Made by a program: the position numbers and the translations under genes
IMG/VR virus record: IMGVR_UViG_3300025133_000077
Coordinates: 1 to 64,000 of that record
DNA from: a virus
Strand: one strand, 5' to 3'
DNA: 64,000 nt
Shown here: piece after piece, positions 1-64,000 of the stretch
Layout: every line of letters begins with the position of its first letter
How positions within the stretch are numbered: the first letter of the stretch is position 1
Notes under the pieces: model-generated
The model's input: only the letters and a program-made list of their open reading frames with translations
What the model was told of the DNA's origin: nothing
Database searches by the model: none

Positions 1-1114
1 TCTCCACGTTGTCCCCGGCCTGGACCCGAACCGTTCCCGCGGCCTCCAGGAGCCACGACTTCTCCAGGGACCAGTTCACACTGCCGTCCTTGGTGATCTG
101 CATGGACACCTGCACAGCTGCTTCTTCGCCTTCCCCCTCGCCCTCCTTGTCCTGCGAGGTGCTGAACCCCAACAGAGAGTTGGCGGTGCCGGAGCGCGAC
201 ACCTTGAGCGAGGTGTCCTCCCCTGTCTGGGGGGTGGAGAGGCGGAGCTTGCCGTCGTCCAGGATCTTGTACTTCAGGCTCTCGCCCTGGAGAGCCGCGC
301 TCAGTACTCGCGAGAGCTCCTCTTCGTCCTCGGCATCTCCGTCGAGGGTGATGGTCTGCTCAGCCTTCTCTTCGCCTTCGATGGTCCGAGTCACGATGAG
401 GGTCTTGCCGTCCAGGAGCAGCGGGTAGGGGCCGAGGGTCACCTCCACCTGCGCCGGCTGAGCTCCGCCGTTGTAGACCGCCAAGCTGATGGCAGGGTCG
501 TCCGTCTCGTCCCCGTGATGACCCAGGACCATCTCCGCGACCGGGAAGGGGCTGTCCGCCTTCTCCTTCGCGTAGATCTTGCATCGAGTGGGCCGGTCCC
601 CGGTCGTCGTGGTCTCGTCTCGGTCGACCTCCCAGAGGAAGTCCCCTCCGAAGGTCCGCAGGTGGTAGGCCTCGCACATGTCCCGGATGATGTTGTTGAT
701 CGGGAGGTACAGCCGCTGGGCCAGGGGAGTGGCCTGGATCTGCACTACTCCGCCCCGCCGCACGAACACCGAGTTGCCGTCGCGGGTCCCCAGGTAGATG
801 TCCCCGGGGTTCATCGGCCGCCGGCCGGACTGGTAGCTGCCCTGCTCGTTCCAGGCTGCTCCGAAGCCGAGGATGAACGCCTTGTCGTCGAACTCGCTGG
901 ACTGGCAGACCCAACACATGCTGCCGGCCTCCGGCATCACCGAGATGCCTTCCCCCTCGGCGTGGTGCAGGTAGGGAGACATCAGCGGGATGCTCATCCA
1001 CCTCTTCGCGGAGTTCTGGGAGGCGACGTCGACGGAGTAGGTGCGGACGTTGACGTCGTAGACCACCCCGGACTCGATGACGGGCGTGCCGAACGAGGAG
1101 ACGGCTGCGGTCAC
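1..1114 (-). CDS. Putative baseplate spike/puncturing protein (gp5/gpV-like N-terminal OB fold); runs off the left edge
   Basis: Absent from the ORF track because there is no stop in the window. Hand translation gives MTAAVSSFGTPVIESGVVYDVNVRTYSVDV...SPYLHHAEGEGISVMPEAGSMCWVCQ...AFILGF, which resembles the gp5/VgrG OB-fold G..G...P..G..V.V pattern. The GTG start overlaps the upstream TGA and follows a GAGGAG SD. Confidence 0.6.
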   Translation of the reverse strand, partial: MTAAVSSFGTPVIESGVVYDVNVRTYSVDVASQNSAKRWMSIPLMSPYLHHAEGEGISVMPEAGSMCWVCQSSEFDDKAFILGFGAAWNEQGSYQSGRRPMNPGDIYLGTRDGNSVFVRRGGVVQIQATPLAQRLYLPINNIIRDMCEAYHLRTFGGDFLWEVDRDETTTTGDRPTRCKIYAKEKADSPFPVAEMVLGHHGDETDDPAISLAVYNGGAQPAQVEVTLGPYPLLLDGKTLIVTRTIEGEEKAEQTITLDGDAEDEEELSRVLSAALQGESLKYKILDDGKLRLSTPQTGEDTSLKVSRSGTANSLLGFSTSQDKEGEGEGEEAAVQVSMQITKDGSVNWSLEKSWLLEAAGTVRVQAGDNVE

Positions 1115-1467
1115 GGGCACTCCTCGGCGAGCCCCTGGGCTAGCAGCAGGCTCGCCAGGTCACCGGCGAGGGGCTCCCCGTGGCTGTCCATGGGGTACAC
1201 CAAGGCCAGCCAGCGGCCGTACTTGCCGCTCTTGTCCTTGAAGGTGCGGAGCAGCACGGGCTTGTTGAGCACGCGCTCCCTCACGAAGTCGCGGGCCTCT
1301 CGAGCCAGCGCCTTCGTCTCCTCGGTACCTCCTCGGAGCTCGGGCGTGTCGATGCCCTTGAGGCGGAGCTTCTGCTTCTTGAGCACGACGCCGAAGCCGA
1401 GGTCGATGTCCACGGTGAGGGTGTCGCCGTCGTAGACGGCCGTGACGAAGGCGCGGTACTCGTACAT
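1111..1467 (-). CDS. Thermonuclease (staphylococcal nuclease-like), no signal peptide
   Basis: Motifs YDGDT, LRLKGIDTPE and KYGRWLA. The ATG at 1467 overlaps the upstream stop (TGATG). Confidence 0.9.
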   Translation of the reverse strand: MYEYRAFVTAVYDGDTLTVDIDLGFGVVLKKQKLRLKGIDTPELRGGTEETKALAREARDFVRERVLNKPVLLRTFKDKSGKYGRWLALVYPMDSHGEPLAGDLASLLLAQGLAEECP

Positions 1468-4400
1468 CAGGTCCCCTTGCGGGCCCATCCCTGGCGCTTC
1501 TTGTAGCGGATCGGCTTCGGGCGGCCCTGCCGGCGGACGCTCTTCAGCAGCTTGTTGGCGTTGGTGTCCATCTGCTTCGGCAGGATGCCACGGCCCGTCT
1601 TGTCCTTGGCCAGCCCCTTCTTCGGGGCGACCCCGACGAGCCCTCGCTCCGGGATGTAGATCTTGCGGTAGTCCACCGTGACCTCTTCACCCGCCTCCAG
1701 CTCCCGCAGAGCCACCAGGTAGCGGGCCTTGCCCTTCTTCTTGATCTCGGCGTTGGGCTCGTAGCTGTGGTTCGTCTTCCGGCCCTCCGGCGACTGCATC
1801 CCGCGCTCGTCGAAGGCGACGGCGATGGGCTTGCCCTTCTTGACGGGCTCGTCGGTGAAGAAGCCCTTGCCGTGGATCTTGGACGGGTGGACGGCTGCCT
1901 TCTTCTGCAGGGGCAGGTGGTAGCGCAGGAACATCGAGCTCGGCTGGTACTTGTGCAGGAACTCCGACGGCACGTCGGAGGGCCTGAAGTCCTTCCCCAG
2001 CAACGGCTTCCCGTCCTTCGCAGCCCCGCGGTTGTGCTCCTTGCGGATCCTCCTCCGCTCAGCACGACTTCCGAAGCGGATGCCTGGCGTCTTCGCCCAG
2101 ACCGCCTTGCCCTGGTCGTCGGCCTCGGCCCCGACGTGGGTGGCTCCCAGGGACTTGCCGGCCTGCGCGATGCCCTTCATCCCCGCCGCTCCGATGCCAC
2201 GACGACGGAACTCCGGCTTCAGGTACATCGAATCCGCCTCGACGTGCCACTTGCCGCGCAGCAGCTTCTTCTTGAGCGTCAGGTCCGCGGTGCCGTACGA
2301 GAAAGCGTGATCGTCCTCTTGGAAAGGGTTCTTGTCGCCGTCGGTGCGCAGATGGATGGTGGCCTTGGGGCTCATGAACCCCAGCCCTCGGTACGTCTCC
2401 ACCTTGTGGAGCTTGGTGTGCTCGGGCAGGTGCTGCGGAATCGCCTTCTCCAGGTGCTCCCGCAGCACCTTCGGCCGATCCCGCCACCTGGTCTTCGCCA
2501 GCAGCTCGGAAGCCTCCTTCTTCCGCGGGGTCCGAGAAAGCACGAAGCGCTCCTGGGCCGTCAGCGCCTTCTTCCGCCCCTTCGCCACCTTGGCCATCAC
2601 CAAGGCCGTGGAGATGCGCTTCCCGCGCACCGAGCGGTTCCTGAGCGCCTTCTTGAAGTCCTCCACCGAGCAGGCGGAGAGCGAGCCGAAGAACTTGGGG
2701 TTGTCGTAGGCGCGCAGGTACTCCCGCTTCGCCTCCTTCGCCGAGGTGAAGCCGAGCATCACCTTGTCCTCGTCGAAGACCTTGAAGCCGGGCGCCTTCA
2801 TCTGGTGGACGATGTAGACGATGTCGCTCTTCTCGTTCGGGCCCACGTAGACGTCGACGGGGTCGCCGTCGGCGCCGAGGCTCCGCGGCACCTCGCCGTA
2901 GTGGTGCGGCATCACCGTCCGCCACTCCTTGCCCTTGGGGCCCTTGCCCTTGCGCACGGAGCCGCGCTTGTTCTCGATGTTGATCTTGATGCCCTGGAAG
3001 GTGCAGGTGCCCTGGTAGGGGAACTCCTTCCGGTTCCTCTTCGGGGGTGACGTGATCTTGACGGCCGCCGTCTTCGCCTGCCCCGGGGGCTTCGGAGGGG
3101 CGGGCGGCTTCGGCAGCTTGAAGATCTTGCCGCCGGACTCCACCTGCGCTGCTCCCTGCGGAGATCCGAACCGGCGAATCTGCTGCTGCAGGGCGGCCGG
3201 GGCGTGGACCATGCGCTGATCTTGCCCAGCGTCTGCGGCTGCGGTCCTGCCCCGGCGGAGGGCGGACCACGCCCTGTGCATGGGGCTGCCTCGGTACTGC
3301 TCCGTCGGGGCGTTCGAGATGCCTCCCTTCGCGCGGATGAAGCCGAATGCCTGCTTCTGCATCGCGGCCTCGCGAGCATGCCGCTCCCGCCGGGCGCGCA
3401 AGAGGCGGTGCACCCCGTACCCCGCCAGTGCCGTGGCACCGACTGCCGCTCCGCCGATAGCCACCTGTCTGCCTGTCGGCCTCCAGCCGCGCGCTGCGGA
3501 GGGGGGAGCCGAAGTAGGAGTCGGAGCTGGAGTGGGCCGGGAAGCCACCACCTTCTCGGCCACCTGCTTCGCCGCCGGGGCAGCGGCGGGAGCCGGGCGG
3601 GAAGCCACCACCTTCGCAGCTACCTGCTTCGCTGCGGGCGCGGACTTGGCCGCAGCCTCTTGCTTCACCTTCGCTGCAGCAGCGTCCCGCTGCTTCTGGA
3701 AGGCAACGGGACTGACCCCTGCTCGCCGGGCAGGACGCACCACGTCCCGGTGATACCTCTGGTTCTTCAGAGTCTGCTGGTGCCAGTCCAGTTCCTCCGT
3801 CGGCCTACCCGTCCTGACCTTCTCCTGGAGCAGCTCGTGCAGCTTCCTGTGCCGGTGCTCCACCGGGCCCGCTCGATTCTTGAGCAGGTGTCGACTGTGC
3901 CGAAGTTGCGACCTGTCGCCGCCTTCGCGGACCTTCTTCTCGAGGTCCAGGCTGTCCAGGTACTCCAGACGCTTCCACGTCTGCATGTCCTGGCGAGACG
4001 GTTCTCCCGGCCTCCACTTCGGCTCGGCAGGCCGCTTGAGGGTCGAGGGATCCCGCTCTCGCAGGTACCGCGGCTTCCCTGCCATCTTCTCGTGTCCGCC
4101 CAGCACCTGCCGCACCATCATCTGCACGACCGCCCAGAGCTCTGGGCGGTCCATGTCGTCAAGGTGCTGCTTGCCAACTGCCCGTTGACAATCCGCCATG
4201 AAGGCGGGGGAGTTGTCCCATTCCACCCCCAGGTGGTCAGCGATTGCGTGGACCTGCTCCTGGTCGAGCTCCGTGAAGCCGCGGCCCTTGCCCAGGTTCT
4301 GCAGCCACTCCGCGGTGTGCTGGGGCGTGCTGTACCTGCGCTCCTTCCACAGCTGTGGATGAAGGCTGTGGGCAACCCCGTGCCGCTCGAAGAGGGCGAT

Positions 4401-4769
4401 GGTCTGGTCGAGGCCGAACTTGTCGCAGGCCATCTCGAGGTGGATGGTCGGCCGGAAGTCCCGGAGGTACTCCTCGTCGGTGCGGGCGTCGACGACGTGA
4501 CCGAGGTCGTGGTAGCCGGACCAGGCCCGGTCCTCCAGGGAGACCGGGACTCCGCGCCGGCGCATGGCGAGGTAGATGACCTTGTTGACCTCGTCCTGCG
4601 CCGCGTAGCTGGGCATGTCCTCCAGGATGTGGAGGCGGTACCCGTACTTGGCGAGCTCCCCCTCGAGGTTCGAGAGCACGAGCTTCCACGCCCGGCCCTC
4701 CTCCCTCTCGGGAGGACGGTCTACCGCAGCTCCCGTCTTGACGAAGTCGACGAAGTCTTCAGTACGCAT
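1467..4769 (-). CDS. 1100-aa polyvalent protein: zincin-like N-terminus, Ala/Pro/Lys linker, hydrophobic helix, InPase (inorganic pyrophosphatase-like), GNAT acetyltransferase and SET domains
   Basis: HDLGH...E near the N-terminus. InPase: IENKRGSVR...HYGEVPRSLGADGDPVDVYVG...FDEDKVMLGF. GNAT motif A: YLKPEFRRRGIG. SET: SKIHGKGFFT...NHSYEPNA...ALRELEAGEEVTVDY. Confidence 0.8.
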   Translation of the reverse strand: MRTEDFVDFVKTGAAVDRPPEREEGRAWKLVLSNLEGELAKYGYRLHILEDMPSYAAQDEVNKVIYLAMRRRGVPVSLEDRAWSGYHDLGHVVDARTDEEYLRDFRPTIHLEMACDKFGLDQTIALFERHGVAHSLHPQLWKERRYSTPQHTAEWLQNLGKGRGFTELDQEQVHAIADHLGVEWDNSPAFMADCQRAVGKQHLDDMDRPELWAVVQMMVRQVLGGHEKMAGKPRYLRERDPSTLKRPAEPKWRPGEPSRQDMQTWKRLEYLDSLDLEKKVREGGDRSQLRHSRHLLKNRAGPVEHRHRKLHELLQEKVRTGRPTEELDWHQQTLKNQRYHRDVVRPARRAGVSPVAFQKQRDAAAAKVKQEAAAKSAPAAKQVAAKVVASRPAPAAAPAAKQVAEKVVASRPTPAPTPTSAPPSAARGWRPTGRQVAIGGAAVGATALAGYGVHRLLRARRERHAREAAMQKQAFGFIRAKGGISNAPTEQYRGSPMHRAWSALRRGRTAAADAGQDQRMVHAPAALQQQIRRFGSPQGAAQVESGGKIFKLPKPPAPPKPPGQAKTAAVKITSPPKRNRKEFPYQGTCTFQGIKINIENKRGSVRKGKGPKGKEWRTVMPHHYGEVPRSLGADGDPVDVYVGPNEKSDIVYIVHQMKAPGFKVFDEDKVMLGFTSAKEAKREYLRAYDNPKFFGSLSACSVEDFKKALRNRSVRGKRISTALVMAKVAKGRKKALTAQERFVLSRTPRKKEASELLAKTRWRDRPKVLREHLEKAIPQHLPEHTKLHKVETYRGLGFMSPKATIHLRTDGDKNPFQEDDHAFSYGTADLTLKKKLLRGKWHVEADSMYLKPEFRRRGIGAAGMKGIAQAGKSLGATHVGAEADDQGKAVWAKTPGIRFGSRAERRRIRKEHNRGAAKDGKPLLGKDFRPSDVPSEFLHKYQPSSMFLRYHLPLQKKAAVHPSKIHGKGFFTDEPVKKGKPIAVAFDERGMQSPEGRKTNHSYEPNAEIKKKGKARYLVALRELEAGEEVTVDYRKIYIPERGLVGVAPKKGLAKDKTGRGILPKQMDTNANKLLKSVRRQGRPKPIRYKKRQGWARKGT
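3538..3650 (-). repeat. Imperfect 60-bp tandem duplication in the linker of the polyvalent protein
   Basis: Two copies of cgggaagccaccaccttc...cacctgcttcgc 60 nt apart, encoding APAAKQVA(A/E)KVVASRP. Confidence 0.8.
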
Positions 4770-7700
4770 AGGGCTTCTTCTCCGTGCCCTTCCCGAACTG
4801 CGTGCCCAACACCAGCCCGGGGATCGGGTTCGTCCCGTGGATGTTGGTCTTCCAGCCCTGGGCTCCGCCCTCGGTGAGGGTCTTCTTCAGCTCACGGTAG
4901 TTGAGCCGGCCCATCCAGTCCTCGCTGGAGGCCATCGAGACCTCCTGGATGCCCTTGAGCACGGGGTCGTGGTCAGCTCCCTTGCCGCCCTTCTTCCCGA
5001 TCTCCCGGTTCACCTGCTCCAGCTTGGTGGTGGGGACCATGTCCCCTCGCAGGAAGCCGGTGTCCCCGGGCTGCTTGATCATCGAGAGGTTGGTGAGCGA
5101 GCGGACCACGGTCTCCATGTTCCGCTTCTTCACCTTGCCGCCGTAGGCGCCGTGCATCTCGTCGGTGAGGTAGCCCTTGACGCTCTCGATGCCGGCGACT
5201 TCCAGCAGGTGGTGCGGGTTCACGGGGCCGGAGGACAGAGCCTCGCCGAGAGCGACCTCGATCATCAGCGTGCCGCGGAGTGCGCGCATGACCTTGTCGG
5301 AGGGCTTGTTCCTGGCGGGGATGTAGTGGCTCTTCGGCGTGGGGAAGTACTTCCCGTACCGATCCTTGCCGCGGATGTGGACACGCCAGCCGCCGGCGGG
5401 GTCCACCTCGGCCTTCATGATCTGCCCCTTGTACGAGGAGATGGTGGCCTCGCCCGGCAGGGACTTCGTCAGGTGGAGCAGCTGCCCGAGCCGGGTGAAG
5501 GAGTCGGTGCGGCTGGCCTCGGCCTTGCTCACGACACCGCCGGTGTGGAAGGCGTTCATCGAGAGCTGCGTCGCCGGCTCGCCGATGGCCTGGGCCGCCC
5601 AGATGCCCACGTTCTCGCCGAGCGACGGGGAGCTCCCCGCCTCCGTGACGCCGTAGCACATCGCGCACACGCCCTCGGACTCCTCGCACTTCAGCGGGGA
5701 GCGGACGAGGACCTGGGCGACGCCCGAGTTCTTGATCTTGGTCAGCACCTCGGCGGTGAGCAAGGTCTTGCTGGGCACGTCGCCCTTCTTCAGCTTCACG
5801 GGGACCGCGGTGTAGCGGTCGTGGATCTCGGAGTCGGCCACCGACATCAGCACGCCGTTGGTGGTCCCGCAGTCGGGGGAGGTCACCAGCTGGTTGATGT
5901 TGGCGCTGACCAGGTCCTTGGTCAGCTCTCCGGGAGCCTGGGTGCCCTTCACCTTGCCCAGGGTGCCCATGCGAGCGCCGGACAGCGACGCCCAGTACTC
6001 CGCGGCGCTCAGCCCCTCGGAGTAGCTCTTCTTGATGGGGATCGGGACGGCGCTGCCGTTGGGGTCGGTGACCAGCACCGGGGCCAGAGTGAGCTGCTTG
6101 AACTGATCCCAGTTGCCTCGCGCGCCCGACTGCACCATCTCGTACATGCGGTTGCCTGTGCCCTTCATCTTCGCCTTGCCCTCGGCGTCGATCTTGTTCA
6201 GCGCCCCCATGTACGCGTCGACGACGGCCTTGTCGCGGCCCTTGCCCTTCTTCATCGCCTTCGCGGCCTCGCGGTCGGCCTCGGCGAAGTGCTTGTCGCG
6301 GATGTCCGGGCGGGACAGCACGTCCTTCAGGCTGAAGGAGTAGCCCGTGTCGTAGGTGTGCTTGTTGCCCAGCTGGTTCAGCTTGTTGACCGTGATCGAG
6401 AACCTCTGGGGGTGCGCCTTGGCCAACGGAGCCAGCAGGGAGGACACCGCGCCCTTGGTGAGCACCAGCGCCGGGTCCGCCAGGACCTTCTGCCTCTCCT
6501 TGGAGCCCGCGGGGAAGCAGTTGGCCAGCATCAGGCGGCCGACCGTGGTCTTCTGCTGGCCCGCCTCCTTGATCGTCTCGTCGATCTCCGGGGCCCAGTG
6601 CGAGCCTCCTCGCCACCACGCCGCGGTCTTGGTGATCACCGAGGAGCCCACCGTGATCTCCTCGGACGCGGTCACCTTCCCCTTCTTGTACGCCTTGATG
6701 GCGTCGTCGGCGGAGACGAAGGTCTTGCCCGTGCCCTTGCCCCACTTGCTCAGCTGGTAGAGGCCGAGCTGCGCCTCCTGGCTGGGCAGGTTCATCAGCC
6801 GGCCGGAGGAGGCGCTGAACAGGTTGTTCGAGGGCACCATCTTGCGGGCCTCGGCCACAGCCTCCTGGGTCAGTGGAACGTAGATCGCCGTGGTGTCGCC
6901 GTCGAAGTCCGCGTTGAACCCGCCGGTCACCAGGGGGTGGATGCGGATGGCCTTCCCCTTCACCAGCTTCGGGTGGAAGGCCATGATCCCGTGCTTGTGG
7001 AGCACGGGGTCACGCTTCATCAGCACCGGGCGGTCCCGCACGACGGACTCGAGCGCCTTCTTCGCCACCGGATCGTTCTGCTTCACCGCGAGCTGGGCAC
7101 GCAGCGGGGAGTAGCCGAAGACCTGGACCAGCTCCCGCACGACGAAGGGCTTGTACATCTCCATCGCCGCCTTCTGGGGCAGCCCCACCTCGTCCAGTCC
7201 CATCGACTGCTCGGGGATGATCGTGGAGCGCATGGACAGGTCCATGCGGCGGCCGATGATCTTGTTCTGGAAGTAGCCCGACTTCGGCTGCGTCCCCTTC
7301 ACGGTCTCGAGCACGCCGCGGTAGTGCCGGCCCTGGTACTTCTGGCCGTCCATGGTCAGCGCCTTGAGCCCGTCGTACAGCTCGCGGTACAGCGGCACCT
7401 TCTGGTTCTGGGGGAGGCCGGGGTCGAAGTCGCGGAGCTTCTGGTTCGTGAGGGACAGCCCCTTGTAGAGCTGGTTCACGTCGGCCGCCGTGGTGTTGCC
7501 GCTGTCCATCACGGACACGGGGCGGAACTTGGGCGGCATGATCGGGATGTGCTTCCGCATGTACGCGTCGGCGGGGTTGAGCTCGGCCGCCTTCAGCGCC
7601 TGGAGGTAGCGGACACGCCGGCGCAGCCGGCTGAGCTTGTACTTGCGCGCACCCTTCAGGGCGGTCAGCGTCTTCTTCAGCTCTGCGTCCAGGTCCAGGC

Positions 7701-10700
7701 CCCGGAGCGCCTTCTCGATGCCCTCGGCGCCCTTGCCTCCGCCGGGGACCTCCTTCTCGTGCCCCACGATCGCAGCGATGTCCCCCTTCTTGAGGTCCAG
7801 CAGCGACGTGATCGCGTTGTCGAACAGGGGGTTGGGCAGCGCTGTCTCCAGGGTCATGTGCCCCCAGCGCTGCTTGTCCGCGTGCTCCGGGTGCAGGGAG
7901 CCGAAGATCTTCTCGTCGAAGATGCCTCCCTTCTCCGGCTTCATGTCCTTGCCCCGGAACATCCGGCCCGGGTCAGCGACGTGCCCGTTGCTCAGCCCCA
8001 GGACCTGCTTGTCCGTGAGGGGCTTGAGCTGCATCTCGTCGCCCTTCTTCTCCACGTCGAGCCCCATGGTCTTCAGGAACCCCTCGAACTTGTGGTAGGT
8101 GAAGGGGATCTTGGGAGCGGGAAGGGCCTGGCCGGAGTGCAGGGCCGTCCACATGTCGGCGTTGTAGTCCGACTTGTGGGTGTACATCTCCCGGAGGTTG
8201 TGCCGCGCGCCGTGGGCGAGCATGGAGTACAGGCCGAGCGCACTCAGGGACTGGGCGCTGGTGCCACCTCCCTCCTTGGGGGAGCGGTCCAGGTTGTACG
8301 GCGCCGACGTGCCACCGGAGCGGGAGGTCATCTTCTTGGAGACCTTGTGCTTCATCTTGAAGATGTACTGGTTGCCGATCAGCACATCCCCCATCTTCTT
8401 GCCGGTGTCGGGGTCGAAGAGCTCCTCCGTGTCGGACAACCCGTGCTTCTTCAGCTCGGACTGGACCACTCGGCCGTAGTCGGCCTTGCCCTCCTCCTGG
8501 GGGAAGTTGTCGACGTGGTACGCCTTGCCGGACTTCTCCGCGATCTTCCCCGCCAGGGTCTCGAGCACCTGGCCGACGTTGATGCGGGACGGGACGCCGT
8601 GGGGGTTCAGGGCGATGTGGATCTGGTTGCCGTCCTTGGTGACCGGCATCTCCTTGTCGTGCACGATGCGGGAGATGATCCCCTTGTTGCCGTGGCGGCC
8701 GACCAGCTTGTCGCCGACCTGCGCCGGCTCCTCGGTCTTGATGTGGACCTCGATCTGCTTCGCCGTCCGGATGACGCGGACGACCTTGCCCTTGTAGCCC
8801 TTGTCCCAGAGCACCGATCGGTTCGAGTAGTCCTGCACCTTCGAGCGCTTCAGGGCCTGGTAGGCCGCGGCCTCCGAGCCGATCTCCCGCTTCTGCAGCT
8901 TGGCGATGAGGACGTCCCCCTCCTCGACGTCGGAACCGTCCTTGATCACCCCGCGGGGGTCGAGCTTGGCCATCTGCGCCGTCGTCACGGTGCCGGGCGA
9001 GATGTGGGCGAGGAACTTGGCCTTGTCGAACACCGAGTTGCGGTCGATGGTCGTCGACATCCGGTACATGTGCAGGCTGGTGAGCATCGAGGACGCGGAC
9101 TGGGAGATCACCACCCCGTCCTCGAAGTTGTAGCCCTTGAAGGGGACGTAGCCCACGCGGAGGTTCTTGCCGAGGGCGAAGGTCCCGTCCTTCGTGAAGT
9201 TGGTGTCGGCCAGGAGCTGCCCACGCTTCACGCGGTCGCCCACCTTCACCTTCAGGTGGGCGTCGAGGTAGGCCTCGTCCTGGTTGAGGGGGAAGTCCTT
9301 GTAGACCTGGACCTCGTGCTCCTTGCCCGTGCTGTCGCGGATGAACACCGCGTCCTTCACGATCTTCGTCACCACCCCGTTGACCGGCGCCTGGTGGGAG
9401 TTGAAGGAGCCCATCATCTGCTCGAAGGTGTGTCCCTCGCCGGCGTCGGTGGCGCTCTGCACCAGCGGGGCCTCCCGGTGCTTCAACGAGACCACCTGCT
9501 CCTGCATCCGGGACGCCGTCATCGTGCGGTTGCCCTGGTTGTTGTGCAGGAAGGGGATCAGGTTCGTGGGCAGGGAGTACATCCCCTTCGAGGTGAGCAT
9601 CACGTGCGTCACCTCGTTCCAAGGGCGCATCATCACGTCGTTGCCCTTGCCGGCGACGGCGACGTTCTTCGCGTTCTTGGGCAGAGGCATCTCGCCCGCC
9701 CACTTCACCTGGTCGGAGAAGGCCACGACGTACCCCTGGAAGTCGTGCGGAGCCACCTTGTCGATCTTCTTGGTCTTCCGGTTGTACAGGGAGACCCGGA
9801 GCTCTCGGCCCTCCTTCTCCACGCCCAAGGGCAGCTGCAGGGTGATGCCCGTCTTCGCGCCCTCCGGAGTGGTGATGGGGTCCAGGTAGTTCAGGTGCGT
9901 GTTGTTGATCCGCAGTGCCTCCTTCGGCACACGCTGCAGGTCGGACACGGCGCCGGGACCCATGATCGTGGTTCGCATCTGCCCCGACACGAACTCCAGC
10001 GGGTTCGTCTGGTTGGGCATCTGGGCCAGCGACGTGGAGAAGAATGAGCCCATCGGCTTGCCGAAGACCGCGGGGTTGACGATCTGTCTGACCGTGCCCT
10101 TCTTCCCGTCCAGGCCCTGCCGCAGTCGGCGGCCGATCTCAGCGCGGGAGCGGTGCAGTCGGTCGGAGAGGTGGTCCTCGATGGACAGCACGTCCTTGAA
10201 GGCCAGGGACTCGCGGTCGTCCGGGGCAGCCTCACCGCGGGCGAGGCTCAACAGCTTCTTGGAGGAGGTCAGCATGGCCTCCCCGTTCACCGCGGCGAAG
10301 GGCTTGCCGAGCGTGAGCTTGGTGCTGTCCTTCCGCAGCTCCGCCGCGGACAGCGTCTTCCTGACCTCGGCCTGCGCCTCAGCGAGCGTCTCCGCCGACC
10401 CTCCGGTGGTCCTCTTGAGGATCTTGTTCAGGGACTGCAGCTGCTTCTTCTCGTCCCCGTACTTCTTGACCGAGGCGTCGTAGATCTCCCCGCCCCACGC
10501 TTTCTTGATCTTGTCGTCGGGCTCCCCCATCGCCCGGAGCACCGGGTACAGGCCGATGTCCTCCATCGAGCCGAACTTCAAGGTGAAGACGCGCTTCTCG
10601 GGGTGGAAGTAGGACCAGAAGCGGTCCGCCTTCGCGCCCTCCCAGTTGTTGATGTTCCACTGGGTCACCAGGCGCCCCGCCTCGTCCTCCCGGTGGTAGA

Positions 10701-11058
10701 CGCCCGACTTCAGGCGGAACTGGTTGTCGACCTGCCGCTCCTTGCCGTCGACGATGTAGGAGTAGCGTCGGGTGATCTTGGGGATCTTGGCCACGGTGAT
10801 CGTGGACTTGTCGATCACCTCCCCCGTGGTCTTGTCGATCAGGGAGAGACGGGCCTTGACGGGCACTGCCCAGGAGCGCCCGTGCAGCTTCGCCTCCCGC
10901 TGCGAGCGGATGTCGTCGAGGCTCAGGTCGTCGGCGACCCAACACTTCGACATCTCGAGGCGGCGGTTCTGTCCCTCGAAGGGGAAGTGATCGGCGACAG
11001 CCTCCGCGACACGGCTCTTCAGCGTCTCGAAGGCCTCTTCTGGGTCGAGCTGGGCCAT
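4759..11058 (-). CDS. Phage two-barrel DNA-directed RNA polymerase, beta and beta' fused in one polypeptide (about 2099 aa)
   Basis: Beta motifs: QTNPL, TPEG, GKNLRVGY..GYNFEDG, GDKLVGRHGNKG, LNPHGVPSRINVGQ, KMKHKV..KMTSR. Beta' motifs: GGIFDEKIFG, GRRMDLS, RDPVLH, NADFDGD (6895-6915), SGARG, DCGT..RSPLKC..C..CYG, GEPATQL..FHTGG. Start moved to the ATG at 11058 (GAGGA SD). Confidence 0.95.
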   Translation of the reverse strand: MAQLDPEEAFETLKSRVAEAVADHFPFEGQNRRLEMSKCWVADDLSLDDIRSQREAKLHGRSWAVPVKARLSLIDKTTGEVIDKSTITVAKIPKITRRYSYIVDGKERQVDNQFRLKSGVYHREDEAGRLVTQWNINNWEGAKADRFWSYFHPEKRVFTLKFGSMEDIGLYPVLRAMGEPDDKIKKAWGGEIYDASVKKYGDEKKQLQSLNKILKRTTGGSAETLAEAQAEVRKTLSAAELRKDSTKLTLGKPFAAVNGEAMLTSSKKLLSLARGEAAPDDRESLAFKDVLSIEDHLSDRLHRSRAEIGRRLRQGLDGKKGTVRQIVNPAVFGKPMGSFFSTSLAQMPNQTNPLEFVSGQMRTTIMGPGAVSDLQRVPKEALRINNTHLNYLDPITTPEGAKTGITLQLPLGVEKEGRELRVSLYNRKTKKIDKVAPHDFQGYVVAFSDQVKWAGEMPLPKNAKNVAVAGKGNDVMMRPWNEVTHVMLTSKGMYSLPTNLIPFLHNNQGNRTMTASRMQEQVVSLKHREAPLVQSATDAGEGHTFEQMMGSFNSHQAPVNGVVTKIVKDAVFIRDSTGKEHEVQVYKDFPLNQDEAYLDAHLKVKVGDRVKRGQLLADTNFTKDGTFALGKNLRVGYVPFKGYNFEDGVVISQSASSMLTSLHMYRMSTTIDRNSVFDKAKFLAHISPGTVTTAQMAKLDPRGVIKDGSDVEEGDVLIAKLQKREIGSEAAAYQALKRSKVQDYSNRSVLWDKGYKGKVVRVIRTAKQIEVHIKTEEPAQVGDKLVGRHGNKGIISRIVHDKEMPVTKDGNQIHIALNPHGVPSRINVGQVLETLAGKIAEKSGKAYHVDNFPQEEGKADYGRVVQSELKKHGLSDTEELFDPDTGKKMGDVLIGNQYIFKMKHKVSKKMTSRSGGTSAPYNLDRSPKEGGGTSAQSLSALGLYSMLAHGARHNLREMYTHKSDYNADMWTALHSGQALPAPKIPFTYHKFEGFLKTMGLDVEKKGDEMQLKPLTDKQVLGLSNGHVADPGRMFRGKDMKPEKGGIFDEKIFGSLHPEHADKQRWGHMTLETALPNPLFDNAITSLLDLKKGDIAAIVGHEKEVPGGGKGAEGIEKALRGLDLDAELKKTLTALKGARKYKLSRLRRRVRYLQALKAAELNPADAYMRKHIPIMPPKFRPVSVMDSGNTTAADVNQLYKGLSLTNQKLRDFDPGLPQNQKVPLYRELYDGLKALTMDGQKYQGRHYRGVLETVKGTQPKSGYFQNKIIGRRMDLSMRSTIIPEQSMGLDEVGLPQKAAMEMYKPFVVRELVQVFGYSPLRAQLAVKQNDPVAKKALESVVRDRPVLMKRDPVLHKHGIMAFHPKLVKGKAIRIHPLVTGGFNADFDGDTTAIYVPLTQEAVAEARKMVPSNNLFSASSGRLMNLPSQEAQLGLYQLSKWGKGTGKTFVSADDAIKAYKKGKVTASEEITVGSSVITKTAAWWRGGSHWAPEIDETIKEAGQQKTTVGRLMLANCFPAGSKERQKVLADPALVLTKGAVSSLLAPLAKAHPQRFSITVNKLNQLGNKHTYDTGYSFSLKDVLSRPDIRDKHFAEADREAAKAMKKGKGRDKAVVDAYMGALNKIDAEGKAKMKGTGNRMYEMVQSGARGNWDQFKQLTLAPVLVTDPNGSAVPIPIKKSYSEGLSAAEYWASLSGARMGTLGKVKGTQAPGELTKDLVSANINQLVTSPDCGTTNGVLMSVADSEIHDRYTAVPVKLKKGDVPSKTLLTAEVLTKIKNSGVAQVLVRSPLKCEESEGVCAMCYGVTEAGSSPSLGENVGIWAAQAIGEPATQLSMNAFHTGGVVSKAEASRTDSFTRLGQLLHLTKSLPGEATISSYKGQIMKAEVDPAGGWRVHIRGKDRYGKYFPTPKSHYIPARNKPSDKVMRALRGTLMIEVALGEALSSGPVNPHHLLEVAGIESVKGYLTDEMHGAYGGKVKKRNMETVVRSLTNLSMIKQPGDTGFLRGDMVPTTKLEQVNREIGKKGGKGADHDPVLKGIQEVSMASSEDWMGRLNYRELKKTLTEGGAQGWKTNIHGTNPIPGLVLGTQFGKGTEKKPYAY

Positions 11059-11086
11059 AGATCCTCGGGCTGACGGACGTGGGGGC

Positions 11087-11116
11087 AGTGTAAGGGACCC
11101 TTGCAGTACAGCACAA
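11087..11116 (-). promoter_or_regulatory. Sigma70-like promoter upstream of the RNAP unit
   Basis: TTGTGC-N18-TACACT on the minus strand in the divergent intergenic region. Confidence 0.4.
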
Positions 11117-11131
11117 TCACGGAGGATGCCA

Positions 11132-11146
11132 CGGCATAAGCAGAGT
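11132..11146 (+). promoter_or_regulatory. Candidate phage-RNAP promoter motif CGGCATAAGnAnAGT
   Basis: 13 of 15 nt identical to 16372-16386. The TAAG ends 36 nt before the first plus-strand start codon. Confidence 0.5.
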
Positions 11147-11176
11147 AGAGGAACACCCCTCGTAGGAGACAAAGCA

Positions 11177-11308
11177 GTGGCCAACGATCAGCAGAAGAAG
11201 AAGACGCCCCCCAAGGTCGAGAAGCGCTCCAGCGTGCGCCGCTTCTCGAACAACGTGAAGAAGGCGGTGGGCGGTCACCGCCGTCCCGCCCCCAAGAAGA
11301 AGGAGTAG
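11177..11308 (+). CDS. Small, very basic hypothetical protein (43 aa)
   Basis: AGGAG SD before GTG; MANDQQKKKTPPKVEKRSSVRRF...; GC3-rich codons. Confidence 0.55.
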   Translation: MANDQQKKKTPPKVEKRSSVRRFSNNVKKAVGGHRRPAPKKKE

Positions 11309-11312
11309 GACC

Positions 11313-11435
11313 GTGAGGTGGTTGCTCCTGTCGGGCTTCTACTTCGGCTTCCTCCTCGCACTCCACGACGGCATCCAGCTCGAGAAGATTCGAGTGCGTG
11401 CCCACATCGCGAAGGACGAGGACGAGGAGAAGTAG
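11313..11435 (+). CDS. Small membrane protein (40 aa)
   Basis: Below the ORF-track cutoff. MRWLLLSGFYFGFLLALHDGIQLEKIRVRAHIAKDEDEEK has an SD and exactly fills the gap between neighbours. Confidence 0.55.
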   Translation: MRWLLLSGFYFGFLLALHDGIQLEKIRVRAHIAKDEDEEK

Positions 11436-11750
11436 ATGGCCTACTGCCCCCTGTTGCCGGGGCACTGCCGGAACGCCACCGACTGTGGCGGGTGCAGCAC
11501 GTTCTCCGACGTGCTGCACCCGTACGCAGACGAGCTGTTCTGGGTCTGTCCCGATTGTCTTACGCCCCGTCGAGAGCCCAGCGGCTTCACCCTCCTGGGC
11601 CACTACCAGGAGATCGACTGCGACATCTGCAGCAAGCTCTCCAACCTGTGCCAAGCGGCTCTGCCTCCCGACGTACTGACGGCAGCCAAGTGGTTCGAGA
11701 TGCTCCAGCGCATCCTGGAGAAGGCGACCGAGGAGAACGAAGATGGATGA
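11436..11750 (+). CDS. Cys-rich (Zn-finger-like) hypothetical protein
   Basis: C..C...CGGC, CPDC and CDIC...C motifs; GAGGAG SD. Confidence 0.7.
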   Translation: MAYCPLLPGHCRNATDCGGCSTFSDVLHPYADELFWVCPDCLTPRREPSGFTLLGHYQEIDCDICSKLSNLCQAALPPDVLTAAKWFEMLQRILEKATEENEDG

Positions 11751-12108
11751 CTGCTGTGCCCAGTGCCAGGAGCAGTTCGAGCTCCGGGAGACCGGCATCC
11801 TTGAGGTCTACGAGGGGGAGGTCGGCTTCAATGACGAGGGGGAGGTCGCCTTCATCCCCGACGACTTCGCCCAGTACATCCACACCAAGTGCGCGTCGCG
11901 GTACTTCAACCCCGGCGAAGAGGCCGAGGTTCGCAGGGAGATCCGCGAGGAGGTGCTCTTGGATGGAGCCGCCCAGGTGAACGCCTACCTGGGTGGCGTG
12001 GAGAAGATGCGGCAGCGCGAAGAGGAAGAAGAGGAAGTCGCCGAGGAGTGGGTTCGCCCGCCCGCTCGGCGACGCTCCTCTCGTGGGGGGAGGTGGGGAG
12101 GACGATGA
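11743..12108 (+). CDS. Hypothetical protein with CxxC...HxxC Zn motif, acidic segment and Arg/Gly tail
   Basis: CAQC...HTKC; coupled to the upstream gene. Confidence 0.7.
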   Translation: MDDCCAQCQEQFELRETGILEVYEGEVGFNDEGEVAFIPDDFAQYIHTKCASRYFNPGEEAEVRREIREEVLLDGAAQVNAYLGGVEKMRQREEEEEEVAEEWVRPPARRRSSRGGRWGGR

Positions 12109-12114
12109 TCCTGG

Positions 12115-12132
12115 CGGGCCCGAAGGGGCCCG
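12115..12132. terminator. GC-rich hairpin between convergent genes
   Basis: CGGGCCC-GAAG-GGGCCCG between the stops at 12108 (+) and 12142 (-); no U-tract. Confidence 0.5.
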
Positions 12133-12141
12133 TCGCTTAGC

Positions 12142-14148
12142 TCACACCAGCGCCCTGCCGGGGTCTCGCCGGGGCGGCTTCTGCGACGGGAGCGGAGACT
12201 GCTGCGCGTCGAGCGGGTCCCGGGTCTCCTTGGAGCCCTGCATGATCTGCAAGACCAGCGAGTAGAAGTGCGGCTGCGTCGACTTCATCTTCTGCATCGC
12301 CGCGTAGGCGTCCGGCGGCTTCGTCTTGAGCAGCTTCCGCAGCTCGTTCGCCGTCCGCTTGGCCACGTAGAAGACGTCCTGACCCGTGCCCGGGTCAGCC
12401 GTCAGCTGAGAGGACGCCTCCTGCGGGACGCCTGTGACCGGAGAGGACTGCCCGTTCTCCGGGTACAGCTTGGCCCCTGCCGGGCCCTCGACGGGGCCGC
12501 TGCCGCCCTCCTGGCCACCCTCCTGGCCAGGGCCGAGCTGCATGGCTCCGCCCCCGCCCACGAGGTCGGACTGGGCCGCCTGCATGTAGAGCTGCATGAC
12601 CTGCTGAGCCTCGCCCTGGCCGACGGCCGCGGAGACCTGGGCCCGTCGCTGGTCCTCGGCCTGCTTCCTCGACTCGGAGCTGAGCAGCAGCCGCTCGGTC
12701 TCGTAGTCCTCGTTGAGTTCGCGCAGGAAGGTGTGGTCGGAGATCTTGTTGGCCTGGTTGGCCTGGAAGTAGATCATCGTGCGCTGCAGGTCGTCCGCCA
12801 TCTTGAAGCGGCGGAACTTCTTGCCCACGCGGGGCCAGCCCAACCACGCGCCGATGGAGTCGAACACCCAGTCCGTGAGGCCCTGGATGTCGGCGCGGTA
12901 GTTGATGAACTCGTTCTCTAGGTTCCGCATGGAGACCTGCGTGCCGGAGTAGCCGAGGCCGCCGAAGATAAACTCCTGCGGGACGTGGAGGCCGGCGACG
13001 ATGTTCTCTGCCCAGACGCGGTACTCCTGGTGGAGCACCATCGCTCGGCCCTGGCCGCCGACCATCTGGTGTCCCACGGGGAGGGGCAGGATCGGGATGT
13101 AGTTGGGGTCCCGCCGCCACCGCTCGATCTCCTCCTCCATCTGGCTCTTCCAGCCGGTGAGGGGCATCGTGGTGTACGGGTCGCTGGTCCCGGAGCCGGG
13201 CTGCGGGAAGATCATGCGCAGCGGCACGATGTGCTCGCGGGCGATGGCTTCCTGGCCCTTCTTGAGGATCTGCAGGTAGTAGGAGTCCTTGAGCACCGGC
13301 AGGATGCGGGACAGACCCCAGCCCTTGTCGTTCCCGTTGCCCGAGATGGACGGGCGCCGCATGTGGAAGAGCTGGCCCGGGGCGAACCGGAGGCCGGTCT
13401 TCTTGCGGGCGGCCTCGACGAAGACGTTGGGGATCTCCTCCTGAAGGTGGTTCCTTCCGATCATCAGCCGCGCCCGCGTGCGGGGGCTCATCTCGTAGTA
13501 GTACCTGCAGTGCCCGGTCTCCTCGTTCACATCGATGGCGATGCGCTCGGGGTCCCACCGGACGAGCCCGATCTTGTACGGGCTCCGCTGCCAGACATCG
13601 AGGGGCTTGGCGTTGCCCACCTTCCTGCACTTGGGGCAGGTGAGGCGGTAGTTCAGCTCCCGCCACTTGTAGTGGGGCCGCAGCTTCTTCGCCGGCGCCT
13701 GGTACTTGCAGTGGTTGCACTGCAGGAACTTCACGAAGGGGTAGTTGATCGAGGTGAAGGAGTTGCCGTAGCACTGGTAGTCCAGGCCGGTCTCCACCTG
13801 GAAGCTGCGGAACTTCAGGATCTGGTCCTTGAGGTACTTGTACTTCCGCGCCACCGCCTCGTGCTTGCTCTCGAACACCAGGTCGGTGATCGGGTACGAG
13901 GCCATCTTGTAGATGACCGCGTTCACCAGCGGGTTGGTGAAGAAGTAGTAGCGGCACCAGCGGAACAGCTTCTTCTGCGACGAGGGCAGGTAGGTGTGCG
14001 CTCCGTCGAAGAAGGGGCTGGGGTACGGCACGCCGGCCCGGCCCGAGGCCCCGAAGAAGCCCGAGCGCAGGTTGGCGAAGCCGCTGCCTCCGGCGGTGCC
14101 GCCGCTCACCCCGTACGTGGGCAGCCCGAAGTCGAATCCCTCAGCCAT
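12142..14148 (-). CDS. Putative portal protein with Zn-ribbon insertion
   Basis: Portal-like pattern: RWCRYYFFTNPLVNAVIYKMASYPI, DYQCYGNSF, LFHMRRP...GWGLSRILPVLK, IVAGLHVPQEFIFGG; Gly/Gln/Pro-rich C-terminal tail. Confidence 0.7.
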   Translation of the reverse strand: MAEGFDFGLPTYGVSGGTAGGSGFANLRSGFFGASGRAGVPYPSPFFDGAHTYLPSSQKKLFRWCRYYFFTNPLVNAVIYKMASYPITDLVFESKHEAVARKYKYLKDQILKFRSFQVETGLDYQCYGNSFTSINYPFVKFLQCNHCKYQAPAKKLRPHYKWRELNYRLTCPKCRKVGNAKPLDVWQRSPYKIGLVRWDPERIAIDVNEETGHCRYYYEMSPRTRARLMIGRNHLQEEIPNVFVEAARKKTGLRFAPGQLFHMRRPSISGNGNDKGWGLSRILPVLKDSYYLQILKKGQEAIAREHIVPLRMIFPQPGSGTSDPYTTMPLTGWKSQMEEEIERWRRDPNYIPILPLPVGHQMVGGQGRAMVLHQEYRVWAENIVAGLHVPQEFIFGGLGYSGTQVSMRNLENEFINYRADIQGLTDWVFDSIGAWLGWPRVGKKFRRFKMADDLQRTMIYFQANQANKISDHTFLRELNEDYETERLLLSSESRKQAEDQRRAQVSAAVGQGEAQQVMQLYMQAAQSDLVGGGGAMQLGPGQEGGQEGGSGPVEGPAGAKLYPENGQSSPVTGVPQEASSQLTADPGTGQDVFYVAKRTANELRKLLKTKPPDAYAAMQKMKSTQPHFYSLVLQIMQGSKETRDPLDAQQSPLPSQKPPRRDPGRALV

Positions 14149-15018
14149 CTACGCCGCCTTGCTCTGGAGGAGCCACGAGAACTCTCGGGCCTGCACAGCT
14201 TCCTGCTGGCGCCGGTGCACCATGTAGTTGTGGGCCACGAGCAGCTTGCCGCAGACGACATCCTCGCGCACATCGTCGCTCAGGTCTGCCCCTTCCCCAC
14301 CGTGCACCTGCCTCCACCGGGCGGCGACCGGGCGGGGGTCGTTCTTGTAGAAGGTCGAGACGTTGCGGCCTACCTCGTCCGGGATGCCCCGCGCCGGCCT
14401 GCCGTTCACCGTCTTCTCGTCCATGTCCGGGTTGAACCGCCCCACGCAGACGTCGCACCGCCCATCCTCGAGGTCGTCGTCGTCCTCGTTGCCGCAGTCC
14501 CCACAGCGGTAGGTGGGCTCGGCCACCACGCGCTGCGCGACGGCGAGGGGGCCCGGCAGGAACCAGACGCCGCGCTCCAGAGCCGAGGCCGCCATGAACC
14601 GGACCACCTCCTCCTGGTACGGCTCCTTGCGGATGTCCGAGACCATGTCGACGGCCGCCATCATCTGGGCAACTGTCGGTTGCTGAAGTGTCATGAAGTC
14701 GGGGGTGTTGTTGTTCAGCGCCTGCACCAGAGGGGCAAACACCGACCACGACGACCAGAAGCCGTTGGCCAGCAGCAGGTTGCGGATCGCCTGGATCTTG
14801 TTCTTGTTCAGCGCGCTGACCGTCACCCTGTGGGGACGGGAGTAGTGCTTCTGGAAGAGCTCCGAGAAGTCCTGCTCGATCTCGTACCAGAGCACATCGG
14901 AGTCCCACTCCAGCCAGTCCGACTTGAACACCGCGAAGAGGAGCCCGGCCAACACCGCCGGGTGCGCGTCGTGGTAGCCGAAGAAGAGGGCCGGCGACTC
15001 AGGCGCTGATGGTTCCAC
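14149..15018 (-). CDS. Hypothetical head-module protein with CxxC...CxxC Zn ribbon
   Basis: GTG at 15018 with GGAG SD; CGDC...CDVC; lies between the KxA-rich protein and the portal. Confidence 0.65.
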   Translation of the reverse strand: MEPSAPESPALFFGYHDAHPAVLAGLLFAVFKSDWLEWDSDVLWYEIEQDFSELFQKHYSRPHRVTVSALNKNKIQAIRNLLLANGFWSSWSVFAPLVQALNNNTPDFMTLQQPTVAQMMAAVDMVSDIRKEPYQEEVVRFMAASALERGVWFLPGPLAVAQRVVAEPTYRCGDCGNEDDDDLEDGRCDVCVGRFNPDMDEKTVNGRPARGIPDEVGRNVSTFYKNDPRPVAARWRQVHGGEGADLSDDVREDVVCGKLLVAHNYMVHRRQQEAVQAREFSWLLQSKAA

Positions 15019-16300
15019 GGGCGTGGCTCCTGCTGGCCGCCAGCCGCGCCACGACCACCTGCTTGGGGTAGGGCAGGGACTTGAAGACGGTGACGGGCTT
15101 CGCCATGAACTGGTCCGCCGCGTCATCGCCGAGCGCATCCCGGACACGGCCGAGGTCGTTGCGGGAGAGCCTCAGCAGGTCCGCCCCCGTCACCTTGTCG
15201 ATCCCCTTCATCCAGTGGTAGCCGGCGTCCTCGGACGCTGTCTTCTCGGAGAGGGCTGCGCGGTACGGGTCGGGCAGGGAGCGGTCCCACTCCTGGCTGA
15301 GCCCGTAGTGCTCGTCGAACTGCGTCAGCGCCTTGCCGAAGGCGTCGGGACCCTGGTGCGTGGCGACCGTGGCCAGCTTCATCAGGATGGCGCCGCCCCG
15401 CTCGTCGACCCGGCCCGCCCTGGCGTTGAGGTGGAGGACGAAGCTCTCGTTGAGCTGCTCGCCCCCGTACTGCGCCACCTTCTCGGTGACCTCGACCTCG
15501 AAGTGGTCGGCGGCGAGCTTGACGTTGCGGCAGTACTCCCGCCGGTCAGCGGGGTGGAAGCGGTCCCCGTACTCGTCGAAGTAGGCCATCGCCTGCTTGA
15601 CCTGCTCTTCGGTGTCAAGCGGGTAGCGGTCGTCGAGGGCCGCCGTCTTCCTCCGGGAGTGTCGATCCAGTGCGGCGTACGCTCCGTAGCCTGCCCCGAT
15701 GCCAAGAAGTGCGCCGCCCGCCCCCTTCGCTGCGCCACCGGCGGTGCGCTTCAGGGTCTCGGTCTTCGTCGCCCCCTGTTGCCGCGCCTTGCGGAAGCCG
15801 GCAGCCGCGCCGACCGTGCCTGCCCCAAGAGGGATGCCGGCCACGATGCCGGCTTCGATGAGGGTGAACGCCTGCTTCTCCCAGGCCCGGATGTCGACGA
15901 CGGCCTCGGCGATGCCGGCCACCTTCATCAGCATGCCGTCGCGGGAGCCGATCTCGGGCACAGCCGAGGCGACCTTGGCGACGAGCCCGGGGACGGTGTA
16001 GCCGCCCTCGTCCATCGTCTCCATCAGCTTGATGCCGGCGACCACGGCGGCCGTCTTCGGCATCTGGTCCCAGGTCCGCTCGAGGTACTGGGCACTGAGC
16101 CACGCCACCTCGGGCGAGGTGCAGGCGAACTTGCGGAGCTTGCCCTCGCTGCTGAGCATGACGACTCCGAAGTCGGAGTCGGGGTAGCGCGACAGCTCAT
16201 CGCGCTCGGGCAGTGACGCGGTCGCCACCTTCTCGGGGAGTGAGACCGACGCTGCCTTGAGCAGCCCCGGTCCCAGATCGTGCGGGTCGACAGCGAGCAT
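14999..16300 (-). CDS. K-x-A-motif-rich protein (putative scaffold or internal head protein)
   Basis: ATG at 16300 with GGAGG SD. About 11 KxA motifs (KAA, KVA, KTA, KQA, KLA) and a central Gly/Ala hydrophobic segment. Confidence 0.65.
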   Translation of the reverse strand: MLAVDPHDLGPGLLKAASVSLPEKVATASLPERDELSRYPDSDFGVVMLSSEGKLRKFACTSPEVAWLSAQYLERTWDQMPKTAAVVAGIKLMETMDEGGYTVPGLVAKVASAVPEIGSRDGMLMKVAGIAEAVVDIRAWEKQAFTLIEAGIVAGIPLGAGTVGAAAGFRKARQQGATKTETLKRTAGGAAKGAGGALLGIGAGYGAYAALDRHSRRKTAALDDRYPLDTEEQVKQAMAYFDEYGDRFHPADRREYCRNVKLAADHFEVEVTEKVAQYGGEQLNESFVLHLNARAGRVDERGGAILMKLATVATHQGPDAFGKALTQFDEHYGLSQEWDRSLPDPYRAALSEKTASEDAGYHWMKGIDKVTGADLLRLSRNDLGRVRDALGDDAADQFMAKPVTVFKSLPYPKQVVVARLAASRSHARGTISA

Positions 16301-16321
16301 GGGGCCTCCGATGACGGCTCG

Positions 16322-16351
16322 ATGATGTCTGCGGAGACGTCCTGATGTCAA
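16322..16351 (-). promoter_or_regulatory. Sigma70-like promoter for the head module
   Basis: Perfect TTGACA, 18-nt spacer, then CATCAT on the minus strand. Confidence 0.55.
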
Positions 16352-16371
16352 CGCAAGAACCCCGAGGATCT

Positions 16372-16386
16372 CGGCATAAGGACAGT
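16372..16386 (+). promoter_or_regulatory. Candidate phage-RNAP promoter motif CGGCATAAGnAnAGT heading the replication operon
   Basis: Matches 11132-11146. The TAAG ends 32 nt before the ATG at 16413. Confidence 0.5.
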
Positions 16387-16412
16387 GCCTACCAACAACA
16401 GGAGCCTATCAG

Positions 16413-16784
16413 ATGGCGATCAGCCGGGTCGGTGCTATCCCCGACCCTCCCTGCTTCGGCAAGCCCAGTTTTTACAACGAACGAGACGAGGACTGCCGCA
16501 CCTGTCACGCGAAGATCAGGTGCAAGGTCCAGGTCCGACAGAAGAAGAAGGGAGTCCCTGCCAAGAGCAAGAACTCCCGAGTCGACAGATCCTCCGTGGT
16601 GGAGGAAGATGACGCCCCCACTTTCAGGACCAGGAAGGAGCGCTCGACCACCTGGTTCGGCGCCCTCAAGCACAACTCCTTCATCCGGCTGTGTTCCACG
16701 TTCTTCCGCGAGCTGGCGTTCGGGGTGGAGCAGATTCCTTTGGAGCCGTACTCGGACCAGGAGGCGGAGGAGATCGATGACTGA
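16413..16784 (+). CDS. Cys-cluster hypothetical protein
   Basis: PCFG...DCRTC....C metal-binding pattern; AGGAG SD. Confidence 0.7.
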   Translation: MAISRVGAIPDPPCFGKPSFYNERDEDCRTCHAKIRCKVQVRQKKKGVPAKSKNSRVDRSSVVEEDDAPTFRTRKERSTTWFGALKHNSFIRLCSTFFRELAFGVEQIPLEPYSDQEAEEIDD

Positions 16785-17235
16785 CACCATCAACATCGGG
16801 GGGCTCATCCGGGCTGCTCGAAAGACGCGCTTCGGCAGCATGAGGAAGGCCGCAACGGCCATCGTCATCACGGATGCTCGTGGCACCCGCTCCCTGTCGG
16901 GAGAGGGGCTGCGGAAGATCGAGACGGGCCTCTCCCTCCCGTCTGCGAACGTGCTTAGCGCCCTGATCACCGGGTGGGAGCTCGGCAAGAAGGAGGCCGA
17001 CCAGCTGCGGTACGCCGTGCATGCGGCGCACGAACGCAAGGCCGGCTACGAGCCCCGGCAGAAGGAGGACCTCGGAGAGAACCGAGAGGCGGTCATCGCC
17101 TCTGCCGTCGGCGACATCCTCAGCAAGAGCAAGATCCTCGTCGAGGGGATGGTCGAAGAGGAGGATGACCAGGAAGCCTTCCTGGAGGAGCTGAAGACGA
17201 TCGCGGACAAGACGCTGCGAGAGTACTTCCGGTGA
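16777..17235 (+). CDS. XRE-family helix-turn-helix protein
   Basis: IGGLIRAARK...SMRKAA...LSGEGLRKIETGLSLPSANVLSAL; GGAGG SD. Confidence 0.7.
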   Translation: MTDTINIGGLIRAARKTRFGSMRKAATAIVITDARGTRSLSGEGLRKIETGLSLPSANVLSALITGWELGKKEADQLRYAVHAAHERKAGYEPRQKEDLGENREAVIASAVGDILSKSKILVEGMVEEEDDQEAFLEELKTIADKTLREYFR

Positions 17236-18566
17236 CCCTGTACACCTTCTGCAGGAGGGACCCGGGCAGCGCCTACATCGACCGGAATCTCTGGCTGCCG
17301 AAGGTGCGGCTGGGCCTCCGGCCTATCAAGCAGCGGCTGTCCTTCCGAGTCGCGACCGGCAAGAACCGGGACAAGATCGTCAAGATGTTCGCCTACCGAG
17401 AGGAGGAACATCACCTGGTTGTGCCCCGCAACTTCATGCCTCCCCAAGAGCTGCTCGACCAAGACATCCCCGTCATCGATCTGCGCCCCGCGTCTTACCC
17501 TCGGGTGGTGATGGCGCACTCCATCATCCCCCGGCCTCATCAGGTGGAGCCGCTCGCGAAGCTGGAGAAGATCGGCGACGGCACCCTGAACGTGGGGTGC
17601 GGCCGAGGCAAGACGGTGATGGCGCTGTACGAGGCCGCTCGAGTGGGCGCCCCGACGATGGTCATCTGCCAGAACAGCTCCATCCTCCAGCAGTGGGAGA
17701 GGGAGATCAACGACAAGCTCGACTTCAACGGAGACGTGCGGTGGGTCAAGGGGAAGGGCCTGCCGGGAGACGACACCTCCTTCGCCCTCGCCACCATCCA
17801 GTCCCTCTACGACCGAGCGGGGGAGCTGCCTCGCAGCTTCACGCACAGGTGGGGGACGGTCATCTTCGACGAGGCTCACCACGTCTCGGCCCCGAAGTTC
17901 TCGAAGGCCGCGGACATCTTCCCAGGGAGGAGGCTGGCGCTCACCGCGACGGCGAAGAGGAACGACGGGCTGGAGAAGATCTACCAGTACCACCTCGGCG
18001 ACATCTTCCACGTGGACCTCACGCAGGACCTGGTGCCGAAGATCATCTTCCTGGAGTTGCCGGGCTTCGAGCCACCGAAGAGCGTGTACGACGACGTCAG
18101 CCTCAAGACCTGGCTGTCCAAGAACCCCGACTACAACGCCATCATCGCCAAGGAGACCCGCGCCGCTTTGAAGAAGGGGCGGACGGTGATGGTGCTCTCA
18201 CATCGAGTCGATCAGCTGCTCGCTCTGGAGAAGCTGGTGCCTGCGGGCAAGGCCATCTACGGGCCCGTCAAGTTGGAGGACCGCGACGAGATCCTCCGCT
18301 CCGCCAACCCCATCTTCGCGTCCATGAACCTCGCCCAGGAAGGGCTTGATCGGCCTCAGCTCGACACCGTGCTGTGTGCCACTCTCTTCAGCAACCCCAA
18401 CTCGTTCCAGCAGGTCGCCGGACGAGCTCTCCGAGAGTTCGCAGGGAAGATGGACCCCGTCATCGTCTTCTGCGTCCCCACCATCCGCCGCTGCCGCAAC
18501 CAAGCGAAGCGGCTCGCTACCTTCGCCCGCAAAGCGGGCTACCCCGTGGAGTACCACCGAGCATGA
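17232..18566 (+). CDS. Superfamily 2 DEAH helicase (UvsW/XPB-like)
   Basis: GCGRGKT, DEAH, TAT, EGLD and QVAGRALR motifs. Confidence 0.9.
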   Translation: MTLYTFCRRDPGSAYIDRNLWLPKVRLGLRPIKQRLSFRVATGKNRDKIVKMFAYREEEHHLVVPRNFMPPQELLDQDIPVIDLRPASYPRVVMAHSIIPRPHQVEPLAKLEKIGDGTLNVGCGRGKTVMALYEAARVGAPTMVICQNSSILQQWEREINDKLDFNGDVRWVKGKGLPGDDTSFALATIQSLYDRAGELPRSFTHRWGTVIFDEAHHVSAPKFSKAADIFPGRRLALTATAKRNDGLEKIYQYHLGDIFHVDLTQDLVPKIIFLELPGFEPPKSVYDDVSLKTWLSKNPDYNAIIAKETRAALKKGRTVMVLSHRVDQLLALEKLVPAGKAIYGPVKLEDRDEILRSANPIFASMNLAQEGLDRPQLDTVLCATLFSNPNSFQQVAGRALREFAGKMDPVIVFCVPTIRRCRNQAKRLATFARKAGYPVEYHRA

Positions 18567-18970
18567 GCAACACCAAGAAGAACGTCAGCAAGCTGGCCGT
18601 CGTGATGATGGTCAACCGGACCGCCTGGATCGGCAAGATCTACGACACCGACGAGCCGCCGACCATGATCCGGGACGCATCCATCGCGTTCCTGAACCCG
18701 CAGAAGGGCCCGCAGCCGGACATGATGGCGCTGTACCCCATCCGCATGCCCTACGGGCTCGCCGGCGAGACGCTGAAGCGTCTCCGCCTGAACCCCGTCA
18801 ACGTGGAGTCCTGGGCCTTCGTCGAGGACATGACCGCCCTGGACCAGAAGCAGATCAAGGGCTTCCTCAAGATCCAGAACGAGCGCGAGTCCAACGACGG
18901 CGCCACGGCGGCCGGGATCGTCCTGCCCACCGGACAGGACATGGAGGCCATCCGCCGAGGCCGCCGATGA
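18563..18970 (+). CDS. Hypothetical protein (possibly Sm-like)
   Basis: ATGA-coupled; C-terminal AGIVLP motif; strong GC3 bias. Confidence 0.6.
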   Translation: MSNTKKNVSKLAVVMMVNRTAWIGKIYDTDEPPTMIRDASIAFLNPQKGPQPDMMALYPIRMPYGLAGETLKRLRLNPVNVESWAFVEDMTALDQKQIKGFLKIQNERESNDGATAAGIVLPTGQDMEAIRRGRR

Positions 18971-19713
18971 TTCCGACGCTCAAGGATCTCTTCGAGATCT
19001 ACGTCACCAACGAGTGCGACAAGTGCCCGCGGTTGGTGGAGAGCAGGACCAGCCTCGTGTTCGGTGAGGGGCACCTCGACCCGGACATCGTGGTGGTCGG
19101 GGAGGCTCCGGGGTACTGGGAAGACGACCTGGCTCGCCCCTTCGTGGGTCAGTCAGGCGTCCTCCTGGACTCCTTCCTCGCCTACTTCGGCCGGAAGTCC
19201 AACTCCTCCCTCTGGGCCGTCGGCGAGTCCGTCTCCAAGGGGAAGGAGCTCTCCGGCGACGTCGCCGACACCGTTCGTGATGCCCTCATCGAGACGGAGA
19301 AGGTGCACTACCTGAACGCCGTGCTCTGCCGGCCGCCGGAGAACGTGGCGCCCAACCGCCTGGAGCTGGAGGCCTGCCGAGAACGGCTCGTCCAGACCAT
19401 CTACCGCCTGGACCCCCTGATCGTGCTGGCGTGCGGCAAGGGGGCCGCCAAGTCCCTGCTCGGGAAGACGCTGAACGTGCAGGACAACCGGGGCCAGGTC
19501 TTCGACCTCGAAATCCCGGGGGTAACTGGCGGCATCAGGTACCCGATGCTCCTGACGTACCACCCCTCTTACGTCAATCGCGTGGGGGACTTCTTGAGCA
19601 AGACCGGGCCGGGTGTGCAGTTCGCGGAAGACCTCGAACGGCTCTTCACCCTGACCGATGAGACCCGACATCTGACCTGTGGCATGGAGATGCCCGAGAG
19701 GAGGAAGTGGTGA
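18967..19713 (+). CDS. Uracil-DNA glycosylase, family 4 (4Fe-4S)
   Basis: CDKC, VFGEG, GEAPG, PFVGQSG, NAVLCRPP and YHPS motifs. Confidence 0.92.
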   Translation: MIPTLKDLFEIYVTNECDKCPRLVESRTSLVFGEGHLDPDIVVVGEAPGYWEDDLARPFVGQSGVLLDSFLAYFGRKSNSSLWAVGESVSKGKELSGDVADTVRDALIETEKVHYLNAVLCRPPENVAPNRLELEACRERLVQTIYRLDPLIVLACGKGAAKSLLGKTLNVQDNRGQVFDLEIPGVTGGIRYPMLLTYHPSYVNRVGDFLSKTGPGVQFAEDLERLFTLTDETRHLTCGMEMPERRKW

Positions 19714-20177
19714 TCCCGAAGAACGTGGAAGACGTGGACACCAGCGCTGCCGAAGAGGCGGTGCAGGCGTTCGAGGAAGCGGAGGAAGAGTTCAAGGCTC
19801 TCCTCCAGGACATCAAGGACAGCCTGGGAGAGGACTGGTACGAGTACCTCCTCGAGACCATGGACAAGCGGCGGACCCTCTGCACCCGGGCGCGGCAGGC
19901 CGTGCGCGGGGTGAAGACGGGGGTGGGCAACTTCGGCGTCCGCGCCGTCACGAAGAACGCATGGGACCCGGCGGCGGCCGTGGAGCTGGCTCGGGTCCGC
20001 GACGAGCGGGACGAGCTCATCGACGCCGGGGTGCTGAAGTACTCCTTCGACCACAAGCGCGCGAGCGAGGTCCTCGAGCCGCACGTCATGGCCATCTACA
20101 AGGAGAAGGCGCACAGCACCTACCCCGGCACCACGCAGGTCCTCGGCCCGAAGCCGGACGATGACCTCTTCAAGTAG
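19707..20177 (+). CDS. Hypothetical protein
   Basis: Coupled ORF with GAGG SD and coding-like codon bias; acidic coiled-coil N-terminus. Confidence 0.65.
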   Translation: MVIPKNVEDVDTSAAEEAVQAFEEAEEEFKALLQDIKDSLGEDWYEYLLETMDKRRTLCTRARQAVRGVKTGVGNFGVRAVTKNAWDPAAAVELARVRDERDELIDAGVLKYSFDHKRASEVLEPHVMAIYKEKAHSTYPGTTQVLGPKPDDDLFK

Positions 20178-20514
20178 GACGACGCCCCGCATCATGATCC
20201 GGCGCAGCGCTGTGAAATCCGGGATGGCCCCGGAGGACCAGTTCTGCGACGATTTCCAGCCCTCGGAGGAGCACATGGACAAGGCGAAGAAACTGGTGGG
20301 CAACGGCAAGGCGGAAGTGTCCGTCGGCATGGACATGGGGGAGAAGGACTTCGGCAACGGCTTCGGCGTCTTCGTCTCCGTGAAGCTCACATGCAACCAG
20401 GACGAGAACTCGATCGATGCGGCGCAGGCCCTCGGCCAGGAGATGGTCAAGAGCTACATCGAGATGCAGCACGGAGAGGCGAAGGACCTGTACCAGTACC
20501 TCGCGGGAACCTGA
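20161..20514 (+). CDS. Hypothetical protein
   Basis: Fills the operon; GC3-rich codons. Confidence 0.6.
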   Translation: MTSSSRTTPRIMIRRSAVKSGMAPEDQFCDDFQPSEEHMDKAKKLVGNGKAEVSVGMDMGEKDFGNGFGVFVSVKLTCNQDENSIDAAQALGQEMVKSYIEMQHGEAKDLYQYLAGT

Positions 20515-20762
20515 TGGGGCTGCCCATCGCCGAGAACGACCTCTTCACCGCCAGCCTGATCAAGCTCGAACTCGAGCGGGCTGACGGAACGGGGGCCGTG
20601 TTCCAGCTGATGTACGAGGTCGAGATCCGCAATCGGAGTACCGGCGTTCACGCCGTGCTCCGTGCGCGGGACCTTCCTCCGGACATCCAGGGGCACCTCC
20701 AGGAACTGCGCGCCATGCTCGAGCAGCACGCCGGCGAGAGGCTCTTTTCAACCGGCACGTAG
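20514..20762 (+). CDS. Hypothetical protein
   Basis: TGATG coupling; begins MGLPIAEND. Confidence 0.55.
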   Translation: MGLPIAENDLFTASLIKLELERADGTGAVFQLMYEVEIRNRSTGVHAVLRARDLPPDIQGHLQELRAMLEQHAGERLFSTGT

Positions 20763-20770
20763 GAGACGCA

Positions 20771-22201
20771 GTGGCAGCGCTGGAACCCACCCTGATCTCC
20801 AACATCCTGCGAGACCAGACCCTGAAGCCCGTCATCGAGGCGGGCATCACTGAAGCCGACTTCCAGACCCTCGAGGGGGCTGAGTGGTTCCGGTTCATCT
20901 ACCGACACTTCCGGAACCGATCTACCTACGGGCAGATCCCCAGTACCGGGCAGTTCAAGAGGAGGTTCCGGGGGTTCGACTTCTCTCCCTCCACCGACTC
21001 CATCGCGTCGCTCTGCCAGGAGCTGCGGGACAACCAGATGGTCCTGGAGGGGGCGGACCTCGCCGACAAGATCCAAGACCTCCTGGACGACGACGACCTG
21101 GACGACGTGCTGTCCAACCTCTCGGGCTTCCTGCGCAAGTGGACGTCCAAGCGAGCGGACGGAGGTGACCTCGACCTCGCACAGGCCGTCGGCACCCTCA
21201 AGGACCAGTACTACGCCGTGAAGGACGGCGACGGACTGCTGGGCATCCCCTACCCCTGGGAGCCAGTGAACAACGAGACGCTGGGCATGCTCGCCGGGCA
21301 GCTCATCATCATCTACGGCCGGCCGAAGGCGATGAAGACCTGGGTGGCGCTGTACATCGCCGTCTACGCCTACCTGTTCTGTGGGGCGAGGGTGCTGTTC
21401 TACAGCCGCGAGATGGACCGGGTGCAGATCCTGCGACGTGCTTCCAGCATCGTCGTCGGGCTCGACTACCGGGACATCAAGCGGGCCTCCCTCACCGACG
21501 TGGCAGAGCAGGAACTCTGGGGCGCGATGGAGGAACTCTCCGAAGGAGAGGACCTGGGCAACGGGCAGCGCAGTCGCTTCGTCATCTCGAACGACCGCGG
21601 AGCCAACAACGCCGCGACCGTGGACTTGATCTTCCAGAAGGCGCGGGACTACGAAGTCGACCTCGTGGTCGTCGACGCGGTCTACAAGCTCCAGGACGGG
21701 AGAACGAGCAAGAGGGACGCCGACTGGAAGACCCAGATGCACGTGCTCCAGGACATCAAGGACGGTGCCGTGGACATGGGCATCCCCGCCATCGCGGTCA
21801 CCCAGGCCAACCGCTCCGCTGCCAAGAACAACGTGAAGCAGGTGGACACCTCTGAGGTGGCGTTCACCGATGCAGCGGGCATGGAGTGCGACGGCATGTT
21901 CCGGGTCATCAAGGGGACCGACCCAGAGACAGGAGAGAACGAGCTGGCCCTGGTGTGGGCGGCGACTCGAGACGAGGAGCTCGACGCCATCCTCATCAAC
22001 GGCCAGCCCGGCTACAACTTCCGACTCAAGCGGGAGCACATCACTCTCGACGAGCTGGTGGAGCGCAAAGCGCAGGAGGACAAGGACCTGAGTGCGGGAG
22101 ACCCCGCACCCAAGAAGACAGGCAGAGCAGCTGGTCGTCGGAGCGCGCGCGGCAGGTCCGCCGTGTCGCTGGCACGCCAGGGAGCCAAGAGGAAGAAGTG
22201 A
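20771..22201 (+). CDS. DnaB-like (SF4) replicative helicase
   Basis: GIPYPW..N..TLG; Walker A variant GRPKAMKT; SREM; Walker B VVVD; VTQANR. Confidence 0.88.
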   Translation: MAALEPTLISNILRDQTLKPVIEAGITEADFQTLEGAEWFRFIYRHFRNRSTYGQIPSTGQFKRRFRGFDFSPSTDSIASLCQELRDNQMVLEGADLADKIQDLLDDDDLDDVLSNLSGFLRKWTSKRADGGDLDLAQAVGTLKDQYYAVKDGDGLLGIPYPWEPVNNETLGMLAGQLIIIYGRPKAMKTWVALYIAVYAYLFCGARVLFYSREMDRVQILRRASSIVVGLDYRDIKRASLTDVAEQELWGAMEELSEGEDLGNGQRSRFVISNDRGANNAATVDLIFQKARDYEVDLVVVDAVYKLQDGRTSKRDADWKTQMHVLQDIKDGAVDMGIPAIAVTQANRSAAKNNVKQVDTSEVAFTDAAGMECDGMFRVIKGTDPETGENELALVWAATRDEELDAILINGQPGYNFRLKREHITLDELVERKAQEDKDLSAGDPAPKKTGRAAGRRSARGRSAVSLARQGAKRKK

Positions 22202-23196
22202 ACGTCTCCTCCGTCGTCCGCCGCATCGCAGACGAACACCTCACTCGGTACAGGGAAGGAGCGGATCACGAGATCATCGGCTGCTGCCCCCTCCACGAGG
22301 ACAGCAGTCCCTCCTTCGCCATCAACGAGAAGACGGGGCTCTGGTGTTGCTACGGCGGCTGCGGTGGAGGGAGCCTCACCTACCTGCTCTACCGGCTGGA
22401 GTACAGCCGGCGGAACATCGACCGGCTCGTCGAGCCGATCAGGGCCCAGCTCCAGCGCCCACCCAAGAAGAGGATCAAGGATGTCGCGGACCCCTTCCGC
22501 GCACTCCACCCTCTTCCTGAAGCGCTGCTGGGCGTCTACGACGTCGACCGGCCGCACCCCATGCTCGTCGACATCTTCGAGGCAGATCTGCTTCGTCGGT
22601 ACGACGTGGGGTACGACCGGCACAACCACCGCATCACCTTCCCCATCAGGGATCTGTACGGGAACCTCGCAGGGTTCAGCGGGAGGGCCACGGCCCGTAC
22701 CCCGCCGGGCCCCGGCGGAGACATCCCGAAGTACAAGATCTACGACAAGGAGCTCATCCAGGACTACCCCGACTACAAGATCGACCGCGCAAGGCACCTG
22801 TACAACGCCGACCACGTCTACCCGAAGCTCTACTACTCCCGCGAGGAGGAGTGGCTGATTCTGGTGGAGGGGTTCAAGGCCGCGCTCTGGCTCATCCAGT
22901 GCGGCTTCCCCAACGTGGTGGCCTTCATGGGCGCCTCCCTCACCAACTCCGGGACAGCGTTGATCCAACGGATGACAGACCGCGTCATCCTCTTTCTGGA
23001 CAACGACATCACCGGACGGAAGAAGACCACCAAGGTGGGACGGATTCTGTCCGGGCCTGTCCGTAGACTGAAGGTCGTCGAGTACCCCTTCGACGCCTTC
23101 GCCCAACCCGATCACTTCGACCAAGAAGAGCTGACCTGGCTCTTCGATGACCACTGCCTGCCGTTTCGACGGTGGGCCAGGAGATACGCAGCATGA
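22198..23196 (+). CDS. DnaG-like primase
   Basis: CHC2 finger CPLHEDSSPSF...CYGGC; ITFPIRD..G...GFSGR; PKY; TOPRIM VEG...FLDND..G. Confidence 0.9.
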   Translation: MNVSSVVRRIADEHLTRYREGADHEIIGCCPLHEDSSPSFAINEKTGLWCCYGGCGGGSLTYLLYRLEYSRRNIDRLVEPIRAQLQRPPKKRIKDVADPFRALHPLPEALLGVYDVDRPHPMLVDIFEADLLRRYDVGYDRHNHRITFPIRDLYGNLAGFSGRATARTPPGPGGDIPKYKIYDKELIQDYPDYKIDRARHLYNADHVYPKLYYSREEEWLILVEGFKAALWLIQCGFPNVVAFMGASLTNSGTALIQRMTDRVILFLDNDITGRKKTTKVGRILSGPVRRLKVVEYPFDAFAQPDHFDQEELTWLFDDHCLPFRRWARRYAA

Positions 23197-24536
23197 GCAC
23201 TTTCCGTTCCCGCACCCGCCGTTCCCGCAACGCCTCCAGCAAGCGCCGTGGAGGAGGCGGTGCCCGCGCCTTCTTCTCCGACGAGATCCGCTTCAAGTCG
23301 GTCCCCGTCAAGACCAGCGGCATCCCGACGCTCTTCATCGACGCCAAGTACCCGAACCCCCGCGGCGACGCGGGTGAGTGGGACGCCGAGTCGCCGTACT
23401 ACGTCTACAAGCAGGGCACCGCGGTCATCAAGGTCCGCGGGGAGTTCAAGGGCATGCGGACCGACTGCATGCCGGGCTCCATCAAGGCCCCCGACGAGAC
23501 CTACCCGGCCGACGACCCGCGCGTCTACCACAACCGGGACGACTTCCAGGACTCCTTCTGGAACTACCTGGACGACCAGAACGACGCCCGGATCAGCATC
23601 GGCTACAAGAACGTGCTGAACCTGCTGGACCTCCGGCCCCACCACGAGGTCGAGAAGACCAACCGGGACGGGGACATCATCAAGAAGCAGAGCGGCGACG
23701 CCGTGATGCACCGCGTCCCCTACGAGAAGGGCGGGGAGTACGACGGGGAGCCGATCGTCGTCGGTCGCCGGGGCTACTCGGTGTTCGGCGCCCGGCACAT
23801 CGAGCAGGTCATGGACCTGGAGCTGCAGGTCGAGGACTTCTGCCGCTCCTGCCGCGACGGGATCATCGTCCGGGAGGCCTTCATCTGCTCGCGCTGCGAC
23901 GAGGTGATGGTCGACCTCACCCAGGCCAACCTGAGCGAGGAGGAGGCGGAGAAGATCTACCAGACCGGCATGAAGTGCCCGCACTGCAAGGGCGCGGGCG
24001 TCTACCCCGAGGAGCTCCTCGGCTGCCGCATCCCCGACGACGAGGGCGACCCCTCCGACGACGTCTGCTGCGATCAGCCCTCCCGGGCGTCGCTGTTCGA
24101 CGTGGTGTGGCACGTCCGCAAGACCGGGACGGGCACCGACACGGCCGTCAGCTCGTACCGGAAGGGCAAGGACCGGAGCTGGGTCTGGCTGGAGAACTTC
24201 GAGGTCCTGGACGGCGAGGCGCTCATCGATCCCGAGTTCGAGGTCGAGGAGACCGAGACCGGGTTCAAGCCGAAGTACGTGTGGCACGAGGACGTCGCGA
24301 AGATGCTCACGCCCTACGACTTCAACAAGGTGCGCAACATCGGAGTCAAGGGCCTGCCGAACCACAACCTCGCCGACTTCCTCGGCATCGACCTGACCGG
24401 CGACCTCGCCGAGTACAACGACAAGAAGGCCGGGGATAAGGACGACGGCGGCAACAGCCGCGGTGGTGGCGGGGGCTCCCGGCGCTCCGGCTCCGGTCGT
24501 CGCTCCAGCCGCGGTGGCTCCGGCAGCCGTTACTGA
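23193..24536 (+). CDS. Putative single-stranded DNA-binding protein with multiple Zn motifs
   Basis: Lies between primase and polymerase; acidic/aromatic core; RKTGTGTDT; CRSC, CSRC, CPHC. Function is inferred from context only. Confidence 0.5.
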   Translation: MSTFRSRTRRSRNASSKRRGGGGARAFFSDEIRFKSVPVKTSGIPTLFIDAKYPNPRGDAGEWDAESPYYVYKQGTAVIKVRGEFKGMRTDCMPGSIKAPDETYPADDPRVYHNRDDFQDSFWNYLDDQNDARISIGYKNVLNLLDLRPHHEVEKTNRDGDIIKKQSGDAVMHRVPYEKGGEYDGEPIVVGRRGYSVFGARHIEQVMDLELQVEDFCRSCRDGIIVREAFICSRCDEVMVDLTQANLSEEEAEKIYQTGMKCPHCKGAGVYPEELLGCRIPDDEGDPSDDVCCDQPSRASLFDVVWHVRKTGTGTDTAVSSYRKGKDRSWVWLENFEVLDGEALIDPEFEVEETETGFKPKYVWHEDVAKMLTPYDFNKVRNIGVKGLPNHNLADFLGIDLTGDLAEYNDKKAGDKDDGGNSRGGGGGSRRSGSGRRSSRGGSGSRY

Positions 24537-24548
24537 TCAACCTGAGCC

Positions 24549-24574
24549 TGGGGCGGCCCTTCGGGGCCGCCCCA
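24549..24574 (+). terminator. Intercistronic C(UUCG)G hairpin
   Basis: Perfect 11-bp stem TGGGGCGGCCC-TTCG-GGGCCGCCCCA between the putative SSB and the polymerase; no U-tract. Confidence 0.7.
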
Positions 24575-24587
24575 TTGGAGGACCTCG

Positions 24588-26603
24588 ATGCTCCGACCTC
24601 CTGCAGAGTTCGTGGACACCCAGGAGAAGGCCGAGAAGGTCCTCCGTTACCTGATGAAGCACCGGCGCGTGGGCGTCGACACCGAGACCACCGGCCTCAA
24701 GATCCACCGGGACGTCGTCCTGTTCTGGGGCCTCGCGACGATGGATCGTCGCTTCTGCATTCTGGGGGACCTGCTCCCCTACTTCTCGCCGCTCTTCATG
24801 GCCAAGAACATCACCAAGGTGTTCACCAACGCCAAGTACGACCGGCACATCATCGCCAACTCCGGCGGCGGCCTCTTCCAGGGACGGATCGTCTGCACGC
24901 TGGTCCAGGACTGGCTGCTGGACGAGAACCGCCGGAGCCACGGCCTCAAGCAGTGCGTCAAGGATCACTTCGGCGACCCCATGCCGGCCTTCAAGGACGT
25001 GTTCGGCAAGGCCGTGCGCGCTGAGAACCAGGCCGGCGAGATGCTGGCGATGCTCCACTCCCCGATCCAAGAGGAACGGGACAAGGCCATCGAGTACACC
25101 AGCCGTGACCCCTGGGAGTCCCTGCGGCTCGCCAACCACCTGGAAGCGCAGCTCGAAGAGCAGGTGGTCGACGACGGCGGCTACAACCTGCTCCAGCACT
25201 ACTGGGACGTGGAGGAGCCCTTCGGCCAGGTGCTCTGGAACATGGAGCGCCGCGGGGTGATGATCAACTCCGACTACCTGGAGGAGATCGCCCCCGGCAT
25301 CGAGGAGCAGATCGACCTGATCGAGCGGAAGATGAACCGGGCTGCCGGCCGCGTCGTGAACCTCAAGTCCACGCCCCAGCTCCGCGAGCTCTTCTTCGAC
25401 CAGCTCGGGGTGATGCCCACCAAGTTCGGCAAGCCCCACGCCAAGACCGGCAAGGTCATGCCGTCCTGCGACAAGGAGATCTTGGCCGCCTGGGCGGAGG
25501 GAGACATCGGCTTCTGGGACGGCGAGCGGGAGATTCAGGGCGACGAGGAGGACGTGGCCTACGTCCAGGACCTCGCCGGCGCCTTGACCGAGCACCGCGG
25601 GCTGTCGAAGTTCCTGGGGACCTACGTGCACGGCATGGAGCCGTTCATCGATGAGAACTTCCGCATCCACGGGGTGATCAACCAGCACATCACGCGCACC
25701 GGGCGCATCTCGATGAGCAAGCCCAACCTCACCAACATCCCTCGCCTGGAGAACGACAAGTTCGGCATCCGCTACGCCTTCATCGCCGACGGAGGGCGCA
25801 CCCTGCTGGTGCGCGACTACGAGCAGCTCGAGATGCGGGTCATGGCCCACTTCTCCGGCGACAAGAACATGATCCAGACCATCCGCAGCGGGAAGGACAT
25901 GCACGCGTTCACCGTCGGTGAGATGCCGATGGGCTTCTCCTACGCCGAGGTGGTGGCGGCCAAGGCGAAGAAGGACGCCGGGCTCCCGCTGACGGCGCGG
26001 GAGAAGGAGGCGTGCACGAAGAGGACGGGCGCCAAGGCTGTGGGCTTCGGCCTCATCTACGGCATCGGGGAGGTGAAGCTCGGGCGTCAGCTCGGACTGC
26101 CCATCATCGTCCGCATCGACAAGAAGGGGAACAAGCGCGAGACCTGCCCCGAGGCGAAGAAGCTGATCGGCCACTACTTCGGGGTCTTCCCCGGAGCCAA
26201 GCGGTTCATCAAGGACACGCACAGCTGGACCCACAGCGAAGGCTACGTCCAGACCTACCTCGGCCGGTTCCGTCGGCTGCCCACGATCTTCTCCAGCAAC
26301 CGGCGGTTGTCGACTCAGGCCGAGCGCCAGTCGGTCAACTCCATCATCCAGGGGAGCGCGGCCGACATCGTGAAGATGGCGATGATCAAGTGCGAGAACG
26401 ACCCCGATCTGCAGGCCGTGGATGCGCGGATGCTGCTGCAGATCCACGACGAGCTGATGTTCAGCGTCCCCGACCACGACGACATCAAGTCCGACGTGGA
26501 CCGGAGGGTGCAGGAACACATGGAGAGCCCGTTCAACGAAGAGCTGGCCACGGCCCTGCCTACGTCGGGCGGCTACGCCGTGAGCTGGGGAGAAGCCAAG
26601 TAG
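24588..26603 (+). CDS. polA: Family A DNA polymerase (3'-5' exonuclease plus polymerase, no 5' nuclease)
   Basis: Exo motifs DTETTGL, NAKYD, YTSRD; TGRIS..PNL; motif A DYEQLEMR; motif B KAVGFGLIYG; motif C IHDE. Confidence 0.95.
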   Translation: MLRPPAEFVDTQEKAEKVLRYLMKHRRVGVDTETTGLKIHRDVVLFWGLATMDRRFCILGDLLPYFSPLFMAKNITKVFTNAKYDRHIIANSGGGLFQGRIVCTLVQDWLLDENRRSHGLKQCVKDHFGDPMPAFKDVFGKAVRAENQAGEMLAMLHSPIQEERDKAIEYTSRDPWESLRLANHLEAQLEEQVVDDGGYNLLQHYWDVEEPFGQVLWNMERRGVMINSDYLEEIAPGIEEQIDLIERKMNRAAGRVVNLKSTPQLRELFFDQLGVMPTKFGKPHAKTGKVMPSCDKEILAAWAEGDIGFWDGEREIQGDEEDVAYVQDLAGALTEHRGLSKFLGTYVHGMEPFIDENFRIHGVINQHITRTGRISMSKPNLTNIPRLENDKFGIRYAFIADGGRTLLVRDYEQLEMRVMAHFSGDKNMIQTIRSGKDMHAFTVGEMPMGFSYAEVVAAKAKKDAGLPLTAREKEACTKRTGAKAVGFGLIYGIGEVKLGRQLGLPIIVRIDKKGNKRETCPEAKKLIGHYFGVFPGAKRFIKDTHSWTHSEGYVQTYLGRFRRLPTIFSSNRRLSTQAERQSVNSIIQGSAADIVKMAMIKCENDPDLQAVDARMLLQIHDELMFSVPDHDDIKSDVDRRVQEHMESPFNEELATALPTSGGYAVSWGEAK

Positions 26604-26639
26604 AAAATAACTCATTTCGGATTGGGGTATGCTGGCGCC

Positions 26640-27209
26640 ATGAAGAGATTCTCGGACCGTTTGAAGGAGAAGGGCGTCGTAATGCGCCCCGCCAGCGTCC
26701 CCAACCCCATCGTGCGCTCCGAGGAAGGCGTGTGGGTGATCGTAGAGGCCCGGGACAGGTCAGAGCGCTGCCGCTTCCTCGTAGACGAGGACGTCTATGC
26801 CGCGCTGGTGGCTCCCCACAGGTGGAACGTGGGGGGCGTAGAGCGCAACCGCGTCTACCACTCGGGGCGCACGCCCTCCGGCAACTCCACGGTGCTGCTG
26901 GCAAGGTTCATCTTCGACCCGCCCGCAGACCGCGAGGTCGACCACATCAACGGTGATCCCCTGGACAATCGCTACGAGAACCTGCGGGTCGCGACCCGCA
27001 AGCAGAACGAGGAGAACCGCCATGTGTCGCGGGGCAAGAGCAAGTACCGCGGCGTGCACCCCTGCAAGCAGACGGGACGATGGAGGGCCCAGGTGACCCA
27101 CAACTACACGGCGCACAAGAGCCCTCGCTTCGACACCGAGGAAGAGGCTCGTGCATGGGCAGTCGCAAAGCGGGACGAGCTGTTCACCCACCACCGGCAG
27201 TCCTCATGA
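26640..27209 (+). CDS. HNH endonuclease with C-terminal AP2 domain (free-standing homing endonuclease)
   Basis: VDHINGDPLDNRYENLR; SKYRGV...GRWRAQV...FDTEEEA. Confidence 0.9.
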   Translation: MKRFSDRLKEKGVVMRPASVPNPIVRSEEGVWVIVEARDRSERCRFLVDEDVYAALVAPHRWNVGGVERNRVYHSGRTPSGNSTVLLARFIFDPPADREVDHINGDPLDNRYENLRVATRKQNEENRHVSRGKSKYRGVHPCKQTGRWRAQVTHNYTAHKSPRFDTEEEARAWAVAKRDELFTHHRQSS

Positions 27210-27538
27210 CCGAGCCCCTCATCAAGTGGCAGAGCTGGGAGGTCGTCGGTGTGGAGGTCTTCCTCTGGGCCGACGACCTCCCGGAACACACCAACCCGCT
27301 CACGGACCTCCCCACCATCACCGAGGAGGAGGGCATCAAGGAGGGCGACTACGTCATCGTCGGGAGCATCCTCGGGTGGGTCAAGGCGAGGATCTACAGC
27401 GGGGAGGGGAGCCTGTACGCCAAGAGCGACACCGGCTCCATGATGTACTTCCTGGAGTTCGCCAAGGACGCTCGAAAGTGCTGGGTCTGCATCGGCTCCG
27501 GCAACCTCGCGGCCATCAAGAAGCTGGAGCTGAAGTGA
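27206..27538 (+). CDS. Hypothetical protein
   Basis: ATGA-coupled; begins MTEPLIKWQSW. Confidence 0.6.
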   Translation: MTEPLIKWQSWEVVGVEVFLWADDLPEHTNPLTDLPTITEEEGIKEGDYVIVGSILGWVKARIYSGEGSLYAKSDTGSMMYFLEFAKDARKCWVCIGSGNLAAIKKLELK

Positions 27539-27828
27539 CGAAGACGGAGCTGATCGAGAGGGTCGCCGAGAACCTGGACATGGGGGGCAACAAAGCCCTG
27601 AAGAAGGGCCTAGTGGCCGACGTTCTGGGGTGTATACTCGACGAGGTCGAGGGCGCGATGCGGGACAAGATCGAAGTGAAGATCGAGGGCTTCGGCACCC
27701 TGAAGCCCGTGTTCCACGCAGAGCGCTCACAGCACAACATCCAGACAGGCAGGACGGTCGTCCGAGAGGCTGGCTACAGCCTCCGCTTCCGTCCCGCCAA
27801 GCGCCTCAAGCAGGCGTTGAAGGAGTGA
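27535..27828 (+). CDS. HU/IHF family DNA-binding protein
   Basis: MTKTELIERVAE...VKIEGFGTL...NIQTG...FRPAKRLK. Confidence 0.88.
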   Translation: MTKTELIERVAENLDMGGNKALKKGLVADVLGCILDEVEGAMRDKIEVKIEGFGTLKPVFHAERSQHNIQTGRTVVREAGYSLRFRPAKRLKQALKE

Positions 27829-27830
27829 TC

Positions 27831-28004
27831 GTGGAGAAGTACGGCGTCGTGACCGAGAAGCCCAAGCCCGGCGAGAAGACCGCGGCCCGCAACGACCAGG
27901 AGAGGCGCGGCTCGAACGTGCCCATCTCCGACTCCCAGGGCACGAAGCCCTGGGAACCCAAGAGCCCTCCGCCGCTGAAGAAGCCGGCGACCCCCAACAA
28001 GTAG
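27831..28004 (+). CDS. Small hypothetical protein with a KTAA motif
   Basis: AGGAG SD; MEKYGVVTEKPKPGEKTAARND...GTKPWE. Confidence 0.55.
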   Translation: MEKYGVVTEKPKPGEKTAARNDQERRGSNVPISDSQGTKPWEPKSPPPLKKPATPNK

Positions 28005-28062
28005 ACCTCCTCTCCTGAGGAGCCAGAGACGGGCCTGTGACGCAGGCTCGAAGGAACCCCCT

Positions 28063-29274
28063 ATGGCCAAACGAAAGACCGCGACCCGCGGCCCCACCCG
28101 CAAGGAGCGCCTCGAGGCGTTCGAGAAGCACGTCGGCAAGGAGTACAAGGGCAAGGGCCTGCTGATGAACGGGGACGAGTACGAGGCGCCCTTCATGGTG
28201 CGCCGGATCCCCACCGGCATCCTGGAGCTCGACCTCGCCCTGAACGGCGGCTTCCCCTGTGGCGGCGTCTCCGAGATCATCGGAGCCGAGTCCTCGGGCA
28301 AGACCACCCTGCTCAACCAGGTGTTCCGGTACCAGCAGCAGATCCTCGGTGACGAGGCCGCCCTCGCCATCGGCATGACCGAGCAGCCCTTCGACAGAGG
28401 CCACGCCAAGTTCAACTGCGGCGTCGACGTCGCCATCCACCCGAAGGAGATCGACGCCATCGAGGCCACGCTGAAGCGGAAGCTCACCAAGGAGGAACGG
28501 ACCGCGCTGGGCAGCCAGACGGGCTACTTCAAGGAGCTGGTCGCCGGCACCGTCGAAGCGCTGTACGACATGCTCCTCGACGCCGTCGCGTCCAAGGCGT
28601 TCCACGTCATCGGCCTGGACTCCTGGGGCTCCATCCTCACCGAGGCGGAGCACGACTCCACCATGCAGGACAAGAAGTACGCCGGCGGCGGCGGGGCCAG
28701 CGTCAACGCCTCCTGGGCTCGGCGCCTCTCCCCCGAGTTCGTCATCCCCAAGGACGGGGAGCGCAACTACACCGCGCTGATCGGGATCAACCAGTACCGC
28801 GTGAAGATGAACGCCAACCCCAAGGCCGGGGCCATGAAGCAGATGAGCGTGCAGGGCGGCTACGCCCTCAAGCACATCAAGCTGGTCTCGATCTTCCTGG
28901 AGTCGTTCGATCTCACCGAGGAGGTCCGCGGCCGGCGCACCACCGTCGGCAAGCGCGTCAAGTGGACCGTGATGAAGGGGAAGGCCGGCTGCCACGACGG
29001 ACACAAGGGCGAGTACGAGATCCGCTACGGCCTCGGCATCGATGTGCTCCGCGAGCACCTGATGGCGGGCCTGCTCCGCGGGGTCGTGGCCAACAAGGGG
29101 GCCTGGTACTACCTGCTGGACCCTGATGACGGCACGGAGGTCTTGAAGGCCTGCGGCAAGGACGCCTTCCTCGACCTGCTCAAGAACGAAGACGGAGCCC
29201 TGGAGTGGCTCCGCGACGCCGTCATCGACTACGAGGTCCGCGAGAACGGCGCCTCCTTCATCCCACCTCGATGA
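28063..29274 (+). CDS. recA: RecA/UvsX-like recombinase
   Basis: IPTGILELDLALNGGFP.G...EIIGAESSGKTT; LDS; INQYR; GGYALKH; GAWY. Confidence 0.92.
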   Translation: MAKRKTATRGPTRKERLEAFEKHVGKEYKGKGLLMNGDEYEAPFMVRRIPTGILELDLALNGGFPCGGVSEIIGAESSGKTTLLNQVFRYQQQILGDEAALAIGMTEQPFDRGHAKFNCGVDVAIHPKEIDAIEATLKRKLTKEERTALGSQTGYFKELVAGTVEALYDMLLDAVASKAFHVIGLDSWGSILTEAEHDSTMQDKKYAGGGGASVNASWARRLSPEFVIPKDGERNYTALIGINQYRVKMNANPKAGAMKQMSVQGGYALKHIKLVSIFLESFDLTEEVRGRRTTVGKRVKWTVMKGKAGCHDGHKGEYEIRYGLGIDVLREHLMAGLLRGVVANKGAWYYLLDPDDGTEVLKACGKDAFLDLLKNEDGALEWLRDAVIDYEVRENGASFIPPR

Positions 29275-29483
29275 TCCTCGCTGCTGTAGCGATCATCTCT
29301 GTCTCTGCCGTGATCGGGTTCCTTCTCGGAACCCACCTGCTCGGTCAGCGACGGCGCAGGGTGCCCCTCAACGACAGCGGCTACGGAAGGCCCTGCCCTG
29401 TCTGCGGGGCGGGGCCTACCACTCTGTGCCGCGAAGACGGCGCCACGCTCCTGTGGGAGATGCACGAGAGGAGAGCAGGATGA
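29271..29483 (+). CDS. Small membrane-anchored Zn-ribbon protein
   Basis: N-terminal transmembrane helix, then CPVC...C...H..R. Confidence 0.55.
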   Translation: MILAAVAIISVSAVIGFLLGTHLLGQRRRRVPLNDSGYGRPCPVCGAGPTTLCREDGATLLWEMHERRAG

Positions 29484-29911
29484 GGCTCTACTTGCGAGTC
29501 GCCGGAGGAGACTGGTTCTCTGGCTTCGCCGTAGTCGACATCGGCGCGGAGTACCTCAACACGCTTCGGCGCCGGCTGCAGCGCATCCAGCAGATGCACG
29601 AGCAGGACTCCGAGGCGTACCGGCACGTCTACTGGGACGGCTCCCCCGACATCTTCGAGGGAGACCCCTTCGAGGGCCAAGCGCCGCAGGCACAGGCCGA
29701 GCTGCAGATGAACTGCGTCGACGCCTACGGAGGCGTCTACTGGAAGTGGGTCATCAAGCACACCAATCGCGATCTGTACACCGAGATCCTGAAGCTGCCC
29801 CAGATCGAAGAGGCCCTGGCCGACGGAGGGTTCTGGGTCAGCCCGGAGCTGCAAGATCTGTGGCTGGAAGACGGGATAAGCGAGGCAACACCCACCATGG
29901 AGAAGCACTGA
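29480..29911 (+). CDS. Hypothetical protein
   Basis: ATGA-coupled with SD; begins MRLYLRVAGG. Confidence 0.6.
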   Translation: MRLYLRVAGGDWFSGFAVVDIGAEYLNTLRRRLQRIQQMHEQDSEAYRHVYWDGSPDIFEGDPFEGQAPQAQAELQMNCVDAYGGVYWKWVIKHTNRDLYTEILKLPQIEEALADGGFWVSPELQDLWLEDGISEATPTMEKH

Positions 29912-30441
29912 TGCACCCGATCACCAACACGGACCTGCTGGTCCTTGACCTCGACCAGACGGTCCGAGGGAACGCTGTCGCCAACTGGCGCCCGCCCAAC
30001 GACACCGGCGAGCAGTTCATCTACCCCGGCGTCGCTCAGGTCCTCGCGACCTACGTGGACTCCGGCGTCACGGTGAAGTTCGCCACCAACCAGGGCGGCA
30101 TCGAGGCGGGGCACATCACCCGCATGAAGACCGAGGAGATCCTGGAGGAGACGATGGATCTCCTCAACAAGGAGATCGGTCGGGAGATCTTCGACCTCGA
30201 CGACGTGGCGTACTGCCCCGCCGTCAACCGCAACCACCCCAACCGGAAGCCCAACCCCGGCATGCTCGACGGCTGGGCCAAGTACGAAGGGATCGGGAAA
30301 TCCGATGAGGCGCGGCTGCGGTGCACGTACATCGGGGACCGCAACTCCGACCAGCAGGCCGCCCACAACGCGGGGTTCGAGTTCATGTGGGCCTGGGACT
30401 TCTTCGAGAACGTCCCCGAGCGCCCGGAGAACAAGCGATGA
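29911..30441 (+). CDS. HAD-IIIA phosphatase (polynucleotide 3'-phosphatase/GmhB-like)
   Basis: DLDQT, TNQGG, RKPNPGM and GD...D motifs. Confidence 0.88.
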   Translation: MHPITNTDLLVLDLDQTVRGNAVANWRPPNDTGEQFIYPGVAQVLATYVDSGVTVKFATNQGGIEAGHITRMKTEEILEETMDLLNKEIGREIFDLDDVAYCPAVNRNHPNRKPNPGMLDGWAKYEGIGKSDEARLRCTYIGDRNSDQQAAHNAGFEFMWAWDFFENVPERPENKR

Positions 30442-30623
30442 GCACCCTGACGGTGAGCTTCAAGACGCCGGACGCCTTGGATGACGCCCTGGAGGGCCTG
30501 GAAGAGGGCTCCCTGGAACGAGAGAAGGCCGAGGCAGTGGCCGAGATCTTCATCAAGTACGGGGAGTACGTCACCATCGAGATCGACGTCGAGGCCAGCA
30601 CCGCACGGGTGGTGAGGGCGTGA
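30438..30623 (+). CDS. Small hypothetical protein
   Basis: Coupled at both ends; MSTLTVSFKTPDALD...YGEYVTIEID. Confidence 0.6.
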   Translation: MSTLTVSFKTPDALDDALEGLEEGSLEREKAEAVAEIFIKYGEYVTIEIDVEASTARVVRA

Positions 30624-31120
30624 AGGACTGCCCCAGCTGCGGGTCGAACTCCTGGAAGCCCTTCTTGGGGCAGGACCGCAAGCTCCAGTGCCGGAGCTGC
30701 GAGAGGGTCTTCCCCAAGAAGGATCTGAAGACCAAGGAGAAGAAGCGCAGCCACGGGCGAGGAGCAGCCAGGCAGCGGATCCGCCGGAGCAGGAACAACG
30801 AGTTCCGGCGGGCCGCTGCCATCGGCGGGGAAGTCACCCCTGGTTCCGGCAACCGAGGAGCCTTGTCCGTGGGCGCCGACGTGTTCCTGAAATCTGTCCT
30901 CCGCGAGGAGGATAAGGAGACCGAGGCCTCGAGCTACTCGATCAAGTTCGCCGAGCTGATGAAGGTCGAGCGGCAGGCCAAGGCGAATGGCGAGCTCCCC
31001 GCTCTGCGGTTCATGTTCCTTAGGGATCGCCAGCGGCATCCCTACATCGTGCTGCGCGAAGAAGACTTCGATCAGCTGCTGACTCTGCTTAGGAGAGAAG
31101 TTGAAGATCCACACTCTTGA
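30620..31120 (+). CDS. PD-(D/E)xK nuclease, Holliday junction resolvase-like, with N-terminal Zn ribbon
   Basis: CPSC..CRSC; E...A..IGG..TPGSG...DV...EDKET. Confidence 0.65.
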   Translation: MKDCPSCGSNSWKPFLGQDRKLQCRSCERVFPKKDLKTKEKKRSHGRGAARQRIRRSRNNEFRRAAAIGGEVTPGSGNRGALSVGADVFLKSVLREEDKETEASSYSIKFAELMKVERQAKANGELPALRFMFLRDRQRHPYIVLREEDFDQLLTLLRREVEDPHS

Positions 31121-31931
31121 CGACCTGAAGAGGGCGGGCGAAGCCGTGGCGATGGGGGTCTTCAAGACCTTCTCGTTCCGCAACGACCTGCTCAAGTACA
31201 TGCGGGAGCACCGCAACCGGCGGAGCGGGGACCGGACGACCAAGGAGTTCTTCTGCCACCCCTGTGAGGGCACGGGAACCCTCAAGGAGCGCCCGCGCTC
31301 CGTCGACGTGCTGCACCCGTCCAGCTTCGGTCCCTACGGCTGCCACCAGCGGCTCTGGTACGACTTGCACGGCGTCATCGAGGAGGTCAGCTGCTTCGAC
31401 CCGGAGCTGCTGCTCATCTTCGATGTGGGCCACTCCCTGCACGGGATGCTGCAGACCTACGCCCACCGGATGTACGGGGACGCCTTCGAGGACGAGGTGC
31501 GGACGAAGGACAGGCTCGGGCTGATCAGCGGCTCCACGGACGGCCTCTGGACCTTCCCGAGGATGCGGATCATCTGGGAGATCAAGACCATCAACCGGAA
31601 GGGGTTCGAGGGCCTGTCCAAGCCGAAGCCGGAGCACATCTGGCAGGCGATGACCTACGCCCGCCTGAACAACGTCCCCTTCATCCTCTTCACCTACATC
31701 TGCAAGGACAACTCCCAGATCGTCGAGTACTACGTCCTCTACGACGAGGAGATCTGGCAGAAGGTCAACGCCTTCATCACCGCCGTCATCGAGTGCGACT
31801 CGGATGACGGACCTGGCGCGACCACCGCCCTGGGCAAGCCGGTGAACAAGTTCGCCTGCAAGAGCTGCGGCTACCGCAGCGAATGCGTCGTCAGCAAGTA
31901 CCAGCCGCCGAGGAGGAGGAAGCAGCGATGA
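31101..31931 (+). CDS. Cas4/RecB-family exonuclease
   Basis: HPSS...C; G..LH; GSTDG...WEIKT; Q...Y; C-terminal CKSCGYRSEC. Confidence 0.8.
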   Translation: MKIHTLDDLKRAGEAVAMGVFKTFSFRNDLLKYMREHRNRRSGDRTTKEFFCHPCEGTGTLKERPRSVDVLHPSSFGPYGCHQRLWYDLHGVIEEVSCFDPELLLIFDVGHSLHGMLQTYAHRMYGDAFEDEVRTKDRLGLISGSTDGLWTFPRMRIIWEIKTINRKGFEGLSKPKPEHIWQAMTYARLNNVPFILFTYICKDNSQIVEYYVLYDEEIWQKVNAFITAVIECDSDDGPGATTALGKPVNKFACKSCGYRSECVVSKYQPPRRRKQR

Positions 31932-32506
31932 CCGGACGAAGCCGCGGGCGCCGTCGCCTGAAGGCGGACATGGAAGAGAAGCACGAGAAGGCCGCCGAGC
32001 TGTACGCGAAGGCGTACGACGAGGGGGTGGAGGAGCTCATGGGCAAGGGAGTGGATCTGTCCGTGGAGCCGCCCGAGCTGGACTTCGACGGCTCCATCCC
32101 CACCAACCTGCCCGACCTGGACTCCCGAGAGCTGGGAGACCTGCTGGGCCAGTGCACCGAGTGGTTCAACTACGTCTCGCGGCTGATGGCTCTCGTCGAC
32201 GCCCGCAAGACCACCCTGGAGCAGGCGCTCAAGGCCGCGGAGGCCGAGGTCCGCCGAGAGCTGACGCGTGACGCAGAGACCAAGAAGTACGAGAAGGACG
32301 ACGCCGTCCGCCTCGACGTCCGGGTGGTCAGCCTGCGCTACGAGTTCCTGCGGGCCGAGGTCCAGCACATCCTGCTGTACCGCAGCATCGTCCCCACATC
32401 GGAGAAGGCGTACGCCGCCGTCAGCCGAGAGGTGAGCCGTCGGGACCAGGAGCAGCACCAGCACAACCGCACGGGCGCCGTGGGGCGGCGCAGGAAGGGA
32501 CGCTGA
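31928..32506 (+). CDS. Coiled-coil protein, possible UvsY-like recombination mediator
   Basis: Helical; ends SREVSRR; lies between the exonuclease and the resolvase. Function is inferred. Confidence 0.45.
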   Translation: MTGRSRGRRRLKADMEEKHEKAAELYAKAYDEGVEELMGKGVDLSVEPPELDFDGSIPTNLPDLDSRELGDLLGQCTEWFNYVSRLMALVDARKTTLEQALKAAEAEVRRELTRDAETKKYEKDDAVRLDVRVVSLRYEFLRAEVQHILLYRSIVPTSEKAYAAVSREVSRRDQEQHQHNRTGAVGRRRKGR

Positions 32507-33090
32507 TGCCCGAGCTGCTGGTCGTCTACCCCGAGCTCCCCCTGACATCGAACCACGCCTACGCCACGGTGCGCGGAGACATGCGCGTGCTCAAGACGGA
32601 GGGGAAGCGGTGGAAGCGAAAGTTCCACGACTTCCTGTGGGAGAAGTATGGAGTGGCCCTGGACGAGCTGCTTACGTCTGCCGGCGACACCCAATGGTTG
32701 CTGGTCTCCTACCACTTCTTCTTCCCCTCCCTCGTGAACGCGGCCTTCATGGAGCGGCACAAGACCTCCCTGCCGGAGAGGCCGGGGAAGCGGGGGAAGA
32801 AGAAGATCACCCTGCCTGCTCAAGTGAAGGGGGAGCGGAAGACCCAGGTGCGCTTCAAGAAGCTCGACGCGAGCAACCGCCTGAAGCTCGTCGAGGACGC
32901 CCTGTCCGAGTCCCTCGACTTCGACGACAGCCGATTCCAGCTGGGGCCCGTGCTCAAGTACATGGACCCCGACAACCCGCGAACCGAGCTGCTGATTGAA
33001 GTCGTCGATCCGGTCGACTTCGGTGTTCCAGAGGAGTACGTTCGTGATCCCTCAAGTGCCGTGCCCGGCTCACGGCACGTTCGCCGATAG
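32506..33090 (+). CDS. RusA-like Holliday junction resolvase
   Basis: PLTSNHAY...; DASNRLKLVEDAL...DDS matches the RusA D.dN..K...D pattern. Confidence 0.75.
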   Translation: MPELLVVYPELPLTSNHAYATVRGDMRVLKTEGKRWKRKFHDFLWEKYGVALDELLTSAGDTQWLLVSYHFFFPSLVNAAFMERHKTSLPERPGKRGKKKITLPAQVKGERKTQVRFKKLDASNRLKLVEDALSESLDFDDSRFQLGPVLKYMDPDNPRTELLIEVVDPVDFGVPEEYVRDPSSAVPGSRHVRR

Positions 33091-33418
33091 CCAGGGCCGA
33101 ATCCGCTACGCCCGTTCCGAGTCCAGGGTCATCTGCTTGATGGAGCGCTACTCCGCATGCTCCGACTGCGAGCACAGGAACTTCTCCCTGCTGGTGCTGA
33201 AGGGCGACAGCGAGGTGTCCTGCCCCATCCTGGAACAGGTCCTGGACGGAACCACCTGCGATGATGACCCGGTGCGGATCGCCGACGTCCAACGCATTCG
33301 GAAAGGAGGTGCGATCGACAGCTCGAACGTCACCATCGCCGCCTGCAACTCTTCCCCCCTTCAATCCTGTGCTGGATGTGAGGTCCGAAGGACATGGCTC
33401 TGCTCGACGAAGAAATGA
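33044..33418 (+). CDS. Cys-rich hypothetical protein
   Basis: GAGGAG SD before GTG; many Cys residues. Confidence 0.5.
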   Translation: MIPQVPCPAHGTFADSQGRIRYARSESRVICLMERYSACSDCEHRNFSLLVLKGDSEVSCPILEQVLDGTTCDDDPVRIADVQRIRKGGAIDSSNVTIAACNSSPLQSCAGCEVRRTWLCSTKK

Positions 33419-33711
33419 ACCTCACCGAGCTCCTGGCCTGCGCGGAAGCGCAGCAGCTGGGGGTTCTCCGGAGGAGCATCCCCCGCAAGAGGCTCGAGAG
33501 GATCGTGGAAGGGGAGGAGTCCCCTCGCGACTCGGACGAGTGCTCCACCATGGACCTGCGCAAGGCCACCACTCGCTTCGTCGCCCGCTACCGGGACCGG
33601 ATCACCCTGCCGATTAGCGCCGGCGGGGTGGAGTGCAGCGGGGATTGCACGTCCCACGGCTGTCCCGCAGCCATCGCGATCAACTGCAACCACGACATCA
33701 AGCGGCGATGA
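33394..33711 (+). CDS. Cys-rich hypothetical protein
   Basis: C-terminal CSGDC..HGC......C. Confidence 0.6.
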   Translation: MALLDEEMNLTELLACAEAQQLGVLRRSIPRKRLERIVEGEESPRDSDECSTMDLRKATTRFVARYRDRITLPISAGGVECSGDCTSHGCPAAIAINCNHDIKRR

Positions 33712-34511
33712 CCATCGCTGCGAACACCTGCCTCTCTTGCCTCTCCATCGCGGAGTGCGCTGACGCGAGGAAGGCCGGACCAGATCGACTTACGGAACAC
33801 TCCTGTTCCTCCTGGAGCAAGGCTCCTTCCTTCGTCCTGGCTGCCCGCCAGGACACCCTGAAACTGGGCCGCCCGGGGGCGCTCGCGCTCCTGAACACGC
33901 CCACCCACCTGACCGGAATCGAGACACCTGACATGGCCAACGAGAAGTACGAAGCGCGACAGGAAGAGCTGTCCAACAAGCACCGCCCCGCCCTCAAGCG
34001 GGAGCTCAACGCCCTGCTCAAGCCCCTCTCGGGCAAGCAGCTGCGGGCCGCCCTGCAGACCTTCAAGCCCGAGGAGGACTGGCCCGCGGACGACGACGAC
34101 GCGAAGAAGCGCGCGAACGCGCTGTCGCTGCGCACCCCGCAGCAGGAGATGGTCGAGTCCCTGCTCGCCATCGAGTTCCCCGCCGAGACCGAGGGGGAGG
34201 AGGAGGTCGAGGAGAAGCCCGCGGCCAAGCCGAAGCGGGCCGCCCGCAAGAAGGCGGCGCCCAAGAAGGCGGCTGCCCCGAAGGAAGAGGCCGCGGATGA
34301 GTCCGGCGTCGGGGCCAAGGTCGCCGAGCTCGGCGTCGTCCTGAACGACGTCGCCACCTTCATGGAGGAGGAGCGCGAGGCCCGCATCAAGTTCGAGGAG
34401 AACGTCGGCCTGGCCCTGGTGGTCATCGCCAACGGCGTCGACCTCGAGAACGGCTACGGCAGCCTCGAGGAGATCGTCGAGTTCGGCAAGGAGCTGACCG
34501 CGGAGGGGTAG
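33708..34511 (+). CDS. Hypothetical protein with histone-H1-like Lys/Ala/Pro patch (true start may be further downstream, at MANEKYE)
   Basis: KPAAKPKRAARKKAAPKKAAAPK between acidic segments. Confidence 0.6.
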   Translation: MTIAANTCLSCLSIAECADARKAGPDRLTEHSCSSWSKAPSFVLAARQDTLKLGRPGALALLNTPTHLTGIETPDMANEKYEARQEELSNKHRPALKRELNALLKPLSGKQLRAALQTFKPEEDWPADDDDAKKRANALSLRTPQQEMVESLLAIEFPAETEGEEEVEEKPAAKPKRAARKKAAPKKAAAPKEEAADESGVGAKVAELGVVLNDVATFMEEEREARIKFEENVGLALVVIANGVDLENGYGSLEEIVEFGKELTAEG

Positions 34512-34522
34512 CAGCCCGTCCA

Positions 34523-34804
34523 GTGCGGGAGGCTGCGAGTGGGAAGTCGGCGCCGAAGAAGCGCCGGCCTCCTGCTCGCAGTGCCGGACGGGTCGATCCC
34601 CCGACCGACGAGGACCTCGTCCGGGTGAACTCGGAAGAACTCCGGGGCATGACGGACGAAGAGCTGGTGAAGTGGGCGTCCACGATCCTGGGTCTGCAGA
34701 TCCAGGAGGCCGACCTGGTCTACAAGGGCGACCGCATCGTGGGCTACAAGCGATCCAGGATCCTCACCAGGATCCTGCAGCTCGCCTACCTCGTCGAGGA
34801 GTAG
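34523..34804 (+). CDS. Hypothetical protein
   Basis: Last plus-strand ORF; GC3-biased. Confidence 0.55.
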   Translation: MREAASGKSAPKKRRPPARSAGRVDPPTDEDLVRVNSEELRGMTDEELVKWASTILGLQIQEADLVYKGDRIVGYKRSRILTRILQLAYLVEE

Positions 34805-34806
34805 AG

Positions 34807-34834
34807 GGTGAGCCGGTCTGCGGACCGGCTCACC
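34807..34834. terminator. Hairpin at the convergence of the replication and tail operons
   Basis: Perfect 12-bp stem GGTGAGCCGGTC-TGCG-GACCGGCTCACC. Confidence 0.7.
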
Positions 34835-35087
34835 GCCCCCTCTTCTTAGCGTGCAACCGCGTCGTGCGGCTCTTGGCGATCTCCGTCACCCGGTTCTGGT
34901 GCTCCGCGTAGTCGGCGCTCCGCGCGTGCACCTGCTTGCGCCTTCGCTCGACCTTCCACGGCGTGTCGACCACGAGCGTGGCCGCTGGAGACATCTGGGA
35001 CGGCTGCGGCTCTCGAACGGGGGCCCTGCGCCGCGGGGCAGTGCGGGTGCCCTGCTTCTGCTTCTCGGCGAGGTCCCGCGGGTTCAC
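34830..35087 (-). CDS. Small basic hypothetical protein
   Basis: GTGA-coupled to the upstream 1838-aa gene. Confidence 0.5.
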   Translation of the reverse strand: MNPRDLAEKQKQGTRTAPRRRAPVREPQPSQMSPAATLVVDTPWKVERRRKQVHARSADYAEHQNRVTEIAKSRTTRLHAKKRGR

Positions 35088-38000
35088 GGGTTCATCCGGG
35101 TGTAGCGGCAGCCGAGCGTGGCGCCGCGGAACCGGAACCGGGTGAAGTCACTCCAGTTCGGGGAGCTGCCGGAGTCGTGGTTCGGGATTCCCCACCGAGT
35201 CGCTCCGGGGAAGGCGTAGTCCCCGGCGACACCGATCCCGTCCAAGAACTGATACTCCGTGATGGACCCGACACCCCAGCACTTGATCACCAGGCTGTAC
35301 GAGTACTGCCTACGGTCGACCTGCAGGAGCCGCTCGTTCTTGGGGGTTCCGAAGGGGTCCGTCAAGTCGATCTTCGTCAGCAAGAAGGCGTCGTCGTTGT
35401 AGAAGTCCCCTCCCGTGAGGATGCTGCAGTCGGTGTGGAGCGAGTTGATCGTGGAGATGGACTGAGGGTCGGGCTGCGCCGGGAGCGGCACCCCCTCGAG
35501 GTCCACTACCTCCTGGTGAATCAGCTCGCCGAAGCCTCCCCCGAATGCCTGCCAGGACACCACCTCCGTGGCAGCCACCGTGTTGCCGCGTGGGTCCTGG
35601 GGCAGGTTCTCTGTGGGAAGCACCGACTGGCGCCACACCTCGATGAGGAAGCCCTCGCGCGCGATGCCCGTGCCCTGCAGCCCCGGGTCGCTCTCGCAGT
35701 CCACGTCCCGGAACACGCACCACGTCGGGACGTGGCTGCCGTCGTCCTTGGTCTTCATGACGATGGGGTTGATGGCGGGGAAGATGCTGGTGACGACGCT
35801 GAGGGTGGAGAGGATCGACCCGTGTGGCGGGTCAAGAGGGACCACGTGGCCCACCATGCCCCCTCGCCGACCTGCATCCAGGGTCTTGTGGCCCAGGGTC
35901 CCTCCTCCCACGGACACCGGCGGAGCGAACTTGCCGCCCAAGAAGATGAAGGCAGCGTCGTTGCGTCCACGGAACCAGTAGTTCGCGGGAGACATCATGT
36001 CGATGAACTCTTCGTTCTCGTCCTTGCGGATCCACGACACCGTAGGTGGGTCAGCGTACCCGTGGTCGTCCGTTCCCACCGCGCCGTACGCCCGCATGTC
36101 GCCGTACCCGATGCCTCCGTACGGCCCGGCGTTCCCCGGGCCGTAGCTCTTCCAGTCCAGCGCCTCGGTATGCAGCTCGAACCCAGACGCAACGGTCGCG
36201 CCGGTCGTGACCAGGTGGCCTGCGACGGCTGACCTCTGCATGTTCTCGACCGCGGCCTGGAAGACGTAGAGGTCGAGGCTGGACGCTGCTTCGGGAGGCA
36301 GCGTGTCTCCGAGCGCGAGGCGCAAGATGACCGGAGAGCCCGACTCCAGCGCGTCAGCTGTGTCCTCGCGGAGGTCGAAGCCCATCTCCGCGCTGTTGAA
36401 CGTCAGCTGGACCGCCTGCTCGTCCTCGGGGTCGAAGGTCATCGTGAAGCTCTTCTCCACGCTGATCAGGTTGCCTCCGATCCCATCGACGAGGGCGACA
36501 CGAATCGTCTTGTTCTGCCCCGTGGCCTGCGGCCCCGCAGCCAAATGCTTGAGCCGCAGCGTCACCTTGTAGCTGTAGTGGTGCTTGAACGTGTGCTGCC
36601 CCGTCTTGACGTAGGCGAACAGGTCCTCGGGATTGAAGGGGTTGCCTCCGTCCAAGGCCACATCCCACCGGATGTGGATCCCTCCCGATGTCTCCCCGTC
36701 GAAGGACTCGTCGAAGCGGGTGTCGATGTTGTACTTGACCGGCCCCGATACTCGAAAGGCCCACTCCCCGCTCTCGAAGTTCGTGAGGGCAGTGGCCGCC
36801 CCCCCGTCGCCCAACGGCTCCGCCAGGGGGTGCCACGCCTCATTGGCGATGGGGTGCCGGGAGGTGCCCAGCTGCAAACCCAGGCTCCAGGACCCGGGGT
36901 TCGCGTTGATGATCCCTGCCCCGTTGGCGTAGTCGCGGCGGGCCGCTGGAATGGTGCTGTCGAGCGACAACGATGTGACGCCGGCGATGGCCCCCAGGTC
37001 GAACGCGGCCACCTTGCCGGCCTCGATGCGGCGCGTGCCGAGCATGGCAAAGCTCTCGAGGTCGACGTTGGCGAAGTGCCATCGGCTGCCGAGGATCGAC
37101 GCCTTGTTCTCCCCGATGTCCGTCGGAAGAGTCACCCCCTCCTTGAGGACTTCCACCCAGTAGCGAGGGTTCTCCCCCTCGGGGATGTAGACGTTGATGA
37201 TCGTGTAGACGCCGTCGTACTGATCGTCCACGGCATCGAGCTTCATCTGCTGCCCGATGTAGGCGGCCGGGTCCTCTGTGATCTTCCTCTCGCTGGCATC
37301 CCCGTCCCACACCAGGAAGCCGCTGCTCCTGGCGGAGCGGCTCTTGGTGGGGTCTGGCGGGAACAGGAGCACCGAGAACGACGCCGAGTCGTGCTTGGGC
37401 GGAAGGACCTGTCCCGGCTGGCCCAGCCGGGCGAGCTTCATCGTCCCGTCGACGGCCGTCGTGTGGTACCGCGTGGCGTCCACCGCGATCGGGGAGTTCG
37501 AGAAGCGCGACCCCATCGGCAGCTCGGTGTAGATGCCGCCGTACATGTTGTGGAGGTTGCCGCCCTCCGACCAGAAGCTGCGCGGATCCCACTGGTACAG
37601 GGCGCCCAGGAACTCGCCGGCGCCGCTCTGCATCATGGACCACTGGTCCTCGCGCGCGATCACAGCCGTCGCCTTGCCGTCGACGAAGGTGAGGTCGTCG
37701 GGACTCGGAGGGGTCGAGTGCACGCCGCCGTTCTGCCAGCCCACCGCCACCAGCGCGGAGTCCGTCCCCTGCTGGGCCAGGTACAGGGCGGTGCCCCGCA
37801 TCAAGGGGTCCTGGGCCGAGCCGTCCATGGAGTAGGTGTCGGCCAGGAAGGCCCCTGCCCAGCCGCCACGCTCCAGAGCCGTCGCAGGGTTGTTGCCTTC
37901 GGGGCTGAGGTCGTCCCCCTCCTGGGCGCCGGAGTGCCAGCTCTCGAGGCCGTTGGCCGGCATGTACGAGGAGAGGTAGGCCGCGGAGCCGACGGCCGCG

Positions 38001-40600
38001 TCGCCACGCTTGTAGGCGACGAAGTCGGAGTCGTTGATGTAGGCGAAGAAGCCGTGGGAGTTCCCGCGCCAGTCCACCCCGAGCACGCCCATCTGCGTGA
38101 TGGTCCCGTTCACCGTGTCCTGCAGCTCGATCGCATCCTCGAAGAAGGTGTGGCCGACGCGGGAGAAGTCGTTGCCGCTCCGGTGCAGGAAGAAGCCCTG
38201 GGTCTGGTTGTAGATGTGGCCGCGCCCGCCGTCGGCAGCCGACGGCGTGAACACGGGGCGAGAGCCGTCGAAGTTCATCAGCCGGAGCGACTGGGTCGCC
38301 CCATCGATGTCGGTGACCAGGTACCAGCCGTCGTTGTTCTCGGTGTCCGTCAAGCGGATCATCGACTGGGAGTAGCTGGGGGCGACTCCGGCCAAGGCTC
38401 GGATGTTGGAGGTCCCGCCCGGCGCGAAGTTGACGTGCACGAAGCCGTCGGCAGCGTCGACGGCGGAGAACTCCACCACGAAGTGCCGCAGCTCCTCGGG
38501 CTCAGCGGGATCGGTGTGCGTGGTCGCTTCGCGCACCGCCAGCATGTGGTGGCCGTACGCCCGGCCGGCGACTCGATCCTCCTCGTGCACGTAGCCCAGG
38601 CGGCCGTAGCTGTCGCTCTGGAGGACGTGGGTGCTCATGGCCGCGGGGAAGCCGTCGAACCGCCCGGACACGACCTTGTAGCCGTAGTCGCCTCCCGAGG
38701 GGACCGTGGGGTTCCACTCGCCCGGCTCGACGACCACGTGCTCCATGTCGAGGTAGTCGATGATCACGAACGCGGCACGAAGACGCAACGCCCCCGACAC
38801 CTTGCTGACGATCAGGATCTGGCGGCCCACGTCGTCGATCGTGAACTTGGCGCCGTCTGCGTAGACGATGTTGCCGGCCAGGATGGTGGCGCCGGTACCG
38901 GACTGGGTCTCTTCGGTGTGCGCCGAGGGAACCGCGGGGGTGCGGTTGTTCCACTCCGGGGCATTCCAGTTCACCTCGACGAAGAAGCCTCCGCCTCCTC
39001 CCAGGCCCTGGCCGTCGTAGGCACCCTGCAGGGTGGTCCGGCGATGCAGGAACTCCATCGAGATGAGCGGCTTCCCGGTGCCGTCGAGGGGCCCAGAGTA
39101 GACGAAGGGGTTGCCCGGGATCGCGTGGGCGAAGGGTGCCTCGGTGAAGTCGTCGGTCGAGTCGACCAACGGCCCCTTCATCTCCTGGATGACCTGCTGG
39201 ACCAGAGAGTCCACTTCCTCCGATGTGGAGACCGCGAGCTTCAGCAGGTAGTCCGTCGGCAGGGTGCGCAGCTGGTAGCCGCCACCCACCACGAGGCGGA
39301 AGCTCTTGCCGGCCGGGATGGGCGGGTCGAAGGACAGCCACACGTCGGTGGCGAACTCGCTGTTGGAGAAGACCTCGACGTTGCCGAGGACGCCGGCAGC
39401 ATCGTTGAGCTCGCCTCGGTCCTCGGGTACCGCTCCTCGGAGGAGGAGCATCTCGTCGGAGTAGACCGACTCGACCTGGTACGTGCCGTCGTGGTTGAAG
39501 GGCACGTCGACGCCGGCCCCGCTGACCTCCACGCGGTCGTAGACATCCACGCCATCGGCCTGGAAGGTCGCGCCGGTGGAGCGGATCGCGGTGTTGTACG
39601 CCACGGCCGAGATGGCGACGGAGCCCGTCTTCGGGAAGCTGACCCCAAGCAGGTTGCCTCCGTCCATCGGCACCCACGCTGCCACGTCGGGCACCGGGCC
39701 CGCGGGAGGGGTGACTTCGTCGATGAAGGTGGGGGCGGCCACGACTCGCTGCCCGCGCGTCACCGCGGCGACCCGGACGGTCTTCGGGCCCACCATCATC
39801 TCGGCGAGGGTGCCCTCCTCGACGACGGCGAAGTACTGCGAGATCTGCCGCAGAGTGGAGAGCTTCGACAGCCCCTTGCCCAGGTAGATGCGGTCGGACA
39901 GCCCGGAGTCGATCGCACTGATGCCTCCCAGGTTGACCTGCGCCACGTCTCCGCCGGACAGCACGACCCTCGCGGCCCACGGTGCTGCCGTCGGGTCGAT
40001 GTTGTCGATGACCATCGGCAGCGCGATGAGCCGGTCCAGGTTGGCCGCGAGGTAGTCCGCGTTGTAGGCCAGGGCGTCGACGGCGCGGTTCAAGACCCCG
40101 GCGGTGACGTCCTCTCCGCCGGTGGCGTAGTGGGTGCCAGCGGGATTGAGCTCGTTGAGTCCTGCCGGGGAGTAGGAGCGGTCTCCTCCGTCGGACGTCG
40201 CCAGGGGATCCGGGTGCAGGGCGAAGCCGATGGAAGGGGCTGCGTCGGCAGGCAGGCCCACGACCGGCTCCACGCGCAGCTGGGCTCCGTCACCTGTCCC
40301 GTGTCCGGTGATGACGAGGAAGCCGCCTTCGTCCGAGGCGGTGGCGTCGATGAGCCCGGTGACGGGCGCGTTGAGCGCGGTGACGACGTCGTTGATGACG
40401 TTGGAGGCCAGGTTCACCGTGCGCAGGGTGGCGACGCCACCGATGGTGACGCGCACCGACAGGCGAGCGGGGACAGCGAAGCTGAACGCGAGCGTGGCGT
40501 CGTCCCGTCGGTTCTCGCTGCGCAGGGAAGGAGGTCCCTGCACCAACGAGTCGGTGTTCCCTCGGAGGAAGGGGCGTCGGAGGAAGCGGAAGTCGCTCAT
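35084..40600 (-). CDS. Large virion structural protein (tail fibre/baseplate-associated, 1838 aa)
   Basis: Beta-rich and Gly/Asp-rich; GEDVTAGVLNRAVDALAYN and TLQGAYD segments resemble fibre attachment modules; lies in the baseplate operon. Confidence 0.6.
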   Translation of the reverse strand: MSDFRFLRRPFLRGNTDSLVQGPPSLRSENRRDDATLAFSFAVPARLSVRVTIGGVATLRTVNLASNVINDVVTALNAPVTGLIDATASDEGGFLVITGHGTGDGAQLRVEPVVGLPADAAPSIGFALHPDPLATSDGGDRSYSPAGLNELNPAGTHYATGGEDVTAGVLNRAVDALAYNADYLAANLDRLIALPMVIDNIDPTAAPWAARVVLSGGDVAQVNLGGISAIDSGLSDRIYLGKGLSKLSTLRQISQYFAVVEEGTLAEMMVGPKTVRVAAVTRGQRVVAAPTFIDEVTPPAGPVPDVAAWVPMDGGNLLGVSFPKTGSVAISAVAYNTAIRSTGATFQADGVDVYDRVEVSGAGVDVPFNHDGTYQVESVYSDEMLLLRGAVPEDRGELNDAAGVLGNVEVFSNSEFATDVWLSFDPPIPAGKSFRLVVGGGYQLRTLPTDYLLKLAVSTSEEVDSLVQQVIQEMKGPLVDSTDDFTEAPFAHAIPGNPFVYSGPLDGTGKPLISMEFLHRRTTLQGAYDGQGLGGGGGFFVEVNWNAPEWNNRTPAVPSAHTEETQSGTGATILAGNIVYADGAKFTIDDVGRQILIVSKVSGALRLRAAFVIIDYLDMEHVVVEPGEWNPTVPSGGDYGYKVVSGRFDGFPAAMSTHVLQSDSYGRLGYVHEEDRVAGRAYGHHMLAVREATTHTDPAEPEELRHFVVEFSAVDAADGFVHVNFAPGGTSNIRALAGVAPSYSQSMIRLTDTENNDGWYLVTDIDGATQSLRLMNFDGSRPVFTPSAADGGRGHIYNQTQGFFLHRSGNDFSRVGHTFFEDAIELQDTVNGTITQMGVLGVDWRGNSHGFFAYINDSDFVAYKRGDAAVGSAAYLSSYMPANGLESWHSGAQEGDDLSPEGNNPATALERGGWAGAFLADTYSMDGSAQDPLMRGTALYLAQQGTDSALVAVGWQNGGVHSTPPSPDDLTFVDGKATAVIAREDQWSMMQSGAGEFLGALYQWDPRSFWSEGGNLHNMYGGIYTELPMGSRFSNSPIAVDATRYHTTAVDGTMKLARLGQPGQVLPPKHDSASFSVLLFPPDPTKSRSARSSGFLVWDGDASERKITEDPAAYIGQQMKLDAVDDQYDGVYTIINVYIPEGENPRYWVEVLKEGVTLPTDIGENKASILGSRWHFANVDLESFAMLGTRRIEAGKVAAFDLGAIAGVTSLSLDSTIPAARRDYANGAGIINANPGSWSLGLQLGTSRHPIANEAWHPLAEPLGDGGAATALTNFESGEWAFRVSGPVKYNIDTRFDESFDGETSGGIHIRWDVALDGGNPFNPEDLFAYVKTGQHTFKHHYSYKVTLRLKHLAAGPQATGQNKTIRVALVDGIGGNLISVEKSFTMTFDPEDEQAVQLTFNSAEMGFDLREDTADALESGSPVILRLALGDTLPPEAASSLDLYVFQAAVENMQRSAVAGHLVTTGATVASGFELHTEALDWKSYGPGNAGPYGGIGYGDMRAYGAVGTDDHGYADPPTVSWIRKDENEEFIDMMSPANYWFRGRNDAAFIFLGGKFAPPVSVGGGTLGHKTLDAGRRGGMVGHVVPLDPPHGSILSTLSVVTSIFPAINPIVMKTKDDGSHVPTWCVFRDVDCESDPGLQGTGIAREGFLIEVWRQSVLPTENLPQDPRGNTVAATEVVSWQAFGGGFGELIHQEVVDLEGVPLPAQPDPQSISTINSLHTDCSILTGGDFYNDDAFLLTKIDLTDPFGTPKNERLLQVDRRQYSYSLVIKCWGVGSITEYQFLDGIGVAGDYAFPGATRWGIPNHDSGSSPNWSDFTRFRFRGATLGCRYTRMNP

Positions 40601-41260
40601 CTACACGACCCTCAGCTCGTAGATGACCTCGAGCGTGCGGTTCAGGTTCTTGGTGAAGGGGTCGAAGGGCTTGTAGCCGACCGGCGCCTGGATGGAGGCC
40701 GTGGCGTGATCGGTCGGGCGGCCCACTGCGTTGTTGTTCGCGGGGTCGCCGTCGGTGAAGCAGCCGAACTCCGTCAGGGTGACGGGCCCGCCCATGCTGA
40801 GCTCGTTCTCCGCGTACTCGCGCTTGAGCTGGACCGCGGTACGCGCGGTGCCGAGGGAGGCGGACGGGAAGGTCGCGGGGACCTGGGCAGGGGCCAGGAA
40901 CTCACCAGCGCGGTACTCCACGGGAGCGACCAGCCGAGACACCTCTGCGACCTCGGGGGTCGCCCCGGTACCGAAGCCGAAGTAGCGCAGCGCGTCGTCG
41001 CGGTGCTTGGCTCTCGCGGGGACCAGGGCAGCGAGGGTGATCGTCTCGACGATGAACTCGCGCCCGGTCAGCGTCCAGATGTTGTGGCCCTCGCGACGGG
41101 TCACCAGCTTGCCGCGTTCGCGGAGCTCCATCTTGAGGAAGCCGCCGATGCGGGGGCCGTCTTCGCCGCCCCCGCCGCCCGAGCCTCCACGGAAGCCGCG
41201 CCGGCCGCCGAAGAAGATGCGGTCCAGAATCGCCGCCTTCTCGCCGAACTTGAAGTCCAT
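40601..41260 (-). CDS. Tail-collar/fibre-attachment-like structural protein
   Basis: HNIWTLTGRE...FGFGTG...LTEFGCF...KPFDPFTK..LEVIYEL pattern. Confidence 0.55.
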   Translation of the reverse strand: MDFKFGEKAAILDRIFFGGRRGFRGGSGGGGGEDGPRIGGFLKMELRERGKLVTRREGHNIWTLTGREFIVETITLAALVPARAKHRDDALRYFGFGTGATPEVAEVSRLVAPVEYRAGEFLAPAQVPATFPSASLGTARTAVQLKREYAENELSMGGPVTLTEFGCFTDGDPANNNAVGRPTDHATASIQAPVGYKPFDPFTKNLNRTLEVIYELRVV

Positions 41261-41262
41261 GT

Positions 41263-44200
41263 CTACCTCTTGACTCGCAGGATCCTACCAGTTGTCGCCC
41301 CCAGGGGCAGACTCCTCGTGAGCGTGAGCGTGCCCGCCGACACCTCTGCGATCACGTAGTTGCCCGGGGAGACGGAGAAGGTCTCCAGCTCATCCCCAGG
41401 CCGCACACCCAGAAGACCGAAGTCCACTCCGAGCAGGGAGACTACCTGATCCCCCGCACCCACCACGTTGAAGTCCGCCGAGTCCCTCAGGACGCGAGCG
41501 TTCTCCAGGCCGGCGCCCTGGAGATGAGCTGCCACCCCGAGGGAGACACCTGCCACAGAGTCCAGCAGGTACACCCCGCTGTCCACCCCTCCTTCAACCT
41601 GGAGGAAGTCCGTGGGGACTGCGCCGGCGGGAGGAGCGGTGGCGGTGAAGACGCTGCCTGTCGAGCTGACCTGGAACCCGGAAGCAACCACTGAACGAGG
41701 CCGGTAGAGGGCCAGGACCAGCTCGGTCTGCGGGAAGAAGTCGAGGACCTGGTTGGCGAGCATGCCGTCGAACTCGGAGAGCTCGGCGCGGGTGATGGTC
41801 GCGTTGGCCGGCTTCCCCGCGGCGCTGGGTGGGGCGGGGCGGACGTAGACGTCGGTGTCGGACAGCACGTCGACGACCTGGTACGTGCCCTTGCCGGCCT
41901 CCCCGAGCACCTTCAGCTCGTCGCCGAAGCGCAGCATCTTCAGGTCGAGGTCGGCTCCGGCCATGACGACGACGTTCGTGCCGTCGGTGATCGCCTGCGC
42001 CTCCACCAAGGGATTGGTCTCGAGCACGGGTCGCCGGATCTCGTAAGACACCGACGCCCCTCCCAGCGGAGGAGCCGGCTCCACCACCAGTTGGAACCAG
42101 GGGTAGAGGCCGGGGCCGGGGTTGAGGACCTCCCGGATGTGGTACACGCCTCGGCCCGTGGCGCTGGTGATGATCAGCCGGTCGTCGACGGACACACCCT
42201 CGGTGAAGAGGCACTTCCCCGAGAGGTCCTGCACCACGTTGGGCGCAGAGGGGTGTCCTCCGTCCAGCGTGAGCGTGGTCCCCGTCGTGATGGGGTTCCG
42301 GGCGGGCCGGAAGACGAAGAAGGACTGCTCCGTCCCGGCCTGCACTCCCAGGAGTGCAGGGGAGGGGACGTCGTACTGCGACTGCGCCGTCACCTCGATC
42401 GCGGTGTCCGACGGGACGGAGTCCACGAGGAACCACCCCTTGTTGGGTCCCTCGAAGATCCGGAGCAGGTCCCCGGGCCTGACCAACGGGGAGCCGTGCT
42501 GCACCGTCACCACGTCGTACCCGACGTACGGAGCAACGGTCAGTGGGTCGATGAAGCCGCCCCGGGCCGACGTGAAGGTGAGCGGCCCCGCTCCTCCCGC
42601 CGGCGTCTCCAGGTCCCTGCCCATGAAGAGCATCCTGGAGTTCATGGGGCCGATGTTCACGTGCTGCAGGATCAGGCCCGAGCCGTTCGTCGAGTCCGCG
42701 GCGGCCAGGGCCTCGATGCGGCCGAAGGGGTCGTCGATGAGGCGGGAGCGCACGGCGAAGTAGAGACCGTCCTCGATCGTCACCTCGTCGACGAGCGGCT
42801 TGACCATCACCACGTCCACGTCGGTCCAGGCCGGGTCCATCGCCCGGGCGAACTGCTCCACCAAGTCCATGTCCGAGGAGTCGGTGACGTCGACGTTGGC
42901 CCTCAGCGTCCAGGTGTGGAACTTCCTCAGCTCTGCGGCGGTGTCCCCCTGCAGGAACTTCCCCATCCACCAGCCGGGGGTCTCGACGTAGTCGGTGGTG
43001 ATCACGCCCTTGGCCAGGGACGCGAACCGCTCCACGGTGTCGCCCACTGCGTAGGGGCGCCCGGTCACCGGGTTCGTCTCCAGGCCGGAGTAGTCGGTGA
43101 GCGTCTCGTTGGTGAGGGGCTTGTAGAAGTAGAGCCGCACCACCCCCGCGGGCTCGCCCTCCTGGGTCAGATCCTCGACGAGAAGGCGGCCAAGCTCCGC
43201 AACGCCGTCGGCGTCGACGCGGTAGTCGTCCTTCACGTCCCGGATGATCCCCCGCACGTCAGCCAGGGGGAGCCCCAACAGGACCTGGGCGCCCAGGCGC
43301 AGGTTGCTGAGGAGCGGTCCGGTGGCCCAGGCGTACATCAGGGCCAGGACGGCCTCGCGGTACGTGGTGGAGGAGGTCTCCTGGTCGGAGAGCTGCTCGC
43401 GGGTGAGGGAGACGAGGGTGCCGAAGTTGTTCTCGATCGCCTCGGAGTTGTCGACGAAGGTGGTCTCGGCCCACAGCCTCTCGGGCGCGGGACTGGTCGG
43501 GCCGTAGGTGCCAGGGACGAAGCGGAGGTACTTGTCCGGCAGCCGGCGGATCAGGGTGTAGGCGAGGCCGGTGCCCGTGACCGAGAAGACTGCCCCGGTC
43601 GTCACCCGGACGGCCTGGAGCTGCGTCTCGGAGAGGGCCTGGAGCACGACGTAGTTCTCGTCCAAGACCTCGAGGAGGTCGCCCACCTCGACCCCGCGAC
43701 TGAGGAACATGCCCGTCGCCGAGGTGAAGATCTCCGACCCCGCGCTGATGGCCCCGTCCGTGCCGAAGAGATCCCCCTCTCCCTCGATCACGTAGTCCCG
43801 GTTCTCCACGAGGTCCGCGGGGTCCCGCGGGATGGTGGTCCTCGCGCCGTCTCGAGTCAGGATGTCGAAGGTGCCGTCGTCGCCCTCGATCGCGAACGTC
43901 TTGCCCACGTACTCCTGCAAGCAGGGCACGGACACAACGTCCTCGTCAACGGGGAGGAGGGTGTTGCGCGACAGGTACTGCGCCGAGATCCGGAAGGAGA
44001 ACCCGGCCACGGTGAAGACGGTGTCCTTCGTGTGGGGCAGGTTGTTGTACCGGGCCCGGAAGGCGAGGCTGCTCAACGCGGTGTCGACGGCGAGAGCTTC
44101 TCCCTCCAGGAGGGGATCCCCCATCGCGTCGTAGGAGGCGCCGGGGATCCCCAAGGCCAGGGCGAGGTCCACCTTCTCCTTGGTCGTCAGCCCCGTGGGG

Positions 44201-45969
44201 CCTCCCGGAATCACGGGCTGGGTTCCGACGACGACGCCGGCTCGCCCTGAGGCCGCTCCGACGATCGTGCAGGGCACCTCTGCGGAGCGCCCCGAAGAGA
44301 TGTTCTCCACCCGCAGAGCGAGAACGTCCCCTGCCCGTGCCCCGAGGTCCTCGAGGTCGGTGTTCGGGGTGTACAGCGTGGCGGGAAGACGCCACGCCAC
44401 TCCGGAGACCCCTGTGACGAGGGAGGGCTCGTCCACCACCGCCAGGCTCACTGGGCCGGGGCCCAGCGGGGCCTCGAGCTGCGCGGAGTCGTTGCGGACC
44501 CTGCGCAGAGCGTAGGCGCGGTCGTTGAGGACCAGGACCCGGCCTTCGGCCGTGGCGATGGGCGGGAGCCGGAACGTCACCCCTTCCTGGGGGAAGGTGC
44601 CGGCGAATCGACCGGCGATCAGGTACCCGTCGCCGGCTCCGTTCAGTCCGCTGATGACGTACTGCCCCGAGGTCTGTGCCCCGAAGACTCCGATGGACCT
44701 GCCCACGGCAGCGGGCCACGCGAACTGCTCCCCGACCACGATCTCCCTGGGACTCCGAATCGTGGCGAGGCCCTCCTGCTCCTGTCCGTCCAAGAGCGTG
44801 AAGTCGCCCTCCGCGGAGGGCACCCACACGACGTCCGTGTACGGGCTCGCCACCGCGGCCTCGACCAGCCCGCTGACGACGTTGTGCAGCGTGTAGGTGT
44901 CCGTCCTCGTCGAGGACATCTCCCGGTCCAGCTGCAGCGACAGAGGAGTGGGGGTCCCTACGGCGGCGATGAGGTAGTCCCCTGCGTTCGGGCCGGAGGG
45001 GACCCTCAGCACGTCGCCGGCGTCCAGGCCGGCGATGAGGGTGAAGTTCGTCGCCGGCGTCGTGACTACGTCGCTGCCCTCCACCGAGGACAGGTCCAGT
45101 CCCGTGCCCAGCTGCTCCCCGGCCACGTCGGGGAAGGGCGTGGTCCGCGACATCAGGTAGGACATCCTGTGCCCGGTGACCGCGTAGATGGTGTAGCTGC
45201 CCAGGTTGGCGCCGGCGCTGGTCAGGAGCTCCAGGGTCTTGCCGACTGCGTCCGCCTTCACTGCCCCGGCAGTGACCACGAACTCTCTGTCCGAGAGCAG
45301 GTAGCCCGACAGCGGCTCGCCCACGGTGCCCGTGGTCGCGGAGGTGCCGTCCGCTTCCCCTCCAAAGAGGAAGGTGTACTCCTCGTCCACCAGGGGGATG
45401 CGGGGCAGGTACTGCTCCCACCGGCGCTGCCGAGACTCGAGGATGGTGTGGATCGACTTGTCGTAGTCGGCCTGAAGCGCGTCCAGCAGAACCGCCGCAC
45501 CCTGCTGCTGGAACCCAGACCACACGATGGGCAGCACTTCGCTGTCCGCCATGTGCTGCAGGAAGTCGTTGATCACCCTGAAGAAGAAGCGGCCGTCCGG
45601 CTGGATGTCCGAGCAGAGCGGGACCTGCACCACCTGCACGTTGACCGTGGCCTGGGAGAGAGAGCTGGAGTACTGCCCGTCGTTGACGACCAGCCCCACC
45701 ACGTAGGTGCCGGTGATGTCGGGAGCGAAGCCGACCGCCGAGCCGTCGGGAGCCAGCTCCTCGAAGGAGCTGGCGCCGAGGGCGCTGCCGATGGGGACTT
45801 CGACGAAGGACCAGGTGTAGCTGAGCGGATCCCCCTCGGGATCAGAGCTGCCGCGCCCGTCCAGACGGACGACTGCGCCGACCATGCTCCTCTGCTCCGC
45901 CGGGTACACCCGTGCCGTAGGGGCTTGGTTCCCTGGCTGCATCCCGACGTTGAAGAACTGGTCGACCAC
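41263..45969 (-). CDS. Baseplate wedge-like protein with N-terminal PKD domain (1568 aa)
   Basis: VRLDGRGSSDPEGDPLSYTWS...GTYVVGLVVNDG (PKD); NNFG...YREAVLAL...GP..NLRLG...LGLP and ...PAWT (wedge-like). Confidence 0.65.
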   Translation of the reverse strand: MVDQFFNVGMQPGNQAPTARVYPAEQRSMVGAVVRLDGRGSSDPEGDPLSYTWSFVEVPIGSALGASSFEELAPDGSAVGFAPDITGTYVVGLVVNDGQYSSSLSQATVNVQVVQVPLCSDIQPDGRFFFRVINDFLQHMADSEVLPIVWSGFQQQGAAVLLDALQADYDKSIHTILESRQRRWEQYLPRIPLVDEEYTFLFGGEADGTSATTGTVGEPLSGYLLSDREFVVTAGAVKADAVGKTLELLTSAGANLGSYTIYAVTGHRMSYLMSRTTPFPDVAGEQLGTGLDLSSVEGSDVVTTPATNFTLIAGLDAGDVLRVPSGPNAGDYLIAAVGTPTPLSLQLDREMSSTRTDTYTLHNVVSGLVEAAVASPYTDVVWVPSAEGDFTLLDGQEQEGLATIRSPREIVVGEQFAWPAAVGRSIGVFGAQTSGQYVISGLNGAGDGYLIAGRFAGTFPQEGVTFRLPPIATAEGRVLVLNDRAYALRRVRNDSAQLEAPLGPGPVSLAVVDEPSLVTGVSGVAWRLPATLYTPNTDLEDLGARAGDVLALRVENISSGRSAEVPCTIVGAASGRAGVVVGTQPVIPGGPTGLTTKEKVDLALALGIPGASYDAMGDPLLEGEALAVDTALSSLAFRARYNNLPHTKDTVFTVAGFSFRISAQYLSRNTLLPVDEDVVSVPCLQEYVGKTFAIEGDDGTFDILTRDGARTTIPRDPADLVENRDYVIEGEGDLFGTDGAISAGSEIFTSATGMFLSRGVEVGDLLEVLDENYVVLQALSETQLQAVRVTTGAVFSVTGTGLAYTLIRRLPDKYLRFVPGTYGPTSPAPERLWAETTFVDNSEAIENNFGTLVSLTREQLSDQETSSTTYREAVLALMYAWATGPLLSNLRLGAQVLLGLPLADVRGIIRDVKDDYRVDADGVAELGRLLVEDLTQEGEPAGVVRLYFYKPLTNETLTDYSGLETNPVTGRPYAVGDTVERFASLAKGVITTDYVETPGWWMGKFLQGDTAAELRKFHTWTLRANVDVTDSSDMDLVEQFARAMDPAWTDVDVVMVKPLVDEVTIEDGLYFAVRSRLIDDPFGRIEALAAADSTNGSGLILQHVNIGPMNSRMLFMGRDLETPAGGAGPLTFTSARGGFIDPLTVAPYVGYDVVTVQHGSPLVRPGDLLRIFEGPNKGWFLVDSVPSDTAIEVTAQSQYDVPSPALLGVQAGTEQSFFVFRPARNPITTGTTLTLDGGHPSAPNVVQDLSGKCLFTEGVSVDDRLIITSATGRGVYHIREVLNPGPGLYPWFQLVVEPAPPLGGASVSYEIRRPVLETNPLVEAQAITDGTNVVVMAGADLDLKMLRFGDELKVLGEAGKGTYQVVDVLSDTDVYVRPAPPSAAGKPANATITRAELSEFDGMLANQVLDFFPQTELVLALYRPRSVVASGFQVSSTGSVFTATAPPAGAVPTDFLQVEGGVDSGVYLLDSVAGVSLGVAAHLQGAGLENARVLRDSADFNVVGAGDQVVSLLGVDFGLLGVRPGDELETFSVSPGNYVIAEVSAGTLTLTRSLPLGATTGRILRVKR

Positions 45970-48254
45970 TAGATCCCATCCACCTGCACGACCAGCTCCG
46001 AGAGGGAGTCGAACACGAACTCCTGCTCCAGGGCAGGTACCTCCGGCCGCACGGCGACATCGTACCCATCGCCCACGGCGTAGACGACACGCCTCCAGTA
46101 GCTGGTCGAAGCTCGGTCTCCGTCAAACGATCCGAAGCCCACCCCAGCGCCGAACAGGGTGGGAGCCAAGTCCACCTCGTCCCAGGGAATCGAGATCTTC
46201 TGGACGCCGTCCACGAAGAGACGCAGCGCCTGGCGCGGCTTCTTCTCCAGCCGGTAGGTGTGCGTGGAGAGGAAGGAGACCTCTGTGGAGATCGCCTTGC
46301 CTGCGTCCGTCTGGTTGATGACCTCGAGGAGAGAGGCAGCGGGGTCAGCGCCCGGCAGGTAGGCGAACTGTCCGCCCGCCGTGGCCACGAACCGCAGCTG
46401 AGCCGCCTCCGCACCGTCGTCGAGGGCTACGCCGGCAGAGACGGGCGTGTTCAACGCTCCGACCCCTCCCAGGTCATTGGTGAAGGAGGAGACCCTGAAG
46501 CGGGCCTCGACCGACATGCCCAGCAGGGCGCTGAAGGAGGGCACGGTGCGCCAGAAGTACCTGACCTCGGTGCCTGCCCCGTACCCATCGTCCTGGATCT
46601 TCAGCTCGGCGCCCACAATCGCGTCGGCCCCGGGGCCCGGCGACACACGAGTCCACGCAAGGGAGGCCGCGTCCGGCACAGCCCCCTCGACCGCGTCGAA
46701 GCCGCGGGCGTTGGTGCTGTAGAGGAGGCGGCGGAGCTCCGTCTTGCCGAAGACGTCGCGACCTGCGTAGGAGTAGACGTGGCCAATGCGGATCTGCCCA
46801 GAGGTCACGTCGGCGGGGAGTGCAGAGAGGGTCCCCGTGGCGTAGGGGGTGTCATCGTCGCCGATGAACAGGTCCACCCGGTCCAGGTCGGGGTTCGCCC
46901 AGAGCCGGACCGTGACCGGGACCTCCCAGTCGACTTCCGCCCCTGTCGCGTACGAGGTCCCGAGGTGCGCTCCTCCCGCCTGCAGCACCCCGACCCGCTT
47001 GATGGCGTAGTCGTCGAGGAGCGCCACCAGGAGAGCGTCTGCTCCATCGAAGATCTCCACGCCGATGCCCGTGGCCTCCACCGCCAGATGGGCGACGTCA
47101 GAGGCCAGCAGCTCCATCTCCAGCCAGAACCCCTCCGCCAGGTCCAGGCTGGGCTCCTCCCGCACCAGGTAGCCCGGGAGTCCTCCGTTCGCGGTGCCCG
47201 AGAGCTTGTCCAGTCGGAGGCCTCCCGCGACCTGGACCATCGCCACATCTCCGCTCTGCAGGGACGTCCGCCACGGGAGGTCCGCCTTGTCCGGAAGGGC
47301 AGAGAAGTCGGCCTCGACGATGTCCGACGGCCGCAGGTACAGGTGCACCCCGGGGCGAGGCAGCCCTCCCTCGATGAGCAGCTTGCCGAAGCCGAAGGAG
47401 CGGATGAAGTCACACTGGATCTCATCTCCCGGGGTGGCGCTGTCCAGGTTCACCAGGGCGTAGATCTGCTGCGGAGCGTCTGCTGCGGACCCCAAGGGAA
47501 CTTGGTCCAGGGCCACTCCACTGATGAAGGACGGCTCGGTGCTCAACGTGGCGGAGTACGCCTTCGTTGCCACGGCATCGGGATCGTCGACATCCCGCAG
47601 GTACACGTCGACCTTGTCGAGGAGCAGGTCCCACACCGTCTTGATCGCGACGCCCAGGGACCAGTCGTACACCACGCTGGAGCTCCCTGGGCGAGTGCCT
47701 GACCCGTCATCAGCCGGGGAGACCAGCAGCGACTTCGTGACGCCGTCGTCCATGAGGAAGACGAAGATCCCCTTCTTGGTGGGCCCGTGGACGAAGCCGG
47801 CACAGGCGCCCTGGTAGTCCGCGTCGGCGATGTAGGCCTCGGCGCCCGCGGTCAGGGTGACGGGCCGCAGCGAGACCTCTGCCATGTGCAGCGCCCCCTG
47901 TACCGGAGAGGAGACCACCTGCGCCCCACGGTGGGCTGGCGCCCCCGCCCTCGTCATCACCAACTTCCCGCCGACGAGGGCGCGGGCCACCTCGACTCCG
48001 GCGGGGACCGCAGTGGGGCCTGCGTCCGAGAAGGCGGCAACTGAAGAGTTGCCTCTCTCCATGACCAGAGGATCGTCCTCCGGCAACAGCAGGTTGGCGG
48101 TGAAGTTGGCCTGCGAGTACGACGCCTGTACGCACAGAGTGGTCAGGTCGATCCGCGTAGCCACGTCGCGTAGCCCGAGGTGGTAGTCGTCCTCCAGCAG
48201 CATCCCAGTTGCTTCAGGGGGCGGCTGGCGGTTGCCGATCCAGGGGGAGGCCAT
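45969..48254 (-). CDS. Virion structural protein, beta-sandwich/lectin-like (761 aa)
   Basis: HTYRLEK...RLFVDG LamG-like ends; position in the operon. Confidence 0.55.
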   Translation of the reverse strand: MASPWIGNRQPPPEATGMLLEDDYHLGLRDVATRIDLTTLCVQASYSQANFTANLLLPEDDPLVMERGNSSVAAFSDAGPTAVPAGVEVARALVGGKLVMTRAGAPAHRGAQVVSSPVQGALHMAEVSLRPVTLTAGAEAYIADADYQGACAGFVHGPTKKGIFVFLMDDGVTKSLLVSPADDGSGTRPGSSSVVYDWSLGVAIKTVWDLLLDKVDVYLRDVDDPDAVATKAYSATLSTEPSFISGVALDQVPLGSAADAPQQIYALVNLDSATPGDEIQCDFIRSFGFGKLLIEGGLPRPGVHLYLRPSDIVEADFSALPDKADLPWRTSLQSGDVAMVQVAGGLRLDKLSGTANGGLPGYLVREEPSLDLAEGFWLEMELLASDVAHLAVEATGIGVEIFDGADALLVALLDDYAIKRVGVLQAGGAHLGTSYATGAEVDWEVPVTVRLWANPDLDRVDLFIGDDDTPYATGTLSALPADVTSGQIRIGHVYSYAGRDVFGKTELRRLLYSTNARGFDAVEGAVPDAASLAWTRVSPGPGADAIVGAELKIQDDGYGAGTEVRYFWRTVPSFSALLGMSVEARFRVSSFTNDLGGVGALNTPVSAGVALDDGAEAAQLRFVATAGGQFAYLPGADPAASLLEVINQTDAGKAISTEVSFLSTHTYRLEKKPRQALRLFVDGVQKISIPWDEVDLAPTLFGAGVGFGSFDGDRASTSYWRRVVYAVGDGYDVAVRPEVPALEQEFVFDSLSELVVQVDGI

Positions 48255-48268
48255 GCTACGCTCCCGCC

Positions 48269-48574
48269 GTGATCTTCACGACGATGCCGGAAGAGCAGCT
48301 GCTGGCCCTCACCGACGGCGAGGAGTGCATCCTGCAGGACGTAGACGACGCGGCGCGGGAGCGAGTCCGCTCCAAGCGCTGCCCGGAGTGCTCCCAGGGC
48401 GTGATGCCCGTCGTGGACCCAGACAAGCCGTTCGACAACCAGACCGCGGGCTTCCGGTACGTCGCCCGGTGCACCGCGTGCGGCTGCGTCTTCGATCCGG
48501 AGAGCGGGGTCATCCGCAAGATCGGCTGCTCCAGTCCCATCCTGCCTCCTACGACAGCACGAGTGGGAGGGTGA
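48269..48574 (+). CDS. Small Zn-ribbon protein, antisense to the baseplate operon
   Basis: CPEC...CTACGCVFDPESG; coding-like GC3; fills the only gap in the minus-strand operon. Confidence 0.7.
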   Translation: MIFTTMPEEQLLALTDGEECILQDVDDAARERVRSKRCPECSQGVMPVVDPDKPFDNQTAGFRYVARCTACGCVFDPESGVIRKIGCSSPILPPTTARVGG

Positions 48575-51500
48575 CCCTCAGCGCGCGGATCATGTCGCCG
48601 GGCTCCAGGTCAGCCTCATCGACCCCGCTGGTGTCCTTCCCGGGGATGAAGTAGCTGAGGCGGTTGCTGCCGTTGAAGAACTGCGGCATCGCGCCGCCGA
48701 TGCGGTCCCTGGACCTGTTGCCCACAAGACGGCGATCGAGGTCGTGGGTGACCGACACCACGTAGATGTCGTGCTCCCAGTCCGACGCCTTGGCCTCCCG
48801 CAGCGCCGTCTCCACCGCCGCGGCCACCGACAACGAATCGGTGGCCTCCAGCGCCTTGATCTTCGAGCTGATCCTCTCCGCCACCGAGCTCGGGGCCTCC
48901 CCACCGAAGTAGCGCAGCTCGATGCTGATGTAGGCGGGCAGGAAGTGCCTCGCGATGGGGTTCGCGCAAGTGGTCCGCGAGCCTGGCTCGATCAGCATCC
49001 GGTGCACGTCAGCGACGTCCGGAGAGTTCTCGTAGGCGATCTGGAGTCGCTGGCCGTTCAGCGGGATCTTGTTGATGGCCACGTCGTCCCTGCCCGCAGG
49101 CAAGAAGGAGGGGCTGAGGCGCAGCGCCACCTTCTCCTCCGGAGAGAAGGTGAAGTTCGTGTCCTCGACCTCGTAGTAGTAGCCGTCCGAGAGGTAGGTG
49201 CCGAAGACGGCCTCGAACCGCTGCTCAGCAGGCACGTTGTGCACCTCGTCGGTGCCGAGCGCCCGGGCGAGCACGTCGAAGTAGTAGAGCGAGCCCTCGC
49301 GGTTGGCCTCCATCTGGGTGCTGGAGATCCGCTGGATCCCCGGGCGGGCGATGCGGAAGGGCTGCTTGGTGCCCCGGAAGACCGCTGACGCAGGCTGATC
49401 GGCTGCCCAGGCGTAGAAGTTCGCCGTCTCGGGGTCGAGGGAGTCCGAGACACCCACCACGCTGAACGTGGCAGGGGCGCCCTCGTAGACGCGGATCCTC
49501 CGACCGACCACGAGCTCCGTTCCCTGCTCCAGGTCCGCGGGGGCCAGTGCCGGAGCCTCGGTGATTGCCCAGATGACCGCCGTCTCCGCTCCCGCCAAGG
49601 AGCCGTCGATGGTCACCCAGGCCCCTGCCGCTCCGTCCGTGGCCAAGATCTCGTACGAGCCCACGTTGTCCGGCAGGTGCGAGCTGAAGATGGACAGGAA
49701 CTTGCCGACGTCCGTACTGAGGAAGGTGTTCGGGGGAGCGTTGAACTTGGTCGGGTCCGCCGCGACGTCGTAGCTCCCGGCGGACCCGCTCTTGTTCGCC
49801 GGCAGGGAGGTATCCACCAGGGGGCGGTCCAGCTGCGCCTGCGTCGCGCTCACCACCTTGGTCACCGTGTAGCCGCCCGCGTCCGCGCCCTCTTCGATGA
49901 AGAGGAGATTGCCGACCCTCAGCGGGTTCCGGCCGTCGGCTGCCGCAGGCCCAAGACCCAGCAGGTTCACGTCCGGGGTCAGGACGGTGACGATGTTGCT
50001 GCCGTTGCGGGTGGCCACCACGATTTCGCGCACCGTGTCGGAGACCCCCGAGACGTCGGAGCGCAGGAGGATGACCTCTTCGTGGATCTCGATCTCGTCG
50101 GCGTAGGCCCGGATGCCCAGGGCCAACGGGGCCTCTCGAGTGGCTCCGGTGATCTGCAACGGCGTGAACACGTTGCCGCTCACGCTCAGCGGCCCCGAGA
50201 CCTGGAGGTCTCGTGGGTAGTCCATCGGGGGCGTCGGGTCCACGGTCTCCTGAGGCGGGAGCACCTGGTAGTCCGGGGCCCGCTCATCGCCGCCGAAGAG
50301 CACCTCCGCCGACCCGATCGTCGTGCTGAGCAGCGTGGGAACCCGGCTGTCCAACACGACCGGGTCCGCTCCGGTGCCGAAGCTGCCGATGCCGGAGGTG
50401 AACAGGCAGCTCCACAGACCGGCCATCTTCCCGAAGGTGTAGCCCGCGCGGTACTCGGCGGCCTCCGTCGGATCCACCGGGGGCGAGAAGCTGGCGCCCG
50501 TGCCGTGCGACGTGTGGATCAGCTCCAGCTCCATGAAGGCGGTCAGCGCGATGCCGTCGGCCAGGCCCGCCGCGAACCCGGCTGCCGTGTCGGCGGTGGC
50601 CGGGGAGAGGGCGCCTCCCAGGTCCAAGCCCCAGCCGATGCCGTAGCCCTCCGAGTACCCGGTGTTGTAGGCCGCGAGCTGGTAGCCCTCGGGACGGTAG
50701 CTCTTCCCTGCCACAGCCAGGACGTCGTCCTCGTAGGTGGCGGGCAGCCCGGCCGCCAAGTCGGCGAAGGAGTAGCCGAGCTCGTCCGACCCGCCCATGG
50801 GGTCGGTCAGGCCGTCGGCGTAGCCGGCGAGGACGCCGGCGATCCAGTCCGCCTCGAGGGCGTTCCCGTCCCAGAAGTCGTCGCACCCCGTGGAGTCGTA
50901 CGGGAACTGGGCGGGGTCTGCGCTGGTGGGATCGTAGAACACGACGCACCTGCCGCCGGCGTCGACCTCCATCGTCGTCGGCTCGTGGAAGTACAGGCGG
51001 ACCGTCCCTGGGCACGTTCTGGCGCCGACGCAGTACGGCACCTTCATGCCGTTCAAGACGCCAGCCAGGATCTCACTGAAGGTGACGTCGAAGGTCTCGG
51101 GCAGGTCGAAGCCCAGGGCGTTCAGGGAATCGAACACCCACGCGATGAGGTCGACCAGAAGGTCGAACGGGTCCGTGTTGTCGCCGTAGCTGTCGCAGAG
51201 CTCGGCCTCGAAGGTGGGGACCGCCGGCAGCGGGGGCACCGTCGGGAACCCAGAAGCGAACATCTCGCAGTACGGCTGCCAGGGGTCCACGGGGAACTGG
51301 CCCCGGATGCCGACGGCGCACATCTTCAGCACAGGGGTGAACTCGTCCAGACCCGTCTGGAAGGTGGCCAGCAGCTGCTGGGCTGCCTCCGTGTTGCCTC
51401 CGGGCTGGAGCTCCGCCAGCAGATCGCTGAGCAGGCTGTTGGCTGCCGCGTTGTTGGACGTCGCCTGCAGCGCCGACGCGACCGCCAGCCCTTCGATGAG

Positions 51501-54500
51501 GTGGAAGAGGTCACCGCCCTCCGTCACCTTCTGGGTCATCATCAGCCCGAGCCCGGAAGCCAGAGGCGTGACATCGAGGGACAGCTCGTACGTGGTCTCC
51601 ACCACGTAGCCGCCCGCGTTCGGACCAGAGTTGAGCTGCAGGGTGTCTCCCTGCACGGACTGGCACAGGCCGGGCTCACCGGAGGGGAGGAGGTTGATGA
51701 TCTCCCGCAACAGCTGCAGAGCCTCGTCAGAGCCGATGTCTCCTCCGTCCACCGCCTGCACCCAGTCCGACATCTTGCGGAGCATCAAGTCCAGGTCGAC
51801 GTCGGGGAAGGCGATGAAGAGGTTGCTGCAGCAGCCCACCAGCTCTGCGGGGATGCACACCTCGAACATGATCGAGGTGTTGACGGCGTCGTCCTCCAGG
51901 CCGATCGAAGAAGTGCGGTTCCAGTTGATCCGCATGCCTCCGTCCACGGCCTCCACCAGAGGAGGTGTGTTGGGCACGAAGGAGGGGAAGAAGGCGGAGA
52001 TGGTCTTCGTCAACCAGTCGGTGATGTCGTTGACGTAGGTGCGCCCTGCCGCCGGCAGGTCGTAGTTGATGAAGATGCCTGCCGGATCCAGCGTCACGCA
52101 GAAGATGTACCCGTCGCACTCCAGGCAGTCGTCCGAGTACTTGCTGGGGGCCGACAGCAGCCGCATCAGCAGGTGGGCGGCCTGCTCTTCGGCGTCGGTG
52201 CTCGGGTCCTCGGAGGGAGCCACCGGGAAGACGTCGGCGTAGGTCAGGCCCGCCCGAAGGAACAGGGACCAGAAGTAGCCGAGCGTGTAGCCGTAGCCCC
52301 ACGCGTCGTCGAAATCCGCGGCGTCGCAGGTACCGCGGTTGGGGGTGACGAGGGCCGGGGCGGCGGGCTCGTCCGGGAACTCCTCGTAGGGGCCGCCGGC
52401 GACGAGGGCGGTCACGATGTCGTTCCGGCCTTGCCCGAAGCCGGTGAGGATGCCCTGCGTCTCACAGGGCATGCCCGCGAGGTAGTTCAACCTCACCTGG
52501 ACGGCCAGGTTGTACCCGATGACGAAGCCGCGATCGTAGGACGCTACGTGCCGCGCGCCCACGCTGTAGTCCGGGTGATCCGACGGAGCGTTGGAGTCGA
52601 GGTAGGTGTCCGCCTCCAGCGCGGAGGTAGCCATCGAAGCAGCCCACCCATCCCCAATGCCGGCAGCGATGTCGTTGTAGACCCCTCCTGGGATGGCTAC
52701 CCCGAGGTCGTCCGTGACCACGATGCTGGAGAGCTCGAGCTCGAAGAGCGACGACGAGACGTCCGGGTACGGGTCCAGGTCCAGCAGAGCTCCCGGGAGC
52801 TCGCCCAGAGGCACCAACCCTCCCTGGACCAGCTCCAGCGCGTCCTCCAGGGACGAGGGGCATGCCTCGCCCGCGTTCTCGAAGGCGAGGCCCAGCCCGG
52901 GCATCGTGAAGCCGAGGTCTCCGCACCCGCGGGTGAACGCCCCCGTGAACGTCTGCAGGGATCGCGCTTCAACGGGGAGAGCGTACGGGACCGAGATGTC
53001 GGTGGGCTGGTCCGAGCTGTCCAGCAGGCGGATGCCTCCGGCCGGGATACGGATCAGCGGCAGCTGCACCCCAGGCTCTGCCCGGAAGATCTGGTACGAC
53101 AGGCCGCTGGCGCTGTTGGACATGGGGCGGTCGATGATCGGCGTGGTGCCGCCGCCCGAGGGGTCGAACGCGCTGATCAGGTAGTCGCCGGCGTCGTCGC
53201 CCTCGAGGATGCGCAGGGTGTCTCCTCCACGCACGCCGAAGCTCAGGCTGTTGGTGCTGTTCAGCACCACGATCGAGGACCCGATGATCGTCTCCAGGTC
53301 GTTGCCGGGCGCGTCCGTGCCGAAGGGGATCTTCAGGGCGCGCGGCTGCACCAGGTCCAGCTTCAGGCCGTCCACGATCCTGAAGCGGATGCCTACGTCC
53401 GTGGCGGTCAGGTCCGCGTCGATGACCAGCTGCGTCTGCCGCACGACCAGCACTCGGTACACGCCTACATCGGCCCCCTCCTCCACGGAGAGGTACATGC
53501 CGGGGAGGACCCCGCGGTCCTCCCAGTCGATCGTGATGTCCGACGACGACACCACATTCGGTGTGGGAGTCGCCCCGAATGTCTGAAGGCTCAGGCCCAC
53601 CACGAGGGGGTCCTCGTCCTCGACGCTGACGGTCATCGTCGCCTGCGACTGCGACTGGGGACGCAACCACACGTCGTGGTGGCCCCCGATGTGGACTTCT
53701 CCGTCGTTGATCTCCACCACCCCAGCGTCGGTGATGGGGGCCTGGATCCCTCCGGGAATGTCAGAAATGCGGATCTTGCCCGGCCGGGTGATGGCCACGG
53801 ACACTCCCGGCAAGAACCCTGGGATCGCCCCGGACACCGTGCTGGTGGGCGTGGGATCGTGGTTCAGGCGGAGCAGCAGGATGTTCGGCAGCTCGGGGAA
53901 GGCGCCGCGGCTGTCGTAGACCACCGAGTCCACCACGAAGGACTCGTGGCTCTGGCTCGGGGGCAGGCCGTAGAGGATCTTCCCGTAGTGGAGCGAGACG
54001 TTGAACCCCGGCTGGACGAACACCTCGTCGGCGATGCCGCGGTCCTCGTAGCCTGACCACACCAGGAGGCTCGTGCCGAAGACCATGCCCATGCCGGACA
54101 GGTGCAGCTTCCCTTCGCCGGCGCCCGTGAGCAGGTCACGCTGCATCTCCGGGTCGTTGTACTTGACCACCGCGGTCTGGGCGATCGTGCCCAGCTCTCG
54201 GATGCGGGCTCGGATGCCCCGCGGGCTGGTCATCGACCGCTCGACCAGCGCTGTTCGGCCGCGCCGGAGGAAGGCGTCGTTGTCCTCGCGATCCCTGCCC
54301 GGGGAGGCGGAGGCGAGGTTGGTGACGCGGTTGTGGTTCGGGAGGCCGTCGACCCCGCTGATGGCCCCCGCCGCGACGGAGTACTCCTCTCCCGGGAACT
54401 CGGCGCGCACGAGGAACTCGGCGTAGTACTCCTCGCCCACCTTCTGTGCCGCCATCTCGACGCTGGTGACCGTCTGGGTGGAGACCGGGAAGAAGTTCAG

Positions 54501-54971
54501 CCCCGTGCCCGTGTAGAAGCGATGGGCCGGGTTCACCGACGCCGGGGTCGGAACGGTGTAGAACACCCGAACGTAGGCCGTGGGGCGCAGGCCCGTCTCT
54601 CGCTCGACGAACCAGTTGCCCATCAGGTCGTCGGCCTCGACGTCCGTCAGCAGATCCGGGCGAGCCAAGGACTGCCTCTGCTTGATCCGCAGCACCTGGT
54701 CGCTCAGCGCGCCCACGACCAGGGCCAGGGGCTTGCCCACGGCATCCATCAGCGGCTCGTCGTCGTCCAGCGCCATGGAGGGGTACTCCTTGGCGACGCG
54801 GTCCTTGACGAAGGCCATCGGAGACGTCTGGAGGGGGTCCGGGCCCAGGGCATCCAGGATCGGCGCCACCACCTCGGAGTAGAAGGCCGACCCCTCCGAC
54901 ACGTCCAGTGTCGGGTCGAAAGACGTGGCTCGCTGCTGCAGGAGGGCCTTGATGTCTTCTCGGTGCGCCAT
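48549..54971 (-). CDS. Giant baseplate J-like (gp6 wedge) protein, 2140 aa
   Basis: N-terminus: RAEFPGEEYSVAAGAI...VTNLASASPGRDREDNDAFLRR (Baseplate_J); HIGGHHDVW; C-terminal wedge-like ARHFLPAY. Confidence 0.75.
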   Translation of the reverse strand: MAHREDIKALLQQRATSFDPTLDVSEGSAFYSEVVAPILDALGPDPLQTSPMAFVKDRVAKEYPSMALDDDEPLMDAVGKPLALVVGALSDQVLRIKQRQSLARPDLLTDVEADDLMGNWFVERETGLRPTAYVRVFYTVPTPASVNPAHRFYTGTGLNFFPVSTQTVTSVEMAAQKVGEEYYAEFLVRAEFPGEEYSVAAGAISGVDGLPNHNRVTNLASASPGRDREDNDAFLRRGRTALVERSMTSPRGIRARIRELGTIAQTAVVKYNDPEMQRDLLTGAGEGKLHLSGMGMVFGTSLLVWSGYEDRGIADEVFVQPGFNVSLHYGKILYGLPPSQSHESFVVDSVVYDSRGAFPELPNILLLRLNHDPTPTSTVSGAIPGFLPGVSVAITRPGKIRISDIPGGIQAPITDAGVVEINDGEVHIGGHHDVWLRPQSQSQATMTVSVEDEDPLVVGLSLQTFGATPTPNVVSSSDITIDWEDRGVLPGMYLSVEEGADVGVYRVLVVRQTQLVIDADLTATDVGIRFRIVDGLKLDLVQPRALKIPFGTDAPGNDLETIIGSSIVVLNSTNSLSFGVRGGDTLRILEGDDAGDYLISAFDPSGGGTTPIIDRPMSNSASGLSYQIFRAEPGVQLPLIRIPAGGIRLLDSSDQPTDISVPYALPVEARSLQTFTGAFTRGCGDLGFTMPGLGLAFENAGEACPSSLEDALELVQGGLVPLGELPGALLDLDPYPDVSSSLFELELSSIVVTDDLGVAIPGGVYNDIAAGIGDGWAASMATSALEADTYLDSNAPSDHPDYSVGARHVASYDRGFVIGYNLAVQVRLNYLAGMPCETQGILTGFGQGRNDIVTALVAGGPYEEFPDEPAAPALVTPNRGTCDAADFDDAWGYGYTLGYFWSLFLRAGLTYADVFPVAPSEDPSTDAEEQAAHLLMRLLSAPSKYSDDCLECDGYIFCVTLDPAGIFINYDLPAAGRTYVNDITDWLTKTISAFFPSFVPNTPPLVEAVDGGMRINWNRTSSIGLEDDAVNTSIMFEVCIPAELVGCCSNLFIAFPDVDLDLMLRKMSDWVQAVDGGDIGSDEALQLLREIINLLPSGEPGLCQSVQGDTLQLNSGPNAGGYVVETTYELSLDVTPLASGLGLMMTQKVTEGGDLFHLIEGLAVASALQATSNNAAANSLLSDLLAELQPGGNTEAAQQLLATFQTGLDEFTPVLKMCAVGIRGQFPVDPWQPYCEMFASGFPTVPPLPAVPTFEAELCDSYGDNTDPFDLLVDLIAWVFDSLNALGFDLPETFDVTFSEILAGVLNGMKVPYCVGARTCPGTVRLYFHEPTTMEVDAGGRCVVFYDPTSADPAQFPYDSTGCDDFWDGNALEADWIAGVLAGYADGLTDPMGGSDELGYSFADLAAGLPATYEDDVLAVAGKSYRPEGYQLAAYNTGYSEGYGIGWGLDLGGALSPATADTAAGFAAGLADGIALTAFMELELIHTSHGTGASFSPPVDPTEAAEYRAGYTFGKMAGLWSCLFTSGIGSFGTGADPVVLDSRVPTLLSTTIGSAEVLFGGDERAPDYQVLPPQETVDPTPPMDYPRDLQVSGPLSVSGNVFTPLQITGATREAPLALGIRAYADEIEIHEEVILLRSDVSGVSDTVREIVVATRNGSNIVTVLTPDVNLLGLGPAAADGRNPLRVGNLLFIEEGADAGGYTVTKVVSATQAQLDRPLVDTSLPANKSGSAGSYDVAADPTKFNAPPNTFLSTDVGKFLSIFSSHLPDNVGSYEILATDGAAGAWVTIDGSLAGAETAVIWAITEAPALAPADLEQGTELVVGRRIRVYEGAPATFSVVGVSDSLDPETANFYAWAADQPASAVFRGTKQPFRIARPGIQRISSTQMEANREGSLYYFDVLARALGTDEVHNVPAEQRFEAVFGTYLSDGYYYEVEDTNFTFSPEEKVALRLSPSFLPAGRDDVAINKIPLNGQRLQIAYENSPDVADVHRMLIEPGSRTTCANPIARHFLPAYISIELRYFGGEAPSSVAERISSKIKALEATDSLSVAAAVETALREAKASDWEHDIYVVSVTHDLDRRLVGNRSRDRIGGAMPQFFNGSNRLSYFIPGKDTSGVDEADLEPGDMIRALRVTLPLVLS

Positions 54972-55609
54972 CAGACCGTCGCCAGGTTGAGGAGTGCATC
55001 GCCCGCTGCGGACTGGAGGCGCACTCTACTCCGCAGAGTACCCGTATCCCTATCGAAATCCACGGACAAGACCTCCGCCCCGACCAGCCTCTCTGCTGCC
55101 GGGATGTACTGGCGGGAGCGGGCTTGGCGCCGCTGAATCTGTTCCCGGGTCCGGGAGATCGCCAAGTTGTGCCGGGCCACCAAGTCCGACACCCCGGACA
55201 CCGACGCAGCGTACCCCACCAAATCGCGGAGCCCTCCCCCGTCCTCGGGAGAGAAGATGTCGCTTCCGGGGGTCTGCAGCAGCAGCTTCGTGAAGCGTTG
55301 CACGAGCCGGGTGATGCCCTCGACCACTCCCCCTCCCAGCTGGAGCCTCACCAGGGACCTCTCGGTCATGGTGACCTGCGAGCTCAGCACCATGACCTCC
55401 CGCAGCTCGGAGCGAGGGACGGGCAAGGTGGCCAGGATGGTGGTGCGGCTCTCGATCACGAAGGTGGGGGCATCCGCGCCGTTGAACAGCACGTTCTCCA
55501 CGAAGCGGAAGTCCCTGCCGTGGAGGCGGTACGGCCCTTCGCTGGACAGCGCAGTGATGCGGGCCACGGGCAAGGAGTCGGCGAGCTGGATGACCTGCAG
55601 GGACTTCAC
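54971..55609 (-). CDS. gp25-like baseplate wedge subunit with N-terminal Ig/IPT-like domain
   Basis: GITRLVQRFTKLLLQTPGSDIFSPEDGGGL...ERL. Confidence 0.7.
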   Translation of the reverse strand: MKSLQVIQLADSLPVARITALSSEGPYRLHGRDFRFVENVLFNGADAPTFVIESRTTILATLPVPRSELREVMVLSSQVTMTERSLVRLQLGGGVVEGITRLVQRFTKLLLQTPGSDIFSPEDGGGLRDLVGYAASVSGVSDLVARHNLAISRTREQIQRRQARSRQYIPAAERLVGAEVLSVDFDRDTGTLRSRVRLQSAAGDALLNLATV

Positions 55610-55902
55610 GGCTCCTCCTCGATTTCCCGGGCGCGTCGGAACGCCCCATCGTCACCGAACAGCGCGGCTTCCAGGCTCTCGAGCCTCTGGAGCCGCCCCG
55701 TCGCATGGGATCGGATAGTACTGGTCGGGTCCAGGTCCGCACCCTCTCCTTGCTGCGATGCGTCCAGGAAGAAGATCTGCTCCGTGATCAAGTCCTCCAG
55801 GGTGTACCCCGCCAGTGCGGTCGCCGTCGACATCGAACGCACCAGTGCGAAGGCGCCGCCCAGCGCCCGGCGAACCTCGATGCTGGCGGCGCGATCACCC
55901 AC
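55606..55902 (-). CDS. Hypothetical protein
   Basis: Coupled between neighbouring genes. Confidence 0.5.
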   Translation of the reverse strand: MGDRAASIEVRRALGGAFALVRSMSTATALAGYTLEDLITEQIFFLDASQQGEGADLDPTSTIRSHATGRLQRLESLEAALFGDDGAFRRAREIEEEP

Positions 55903-58645
55903 CGAAACCTCCTATTGCTCCTCGGGGCGGCTGGAAGAGCCTGGCAGCCTTCGTGAGCTTCTCCTCGGCCGAAGATGCCGAGGAAGCTCCCTCCATCCTC
56001 AGGGACGCCGCCACGTGGTACTTGCCTCGGACCAGCAGCGACCTGAACCGATCATACCCCCGCTCCTCCAGAGCAGACAGCTGAGCCTCCGCCTGCTCCT
56101 GGGTCTCCTCAGGCACCTCCGGCACCCACGACGTCAGCACGCTGAAGAGGGTGCCCGCAGGCGCTGCGGGCACCCGCAGGCCCAGTCGCTGCAGGGCTGC
56201 CGCCGGACCTTGGCCGGGCACCTCGCCGATCTGCATGGCAGCGGCGTACACCGTCCCCACTGCGTCGAGGAGCTGGTGGGTGGAGGCCGCTCCCTGGGAG
56301 GCGGCCTCCACCCGCTGCAGCGCAGCTTCCAGCTCCAACACCCACTTCCACAGGGGTCGCATCTGCAGCGCACGCAGCGCCACGCGCAGCTCCTCGAACT
56401 CGGTGGCCAGCGAGCTGAGCACCTCGAGGTCGGCGGAAGCAAGGACGCCCTCCCCGACCTCGAAGCTCCGGCGGTCCTTCGAGATGGCTGTGATCGAGTA
56501 CCTGTCCTCCCCGTTCGCCAGCCAGGCGCCCTTGAGGGCCTTGAGCACTCCCAGGTCCCGGACCGCCCGTCGCTTCTCCCCCGCGAGCCGGCCGTACACC
56601 TCGAAGGTGGTCGCGGTGCCGGGAGTGCTTCCAGAGACCAAGCCGAGCTGGGCGTGCGCCGTCCCGACGTCCACCTGGATGTGGCTCGCGAGGGAGTCGT
56701 CCAGCGACGTGAGCTGCAGCAGAGTGCGCTGCAAGGAGGACATGGTCTCCAGGTGGAGCGGGGCAAGTCTGTCGTGGAGCGGGGCCACGACCAACTCCTC
56801 GCCGACCAGAGAGGTCACGACGTAGAGCCCCACGTCGACGGCGTTGAGGATGTCCCCTGCCTGCGCCCTCGTAGCGTCGTTGGGCACCCACCTCGTCTGG
56901 GTGGAGAAGTGCCCTCTCCCGATGCCGCGCACGGACGTGGAGATCGACGCTTCCACCTCCGGGGAGGCGGACTCCGCCTCCTCCACCAGGGCCACCACGT
57001 TCTCCAGCGCGAAGTAGTCCGTGGACGCCTGGCCAGCGCCGAAGCCGAGTGCCAAGCGGTCACTGGCGGAGTAATCCGTCCACCCGAACCGGATCACTTC
57101 GGGAAAGTTGAGCGTCGCCGGATGAGCGGAGCTGAAGGGCAGCAGCAGCTCCAGGAAGGTGTTGGGTCCCGTGGCGATGGGCGCGCGGATCTCCAGCTTC
57201 CCGTCCACGACCTCCACCTCAAGGACGAAGTCGTTGCCCGGGAGGAGGTCGCCCGACACGAAGGGTGCCCACGCCAACATGGCGTCCACCACCTCCTGCA
57301 TCGACTCGTACGGGTTGCCCACGCCGTGCGGGGACGCCGGGAAGAGGATGGACCGCGGGAAGGCGTACAGGCCGGGCGGCAGCGGGGTGTCGGTGGCGGT
57401 GTGCACGTACGAGGCGAAGACGGACAGGGTCAGGCCTTCCAGGGCCATCGGGAACGTACCCTCCGCCTGGAGGTAGCTCTCCCGGACCACCTGTCCCGCG
57501 TCGCCCACGACCATGGGGTCGTCGTCGAGGAGCATCAGCTTGCCGAGGCTCCTCTTGGCGAGGCCCCCGTAGCGCTGCATGCCGCTGTTCAGCTCGTCGA
57601 GCACCTGCGCAGCGGTGCGCGGTCCCGTCGTGAGCGGTATGTCCCGCAGGAGGCCCTCGACCTCGACCAGAAGCACCCCTTCGACGACCTCGTAGGTCTC
57701 TCCGGGGATCTCGGCCTCCACCCTGTGCTGCCCGGCGCCCACCAGTTCGATGGTGCGCTGTGCCTTCCCGTTGGGGGTGTAGATCAGCGTCGCTCCGACG
57801 GGAAGGGCGTCCGGCGACCGAGAACCGATCACCGTCGCCGGCAGCAGCGGAGGGAGGGCCCGTACCTCGAGGGAGGACTTCGGGGGGAACGCGTCCGAGA
57901 CGAGGGGGGATAGAGGGTGCCGGGCCCCGCGCAAGGCCTTCATGGTGGCGGGGACGGTGAGGAGCTTCAGCACCTCCTCCTGTCGCTGCGCCAGGACGTT
58001 TCCCTCTTCGGTGCGCTGCTTGTGCGCGCGCAGCAGGGCCTCCGCTCGGGCCATGACCGCGGGCCCCACCGCCCGCTGCAGGGTGTTGACGTTGAACCAG
58101 TCGGCGGCCTCGCTGAACTCCTTCAGCCCTCTCTGCAGCTTGGTCCAGGAGGCCCGGGCCTCTGCCAGCGGAGCGGTGAGGTCGGCCTGGGCCTCCGCCC
58201 TGGAACGTGCAGAGACGTCGGCGCGGTCTCTCGGCGAGAGCAGCCCGGACCCCATGACGTAGCGGGTGATGTCCTGTGCCGCGAACGCAGCAGCCTCTGA
58301 GGACAGGGGATCCGGAACGTCGCGGCCCAGCGCCTTCAAGGCGCGAGAGAGGCCCGAGGCATCGGGGTTGGGAGGGTCGGGGAGCCGCAAGTCCGCCGTG
58401 GCCGTGATGATCTCAGCCAGTGCCGACAGAAGAGAGGCTGCCTCCTGCAGCAGCAGGTTGCGCTGCAGCACTCGATGATGGAAGAAGACGTCGGAGTGCA
58501 GGAGCAGCCCGGTCATCACCTCCCCGTGCAGGAGGCGGAACTGGTCTCGCGTGCTGCGAAGACCCATCCCCGTTCGAGGAGTTCCCTTCGACGGAGAGAC
58601 CAGGGCTCCGGCCGCCGGCGCGGTGATGTTCATTGCCTTGGACAT
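55895..58645 (-). CDS. Large hypothetical virion/tail-associated protein
   Basis: About 916 aa; GGAGG SD before the ATG at 58645; helical termini and beta-rich core. Confidence 0.55.
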   Translation of the reverse strand: MSKAMNITAPAAGALVSPSKGTPRTGMGLRSTRDQFRLLHGEVMTGLLLHSDVFFHHRVLQRNLLLQEAASLLSALAEIITATADLRLPDPPNPDASGLSRALKALGRDVPDPLSSEAAAFAAQDITRYVMGSGLLSPRDRADVSARSRAEAQADLTAPLAEARASWTKLQRGLKEFSEAADWFNVNTLQRAVGPAVMARAEALLRAHKQRTEEGNVLAQRQEEVLKLLTVPATMKALRGARHPLSPLVSDAFPPKSSLEVRALPPLLPATVIGSRSPDALPVGATLIYTPNGKAQRTIELVGAGQHRVEAEIPGETYEVVEGVLLVEVEGLLRDIPLTTGPRTAAQVLDELNSGMQRYGGLAKRSLGKLMLLDDDPMVVGDAGQVVRESYLQAEGTFPMALEGLTLSVFASYVHTATDTPLPPGLYAFPRSILFPASPHGVGNPYESMQEVVDAMLAWAPFVSGDLLPGNDFVLEVEVVDGKLEIRAPIATGPNTFLELLLPFSSAHPATLNFPEVIRFGWTDYSASDRLALGFGAGQASTDYFALENVVALVEEAESASPEVEASISTSVRGIGRGHFSTQTRWVPNDATRAQAGDILNAVDVGLYVVTSLVGEELVVAPLHDRLAPLHLETMSSLQRTLLQLTSLDDSLASHIQVDVGTAHAQLGLVSGSTPGTATTFEVYGRLAGEKRRAVRDLGVLKALKGAWLANGEDRYSITAISKDRRSFEVGEGVLASADLEVLSSLATEFEELRVALRALQMRPLWKWVLELEAALQRVEAASQGAASTHQLLDAVGTVYAAAMQIGEVPGQGPAAALQRLGLRVPAAPAGTLFSVLTSWVPEVPEETQEQAEAQLSALEERGYDRFRSLLVRGKYHVAASLRMEGASSASSAEEKLTKAARLFQPPRGAIGGFGG

Positions 58646-58931
58646 GCCGCCTCCGATCATTGTGCAGCTTCAGCTGCCTCAGCTCCGCCGCCGTCAGGAC
58701 CAACACCTTCTGGCGCAACCGCTCCGGGTCTACGTCTACCAGAGCGCAGAGGGCCTCGAAGGAGTTCGAGCGCCCGGAGTGATCCTCGAACAACCACCAC
58801 TGGGCGTTGAAGAAGAGCCTCCGCTCGTGCACACGCGTCCGGCCCCGGTTGATGACGTAGTCGATGATCCCCTGCAGGATCACCGCCGTCCAGAGGTTCA
58901 GGTGCGGACCCGTGTCGGGGGCCCCGTTCAT
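58413..58931 (-). CDS. Small conserved-type phage protein with a C-terminal run-on into the next gene
   Basis: ATGA-coupled; LWTAVILQGIIDY...AQWWLF...SFEALCALVDVDPERLR. Confidence 0.6.
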   Translation of the reverse strand: MNGAPDTGPHLNLWTAVILQGIIDYVINRGRTRVHERRLFFNAQWWLFEDHSGRSNSFEALCALVDVDPERLRQKVLVLTAAELRQLKLHNDRRRHVQGNEHHRAGGRSPGLSVEGNSSNGDGSSQHARPVPPPARGGDDRAAPALRRLLPSSSAAAQPAAAGGSLSSVGTG

Positions 58932-60139
58932 GCGACGGACACCGTCACCGGCGTCACCGTCAGAACCACGGCGGGCACCCGCGGCATGAACGCCCTGAGG
59001 ATGGGGGTCGCCACGATCGTGGCTGAGCCGACGCCGACGCCGATCACCCTGAGGTTGTCGCCGGAAGACTCCACCTCGATCACGTCGGTGTCGCTGGAGG
59101 TGAACTCGACGAAGGTGGTCGATGCAGGGTTCGAGCTGGGGAGGATGATCCGGCCATCCGACATCACCAAGGTCGGAGCCACCAGGACTTCTCCGCCCAC
59201 CGCCAGAGCCAGTGGCCCGGCAGGCGCGTACGTCACCGTGTCCGGTGCCGGGAAGAGCAGGTTGACCGTGTTGGCCTGGGCCTGTGAGGGGATCTCGATG
59301 TCCACCGAGGAGTCGAGGTACCCGGCCGCCGTGACGGAGAAGATGCCTCCCCGCGGCAGGTCCACCTCGAAGTACCCGTTCTTGTCGGTGACGAGCTCGA
59401 CCGGGGCCTGCGAGTACCCCACTGCGCCCGGGTACAGAGCCACCGGGTTCCTCTGCGGGGTCAGGCGGAGGTAGAGGCCGGAGACCGCCCTCCCTGCCGG
59501 ATCCACGAAGAAGCCCCAGCAGCGGCACAGGCTGGGGTTTGGCGACACCGGCGCCGTGAACGTCTCAGCGACGAACTGCCAGAGGTTGCTGGGGGGCGGC
59601 ACCCTCACGTTGATCTGTCTGGGGGAGGGCACGCTGGCGAGGATGTGGTCGCCGTAGAAGCGGAGCTGGTACCGCGCGACCGGCAAGGTGAAGTCGACCT
59701 CGCCGGCGGCGTCGGTGTAGCCCGTGGCGAGGAGCTCCGTCCCCGCCTGGTCGTAGACCTGGACCCCCATGTTCTCCACCGGGAGCCCATCCTTGTCGAC
59801 CACCTGCACCTCGGCCACGTAGCCCGGCGCCCCGATGGGGATGGGCGGGCTGACGCTGACCGGGAAGACCGCGAAGGATTCGACGGAGGAGTAGGGCGAG
59901 CCGCTGTAGAGGTAGGCCCACTCGAGCGTGAAGTCGCCGGCCCCCGTCGGCGTCCAGCTGACCGTGTACGTGCCCAGGGAGGGGTGCAGCACCGGCACCG
60001 GGGTCGCAACGACGTTGCCCAGCGAGTCCTTGACCTGCGCCGTCGGCGCCGCGTCAGCGTCCACCAGGTAGTCCCCGCCCGTGGTGGACAGGGTGATGAT
60101 CATCGTGAACTCGGACGCGATGCCGACGAAGTGCGCCAT
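58928..60139 (-). CDS. Ig-like multi-domain virion protein (carboxypeptidase-regulatory-like plus Big_2-like)
   Basis: VVDKDGLPVENMGV...YTDAAGEVDF; TDKNGYF; FTSSDTDVIEV...GVGVGSATI. Confidence 0.65.
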   Translation of the reverse strand: MAHFVGIASEFTMIITLSTTGGDYLVDADAAPTAQVKDSLGNVVATPVPVLHPSLGTYTVSWTPTGAGDFTLEWAYLYSGSPYSSVESFAVFPVSVSPPIPIGAPGYVAEVQVVDKDGLPVENMGVQVYDQAGTELLATGYTDAAGEVDFTLPVARYQLRFYGDHILASVPSPRQINVRVPPPSNLWQFVAETFTAPVSPNPSLCRCWGFFVDPAGRAVSGLYLRLTPQRNPVALYPGAVGYSQAPVELVTDKNGYFEVDLPRGGIFSVTAAGYLDSSVDIEIPSQAQANTVNLLFPAPDTVTYAPAGPLALAVGGEVLVAPTLVMSDGRIILPSSNPASTTFVEFTSSDTDVIEVESSGDNLRVIGVGVGSATIVATPILRAFMPRVPAVVLTVTPVTVSVA

Positions 60140-60141
60140 GC

Positions 60142-60801
60142 TCAGGCTCCCAGGGACCGAGAGGTGTGCCGGGTCTGGATCGCCCCCTCCACCCCGTAGG
60201 CGTAGAACGACTGGGAGGAGTCCCACCCATCGATGGAGCAGGAGAAGGAGAGGTAGTACCAGCCCACCGCCGTCGGCACGTAGTCGACCTCGAAGACCCG
60301 CTGATGGCCCGAGGGCACCGTGGCCTCGAGCAGCGTCAGGTCCGTCCAGGTGCTCTCCCCGGCCTTCCGCACCTTGCCGTCCACGGTGACCGCGCCGGCG
60401 GGCACGGTGTACGACACCTTGTAGGCCGTGCCGACCGGGACTCGTACGGCCTCCATGCCGCGCCCGATGGCCATGCCCGCCACGTCCACCGAGGGCAGCC
60501 CTGCACCTGCACCGGAGGCGTCGAACTCGATGACCTGCAGGTCACCGATCAGAATGACCAGGACCTCGATCTTCCAGTAGCCCGCGGCGTCGGGAGTGAA
60601 CTCGGCCTCGTACTCGCCGGGAGTGCCGGCGATCTCCGCCACGGTCACGGCGTTCGGGCCCGCGTAGACCGCGCCGTCCTTCCAGACGGTGACCGTGAAG
60701 TCCGCCGGGAGAGCCAGCCCCGGGAGCTTGGTGAGGCCGTCCAGATCGAGAGCAGGGAACTGCTCTCGGAAGACTTCACCTACGGTCGCGGAGCGCGCCA
60801 C
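60142..60801 (-). CDS. Ig-like virion protein
   Basis: PGEYEAEFTPDAAGYW and YVPTAVGWY duplicated beta-sandwich motifs. Confidence 0.6.
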   Translation of the reverse strand: MARSATVGEVFREQFPALDLDGLTKLPGLALPADFTVTVWKDGAVYAGPNAVTVAEIAGTPGEYEAEFTPDAAGYWKIEVLVILIGDLQVIEFDASGAGAGLPSVDVAGMAIGRGMEAVRVPVGTAYKVSYTVPAGAVTVDGKVRKAGESTWTDLTLLEATVPSGHQRVFEVDYVPTAVGWYYLSFSCSIDGWDSSQSFYAYGVEGAIQTRHTSRSLGA

Positions 60802-61116
60802 CTACGACTCCTCCCCCTCGCCGAGAGGGAACACCACGGCGGTCTTGCCGCCGTCGGTGGTCAGCATGACGCCCTGCTGCGGAGGCGGGGGCTGTGCCAG
60901 CACGCTGTCGAGCTTGTCGCGAAGCGCCCGGAGGAACGAGGGACGGCACCTCAGCCGGGAGACCACCCGGGCCTCTTGGGCCTGCGGGGAGAAGACCGCG
61001 AGATCCAGGAGCACCTCATCGTCGCCGTCCGGCAGGAGGCGAACGGCGTTGACGTACTCCCCGAACCGGAGCTCGGGGTCAACGATGATCTCGGGAACGG
61101 CCACCTCAGTGCTCAT
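60802..61116 (-). CDS. Hypothetical protein (DUF3467-like)
   Basis: GEYVNAVR...EVLLDLA...VVSRL; ATGA-coupled. Confidence 0.5.
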   Translation of the reverse strand: MSTEVAVPEIIVDPELRFGEYVNAVRLLPDGDDEVLLDLAVFSPQAQEARVVSRLRCRPSFLRALRDKLDSVLAQPPPPQQGVMLTTDGGKTAVVFPLGEGEES

Positions 61117-61499
61117 GCGGAACGCTCCAGGAAGAGCACAGCGGAGTCGATGATGTAGCACGCCGAGGAGGAGATCAGGCTCCAGCAGAGCATCGCCGGA
61201 ATGAGGGAGTAGGGCTGTCCGGAGTAGAGCAGACGCTCCCCCGACAGGAGCCAGACCAGGAGCCAGCTCATCCAGCCGGTGTGGAAGCCCATGCAGTAGG
61301 GGCAGGAGAAGAGCTTCGTGACGAAGGCTCGCACGGCTCCTCTCCAGCGGGAGTTGCTGAACCCCAGCGGGGCCTCCTCATCTGCCTCAGGGAGATGTCC
61401 GAGCCGCAGGAGCCAGAGCACCGGGAAGACCTTCGTCGCCTTGTTCATGGCCCCGAAGCAGAGGCCGTAGGACAGCAGCAGAGCCAGAGCGTAGATCAC
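61113..61499 (-). CDS. Membrane protein, DUF1360-like
   Basis: Three hydrophobic helices; LFSCPYCMGFHTGW. Confidence 0.65.
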   Translation of the reverse strand: MIYALALLLSYGLCFGAMNKATKVFPVLWLLRLGHLPEADEEAPLGFSNSRWRGAVRAFVTKLFSCPYCMGFHTGWMSWLLVWLLSGERLLYSGQPYSLIPAMLCWSLISSSACYIIDSAVLFLERSA

Positions 61500-61840
61500 C
61501 GAGAGCTCCTCTTGCGGATCAGCTTGGGCACGCCGGCCTCCTTGGGCCTGGCGCTGGGCTTCTTGCCGCTGGCCAACAGGTTGTCGGCGCGACAGCAGTT
61601 GTCCTTCGCCGCCTTCTGGAAGATGCCGATGTCGTCGGGGATCCCGTCCCCGTCTTCGTCGACGCACTCCATGACGATGTTCACAGGGTACTGATCCAGC
61701 GCCTCCGCGAGCAAGTCCCGCTCCAGCCGCCCCTTGGCGTCGATCGGCCCCGAGGAGTACTCGCGGTCCAACCGAATGAGACGCCGTACAGCGTCTCCGA
61801 GCCCCAGGGTGACCTTCTTGGTGAACCGATCTGCCGCCAT
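61496..61840 (-). CDS. Hypothetical protein with DxDGDG motif
   Basis: CVDEDGDGIPDD; probably leaderless start. Confidence 0.6.
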   Translation of the reverse strand: MAADRFTKKVTLGLGDAVRRLIRLDREYSSGPIDAKGRLERDLLAEALDQYPVNIVMECVDEDGDGIPDDIGIFQKAAKDNCCRADNLLASGKKPSARPKEAGVPKLIRKRSSR

Positions 61841-61857
61841 GCGCGCATCCTACAAGA

Positions 61858-61890
61858 AGGCCCCCGTCGCGCCTAGCACGACGGGGGCCT
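61858..61890 (-). terminator. Rho-independent terminator
   Basis: 12-bp stem AGGCCCCCGTCG...CGACGGGGGCCT followed by TCTTGT on the minus strand, downstream of the 61914 stop. Confidence 0.75.
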
Positions 61891-61913
61891 CCTGTTCAGG
61901 CCTCAGCGGGGTA

Positions 61914-62447
61914 CTAGACCACGCCGATGAACTGCGGCATCCAGACGACCTTGGAGGTGCCAGCGCCGGTGCTGTGGGTGTAGCCCACGCGCCAGATCTG
62001 GTCTTCCGAGGTGGACGGGGCCGTCTCGCTGACGCCGCCGGACACCCAGTAGACCACGGCACCCTCGGTGCTCAGCGTCTCGGAGACCTCGTAGACCTCG
62101 CCCGGCGTGCAGTACACCGAGTCGGTGTCCGCCTCGGCCAGGAGTCCCGCGGGGAACTTGTGGCTGGACGGGTTCGCCGACACGAGCGCGCCGCCGACGT
62201 AGGTCACCATGGTCTTGGCGGCCACGGTGCCGATGGTCTTGCCGTGCGCGGCGCGGCTCTCCTTGACGCCGACCGACTCGATGAAGAGCGTGCCGGACGT
62301 CGCGGTGGCCAGGGTCAGGTCGCCGCTGGTGGCGGTGATGCTGATGTTCCCCGAGTTGGCGATCGTGCCCAGCGCCGAGAAGGAGCTGACGTCGCTCTCG
62401 ACGAAGTTGTACGTGATCGTGTCGTCGCCGCTGTGGGCGCTGGACAT
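61914..62447 (-). CDS. Capsid decoration/cement-like protein
   Basis: ANP..PAGL...GEV...GAVVYWV.GG..TAPS...WRVG beta-tulip-like pattern; strong GC3; followed by a terminator. Confidence 0.55.
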   Translation of the reverse strand: MSSAHSGDDTITYNFVESDVSSFSALGTIANSGNISITATSGDLTLATATSGTLFIESVGVKESRAAHGKTIGTVAAKTMVTYVGGALVSANPSSHKFPAGLLAEADTDSVYCTPGEVYEVSETLSTEGAVVYWVSGGVSETAPSTSEDQIWRVGYTHSTGAGTSKVVWMPQFIGVV

Positions 62448-62584
62448 CGCCGTGCCGCCCGCGCGGCCTCCTGAAGGCGCGATCCCTCTGCCTGCTCGTT
62501 CTCGAGCGCGGCGGAGATCTTCTTCTTGAACTTGACCTTCTTCTTGAGGCGAGTACGGCGGGGGTCGAGCTTCTTGGCGGTCAT
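62315..62584 (-). CDS. Lys-rich short ORF overlapping the next gene (possible frameshifted N-terminus)
   Basis: GAGGA SD; MTAKKLDPRRTRLKKKVKFKKKISAALENE has good codon bias, which is lost in the overlap. Confidence 0.4.
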   Translation of the reverse strand: MTAKKLDPRRTRLKKKVKFKKKISAALENEQAEGSRLQEAARAARRCPAPTAATTRSRTTSSRATSAPSRRWARSPTRGTSASPPPAAT

Positions 62585-62610
62585 CTGGCTGGGTCCTCTG
62601 GCTTGGGGGG

Positions 62611-62844
62611 TCATCGCCTCTTGATGAGGTCGACGGTGTCTTGGTACTCCATGACGAATCTGCGGTAGTCGGAGTTCCGGTACTCGATCTCGTACTTCTT
62701 CCCTTCGTCGTCGGGCAGATCGAGGGTAACGCGCATCCGACGAGGCTGGTCAGGATCGCGCCCCACCGTCACCACGTCAACGCCCTTGCGCCGGATGTAG
62801 GCGAGGAGGAAGGCGTCTGAGGAACTGTACTGCTTCGCGCTCAC
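62611..62844 (-). CDS. Small protein, DUF5659-like
   Basis: YSSSDAFLLAYIRRKG...; GTGA-coupled. Confidence 0.6.
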   Translation of the reverse strand: MSAKQYSSSDAFLLAYIRRKGVDVVTVGRDPDQPRRMRVTLDLPDDEGKKYEIEYRNSDYRRFVMEYQDTVDLIKRR

Positions 62845-63236
62845 GACAGAACAACCTCTCGCTCGACGGCGAAGCAGATCTCGGTGGCTGACGCCGCGTG
62901 GCCCAGACGCTGCTGGTGGCCGGCGACTGGAAGAGTCTCGGTGATGGCTCCCGGGATCGACGGGTCCGCCCACAAAGCCTCCCCCCGGGTCCACGACCAG
63001 GCGGGGTTCGTCACACTGTGGCCTTGCCTGCCTTCCACCAACACCCTGCCGCCTCCCAGCACCCGCTCCACTACCCCGATCGCCGGCATGAGGGCAGGGG
63101 TCATGGGGTCCGCCAGCGTCACTTGGCCGTCCACCGTGGGGTCCAGGCACACGAGGCTGTATGCCACCACTCCCGCGGCTGCGGCGTAGATTCTGGGAGA
63201 GTTCACTCTCCCCAGCAAGCTGAGAGACCGGGCCAT
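62841..63236 (-). CDS. Capsid decoration/cement-like protein
   Basis: LADP...PAIGVV...GEALWA...GAITET.P...QRLG.A; paralogous pattern to 61914-62447. Confidence 0.55.
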   Translation of the reverse strand: MARSLSLLGRVNSPRIYAAAAGVVAYSLVCLDPTVDGQVTLADPMTPALMPAIGVVERVLGGGRVLVEGRQGHSVTNPAWSWTRGEALWADPSIPGAITETLPVAGHQQRLGHAASATEICFAVEREVVLS

Positions 63237-63242
63237 GACGAA

Positions 63243-63272
63243 ATCGTACTCGCAGGGAGGTAGGTAGGTCAG
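63243..63272 (-). promoter_or_regulatory. Sigma70-like leaderless promoter
   Basis: CTGACC-N18-TACGAT-N6-ATG(63236); no SD. Confidence 0.55.
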
Positions 63273-63278
63273 CCGCTA

Positions 63279-63701
63279 CTACGAGAAGCGGGGCTCATCC
63301 ACCGGGGAGATCCGTGCCACCTCGAACTGGTCCGGGGCCAGGGAGATGAGATCCATGAGGTCCGCCTCTGGGGCGTCCGGGATCGTGACCTTCCGGGAGA
63401 AGCCCGTCGACGTGACCGTGACCTGCACCTCGACACCCCGCAGCAGGGCGATCTCCGCGAATCCGTCAGCGTTCGTCTCCATGGAGTCCCGCATCCCAGA
63501 CAACATCGCCTTGCCCCCCAACAGCGCCAACCGAGGATTGGCCCACAGGTTGGCGAAGGAGACGACCTGGCCGACCACCGGAGCGCCCGACATGCTGAAC
63601 AGGCGCACCCAGACCCGGCACTTGTCCCCGGGGGCCGCGGAGCGGAAGGTCCTGACCCCCACCAACGGCGGAGGCAGGAGGAAGCCCTGGTAGGTGGCCA
63701 C
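63279..63701 (-). CDS. Ig-like hypothetical virion protein
   Basis: CRVW...GAPV...TNADGFAEIALLRG...VTIP; resembles a domain of 58928-60139. Confidence 0.55.
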   Translation of the reverse strand: MATYQGFLLPPPLVGVRTFRSAAPGDKCRVWVRLFSMSGAPVVGQVVSFANLWANPRLALLGGKAMLSGMRDSMETNADGFAEIALLRGVEVQVTVTSTGFSRKVTIPDAPEADLMDLISLAPDQFEVARISPVDEPRFS

Positions 63702-63992
63702 TCAGGTCTCCCGCACGCAGAAGAAGTCGGCTCCATCCGGGAAGGCGCGGTAGGTGTCCGCGGTGACGACGACGTCGTCGAGGGCGGCGAGGGGGCCGGT
63801 GAAGGGGCGGACGATCCGGGGGAGTTGTCCCTTGATGTGCTGCCGGCCCGCCGTGAGGTCGTAGAAGACGTTCGGGGCGAGGGCGACGTGGCCGTAGTCC
63901 TCCGTGCTGAACTCCGACAGACCGACCGCGTCGGCCCAGGACTTCCTCGCCACGGACGACGAGACGTAGGCGTCGGTGTGGTGCAGCGCCAC
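63702..63992 (-). CDS. Hypothetical protein (start uncertain at the window edge)
   Basis: Abuts the downstream gene; GC3-biased. Confidence 0.45.
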   Translation of the reverse strand: MALHHTDAYVSSSVARKSWADAVGLSEFSTEDYGHVALAPNVFYDLTAGRQHIKGQLPRIVRPFTGPLAALDDVVVTADTYRAFPDGADFFCVRET

Positions 63993-64000
63993 CGCGGCGG

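Follow-up and report, generated by a model that had tools for sequence, protein, structure and literature searches.

A single-chain phage RNA polymerase without the beta' N-terminal zinc-binding domain and a co-encoded sigma70-family protein

Results

The fused polymerase gene and its neighborhood

The window, meaning the whole stretch of 64,000 nucleotides that was analyzed (positions 1 to 64,000 of IMG/VR record IMGVR_UViG_3300025133_000077), encodes a fused beta-beta' RNA polymerase (RNAP) on the minus strand (Table 1). Residue numbers are counted from the ATG at nt 11058. One reading frame carries the Pfam domains Rpb2_6, Rpb2_3 and Rpb1 domains 1-5; Rpb1_2 scored 97 bits and Rpb1_5 79 bits, and Rpb1_1, Rpb1_3 and Rpb1_4 lay below their cut-offs. 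The protein matched bacterial beta' chains in the PDB with an E value of 2e-120. At the junction, the first residues of the beta' part aligned with M. tuberculosis beta' residues 8-55, and the alignment with E. coli RpoB stopped just ahead of them. The frame of 2099 codons is intact with a GC3 of 0.95, and the catalytic motifs were invariant in 35 aligned relatives. By the NADFDGD motif, the Rpb1 domains, the second zinc site and the clamp fold, the enzyme is a bacterial-type multisubunit (two-barrel) beta'. Among 20 complete relatives, no match above cut-off to PF01000 or PF01192 was obtained in the search for alpha and omega homologues.

The product of the portal gene was 31% identical to portal gp204 of Salmonella phage Arash (E 5e-82). 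The gene downstream of the polymerase encodes a polyvalent protein of the kind that is injected by phages. The position of the polymerase gene next to these two genes gives indirect support for packaging of the enzyme in the virion, which would place it with the virion-packaged RNAPs of N4, phiKZ (vRNAP) and Arash.

Table 1. Features of the polymerase locus and of the sigma gene on the same contig
Feature	Position (nt)	Strand	Remarks
Polyvalent protein gene, 1100 aa (InPase, GNAT, SET)	1467..4769	minus	overlaps RNAP gene, downstream of it; Pfam and PHROGs
Fused beta-beta' RNA polymerase gene	4759-11058	minus	2099 aa; ATG at nt 11058
Second zinc site, C1730, C1791, C1798, C1801	5656..5871	minus	intact; E. 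coli C814/C888/C895/C898
Catalytic NADFDGD motif	6895..6915	minus	residues 1382-1388; invariant within the family
Clamp helices (beta' coiled coil)	7345..7488	minus	residues 1191-1238; profile alignment to E. coli 262-310
G1230	7369-7371	minus
L1223	7390-7392	minus
T1204	7447-7449	minus
Lid-equivalent segment RPVSVMDSGNTTA	7486..7524	minus	kept; aligns with E. coli beta' 250-262
Cys-free 25-residue segment GGIFDEKIFGSLHPEHADKQRWGHM	7855..7929	minus	residues 1044-1068; replaces beta' N-terminal zinc-binding domain
Start of beta' part, GDEMQLKPLTDKQ	8005..8043	minus	immediately follows beta C-terminus
Beta flap with diverged flap-tip helix	8773..8967	minus	aligns to E. coli beta flap
Flap-tip helix IGSEAAAYQALKRSKV	8836-8883	minus	aligned to E. 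coli tip segment LTPEEKLLRAIFGEKA
Portal protein gene	12142..14148	minus	next large gene on the RNAP strand
Sigma70-family gene, 266 aa	contig 65272-66072 (outside the window)	minus	Pfam, PHROGs, profile, AF2/Foldseek

Loss of the zinc domain and changes in the clamp helices

Where E. coli beta' has about 50 residues with four ligand cysteines (C70, C72, C85 and C88), the phage polymerase has a short Cys-free segment. Counted from the true start, the whole protein contains cysteines only at residues 39, 1514, 1730, 1791, 1798 and 1801. The replacement segment comprised 20-28 residues with zero cysteines in 103 of 103 relatives, and a phmmer alignment with M. tuberculosis beta' agreed on either flank of the absent domain. 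In the AF2 model the segment formed a short ordered loop and a helix with pLDDT >90. The four cysteines of the second zinc site aligned to the E. coli site and were kept in 101 of the 103 relatives. Both the loss of the four-Cys domain and the integrity of the second site had been proposed in the initial annotation, and both hold across the family.

Phage RNAP and E. coli RpoC were aligned with hmmalign onto a family profile built from the 103 relatives. T1204, L1223 and G1230 fell on E. coli R275, E295 and A302, the same residues that an earlier by-eye alignment had placed there. Position 275 was occupied by S, V, T, I, L, A or M in the relatives and by R in none; position 295 was mainly L, I, V or M, with R, T and Q also present and E in none. 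The R275 and E295 contacts are not conserved in a proper alignment. At position 302, 60 of the 103 sequences had G and 18 had A. In E. coli, R275Q, E295K or A302D singly impairs sigma70 binding, as summarized in PMC8321222. In the flap tip, E. coli L901, L902, I905 and F906 are replaced by A, Y, L and K. Three independent alignments concurred.

Structure prediction and superposition on a bacterial structure, which had been suggested as a check, gave the clamp fold with its pair of helices and a short segment in place of the zinc domain. For the clamp region, AF2 gave a model with a pLDDT of 90.2 and a pTM of 0.78, in which helices H209-225 and H237-251 (model numbering) correspond to the clamp helices. 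Superposition on E. coli beta' 17-345 (6wmu_D) with VIA-align yielded Z 24.0 and an rmsd of 2.4 A over 260 residues; the clamp fold is therefore kept with about 65 fewer residues, at 25-28% approximate identity to bacterial beta' in this region. Because the pattern is family-wide among the 103 relatives, the loss of the zinc domain and the changed sigma contacts are not due to chance. Both date back to the ancestor of a large phage family.

A sigma70-family protein on the same contig

The contig also encodes a recognizable member of the sigma70 family, in which regions 2, 3 and 4 appear in that order. Pfam Sigma70_r3 scored 30 bits (cut-off 25.3) and r4 20 bits, slightly below its cut-off; Sigma70_r2 had no match on the contig, and region 2 emerged only in a search with a phage sigma-family profile. 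The protein matched the PHROGs sigma-factor family at 1.6e-14. The family profile matched the structures of SigA, RpoD and RpoS with an E value of 2e-15, spanning sigma70 residues 391-599. For the AF2 model (pLDDT 80), all 50 of the Foldseek matches listed were sigma factors. The initial annotation had described promoter recognition as intrinsic or due to an unrecognized phage factor; its structural reading was correct, but the candidate factor is a recognizable sigma70-family protein of the same contig.

D403 and Q406 are core-binding residues in bacterial sigmas. In region 2.2 of the phage protein they are replaced by V72 and A75, and E407 is kept as E76. In the phage sigma family, V or A stands in for D403, and A, S, G or H for Q406, with E407 retained. 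With D403 and Q406 lost, weaker binding to the host core would be expected. Both docking elements of the core, the clamp helices and the diverged beta flap tip, appear to be retained, and the contact residues have changed in identity on both partners. Covariation between the RNAP clamp helix and sigma region 2.2 showed no clear per-column signal beyond a shared hydrophobic pattern in 38 paired genomes, a small and phylogenetically non-independent sample. A gene for a virion cell-wall hydrolase lies upstream of the sigma gene.

Complex prediction with RNAP residues 1000-1300 and sigma residues 1-135 gave an ipSAE of 0.76 compared with 0.00 for the best of three controls, a score that may stem from likeness to solved holoenzymes and is no measure of preference over host sigma. 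Of 80 solved complexes, 58 attained this ipSAE mark, as did 2 of 110 mismatched pairs. Agreement between runs covered at least 71% of contacts, and partner pLDDT was at least 76. The predicted interface comprised RNAP residues 1196-1230, including 1204, 1223 and 1230, and sigma residues 67-82, in the canonical geometry of region 2.2 on the clamp helices. The phage sigma is thus predicted to dock onto the re-coded clamp helices.

Distribution of the polymerase and the sigma protein

Relatives of the polymerase number more than 800 proteins of about 2050-2110 residues from metagenomes; their genomes of about 165-215 kb belong mostly to uncultured phages. The absence of the zinc domain and the clamp substitutions were also found in gp206 of the cultured Salmonella phage Arash and in Vibrio phage D181. 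Among records picked via the polymerase, 21 of 26 contained the sigma gene (13 of 13 when at least 90% complete). For records picked via sigma, the polymerase was present in 26 of 27 (20 of 20 when at least 90% complete). Among 50,697 phage records, sigma matches were confined to Arash and the Vibrio phages D69, D148 and D181, and these are the four records with phage-type full-length relatives of the polymerase.

Matches in Staphylococcus, Enterococcus, Listeria, Acinetobacter and Salmonella records aligned from about residue 260 on, and the annotated ones had separate rpoB and rpoC. They resemble cellular rpoB-rpoC genes from records that are contaminated or lack annotation, and they were left out of the phage relatives.

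Discussion

Comparison with known polymerases

With the E. coli core and sigma70 the phage system shares the clamp fold, lid, clamp helices, flap, catalytic center and second zinc site, and the predicted geometry of sigma region 2.2 on the clamp helices is the same (E. coli 260-309). It differs by the absent N-terminal zinc domain, T and L in place of R275 and E295, fusion of beta and beta', a shorter rudder, and the absence of alpha and omega genes and of lineage-specific inserts. Cellular rpoB-rpoC fusions, as in Helicobacter, also have beta and beta' in one polypeptide, but in them the zinc domain and the sigma70 contacts are retained, as are alpha and omega.

The Arash polymerase (OQ632216) belongs to the same wider clade at about 30% identity and consists of Gp206 (beta and N-terminal beta') and Gp216 (C-terminal beta'), with Gp10 as sigma. 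It likewise lacks the zinc-binding domain and has V, L and G at E. coli positions 275, 295 and 302. Arash gp10 is homologous to the present sigma and follows its region 2.2 pattern, with A, G and E at D403, Q406 and E407. Synteny is also common to both phages, with the Arash portal gene gp204 just upstream of the RNAP gene and the same pairing of hydrolase and sigma genes. In contrast to the single chain found here, the Arash polymerase is split over two genes about 5 kb apart, and the host and GC content of Arash are very different from those of the present phage. In the virion data presented in PMC10585845, Gp206 outranked all other proteins in abundance as judged by spectra, and Gp216 and Gp10 were detected too, with possible carry-over of abundant proteins mentioned by the authors. 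The paper annotates the genes, and its passages on them are silent on a missing zinc domain and a re-coded sigma interface. In a limited library, nothing specific on fused beta-beta' phage polymerases was found besides the Arash paper.

The non-virion multisubunit RNAPs of phiKZ and AR9 with gp68 and gp226 (PMC7618050) are likewise of phage beta/beta' type and have no alpha or omega, and their specificity subunit occupies the position of sigma on the clamp helices. However, their cores are assembled from four beta/beta' fragments and have diverged far more than the present chain of 2099 residues. No resemblance to sigma is detectable in the sequences of their specificity subunits, whereas the present partner is recognizable by sequence as a sigma70-family protein. 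T4 gp55, SPO1 gp28 and the sigmas of RNAP-less jumbo phages, which redirect the host RNAP, are also sigma70-family proteins that set promoter specificity. Unlike these factors, the present sigma always accompanies a phage core in complete records and is altered at core-binding residues.

Alternative explanations

The metagenomic origin of the contig was the sole reason to consider whether the features reflect an alignment artefact, or decay in a polymerase gene that is degenerating or no longer functional; nothing spoke in favor of this idea. The conservation data refute it: the frame is intact over its full length with high GC3, catalytic motifs and the second zinc site are retained in the family at the frequencies given above, the clamp model is confident, and the independent alignments agree. 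We regard this explanation as highly improbable.

Two further readings concern the division of tasks between phage and host proteins. In one, the fused polymerase would work free of sigma, intrinsically or with a non-sigma factor like the virion RNAPs of other phages, and the sigma would redirect host RNAP to middle or late promoters in the manner of T4 gp55 and SPO1 gp28. Phage sigmas that reprogram the host core are the common case (PMC13282480), and since phage sigmas often redirect host RNAP, co-occurrence alone is compatible with such a role here. The replaced clamp-helix residues, which are required for sigma70 binding, and the absence of the zinc domain, which lines the sigma linker and the RNA exit channel, fit a sigma-free core as well. 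We nevertheless consider this unlikely: region 2.2 of the phage sigma lacks the bacterial core-binding residues D403 and Q406, its family occurs solely in genomes with the polymerase, as seen in 20 of 20 complete records and in all four cultured phages, the predicted interface involves the re-coded RNAP residues, and Arash virions, as described in PMC10585845, contain both proteins.

Slightly less probable still is continued use of host sigmas, in which the three substitutions would be tolerated and the phage sigma would be an extra alternative sigma competing for both cores. N266, Y269, L279, K280 (K or R in the family), L299, L306 and G310 are as in E. coli, the flap and its tip helix are present, the clamp superposes well, and A302 varies in bacteria, being S in M. 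tuberculosis. Because N266, Y269, K280, L299 and L306 are bacterial-like and M. tuberculosis has S at A302, binding of a host sigma to the phage core is conceivable. Against it stand the effect of each single E. coli substitution summarized in PMC8321222, the retention of R275 or E295 in 0 of 103 relatives, and the changes in the flap-tip hydrophobics L901, L902 and F906.

A proposed phage-encoded holoenzyme

The reading that we favor, with a probability of roughly 65%, is a private holoenzyme made of a compact single-chain core and its cognate phage sigma, which would read phage promoters without host sigma70 and would probably be packaged in the virion. In the ancestor of the family, the N-terminal zinc-binding domain would have been excised and the polar clamp contacts equivalent to R275 and E295 replaced by small or hydrophobic residues. 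The phage sigma, with its regions 2, 3 and 4, would bind through the retained clamp helices and the beta flap tip, and region 2.2 would have changed reciprocally, from D403 to V or A and from Q406 to A, S, G or H, with E407 kept. Physical binding of the two proteins is suggested by the complex prediction. Together they would make up a holoenzyme to which the phage contributes neither alpha nor omega, and for which recognition of phage promoters independently of host sigma70 is plausible. By analogy to Arash, the holoenzyme is probably packaged in the virion of the present phage, and transcription would begin on entry.

A more far-reaching version is proposed tentatively and is in our view rather doubtful as a whole. 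Here the hydrophobic re-coding on both sides of the interface would make the pairing exclusive, with phage core and phage sigma binding each other and not their host partners. We infer functional consequences of the zinc-domain loss as well: its deletion may leave the RNA-exit channel without a handle for elongation and termination regulators of the host and of rival phages. A pre-assembled pair injected from the virion would then provide private transcription from the first minute of infection.

Multisubunit phage RNAPs such as those of phiKZ and AR9 have been described without sigma homologues, and sigma-encoding phages have been described as users of the host core (PMC13282480). The present family merges both pictures, combining a near-bacterial one-chain core with a bona fide sigma. 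It is very large, with the metagenome proteins counted above and cultured members in Salmonella and Vibrio. It offers an example of a core enzyme that functions without the beta' zinc domain, and the matched changes on the two sides of a thoroughly mapped interface represent a natural experiment on sigma-core specificity. If the proposed pairing is true, the two genes would constitute a self-contained, orthogonal transcription system of the bacterial type that would be useful for synthetic biology.

Polymerase Gene and Genomic Context

A single reading frame of the polymerase gene encodes Pfam domains from the two bacterial RNAP large subunits (first Rpb2_6 and Rpb2_3, then Rpb1 domains 1-5), and its product matched solved bacterial β′ chains with an E value of 2e-120. 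The virus record, of which the window is a part, has a length of 74.7 kb and was estimated by CheckV to be ~40% complete; the GC content of the window is 67%. An identical polymerase protein is present on another contig, of 188 kb. Phage-type genes surround the polymerase gene, encoding helicases, DnaB, a DNA polymerase, UvsX, a baseplate protein and a polyvalent protein. For four very large proteins, family matches were nearly absent, limited to a segment of a baseplate wedge and a weak match to a PKD domain. Relatives of the polymerase are often 2400-2970 aa long, with internal LAGLIDADG, Hom_end or intein-splicing domains (P0012, P0014, P0019, P0030, P0040, P0047, P0117 and others). The gene is split in the cultured Salmonella phage Arash and in Vibrio phage D181, where the interruption is a homing endonuclease gene. 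As a target of inteins and homing elements, the polymerase is a hotspot.

Coordinates of the polymerase and sigma genes and of the other features discussed
Feature	Position	Strand	Remarks
Polyvalent protein, 1100 aa	window 1467-4769	-	InPase (135 bits), GNAT, SET; downstream, overlaps end of polymerase gene
Fused β-β′ RNA polymerase gene	window 4759-11058	-	2099 codons, ATG at 11058
Rudder-equivalent loop	window 7195-7290 (region)		residues ~1238-1250
Cys-free segment	nt 7929-7855		residues 1044-1068
CGGSATAAG sites	11132, 16372, 29872	+	each heads a plus-strand transcription unit
668-aa protein	window 12142-14148		31% identical to Arash portal, E 5e-82
1838-aa protein	35084-40600	-	
1568-aa protein	41263-45969	-	
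2140-aa protein	48549-54971	-	
921-aa protein	55895-58660	-	
Phage sigma, 266 aa	contig 65272-66072	-	beyond 64-kb window
455-aa gene	contig 66069-67436	-	no known family; precedes sigma gene with 4-nt overlap
1111-aa protein	contig 67433-70768	-	endolysin or tail-lysozyme domain; precedes 455-aa gene

Zinc Sites and Clamp Helices

The β′ zinc domain, which the initial annotation had described as lost, is indeed gone, and GGIFDEKIFGSLHPEHADKQRWGHM stands in its place without a single Cys. In the phmmer alignment with M. tuberculosis β′, the segment before GGIFDEKIFGSLHPEHADKQRWGHM aligned to residues 8-55, and the alignment picked up again past the zinc domain. The replacement segment measures 20-28 residues, with zero Cys, in 103/103 aligned relatives. 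The same absence, together with the same clamp-residue pattern, was found in the more distant cultured phages Arash and D181. The second zinc site is intact, as had been read from the sequence: E. coli C814, C888, C895 and C898 correspond to C1730, C1791, C1798 and C1801, which are kept in 101 of the 103 relatives. In the other two, all four Cys are replaced (A, S, Y, D); a few family members may be without any zinc site.

For the clamp helices, a profile was built from 103 intein-free relatives, and the polymerase and E. coli RpoC were aligned to it. E. coli R275, E295 and A302 corresponded to T1204, L1223 and G1230, the residues that had been placed there by eye. Among the 103 relatives, R is never found at position 275, which holds S, V, T, I, L, A or M; E is never found at position 295, where L, I, V or M predominate beside R, T or Q; and position 302 holds G in 60 and A in 18. 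The classical sigma70 contacts are thus replaced, as had been proposed. The β′ substitutions R275Q, E295K and A302D impair holoenzyme formation (summarized in PMC8321222). Bacterial-like clamp-helix positions are retained at N266, Y269, L279, K280, L299, L306 and G310. Also retained are the lid, in the profile alignment, and the β flap, whose tip helix has diverged.

Residues 985-1330 were modeled with AF2 (pLDDT 90.2, pTM 0.78), and the model superposed on E. coli β′ 17-345 with Z 24.0 and an rmsd of 2.4 Å over 260 residues. Because of this superposition, the clamp fold in the model is regarded as kept, with ~65 fewer residues. Relative to E. coli, the rudder-equivalent loop lacks 6 residues, and the stretch matching E. 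coli β′ 110-190 is reduced by ~30-40.

Phage Sigma Factor and Linkage to the Core

Promoter recognition had been thought to be either intrinsic or dependent on an unrecognized phage factor. A phage factor is encoded, but it is recognizable as a member of the sigma70 family. In Pfam, Sigma70_r3 scored over the cut-off and r4 slightly under it, and the PHROGs sigma-factor family was matched at 1.6e-14. An 11-member sigma family profile matched SigA, RpoD and RpoS structures with E 2e-15, covering sigma70 391-599 (regions 2.1 to 4.2). The AF2 model had a pLDDT of 80, and among the Foldseek matches listed 50/50 were sigma factors.

In IMG/VR records picked via the polymerase, the sigma gene was present in 21/26, and in 13/13 of those at least 90% complete. 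Of 27 records picked independently via sigma, 26 contained the polymerase, as did 20/20 of those at least 90% complete. A sigma search of 50,697 phage records gave matches only in Arash and the Vibrio phages D69, D148 and D181, which are also the four records with phage-type full-length polymerase relatives. No alpha or omega homologues were found in 20 complete relatives.

Predicted Docking and Candidate Promoter

Region 2.2 of the phage sigma reads AVIEAEVNKQFL, compared with LDLIQEGNIGLM in E. coli sigma70. The aligned residues are V72 for D403, A75 for Q406 and an unchanged E76 for E407; in Arash Gp10 they are A, G and E. We take D403, Q406 and E407 to be core-binding positions, from region 2.2 mutants. 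Complex prediction was performed with polymerase residues 1000-1300 and sigma residues 1-135. An ipSAE of 0.76 was obtained, compared with 0.00 for the best of three controls. Of 80 solved complexes 58 reached that mark, as did 2 of 110 mismatched pairs. Contact agreement between runs was at least 71%, and partner pLDDT at least 76. The predicted interface places polymerase 1196-1230 (including 1204, 1223 and 1230) against sigma 67-82, with A71, V72 and A75 packed on T1204 and L1223 and E76 adjoining K1207 (E. coli R278). The modeled geometry is that of canonical docking, with hydrophobic pairs in place of polar ones. Many sigma-core complexes have been solved, so the docking pass may stem from likeness to them. 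The prediction supports binding of the phage sigma by the polymerase, and its score is silent on exclusion of host sigma.

Three copies of CGGSATAAG were found where 0.25 were expected, a count reached in 1 of 100 shuffles. A longer element, GAGGATnnnCGGCATAAGnAnAGT, is common to the sites at 11132 and 16372, and the divergent regions at ~11.1 kb and ~16.4 kb carry the element CGGCATAAG. CGGSATAAG/GAGGATnnnCGGCATAAGnAnAGT is a candidate phage promoter.

Discussion

The sigma docking site is re-coded, not lost, and the cognate sigma70-family factor is phage-encoded. The mechanism judged most likely, at a probability of about 0.65, is that core and sigma form a private phage holoenzyme; by homology, it is probably delivered with the virion, and its two components would have co-diverged from the bacterial pair. 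Virion delivery would follow the example of Arash. In the Arash study, the β subunit Gp206 was the most abundant protein in mass spectrometry of purified virions (3516 spectra). Sigma Gp10, with 100% coverage, and β′ Gp216 were present as well; the authors consider carry-over of abundant proteins possible (PMC10585845). The portal gene likewise precedes the polymerase gene in Arash, and the sigma gene of each phage comes after that for a large virion cell-wall hydrolase: the Arash order of hydrolase gp8, gp9 and sigma gp10 is that of the 1111-aa, 455-aa and sigma genes here. The polymerase gene here overlaps a downstream gene for an InPase/GNAT/SET polyvalent protein of a type that is injected, and PHROGs links this protein with minor head proteins, DarB-like proteins and injected proteins.

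The two proteins could also work apart, the phage sigma acting on the host core and the phage polymerase being sigma-independent. Here the two genes accompany each other in the most complete records and the predicted interface joins their products, and we consider such a separation unlikely. Slightly less probable still is that the polymerase uses host sigmas; bacterial-like clamp positions persist beside contact positions at which R275 and E295 never occur. Decay or artefact behind these features is highly improbable, with the Cys-free segment found throughout the relatives.

The private holoenzyme remains our preferred reading. According to a 2026 review, the RNAPs of jumbo phages have no sigma homologues, and the jumbo phages that encode sigma have no RNAPs (PMC13282480); the likeness of phiKZ gp68 and AR9 gp226 to sigma is confined to structure (PMC7618050). 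In its available text, the Arash paper annotates β, β′ and sigma, and the zinc-domain absence and the re-coded interface go unmentioned there (PMC10585845). To the picture of the family, the present analysis adds the loss of the zinc domain, an interface re-coded on both sides and a prediction of docking. In bacterial β′, the zinc domain forms part of the wall of the RNA exit and sigma-linker channel, and control of termination and antitermination runs through it. We infer that its loss has probably changed or removed regulation at this site.

What the first reader, a model, noticed from the sequence alone, without database searches (positions are those of the whole stretch)
11132..29880. Shared CGG(C/G)ATAAG motif heads the plus-strand transcription units
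CGGCATAAGcAgAGT (11132) and CGGCATAAGgAcAGT (16372) lie in the two divergent intergenic regions. Both are preceded by GAGGAT, and their TAAG ends 36 and 32 nt before the first start codon. A variant, CGGGATAAG (29872), ends 30 nt before the HAD gene. All three are followed by an A/C-rich stretch and an SD. The motif is not sigma70-like, so it is the best candidate promoter for the phage RNAP.
Basis: partly seen in the sequence, partly recalled or inferred. Interest (0 to 1): 0.75.

Follow-up and report, generated by a model that had tools for sequence, protein, structure and literature searches.

The report
Phage-specific two-box ATAAG promoter
The shared CGG(C/G)ATAAG word is the downstream half of a conserved two-part promoter that heads the early and replication genes of a phage carrying its own bacterial-type RNA polymerase and sigma factor; its spelling differs from ordinary bacterial promoters, so the phage's own sigma probably reads it.

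Summary
Observation confirmed. CGGCATAAG occurs exactly twice in the 74.7 kb record, once in each divergent intergenic region and both times on the plus strand. The variant CGGGATAAG lies 30 nt before the HAD/PNK gene.

Interpretation partly supported. The motif is a promoter, but it is sigma-type and two-part: tGCAAG, 16 nt, GG(C/G)ATAAG, then a conserved T-G about where transcription should start.

- **Synteny.** In a leave-one-out scan, 29 of 36 distinct related IMG/VR loci carry it at the same place, divergent from the RNA polymerase gene. Neither control orientation gave a hit.
- **Complete relatives.** Two complete 186 kb relatives have 24 and 30 copies, and 77-88% of these lie in the 6-9% of the genome that is intergenic.
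- **Cultured relative.** Salmonella phage Arash has 40 GGTATAAN copies, 39 of them on the gene-sense strand. The last base is G in 31 and T in 1.
- **Third site.** Two closer relatives keep it, in another reading frame and another gene context.
- **Sigma.** The record encodes a divergent sigma with regions 2-4, just outside the window.
- **Contrast.** The polymerase and portal-block genes instead carry ordinary TTGACn-N18-TAnnnT promoters placed back to back with the motif.

No RNA data exist, so start sites and the reading enzyme are inferred. This scan has noted the same ATAAG promoter class on at least eight other phage genomes. The papers I searched do not describe it.

The parts
11112..11117 (+). 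-35-like box of promoter P_B (CACAAT; family consensus tGCAAG)
   Evidence: Positions -22..-17 relative to G0 = 11134. The CAA core at this spacing is conserved in 22 syntenic sites. It overlaps the -35 of the opposite-strand promoter.
11132..11146 (+). It contains the -10 box GGCATAAG (11133-11140). Predicted start site A 11147.
   Evidence: 20.4 bits. The syntenic site is present in 29/36 relatives in a leave-one-out scan. T12-G/A13 is conserved.
11177..12108 (+). Unit B: four small ORFs (43, 40, 104, 121 aa) driven by P_B, ending at a hairpin at 12109-12141
   Evidence: Gene calls, no Pfam hits, B3 homologues in close relatives, hairpin sequence.
16352..16357 (+). -35 box of promoter P_D (CGCAAG)
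   Evidence: It lies directly beside the TTGACA of the opposite-strand promoter.
16372..16386 (+). It contains the -10 box GGCATAAG (16373-16380). Predicted start site G 16387.
   Evidence: 29.6 bits. Equivalent sites head the helicase/replication unit in L001, L004, L007, L031, L032, L033 and L035.
16413..34804 (+). Unit D: replication and nucleotide-metabolism genes (helicase, UDG, DnaB, primase, PolA, HNH, RecA-like, HAD/PNK, RusA-like and others)
   Evidence: Pfam and PHROGs hits, gene calls.
29850..29880 (+). Internal promoter P_HAD: TGCAAG (29850-29855), an 18-nt gap (2 nt longer than the consensus), GGGATAAG (29873-29880). Predicted start site A 29887.
   Evidence: 20.3 bits with a spacer penalty. 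ACGGGATAAGCG plus GCA.AC.CCC is invariant in L071 and L072. In L071 the upstream gene is absent and the motif's TAA serves as the stop codon of a different ORF in another frame.
11087..11116 (-). Ordinary sigma70-type promoter of the RNA polymerase gene: TTGTGC (11116-11111), 18 nt, TACACT (11092-11087), 28 nt before ATG 11058
   Evidence: TTGcnn-N18-TAnnnT with a spacer of exactly 18 nt occurs in 21 of 35 RNAP-upstream regions.
16322..16351 (-). Ordinary sigma70-type promoter of the C1-C2-portal unit: TTGACA, 18 nt, CATCAT
   Evidence: Found independently by the consensus scan, 10/12 matches. Equivalents in L001, L004, L031 and L033.
4759..11058 (-). Single-chain beta-beta' RNA polymerase (2099 aa), candidate core enzyme
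   Evidence: Pfam RNA_pol_Rpb2_6 5e-61, Rpb1_2 2e-27, Rpb1_5 4e-22.
12142..16300 (-). C1, C2 and a portal-like protein (C3, 12142-14148), a unit conserved in synteny across the family
   Evidence: tblastn synteny. C3 resembles portal clusters in the Atlas: feature score 0.93, TM 0.65-0.70 (lead-level evidence).

Best explanation
The motif is the -10 half of a sigma-dependent, two-box promoter. Its consensus is tGCAAG, 16 nt, GG(C/G)ATAAG-Aa, with initiation about 7 nt after the final G at a conserved T-G/A step. The predicted start sites are 11147, 16387 and 29887.

Three copies lie in this fragment. They drive the small-ORF unit B, the replication unit D and an internal unit that starts at the HAD/PNK gene.

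Its region 4 would contact the CAA box and its region 2 the ATAAG box, whose invariant G replaces the T that housekeeping sigmas need at -7. The core enzyme is most likely the phage's single-chain beta-beta' polymerase, possibly delivered in the virion as in Salmonella phage Arash.

Shown here: the conservation, position, orientation and copy number of the motif, and the presence of the sigma. Inferred: the start sites, which sigma and which core read the motif, and the timing.

My odds: promoter, about 0.9. Read by the phage sigma, about 0.7. On the phage core rather than the host core, about 0.55.
For: 1. Two conserved blocks at a fixed distance in 22 syntenic sites. G-21, A-19, A-18, G-1, G0, A2-G6 and T12-G13 carry the information and the spacer carries none.

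2. Leave-one-out scan: 29 of 36 distinct related loci (RNAP 32-62% identical, GC 42-70%) have a hit of at least 10 bits within 260 nt upstream of the RNAP gene in the divergent orientation. Both control orientations give 0 of 36. Weaker spellings are present in L001-L003.

3. Complete relatives. G001 has 30 hits against 4 in the reversed-sequence control, and 23 of the 30 are intergenic where 6.4% of the genome is intergenic (P = 4e-22). G003 has 24 hits against 3, and 21 are intergenic at 9.2% (P = 3e-19). Hits typically lie about 20 nt before a start codon that has a ribosome-binding site.

4. Cultured Salmonella phage Arash. GGTATAAG occurs 31 times against 5 in the control. Of 40 GGTATAAN sites, 39 are on the gene-sense strand, and the last base is G 31, A 4, C 4, T 1. 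T12-G13 is conserved at the same offset although the sites were selected on the octamer alone.

5. The third site is conserved at the DNA level in a different frame and gene context.

6. A sigma is present. Pfam gives Sigma70_r3 30 bits and r4 20 bits. A profile search against PDB matches HrdB/SigA at E = 3e-16 over regions 2-4. The AlphaFold model has pLDDT 80.5, and Foldseek matches sigmaS, sigB and sigA at probability 1.0. Homologues occur in 7 of 8 related records searched.

7. In G001 and G005, and in Arash (gp9-gp10), the sigma gene itself sits behind this motif.

8. Contrast class. The RNAP and portal-block genes carry TTGACn-N18-TAnnnT, so the phage holds two distinct promoter spellings side by side.

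9. Arash virions contain beta, beta' and sigma by mass spectrometry (PMC10585845).

10. No Rfam family matches and the leaders have no significant RNA fold.
Against: No 5'-end or expression data exist for this or any related phage, so every start site is a prediction.

Nothing links this particular sigma to this particular motif beyond co-occurrence. In this record the sigma gene is not preceded by the motif. One 91%-complete relative (G002) carries a strong motif, yet no sigma was found in it.

At the two divergent regions the -35 box overlaps or abuts the -35 of the opposite ordinary promoter, so part of its conservation may belong to that promoter. In Arash the -35 signal is weak, 0.3-0.4 bits per position.

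In Arash the spelling TGGTATAAG differs from an extended -10 host promoter by one base only.

The third site has a spacer 2 nt too long in this phage and lies in coding sequence.

Only three copies exist in the 74.7 kb available.

Some copies in G001 lie among virion-type genes, so 'early' is not established.
Confidence: 0.7

Rival explanations
1. The promoter is read by the phage sigma bound to the host core RNA polymerase, as with T4 gp55 or SPO1 gp28. The phage beta-beta' enzyme would then serve other promoters.
For: Phage sigmas that redirect the host core are the textbook case (own knowledge). The sigma has all core-binding regions of bacterial sigmas. A second, unexplained set of promoters must exist for the 40 kb virion block, where neither motif class was found.
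Against: The phage encodes a complete bacterial-type catalytic core. In Arash the core is packed in the virion together with the sigma. Sigma and RNAP co-occur throughout the lineage. The motif stays the same across phages of 42-70% GC, presumably with very different hosts.
Confidence: 0.15
2. The promoter is read entirely by host RNA polymerase holoenzyme, either with the housekeeping sigma (as a weak extended -10 promoter) or with a host alternative sigma of the sigma28/group 3 type.
For: The architecture is that of bacterial promoters: a 17-nt hexamer spacing, G at -14 and A at -11. Arash's TGGTATAAG is one base away from TGnTATAAT. From memory, the sigma28 -10 element GCCGATAA shares GATAA with the motif.
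Against: The base at -7 is G, not T: 22 of 22 in the seed set, and G 31 against T 1 in Arash sites chosen without regard to that base. The consensus scan for sigma70 sites does not call these sites, but it does call the neighbouring minus-strand promoter. The phage keeps ordinary TTGACn-N18-TAnnnT promoters next to them, so two distinct specificities are in use. The spelling is conserved across phages from very different GC backgrounds, whereas a host alternative sigma would not be expected in all hosts.
Confidence: 0.1
3. The motif is not a promoter. It would be a binding site for a phage regulator, or an RNA-level leader element that controls translation or stability.
For: It lies at a fixed short distance before ribosome-binding sites. 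Several relatives have a hairpin just downstream of it.
Against: It is asymmetric, strictly co-oriented with the downstream gene, and made of two boxes separated by a non-conserved spacer with no pairing potential. No Rfam family matches. The leaders in this phage fold no better than shuffles, z from -0.24 to +0.53. It occurs at the head of every divergent unit, where a promoter must exist.
Confidence: 0.05

Closest known systems
ATAAG-type promoter signal in other RNAP-encoding phages (mReC lineage, Weinheimer & Aylward 2020, PMC7481178; Salmonella phage Arash, PMC10585845)
   Same: The core is the same (GGnATAAG, then T-G 5 nt further on). So are the orientation and the position before non-virion genes, and the company of a bacterial-type RNAP and a sigma. 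This scan has noted the class on at least eight other genomes.
   Different: Neither paper mentions a promoter. The word 'promoter' has 0 occurrences in both, and 'sigma' has 0 in the mReC paper. Here the local spelling is GG(C/G)ATAAG with a strong GCAAG -35 box. Arash uses TGGTATAAG with a weak tCCAAT box. Vibrio phage D181 shows no GGNATAAG excess but does show a strand-biased GTTATAAG, 17 to 1.
Bacterial group 3 sigma promoters, e.g. sigma28/FliA (TAAA-N15-GCCGATAA; consensus quoted from memory)
   Same: Two boxes, a G-rich stretch directly upstream of an (G)ATAA core, and an A-rich -35 box at nearly the same distance. The phage sigma's best NCBIfam matches are SigB/F/G and FliA/WhiG.
   Different: All NCBIfam scores are far below the family cut-offs (30-40 bits against 190-234). 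The -35 box is GCAAG rather than TAAA. The final G is invariant. The resemblance is a lead, not a test.
Housekeeping sigma70/sigmaA promoters, including extended -10 (TTGACA-N17-TGnTATAAT)
   Same: 17-nt hexamer spacing, A at -11, ATAA core, G at -14, and the expected distance to the start site.
   Different: G instead of the near-invariant T at -7, C/G instead of T at -12, and GCAAG instead of TTGACA. True sigma70-type promoters sit next to the motif on the other strand.
Phage-sigma promoters of T4 (gp55, TATAAATA) and SPO1 (gp28, gp33/34) (own knowledge)
   Same: A phage-encoded sigma gives a private promoter spelling to one class of phage genes.
   Different: Those sigmas use the host core, and T4 late promoters have no -35 box. 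Here the phage also brings a bacterial-type core of its own.
Promoters of jumbo-phage multisubunit RNAPs (phiKZ, AR9; review PMC7598289; details from own knowledge)
   Same: A phage-encoded multisubunit RNAP with its own promoter motifs, and virion delivery of one enzyme.
   Different: Those enzymes have split, highly divergent subunits and no sigma, and they recognise short single-block motifs at the start site. Here the enzyme is close to bacterial RNAP, a sigma is present and the promoter has two boxes.

Membership tests
sigma70-family two-box promoter (any sigma of the family) | Two conserved boxes separated by a non-conserved spacer of fixed length (16-18 nt between hexamers) | tested here: met
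   tGCAAG at -22..-17 and (C/G)ATAAG at +1..+6 give a 17-nt spacer, and the spacer columns carry under 0.35 bits. The finding is reproduced by the leave-one-out scan.
sigma70-family two-box promoter (any sigma of the family) | Intergenic, co-oriented with the gene downstream, a short distance before the start codon | tested here: met
   77% and 88% of hits are intergenic in G001 and G003 (P 4e-22 and 3e-19). The distance is 20-36 nt. 39 of 40 Arash sites are on the gene-sense strand.
sigma70-family two-box promoter (any sigma of the family) | A cognate sigma with regions 2 and 4 is available | tested here: met
   The sigma lies at record 65272-66072 (minus strand). It matches SigA/HrdB at E = 3e-16 over regions 2-4 and has a sigma fold by Foldseek. 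That it is the cognate sigma for this motif is not shown.
sigma70-family two-box promoter (any sigma of the family) | Primary transcripts start 6-8 nt downstream of the -10 box | not testable with these tools
   No RNA run was listed. The only indirect sign is the conserved T12-G13 step.
Housekeeping sigma70/sigmaA promoter | -10 hexamer with T at its last position (-7) and a TTGACA-like -35 box | tested here: not met
   G at -7 in 22 of 22 seed sites. In Arash sites chosen blind to that base the counts are G 31, A 4, C 4, T 1. The sigma70 consensus scan does not call these sites.
sigma28/FliA-type promoter | TAAA-N15-GCCGATAA consensus, read by a FliA/WhiG-family sigma | tested here: inconclusive
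   The consensus is recalled from memory and only GATAA is shared. The phage sigma's FliA_WhiG scores are 20-37 bits against a cut-off of 190.
T7-type single-subunit RNAP promoter | A contiguous block of about 20 bp read by a single-subunit RNAP | tested here: not met
   The polymerase is of the multisubunit beta-beta' type, and the motif is bipartite with a free spacer.

The most novel reading that the evidence does not exclude
The ATAAG promoters are read immediately after infection by a virion-delivered holoenzyme made of a single-chain beta-beta' core and a group-3-like sigma whose -10 pocket accepts G instead of T at -7. The polymerase and portal genes would be left to host RNA polymerase through the ordinary promoters placed back to back with them. 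That would be an N4-like inverted programme, run by a bacterial-type rather than a T7-type virion enzyme.
Probability: 0.3. Interest if true: 0.8.

Novelty: new variant of a known kind. Interest (0 to 1): 0.6.

Why it matters
The RNAP-encoding Caudovirales lineage (mReC) is widespread, and its polymerase branches deeply in the RNAP tree. Its transcription has never been studied at the bench.

A defined promoter consensus, a candidate sigma and a cultured member that carries the same signal (Arash on Salmonella) make the system directly testable. The open questions are which enzyme starts where, whether the holoenzyme is injected, and how a sigma reads G at -7.

The promoter word also gives a practical annotation tool. 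It marks transcription units and separates non-virion from virion genes in the many uncultured genomes of this lineage.

Tried and rejected
- Megablast of 11000-17500 against phage records found no match.
- The first related-loci run, with the whole 2099-aa protein, did not finish. A 600-aa piece worked.
- RNA evidence: no RNA holder was listed.
The 188,377-nt contig that carries the identical sigma could therefore not be walked, and the full-genome scan of this very phage was not done.
- The HAD protein was not found in five related fragments. The RecA-like protein then gave two closer relatives.
- GAGGAT as part of the motif: rejected, because it lies in the spacer at different offsets and is not conserved.
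- The hit at 24434 (13.6 bits, inside gene 23193-24536, 147 nt from the next start) is treated as chance.
- A weight matrix built from the RNAP-upstream ordinary promoters finds only that one site per genome, and a loose TTG-N18-TAnnnT pattern is not enriched. This class could therefore not be extended to the virion block.
- Rfam found nothing, and the leader folds are not significant.
- In Vibrio phage D181, GGNATAAG is not enriched: 20 matches against 24 in the control. Only GTTATAAG is strand-biased, and its position relative to genes was not checked.
- Complex prediction for sigma with polymerase was not run. It is a textbook pair and would not separate phage core from host core.
- A literature search for the motif words found nothing relevant.

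Full report
**What the window is.** The window is the first 64 kb of a 74.7 kb IMG/VR virus record. The record has 66.6% GC, linear ends and a CheckV completeness of about 40%. The protein identical to its sigma also occurs on a 188 kb contig, and complete relatives are about 186 kb long with terminal repeats.

A self-trained gene caller gives a clean map:
- A minus unit runs from 11058 to the left end. It holds a 2099-aa single-chain beta-beta' RNA polymerase (Pfam Rpb2_6 5e-61) and a 1100-aa polyvalent protein.
- Plus unit B, 11177-12108, holds four small ORFs.
- A minus unit, 16300-12142, holds C1, C2 and a portal-like C3.
- Plus unit D, 16413-34804, holds helicase, UDG, DnaB, primase, PolA, RecA-like, HAD/PNK and other genes.
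- A 40 kb minus block of giant virion-type genes follows.

Only two intergenic regions are divergent: 11059-11176 and 16301-16412.

**The observation.**
- CGGCATAAG, and even CATAAG, occur exactly twice on both strands of the whole record, once in each divergent region and both times on the plus strand.
- CGGSATAAG has 3 matches in the window against 0.25 expected.
- The 13/15 identity of the two 15-mers is reached by 4 of 300 shuffles.
- The third site lies inside the last codons of ORF 29480-29911, not in a gap.
- GAGGAT precedes both main sites, but at different offsets.

**What it is: evidence from relatives.** A 600-aa piece of the polymerase retrieved 45 related loci, 32-62% identical and 42-70% GC. 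Synteny is conserved: replication unit, then C1-C2-portal, then a block of small divergent genes, then the RNAP gene.

At the place that corresponds to 11059-11176, on the strand pointing away from the RNAP gene, nearly all loci carry the same word. Aligning 22 such sites shows two boxes:
- tGCAAG lies at -22..-17.
- GG(C/G)ATAAG lies at -1..+6, counted from the second G.
- A free 16-nt stretch lies between them.
- A further conserved T-G/A lies at +12/+13.

Between the hexamers tGCAAG and (C/G)ATAAG the spacer is 17 nt, the canonical distance for sigma70-family promoters. The T-G step lies 7 nt after the -10 hexamer, where initiation is expected.

In a leave-one-out scan, 29 of 36 distinct loci have a hit of at least 10 bits there in the divergent orientation, and none in either control orientation. 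The closest relatives (L001-L004) carry weaker spellings such as GACAAT...GAGATAAG at the same place. The equivalent of the 16372 site heads the helicase unit wherever the locus reaches that far.

**Genome-wide test.** I ran it on two complete relatives instead.

| Genome | Hits (at least 12 bits) | Reversed-sequence control | Hits in intergenic DNA | Intergenic share of genome | P |
|---|---|---|---|---|---|
| G001 | 30 | 4 | 23 | 6.4% | 4e-22 |
| G003 | 24 | 3 | 21 | 9.2% | 3e-19 |

The hits are mostly about 20 nt before a start codon with a ribosome-binding site. No site from G003 was used to build the matrix.

In the present record the scan finds 16374 (29.6 bits), 11134 (20.4 bits) and 29874 (20.3 bits, with a spacer 2 nt longer). 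It also finds one weak coding hit at 24434, which I regard as chance. It finds nothing in the 55 kb of minus-strand units.

**The third site.** Two closer relatives (RecA-like protein 83% identical) were found.
- The block ACGGGATAAGCG..GCA.AC.CCC is invariant in all three genomes while the flanks diverge.
- In L071 the gene that contains the motif here is absent. The motif's TAA is there the stop codon of a different ORF in another frame, and a GCACG box stands at the canonical distance.
- Conservation that does not depend on reading frame argues for a DNA signal, so an internal promoter before the HAD/PNK gene is likely. In this phage it is weakened by the longer spacer.

**A cultured relative.** Salmonella phage Arash has split beta and beta' subunits, with RNAP about 30% identical.
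- GGTATAAG occurs 31 times, 30 of them on the gene-sense minus strand. The control gives 5.
- Of 40 GGTATAAN sites, 39 are on that strand, just upstream of non-structural genes and tRNA genes.
- The last base is G 31, A 4, C 4, T 1.
- Although these sites were chosen by the octamer alone, T12-G13 is again conserved at the same offset. A weak tCCAAT-like signal appears at the -35 position.
- The single plus-strand copy precedes gp9-gp10, and gp10 is the sigma.
- Arash virions contain beta, beta' and sigma by mass spectrometry (PMC10585845).

Vibrio phage D181 shows no excess of GGNATAAG. It shows a 17:1 strand bias of GTTATAAG, which I did not follow up further.

**Who reads it.** The record encodes a sigma70-family protein at 65272-66072 on the minus strand, just outside the window and inside the virion-gene block.
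- Pfam gives Sigma70_r3 at 30 bits and r4 at 20 bits.
- A profile of 18 homologues matches HrdB/SigA structures at E = 3e-16 across regions 2 to 4.
- The AlphaFold model (pLDDT 80.5) matches sigmaS, sigB and sigA by Foldseek at probability 1.0.
- Its best NCBIfam matches are SigB/F/G and FliA/WhiG, all far below the cut-offs.
- Homologues are present in 7 of 8 related records searched. In G001 and G005 the sigma gene itself sits directly behind the motif.

A sigma with regions 2 and 4 fits a two-box promoter.

The invariant G where housekeeping sigmas require T argues against the host's primary sigma. So does the fact that the phage keeps ordinary promoters right next to the motif:
- TTGTGC-N18-TACACT lies before the RNAP gene. 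The spacer is exactly 18 nt in 21 of 35 relatives.
- TTGACA-N18-CATCAT lies before C1. The consensus scan found it independently, and it has equivalents in relatives.

The -35 boxes of the two classes overlap (11111-11116 against 11112-11117) or abut (16346-16351 against 16352-16357), giving back-to-back pairs.

**What remains inferred.** No RNA data exist, so the start sites 11147, 16387 and 29887 are predictions.
- That this sigma reads this motif rests on co-occurrence, and on the resemblance, recalled from memory, to group 3 sigma promoters.
- That the core enzyme is the phage's rather than the host's rests on the virion proteome of a distant relative and on the lineage-wide pairing of RNAP and sigma.
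- Part of the -35 conservation at the divergent regions may belong to the opposite promoter.
- Timing is open. The motif heads small ORFs and replication genes here and in Arash, but a few copies in G001 lie among virion-type genes.

**Rivals.** In order of my odds, these are the phage sigma on the host core, the host holoenzyme alone, and a regulator site or RNA element. Against the RNA element, Rfam finds nothing and the leaders fold no better than shuffles.

**Novelty.** The lineage is published as mReC (PMC7481178), but that paper mentions neither promoter nor sigma. The Arash paper mentions no promoter. A full-text search for the motif words found nothing relevant. This scan has already noted the same ATAAG promoter class on at least eight other genomes of the lineage, with concordant readings. 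I therefore class it as a new variant of a known kind: a sigma-type phage promoter with a private spelling, belonging to an unstudied viral transcription machine that can be tested in a cultured phage.

Noticed in passing
11087-11116 (-) and 16322-16351 (-): The RNAP gene and the C1-C2-portal unit carry ordinary sigma70-type promoters (TTGTGC-N18-TACACT and TTGACA-N18-CATCAT). Their -35 boxes overlap or abut the -35 boxes of the ATAAG promoters on the other strand. The spacer of exactly 18 nt is conserved in 21 of 35 relatives.
   Followed up: partly
L041, L031, L027, L037 (upstream of the RNAP start): In several relatives the -10 box of the RNAP-gene promoter ends only 6-10 nt before the start codon and no ribosome-binding site is present. 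The RNAP mRNA may be leaderless there.
   Followed up: no
record 65272-66072 (-), outside the window (L046:1480-2280): This is the divergent sigma70-family gene inside the virion-gene block, translationally coupled to the gene upstream. In G001, G005 and Arash its homologue is directly preceded by the ATAAG promoter. Here and in the closest relatives it is not.
   Followed up: partly
12109-12141, 24537-24587, 28005-28062, 34805-34829, 61841-61913: GC-rich hairpins lie in the short gaps. Those at 12109-12141 and 34805-34829 sit between convergent units and look like bidirectional terminators without T runs.
   Followed up: no
12142-14148 (-): C3 is the most conserved neighbour of the RNAP gene. 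It has no Pfam, PHROG or PDB sequence match but resembles portal-protein clusters in the ESM Atlas (feature score 0.93, TM 0.65-0.70).
   Followed up: partly
L010-L037, about 9000 (-): leaders of the P_B equivalents: Many relatives have a short GC-rich hairpin starting right at the predicted start site, for example in L012, L021, L025, L032 and L037. The leaders in this window do not fold significantly.
   Followed up: partly
Arash OQ632216.1 59089-59096 (-): One GGTATAAG copy sits just upstream of a tRNA-Asn gene, and others stand at the edges of tRNA clusters. The signal therefore also appears to drive tRNA genes.
   Followed up: no
26682-27209 (+): An HNH/AP2 homing-endonuclease-like ORF lies directly after the PolA gene.
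   Followed up: no
P0001: A protein identical to this sigma is recorded on a 188,377-nt contig, so a probably complete genome of this phage exists in public assemblies.
   Followed up: no
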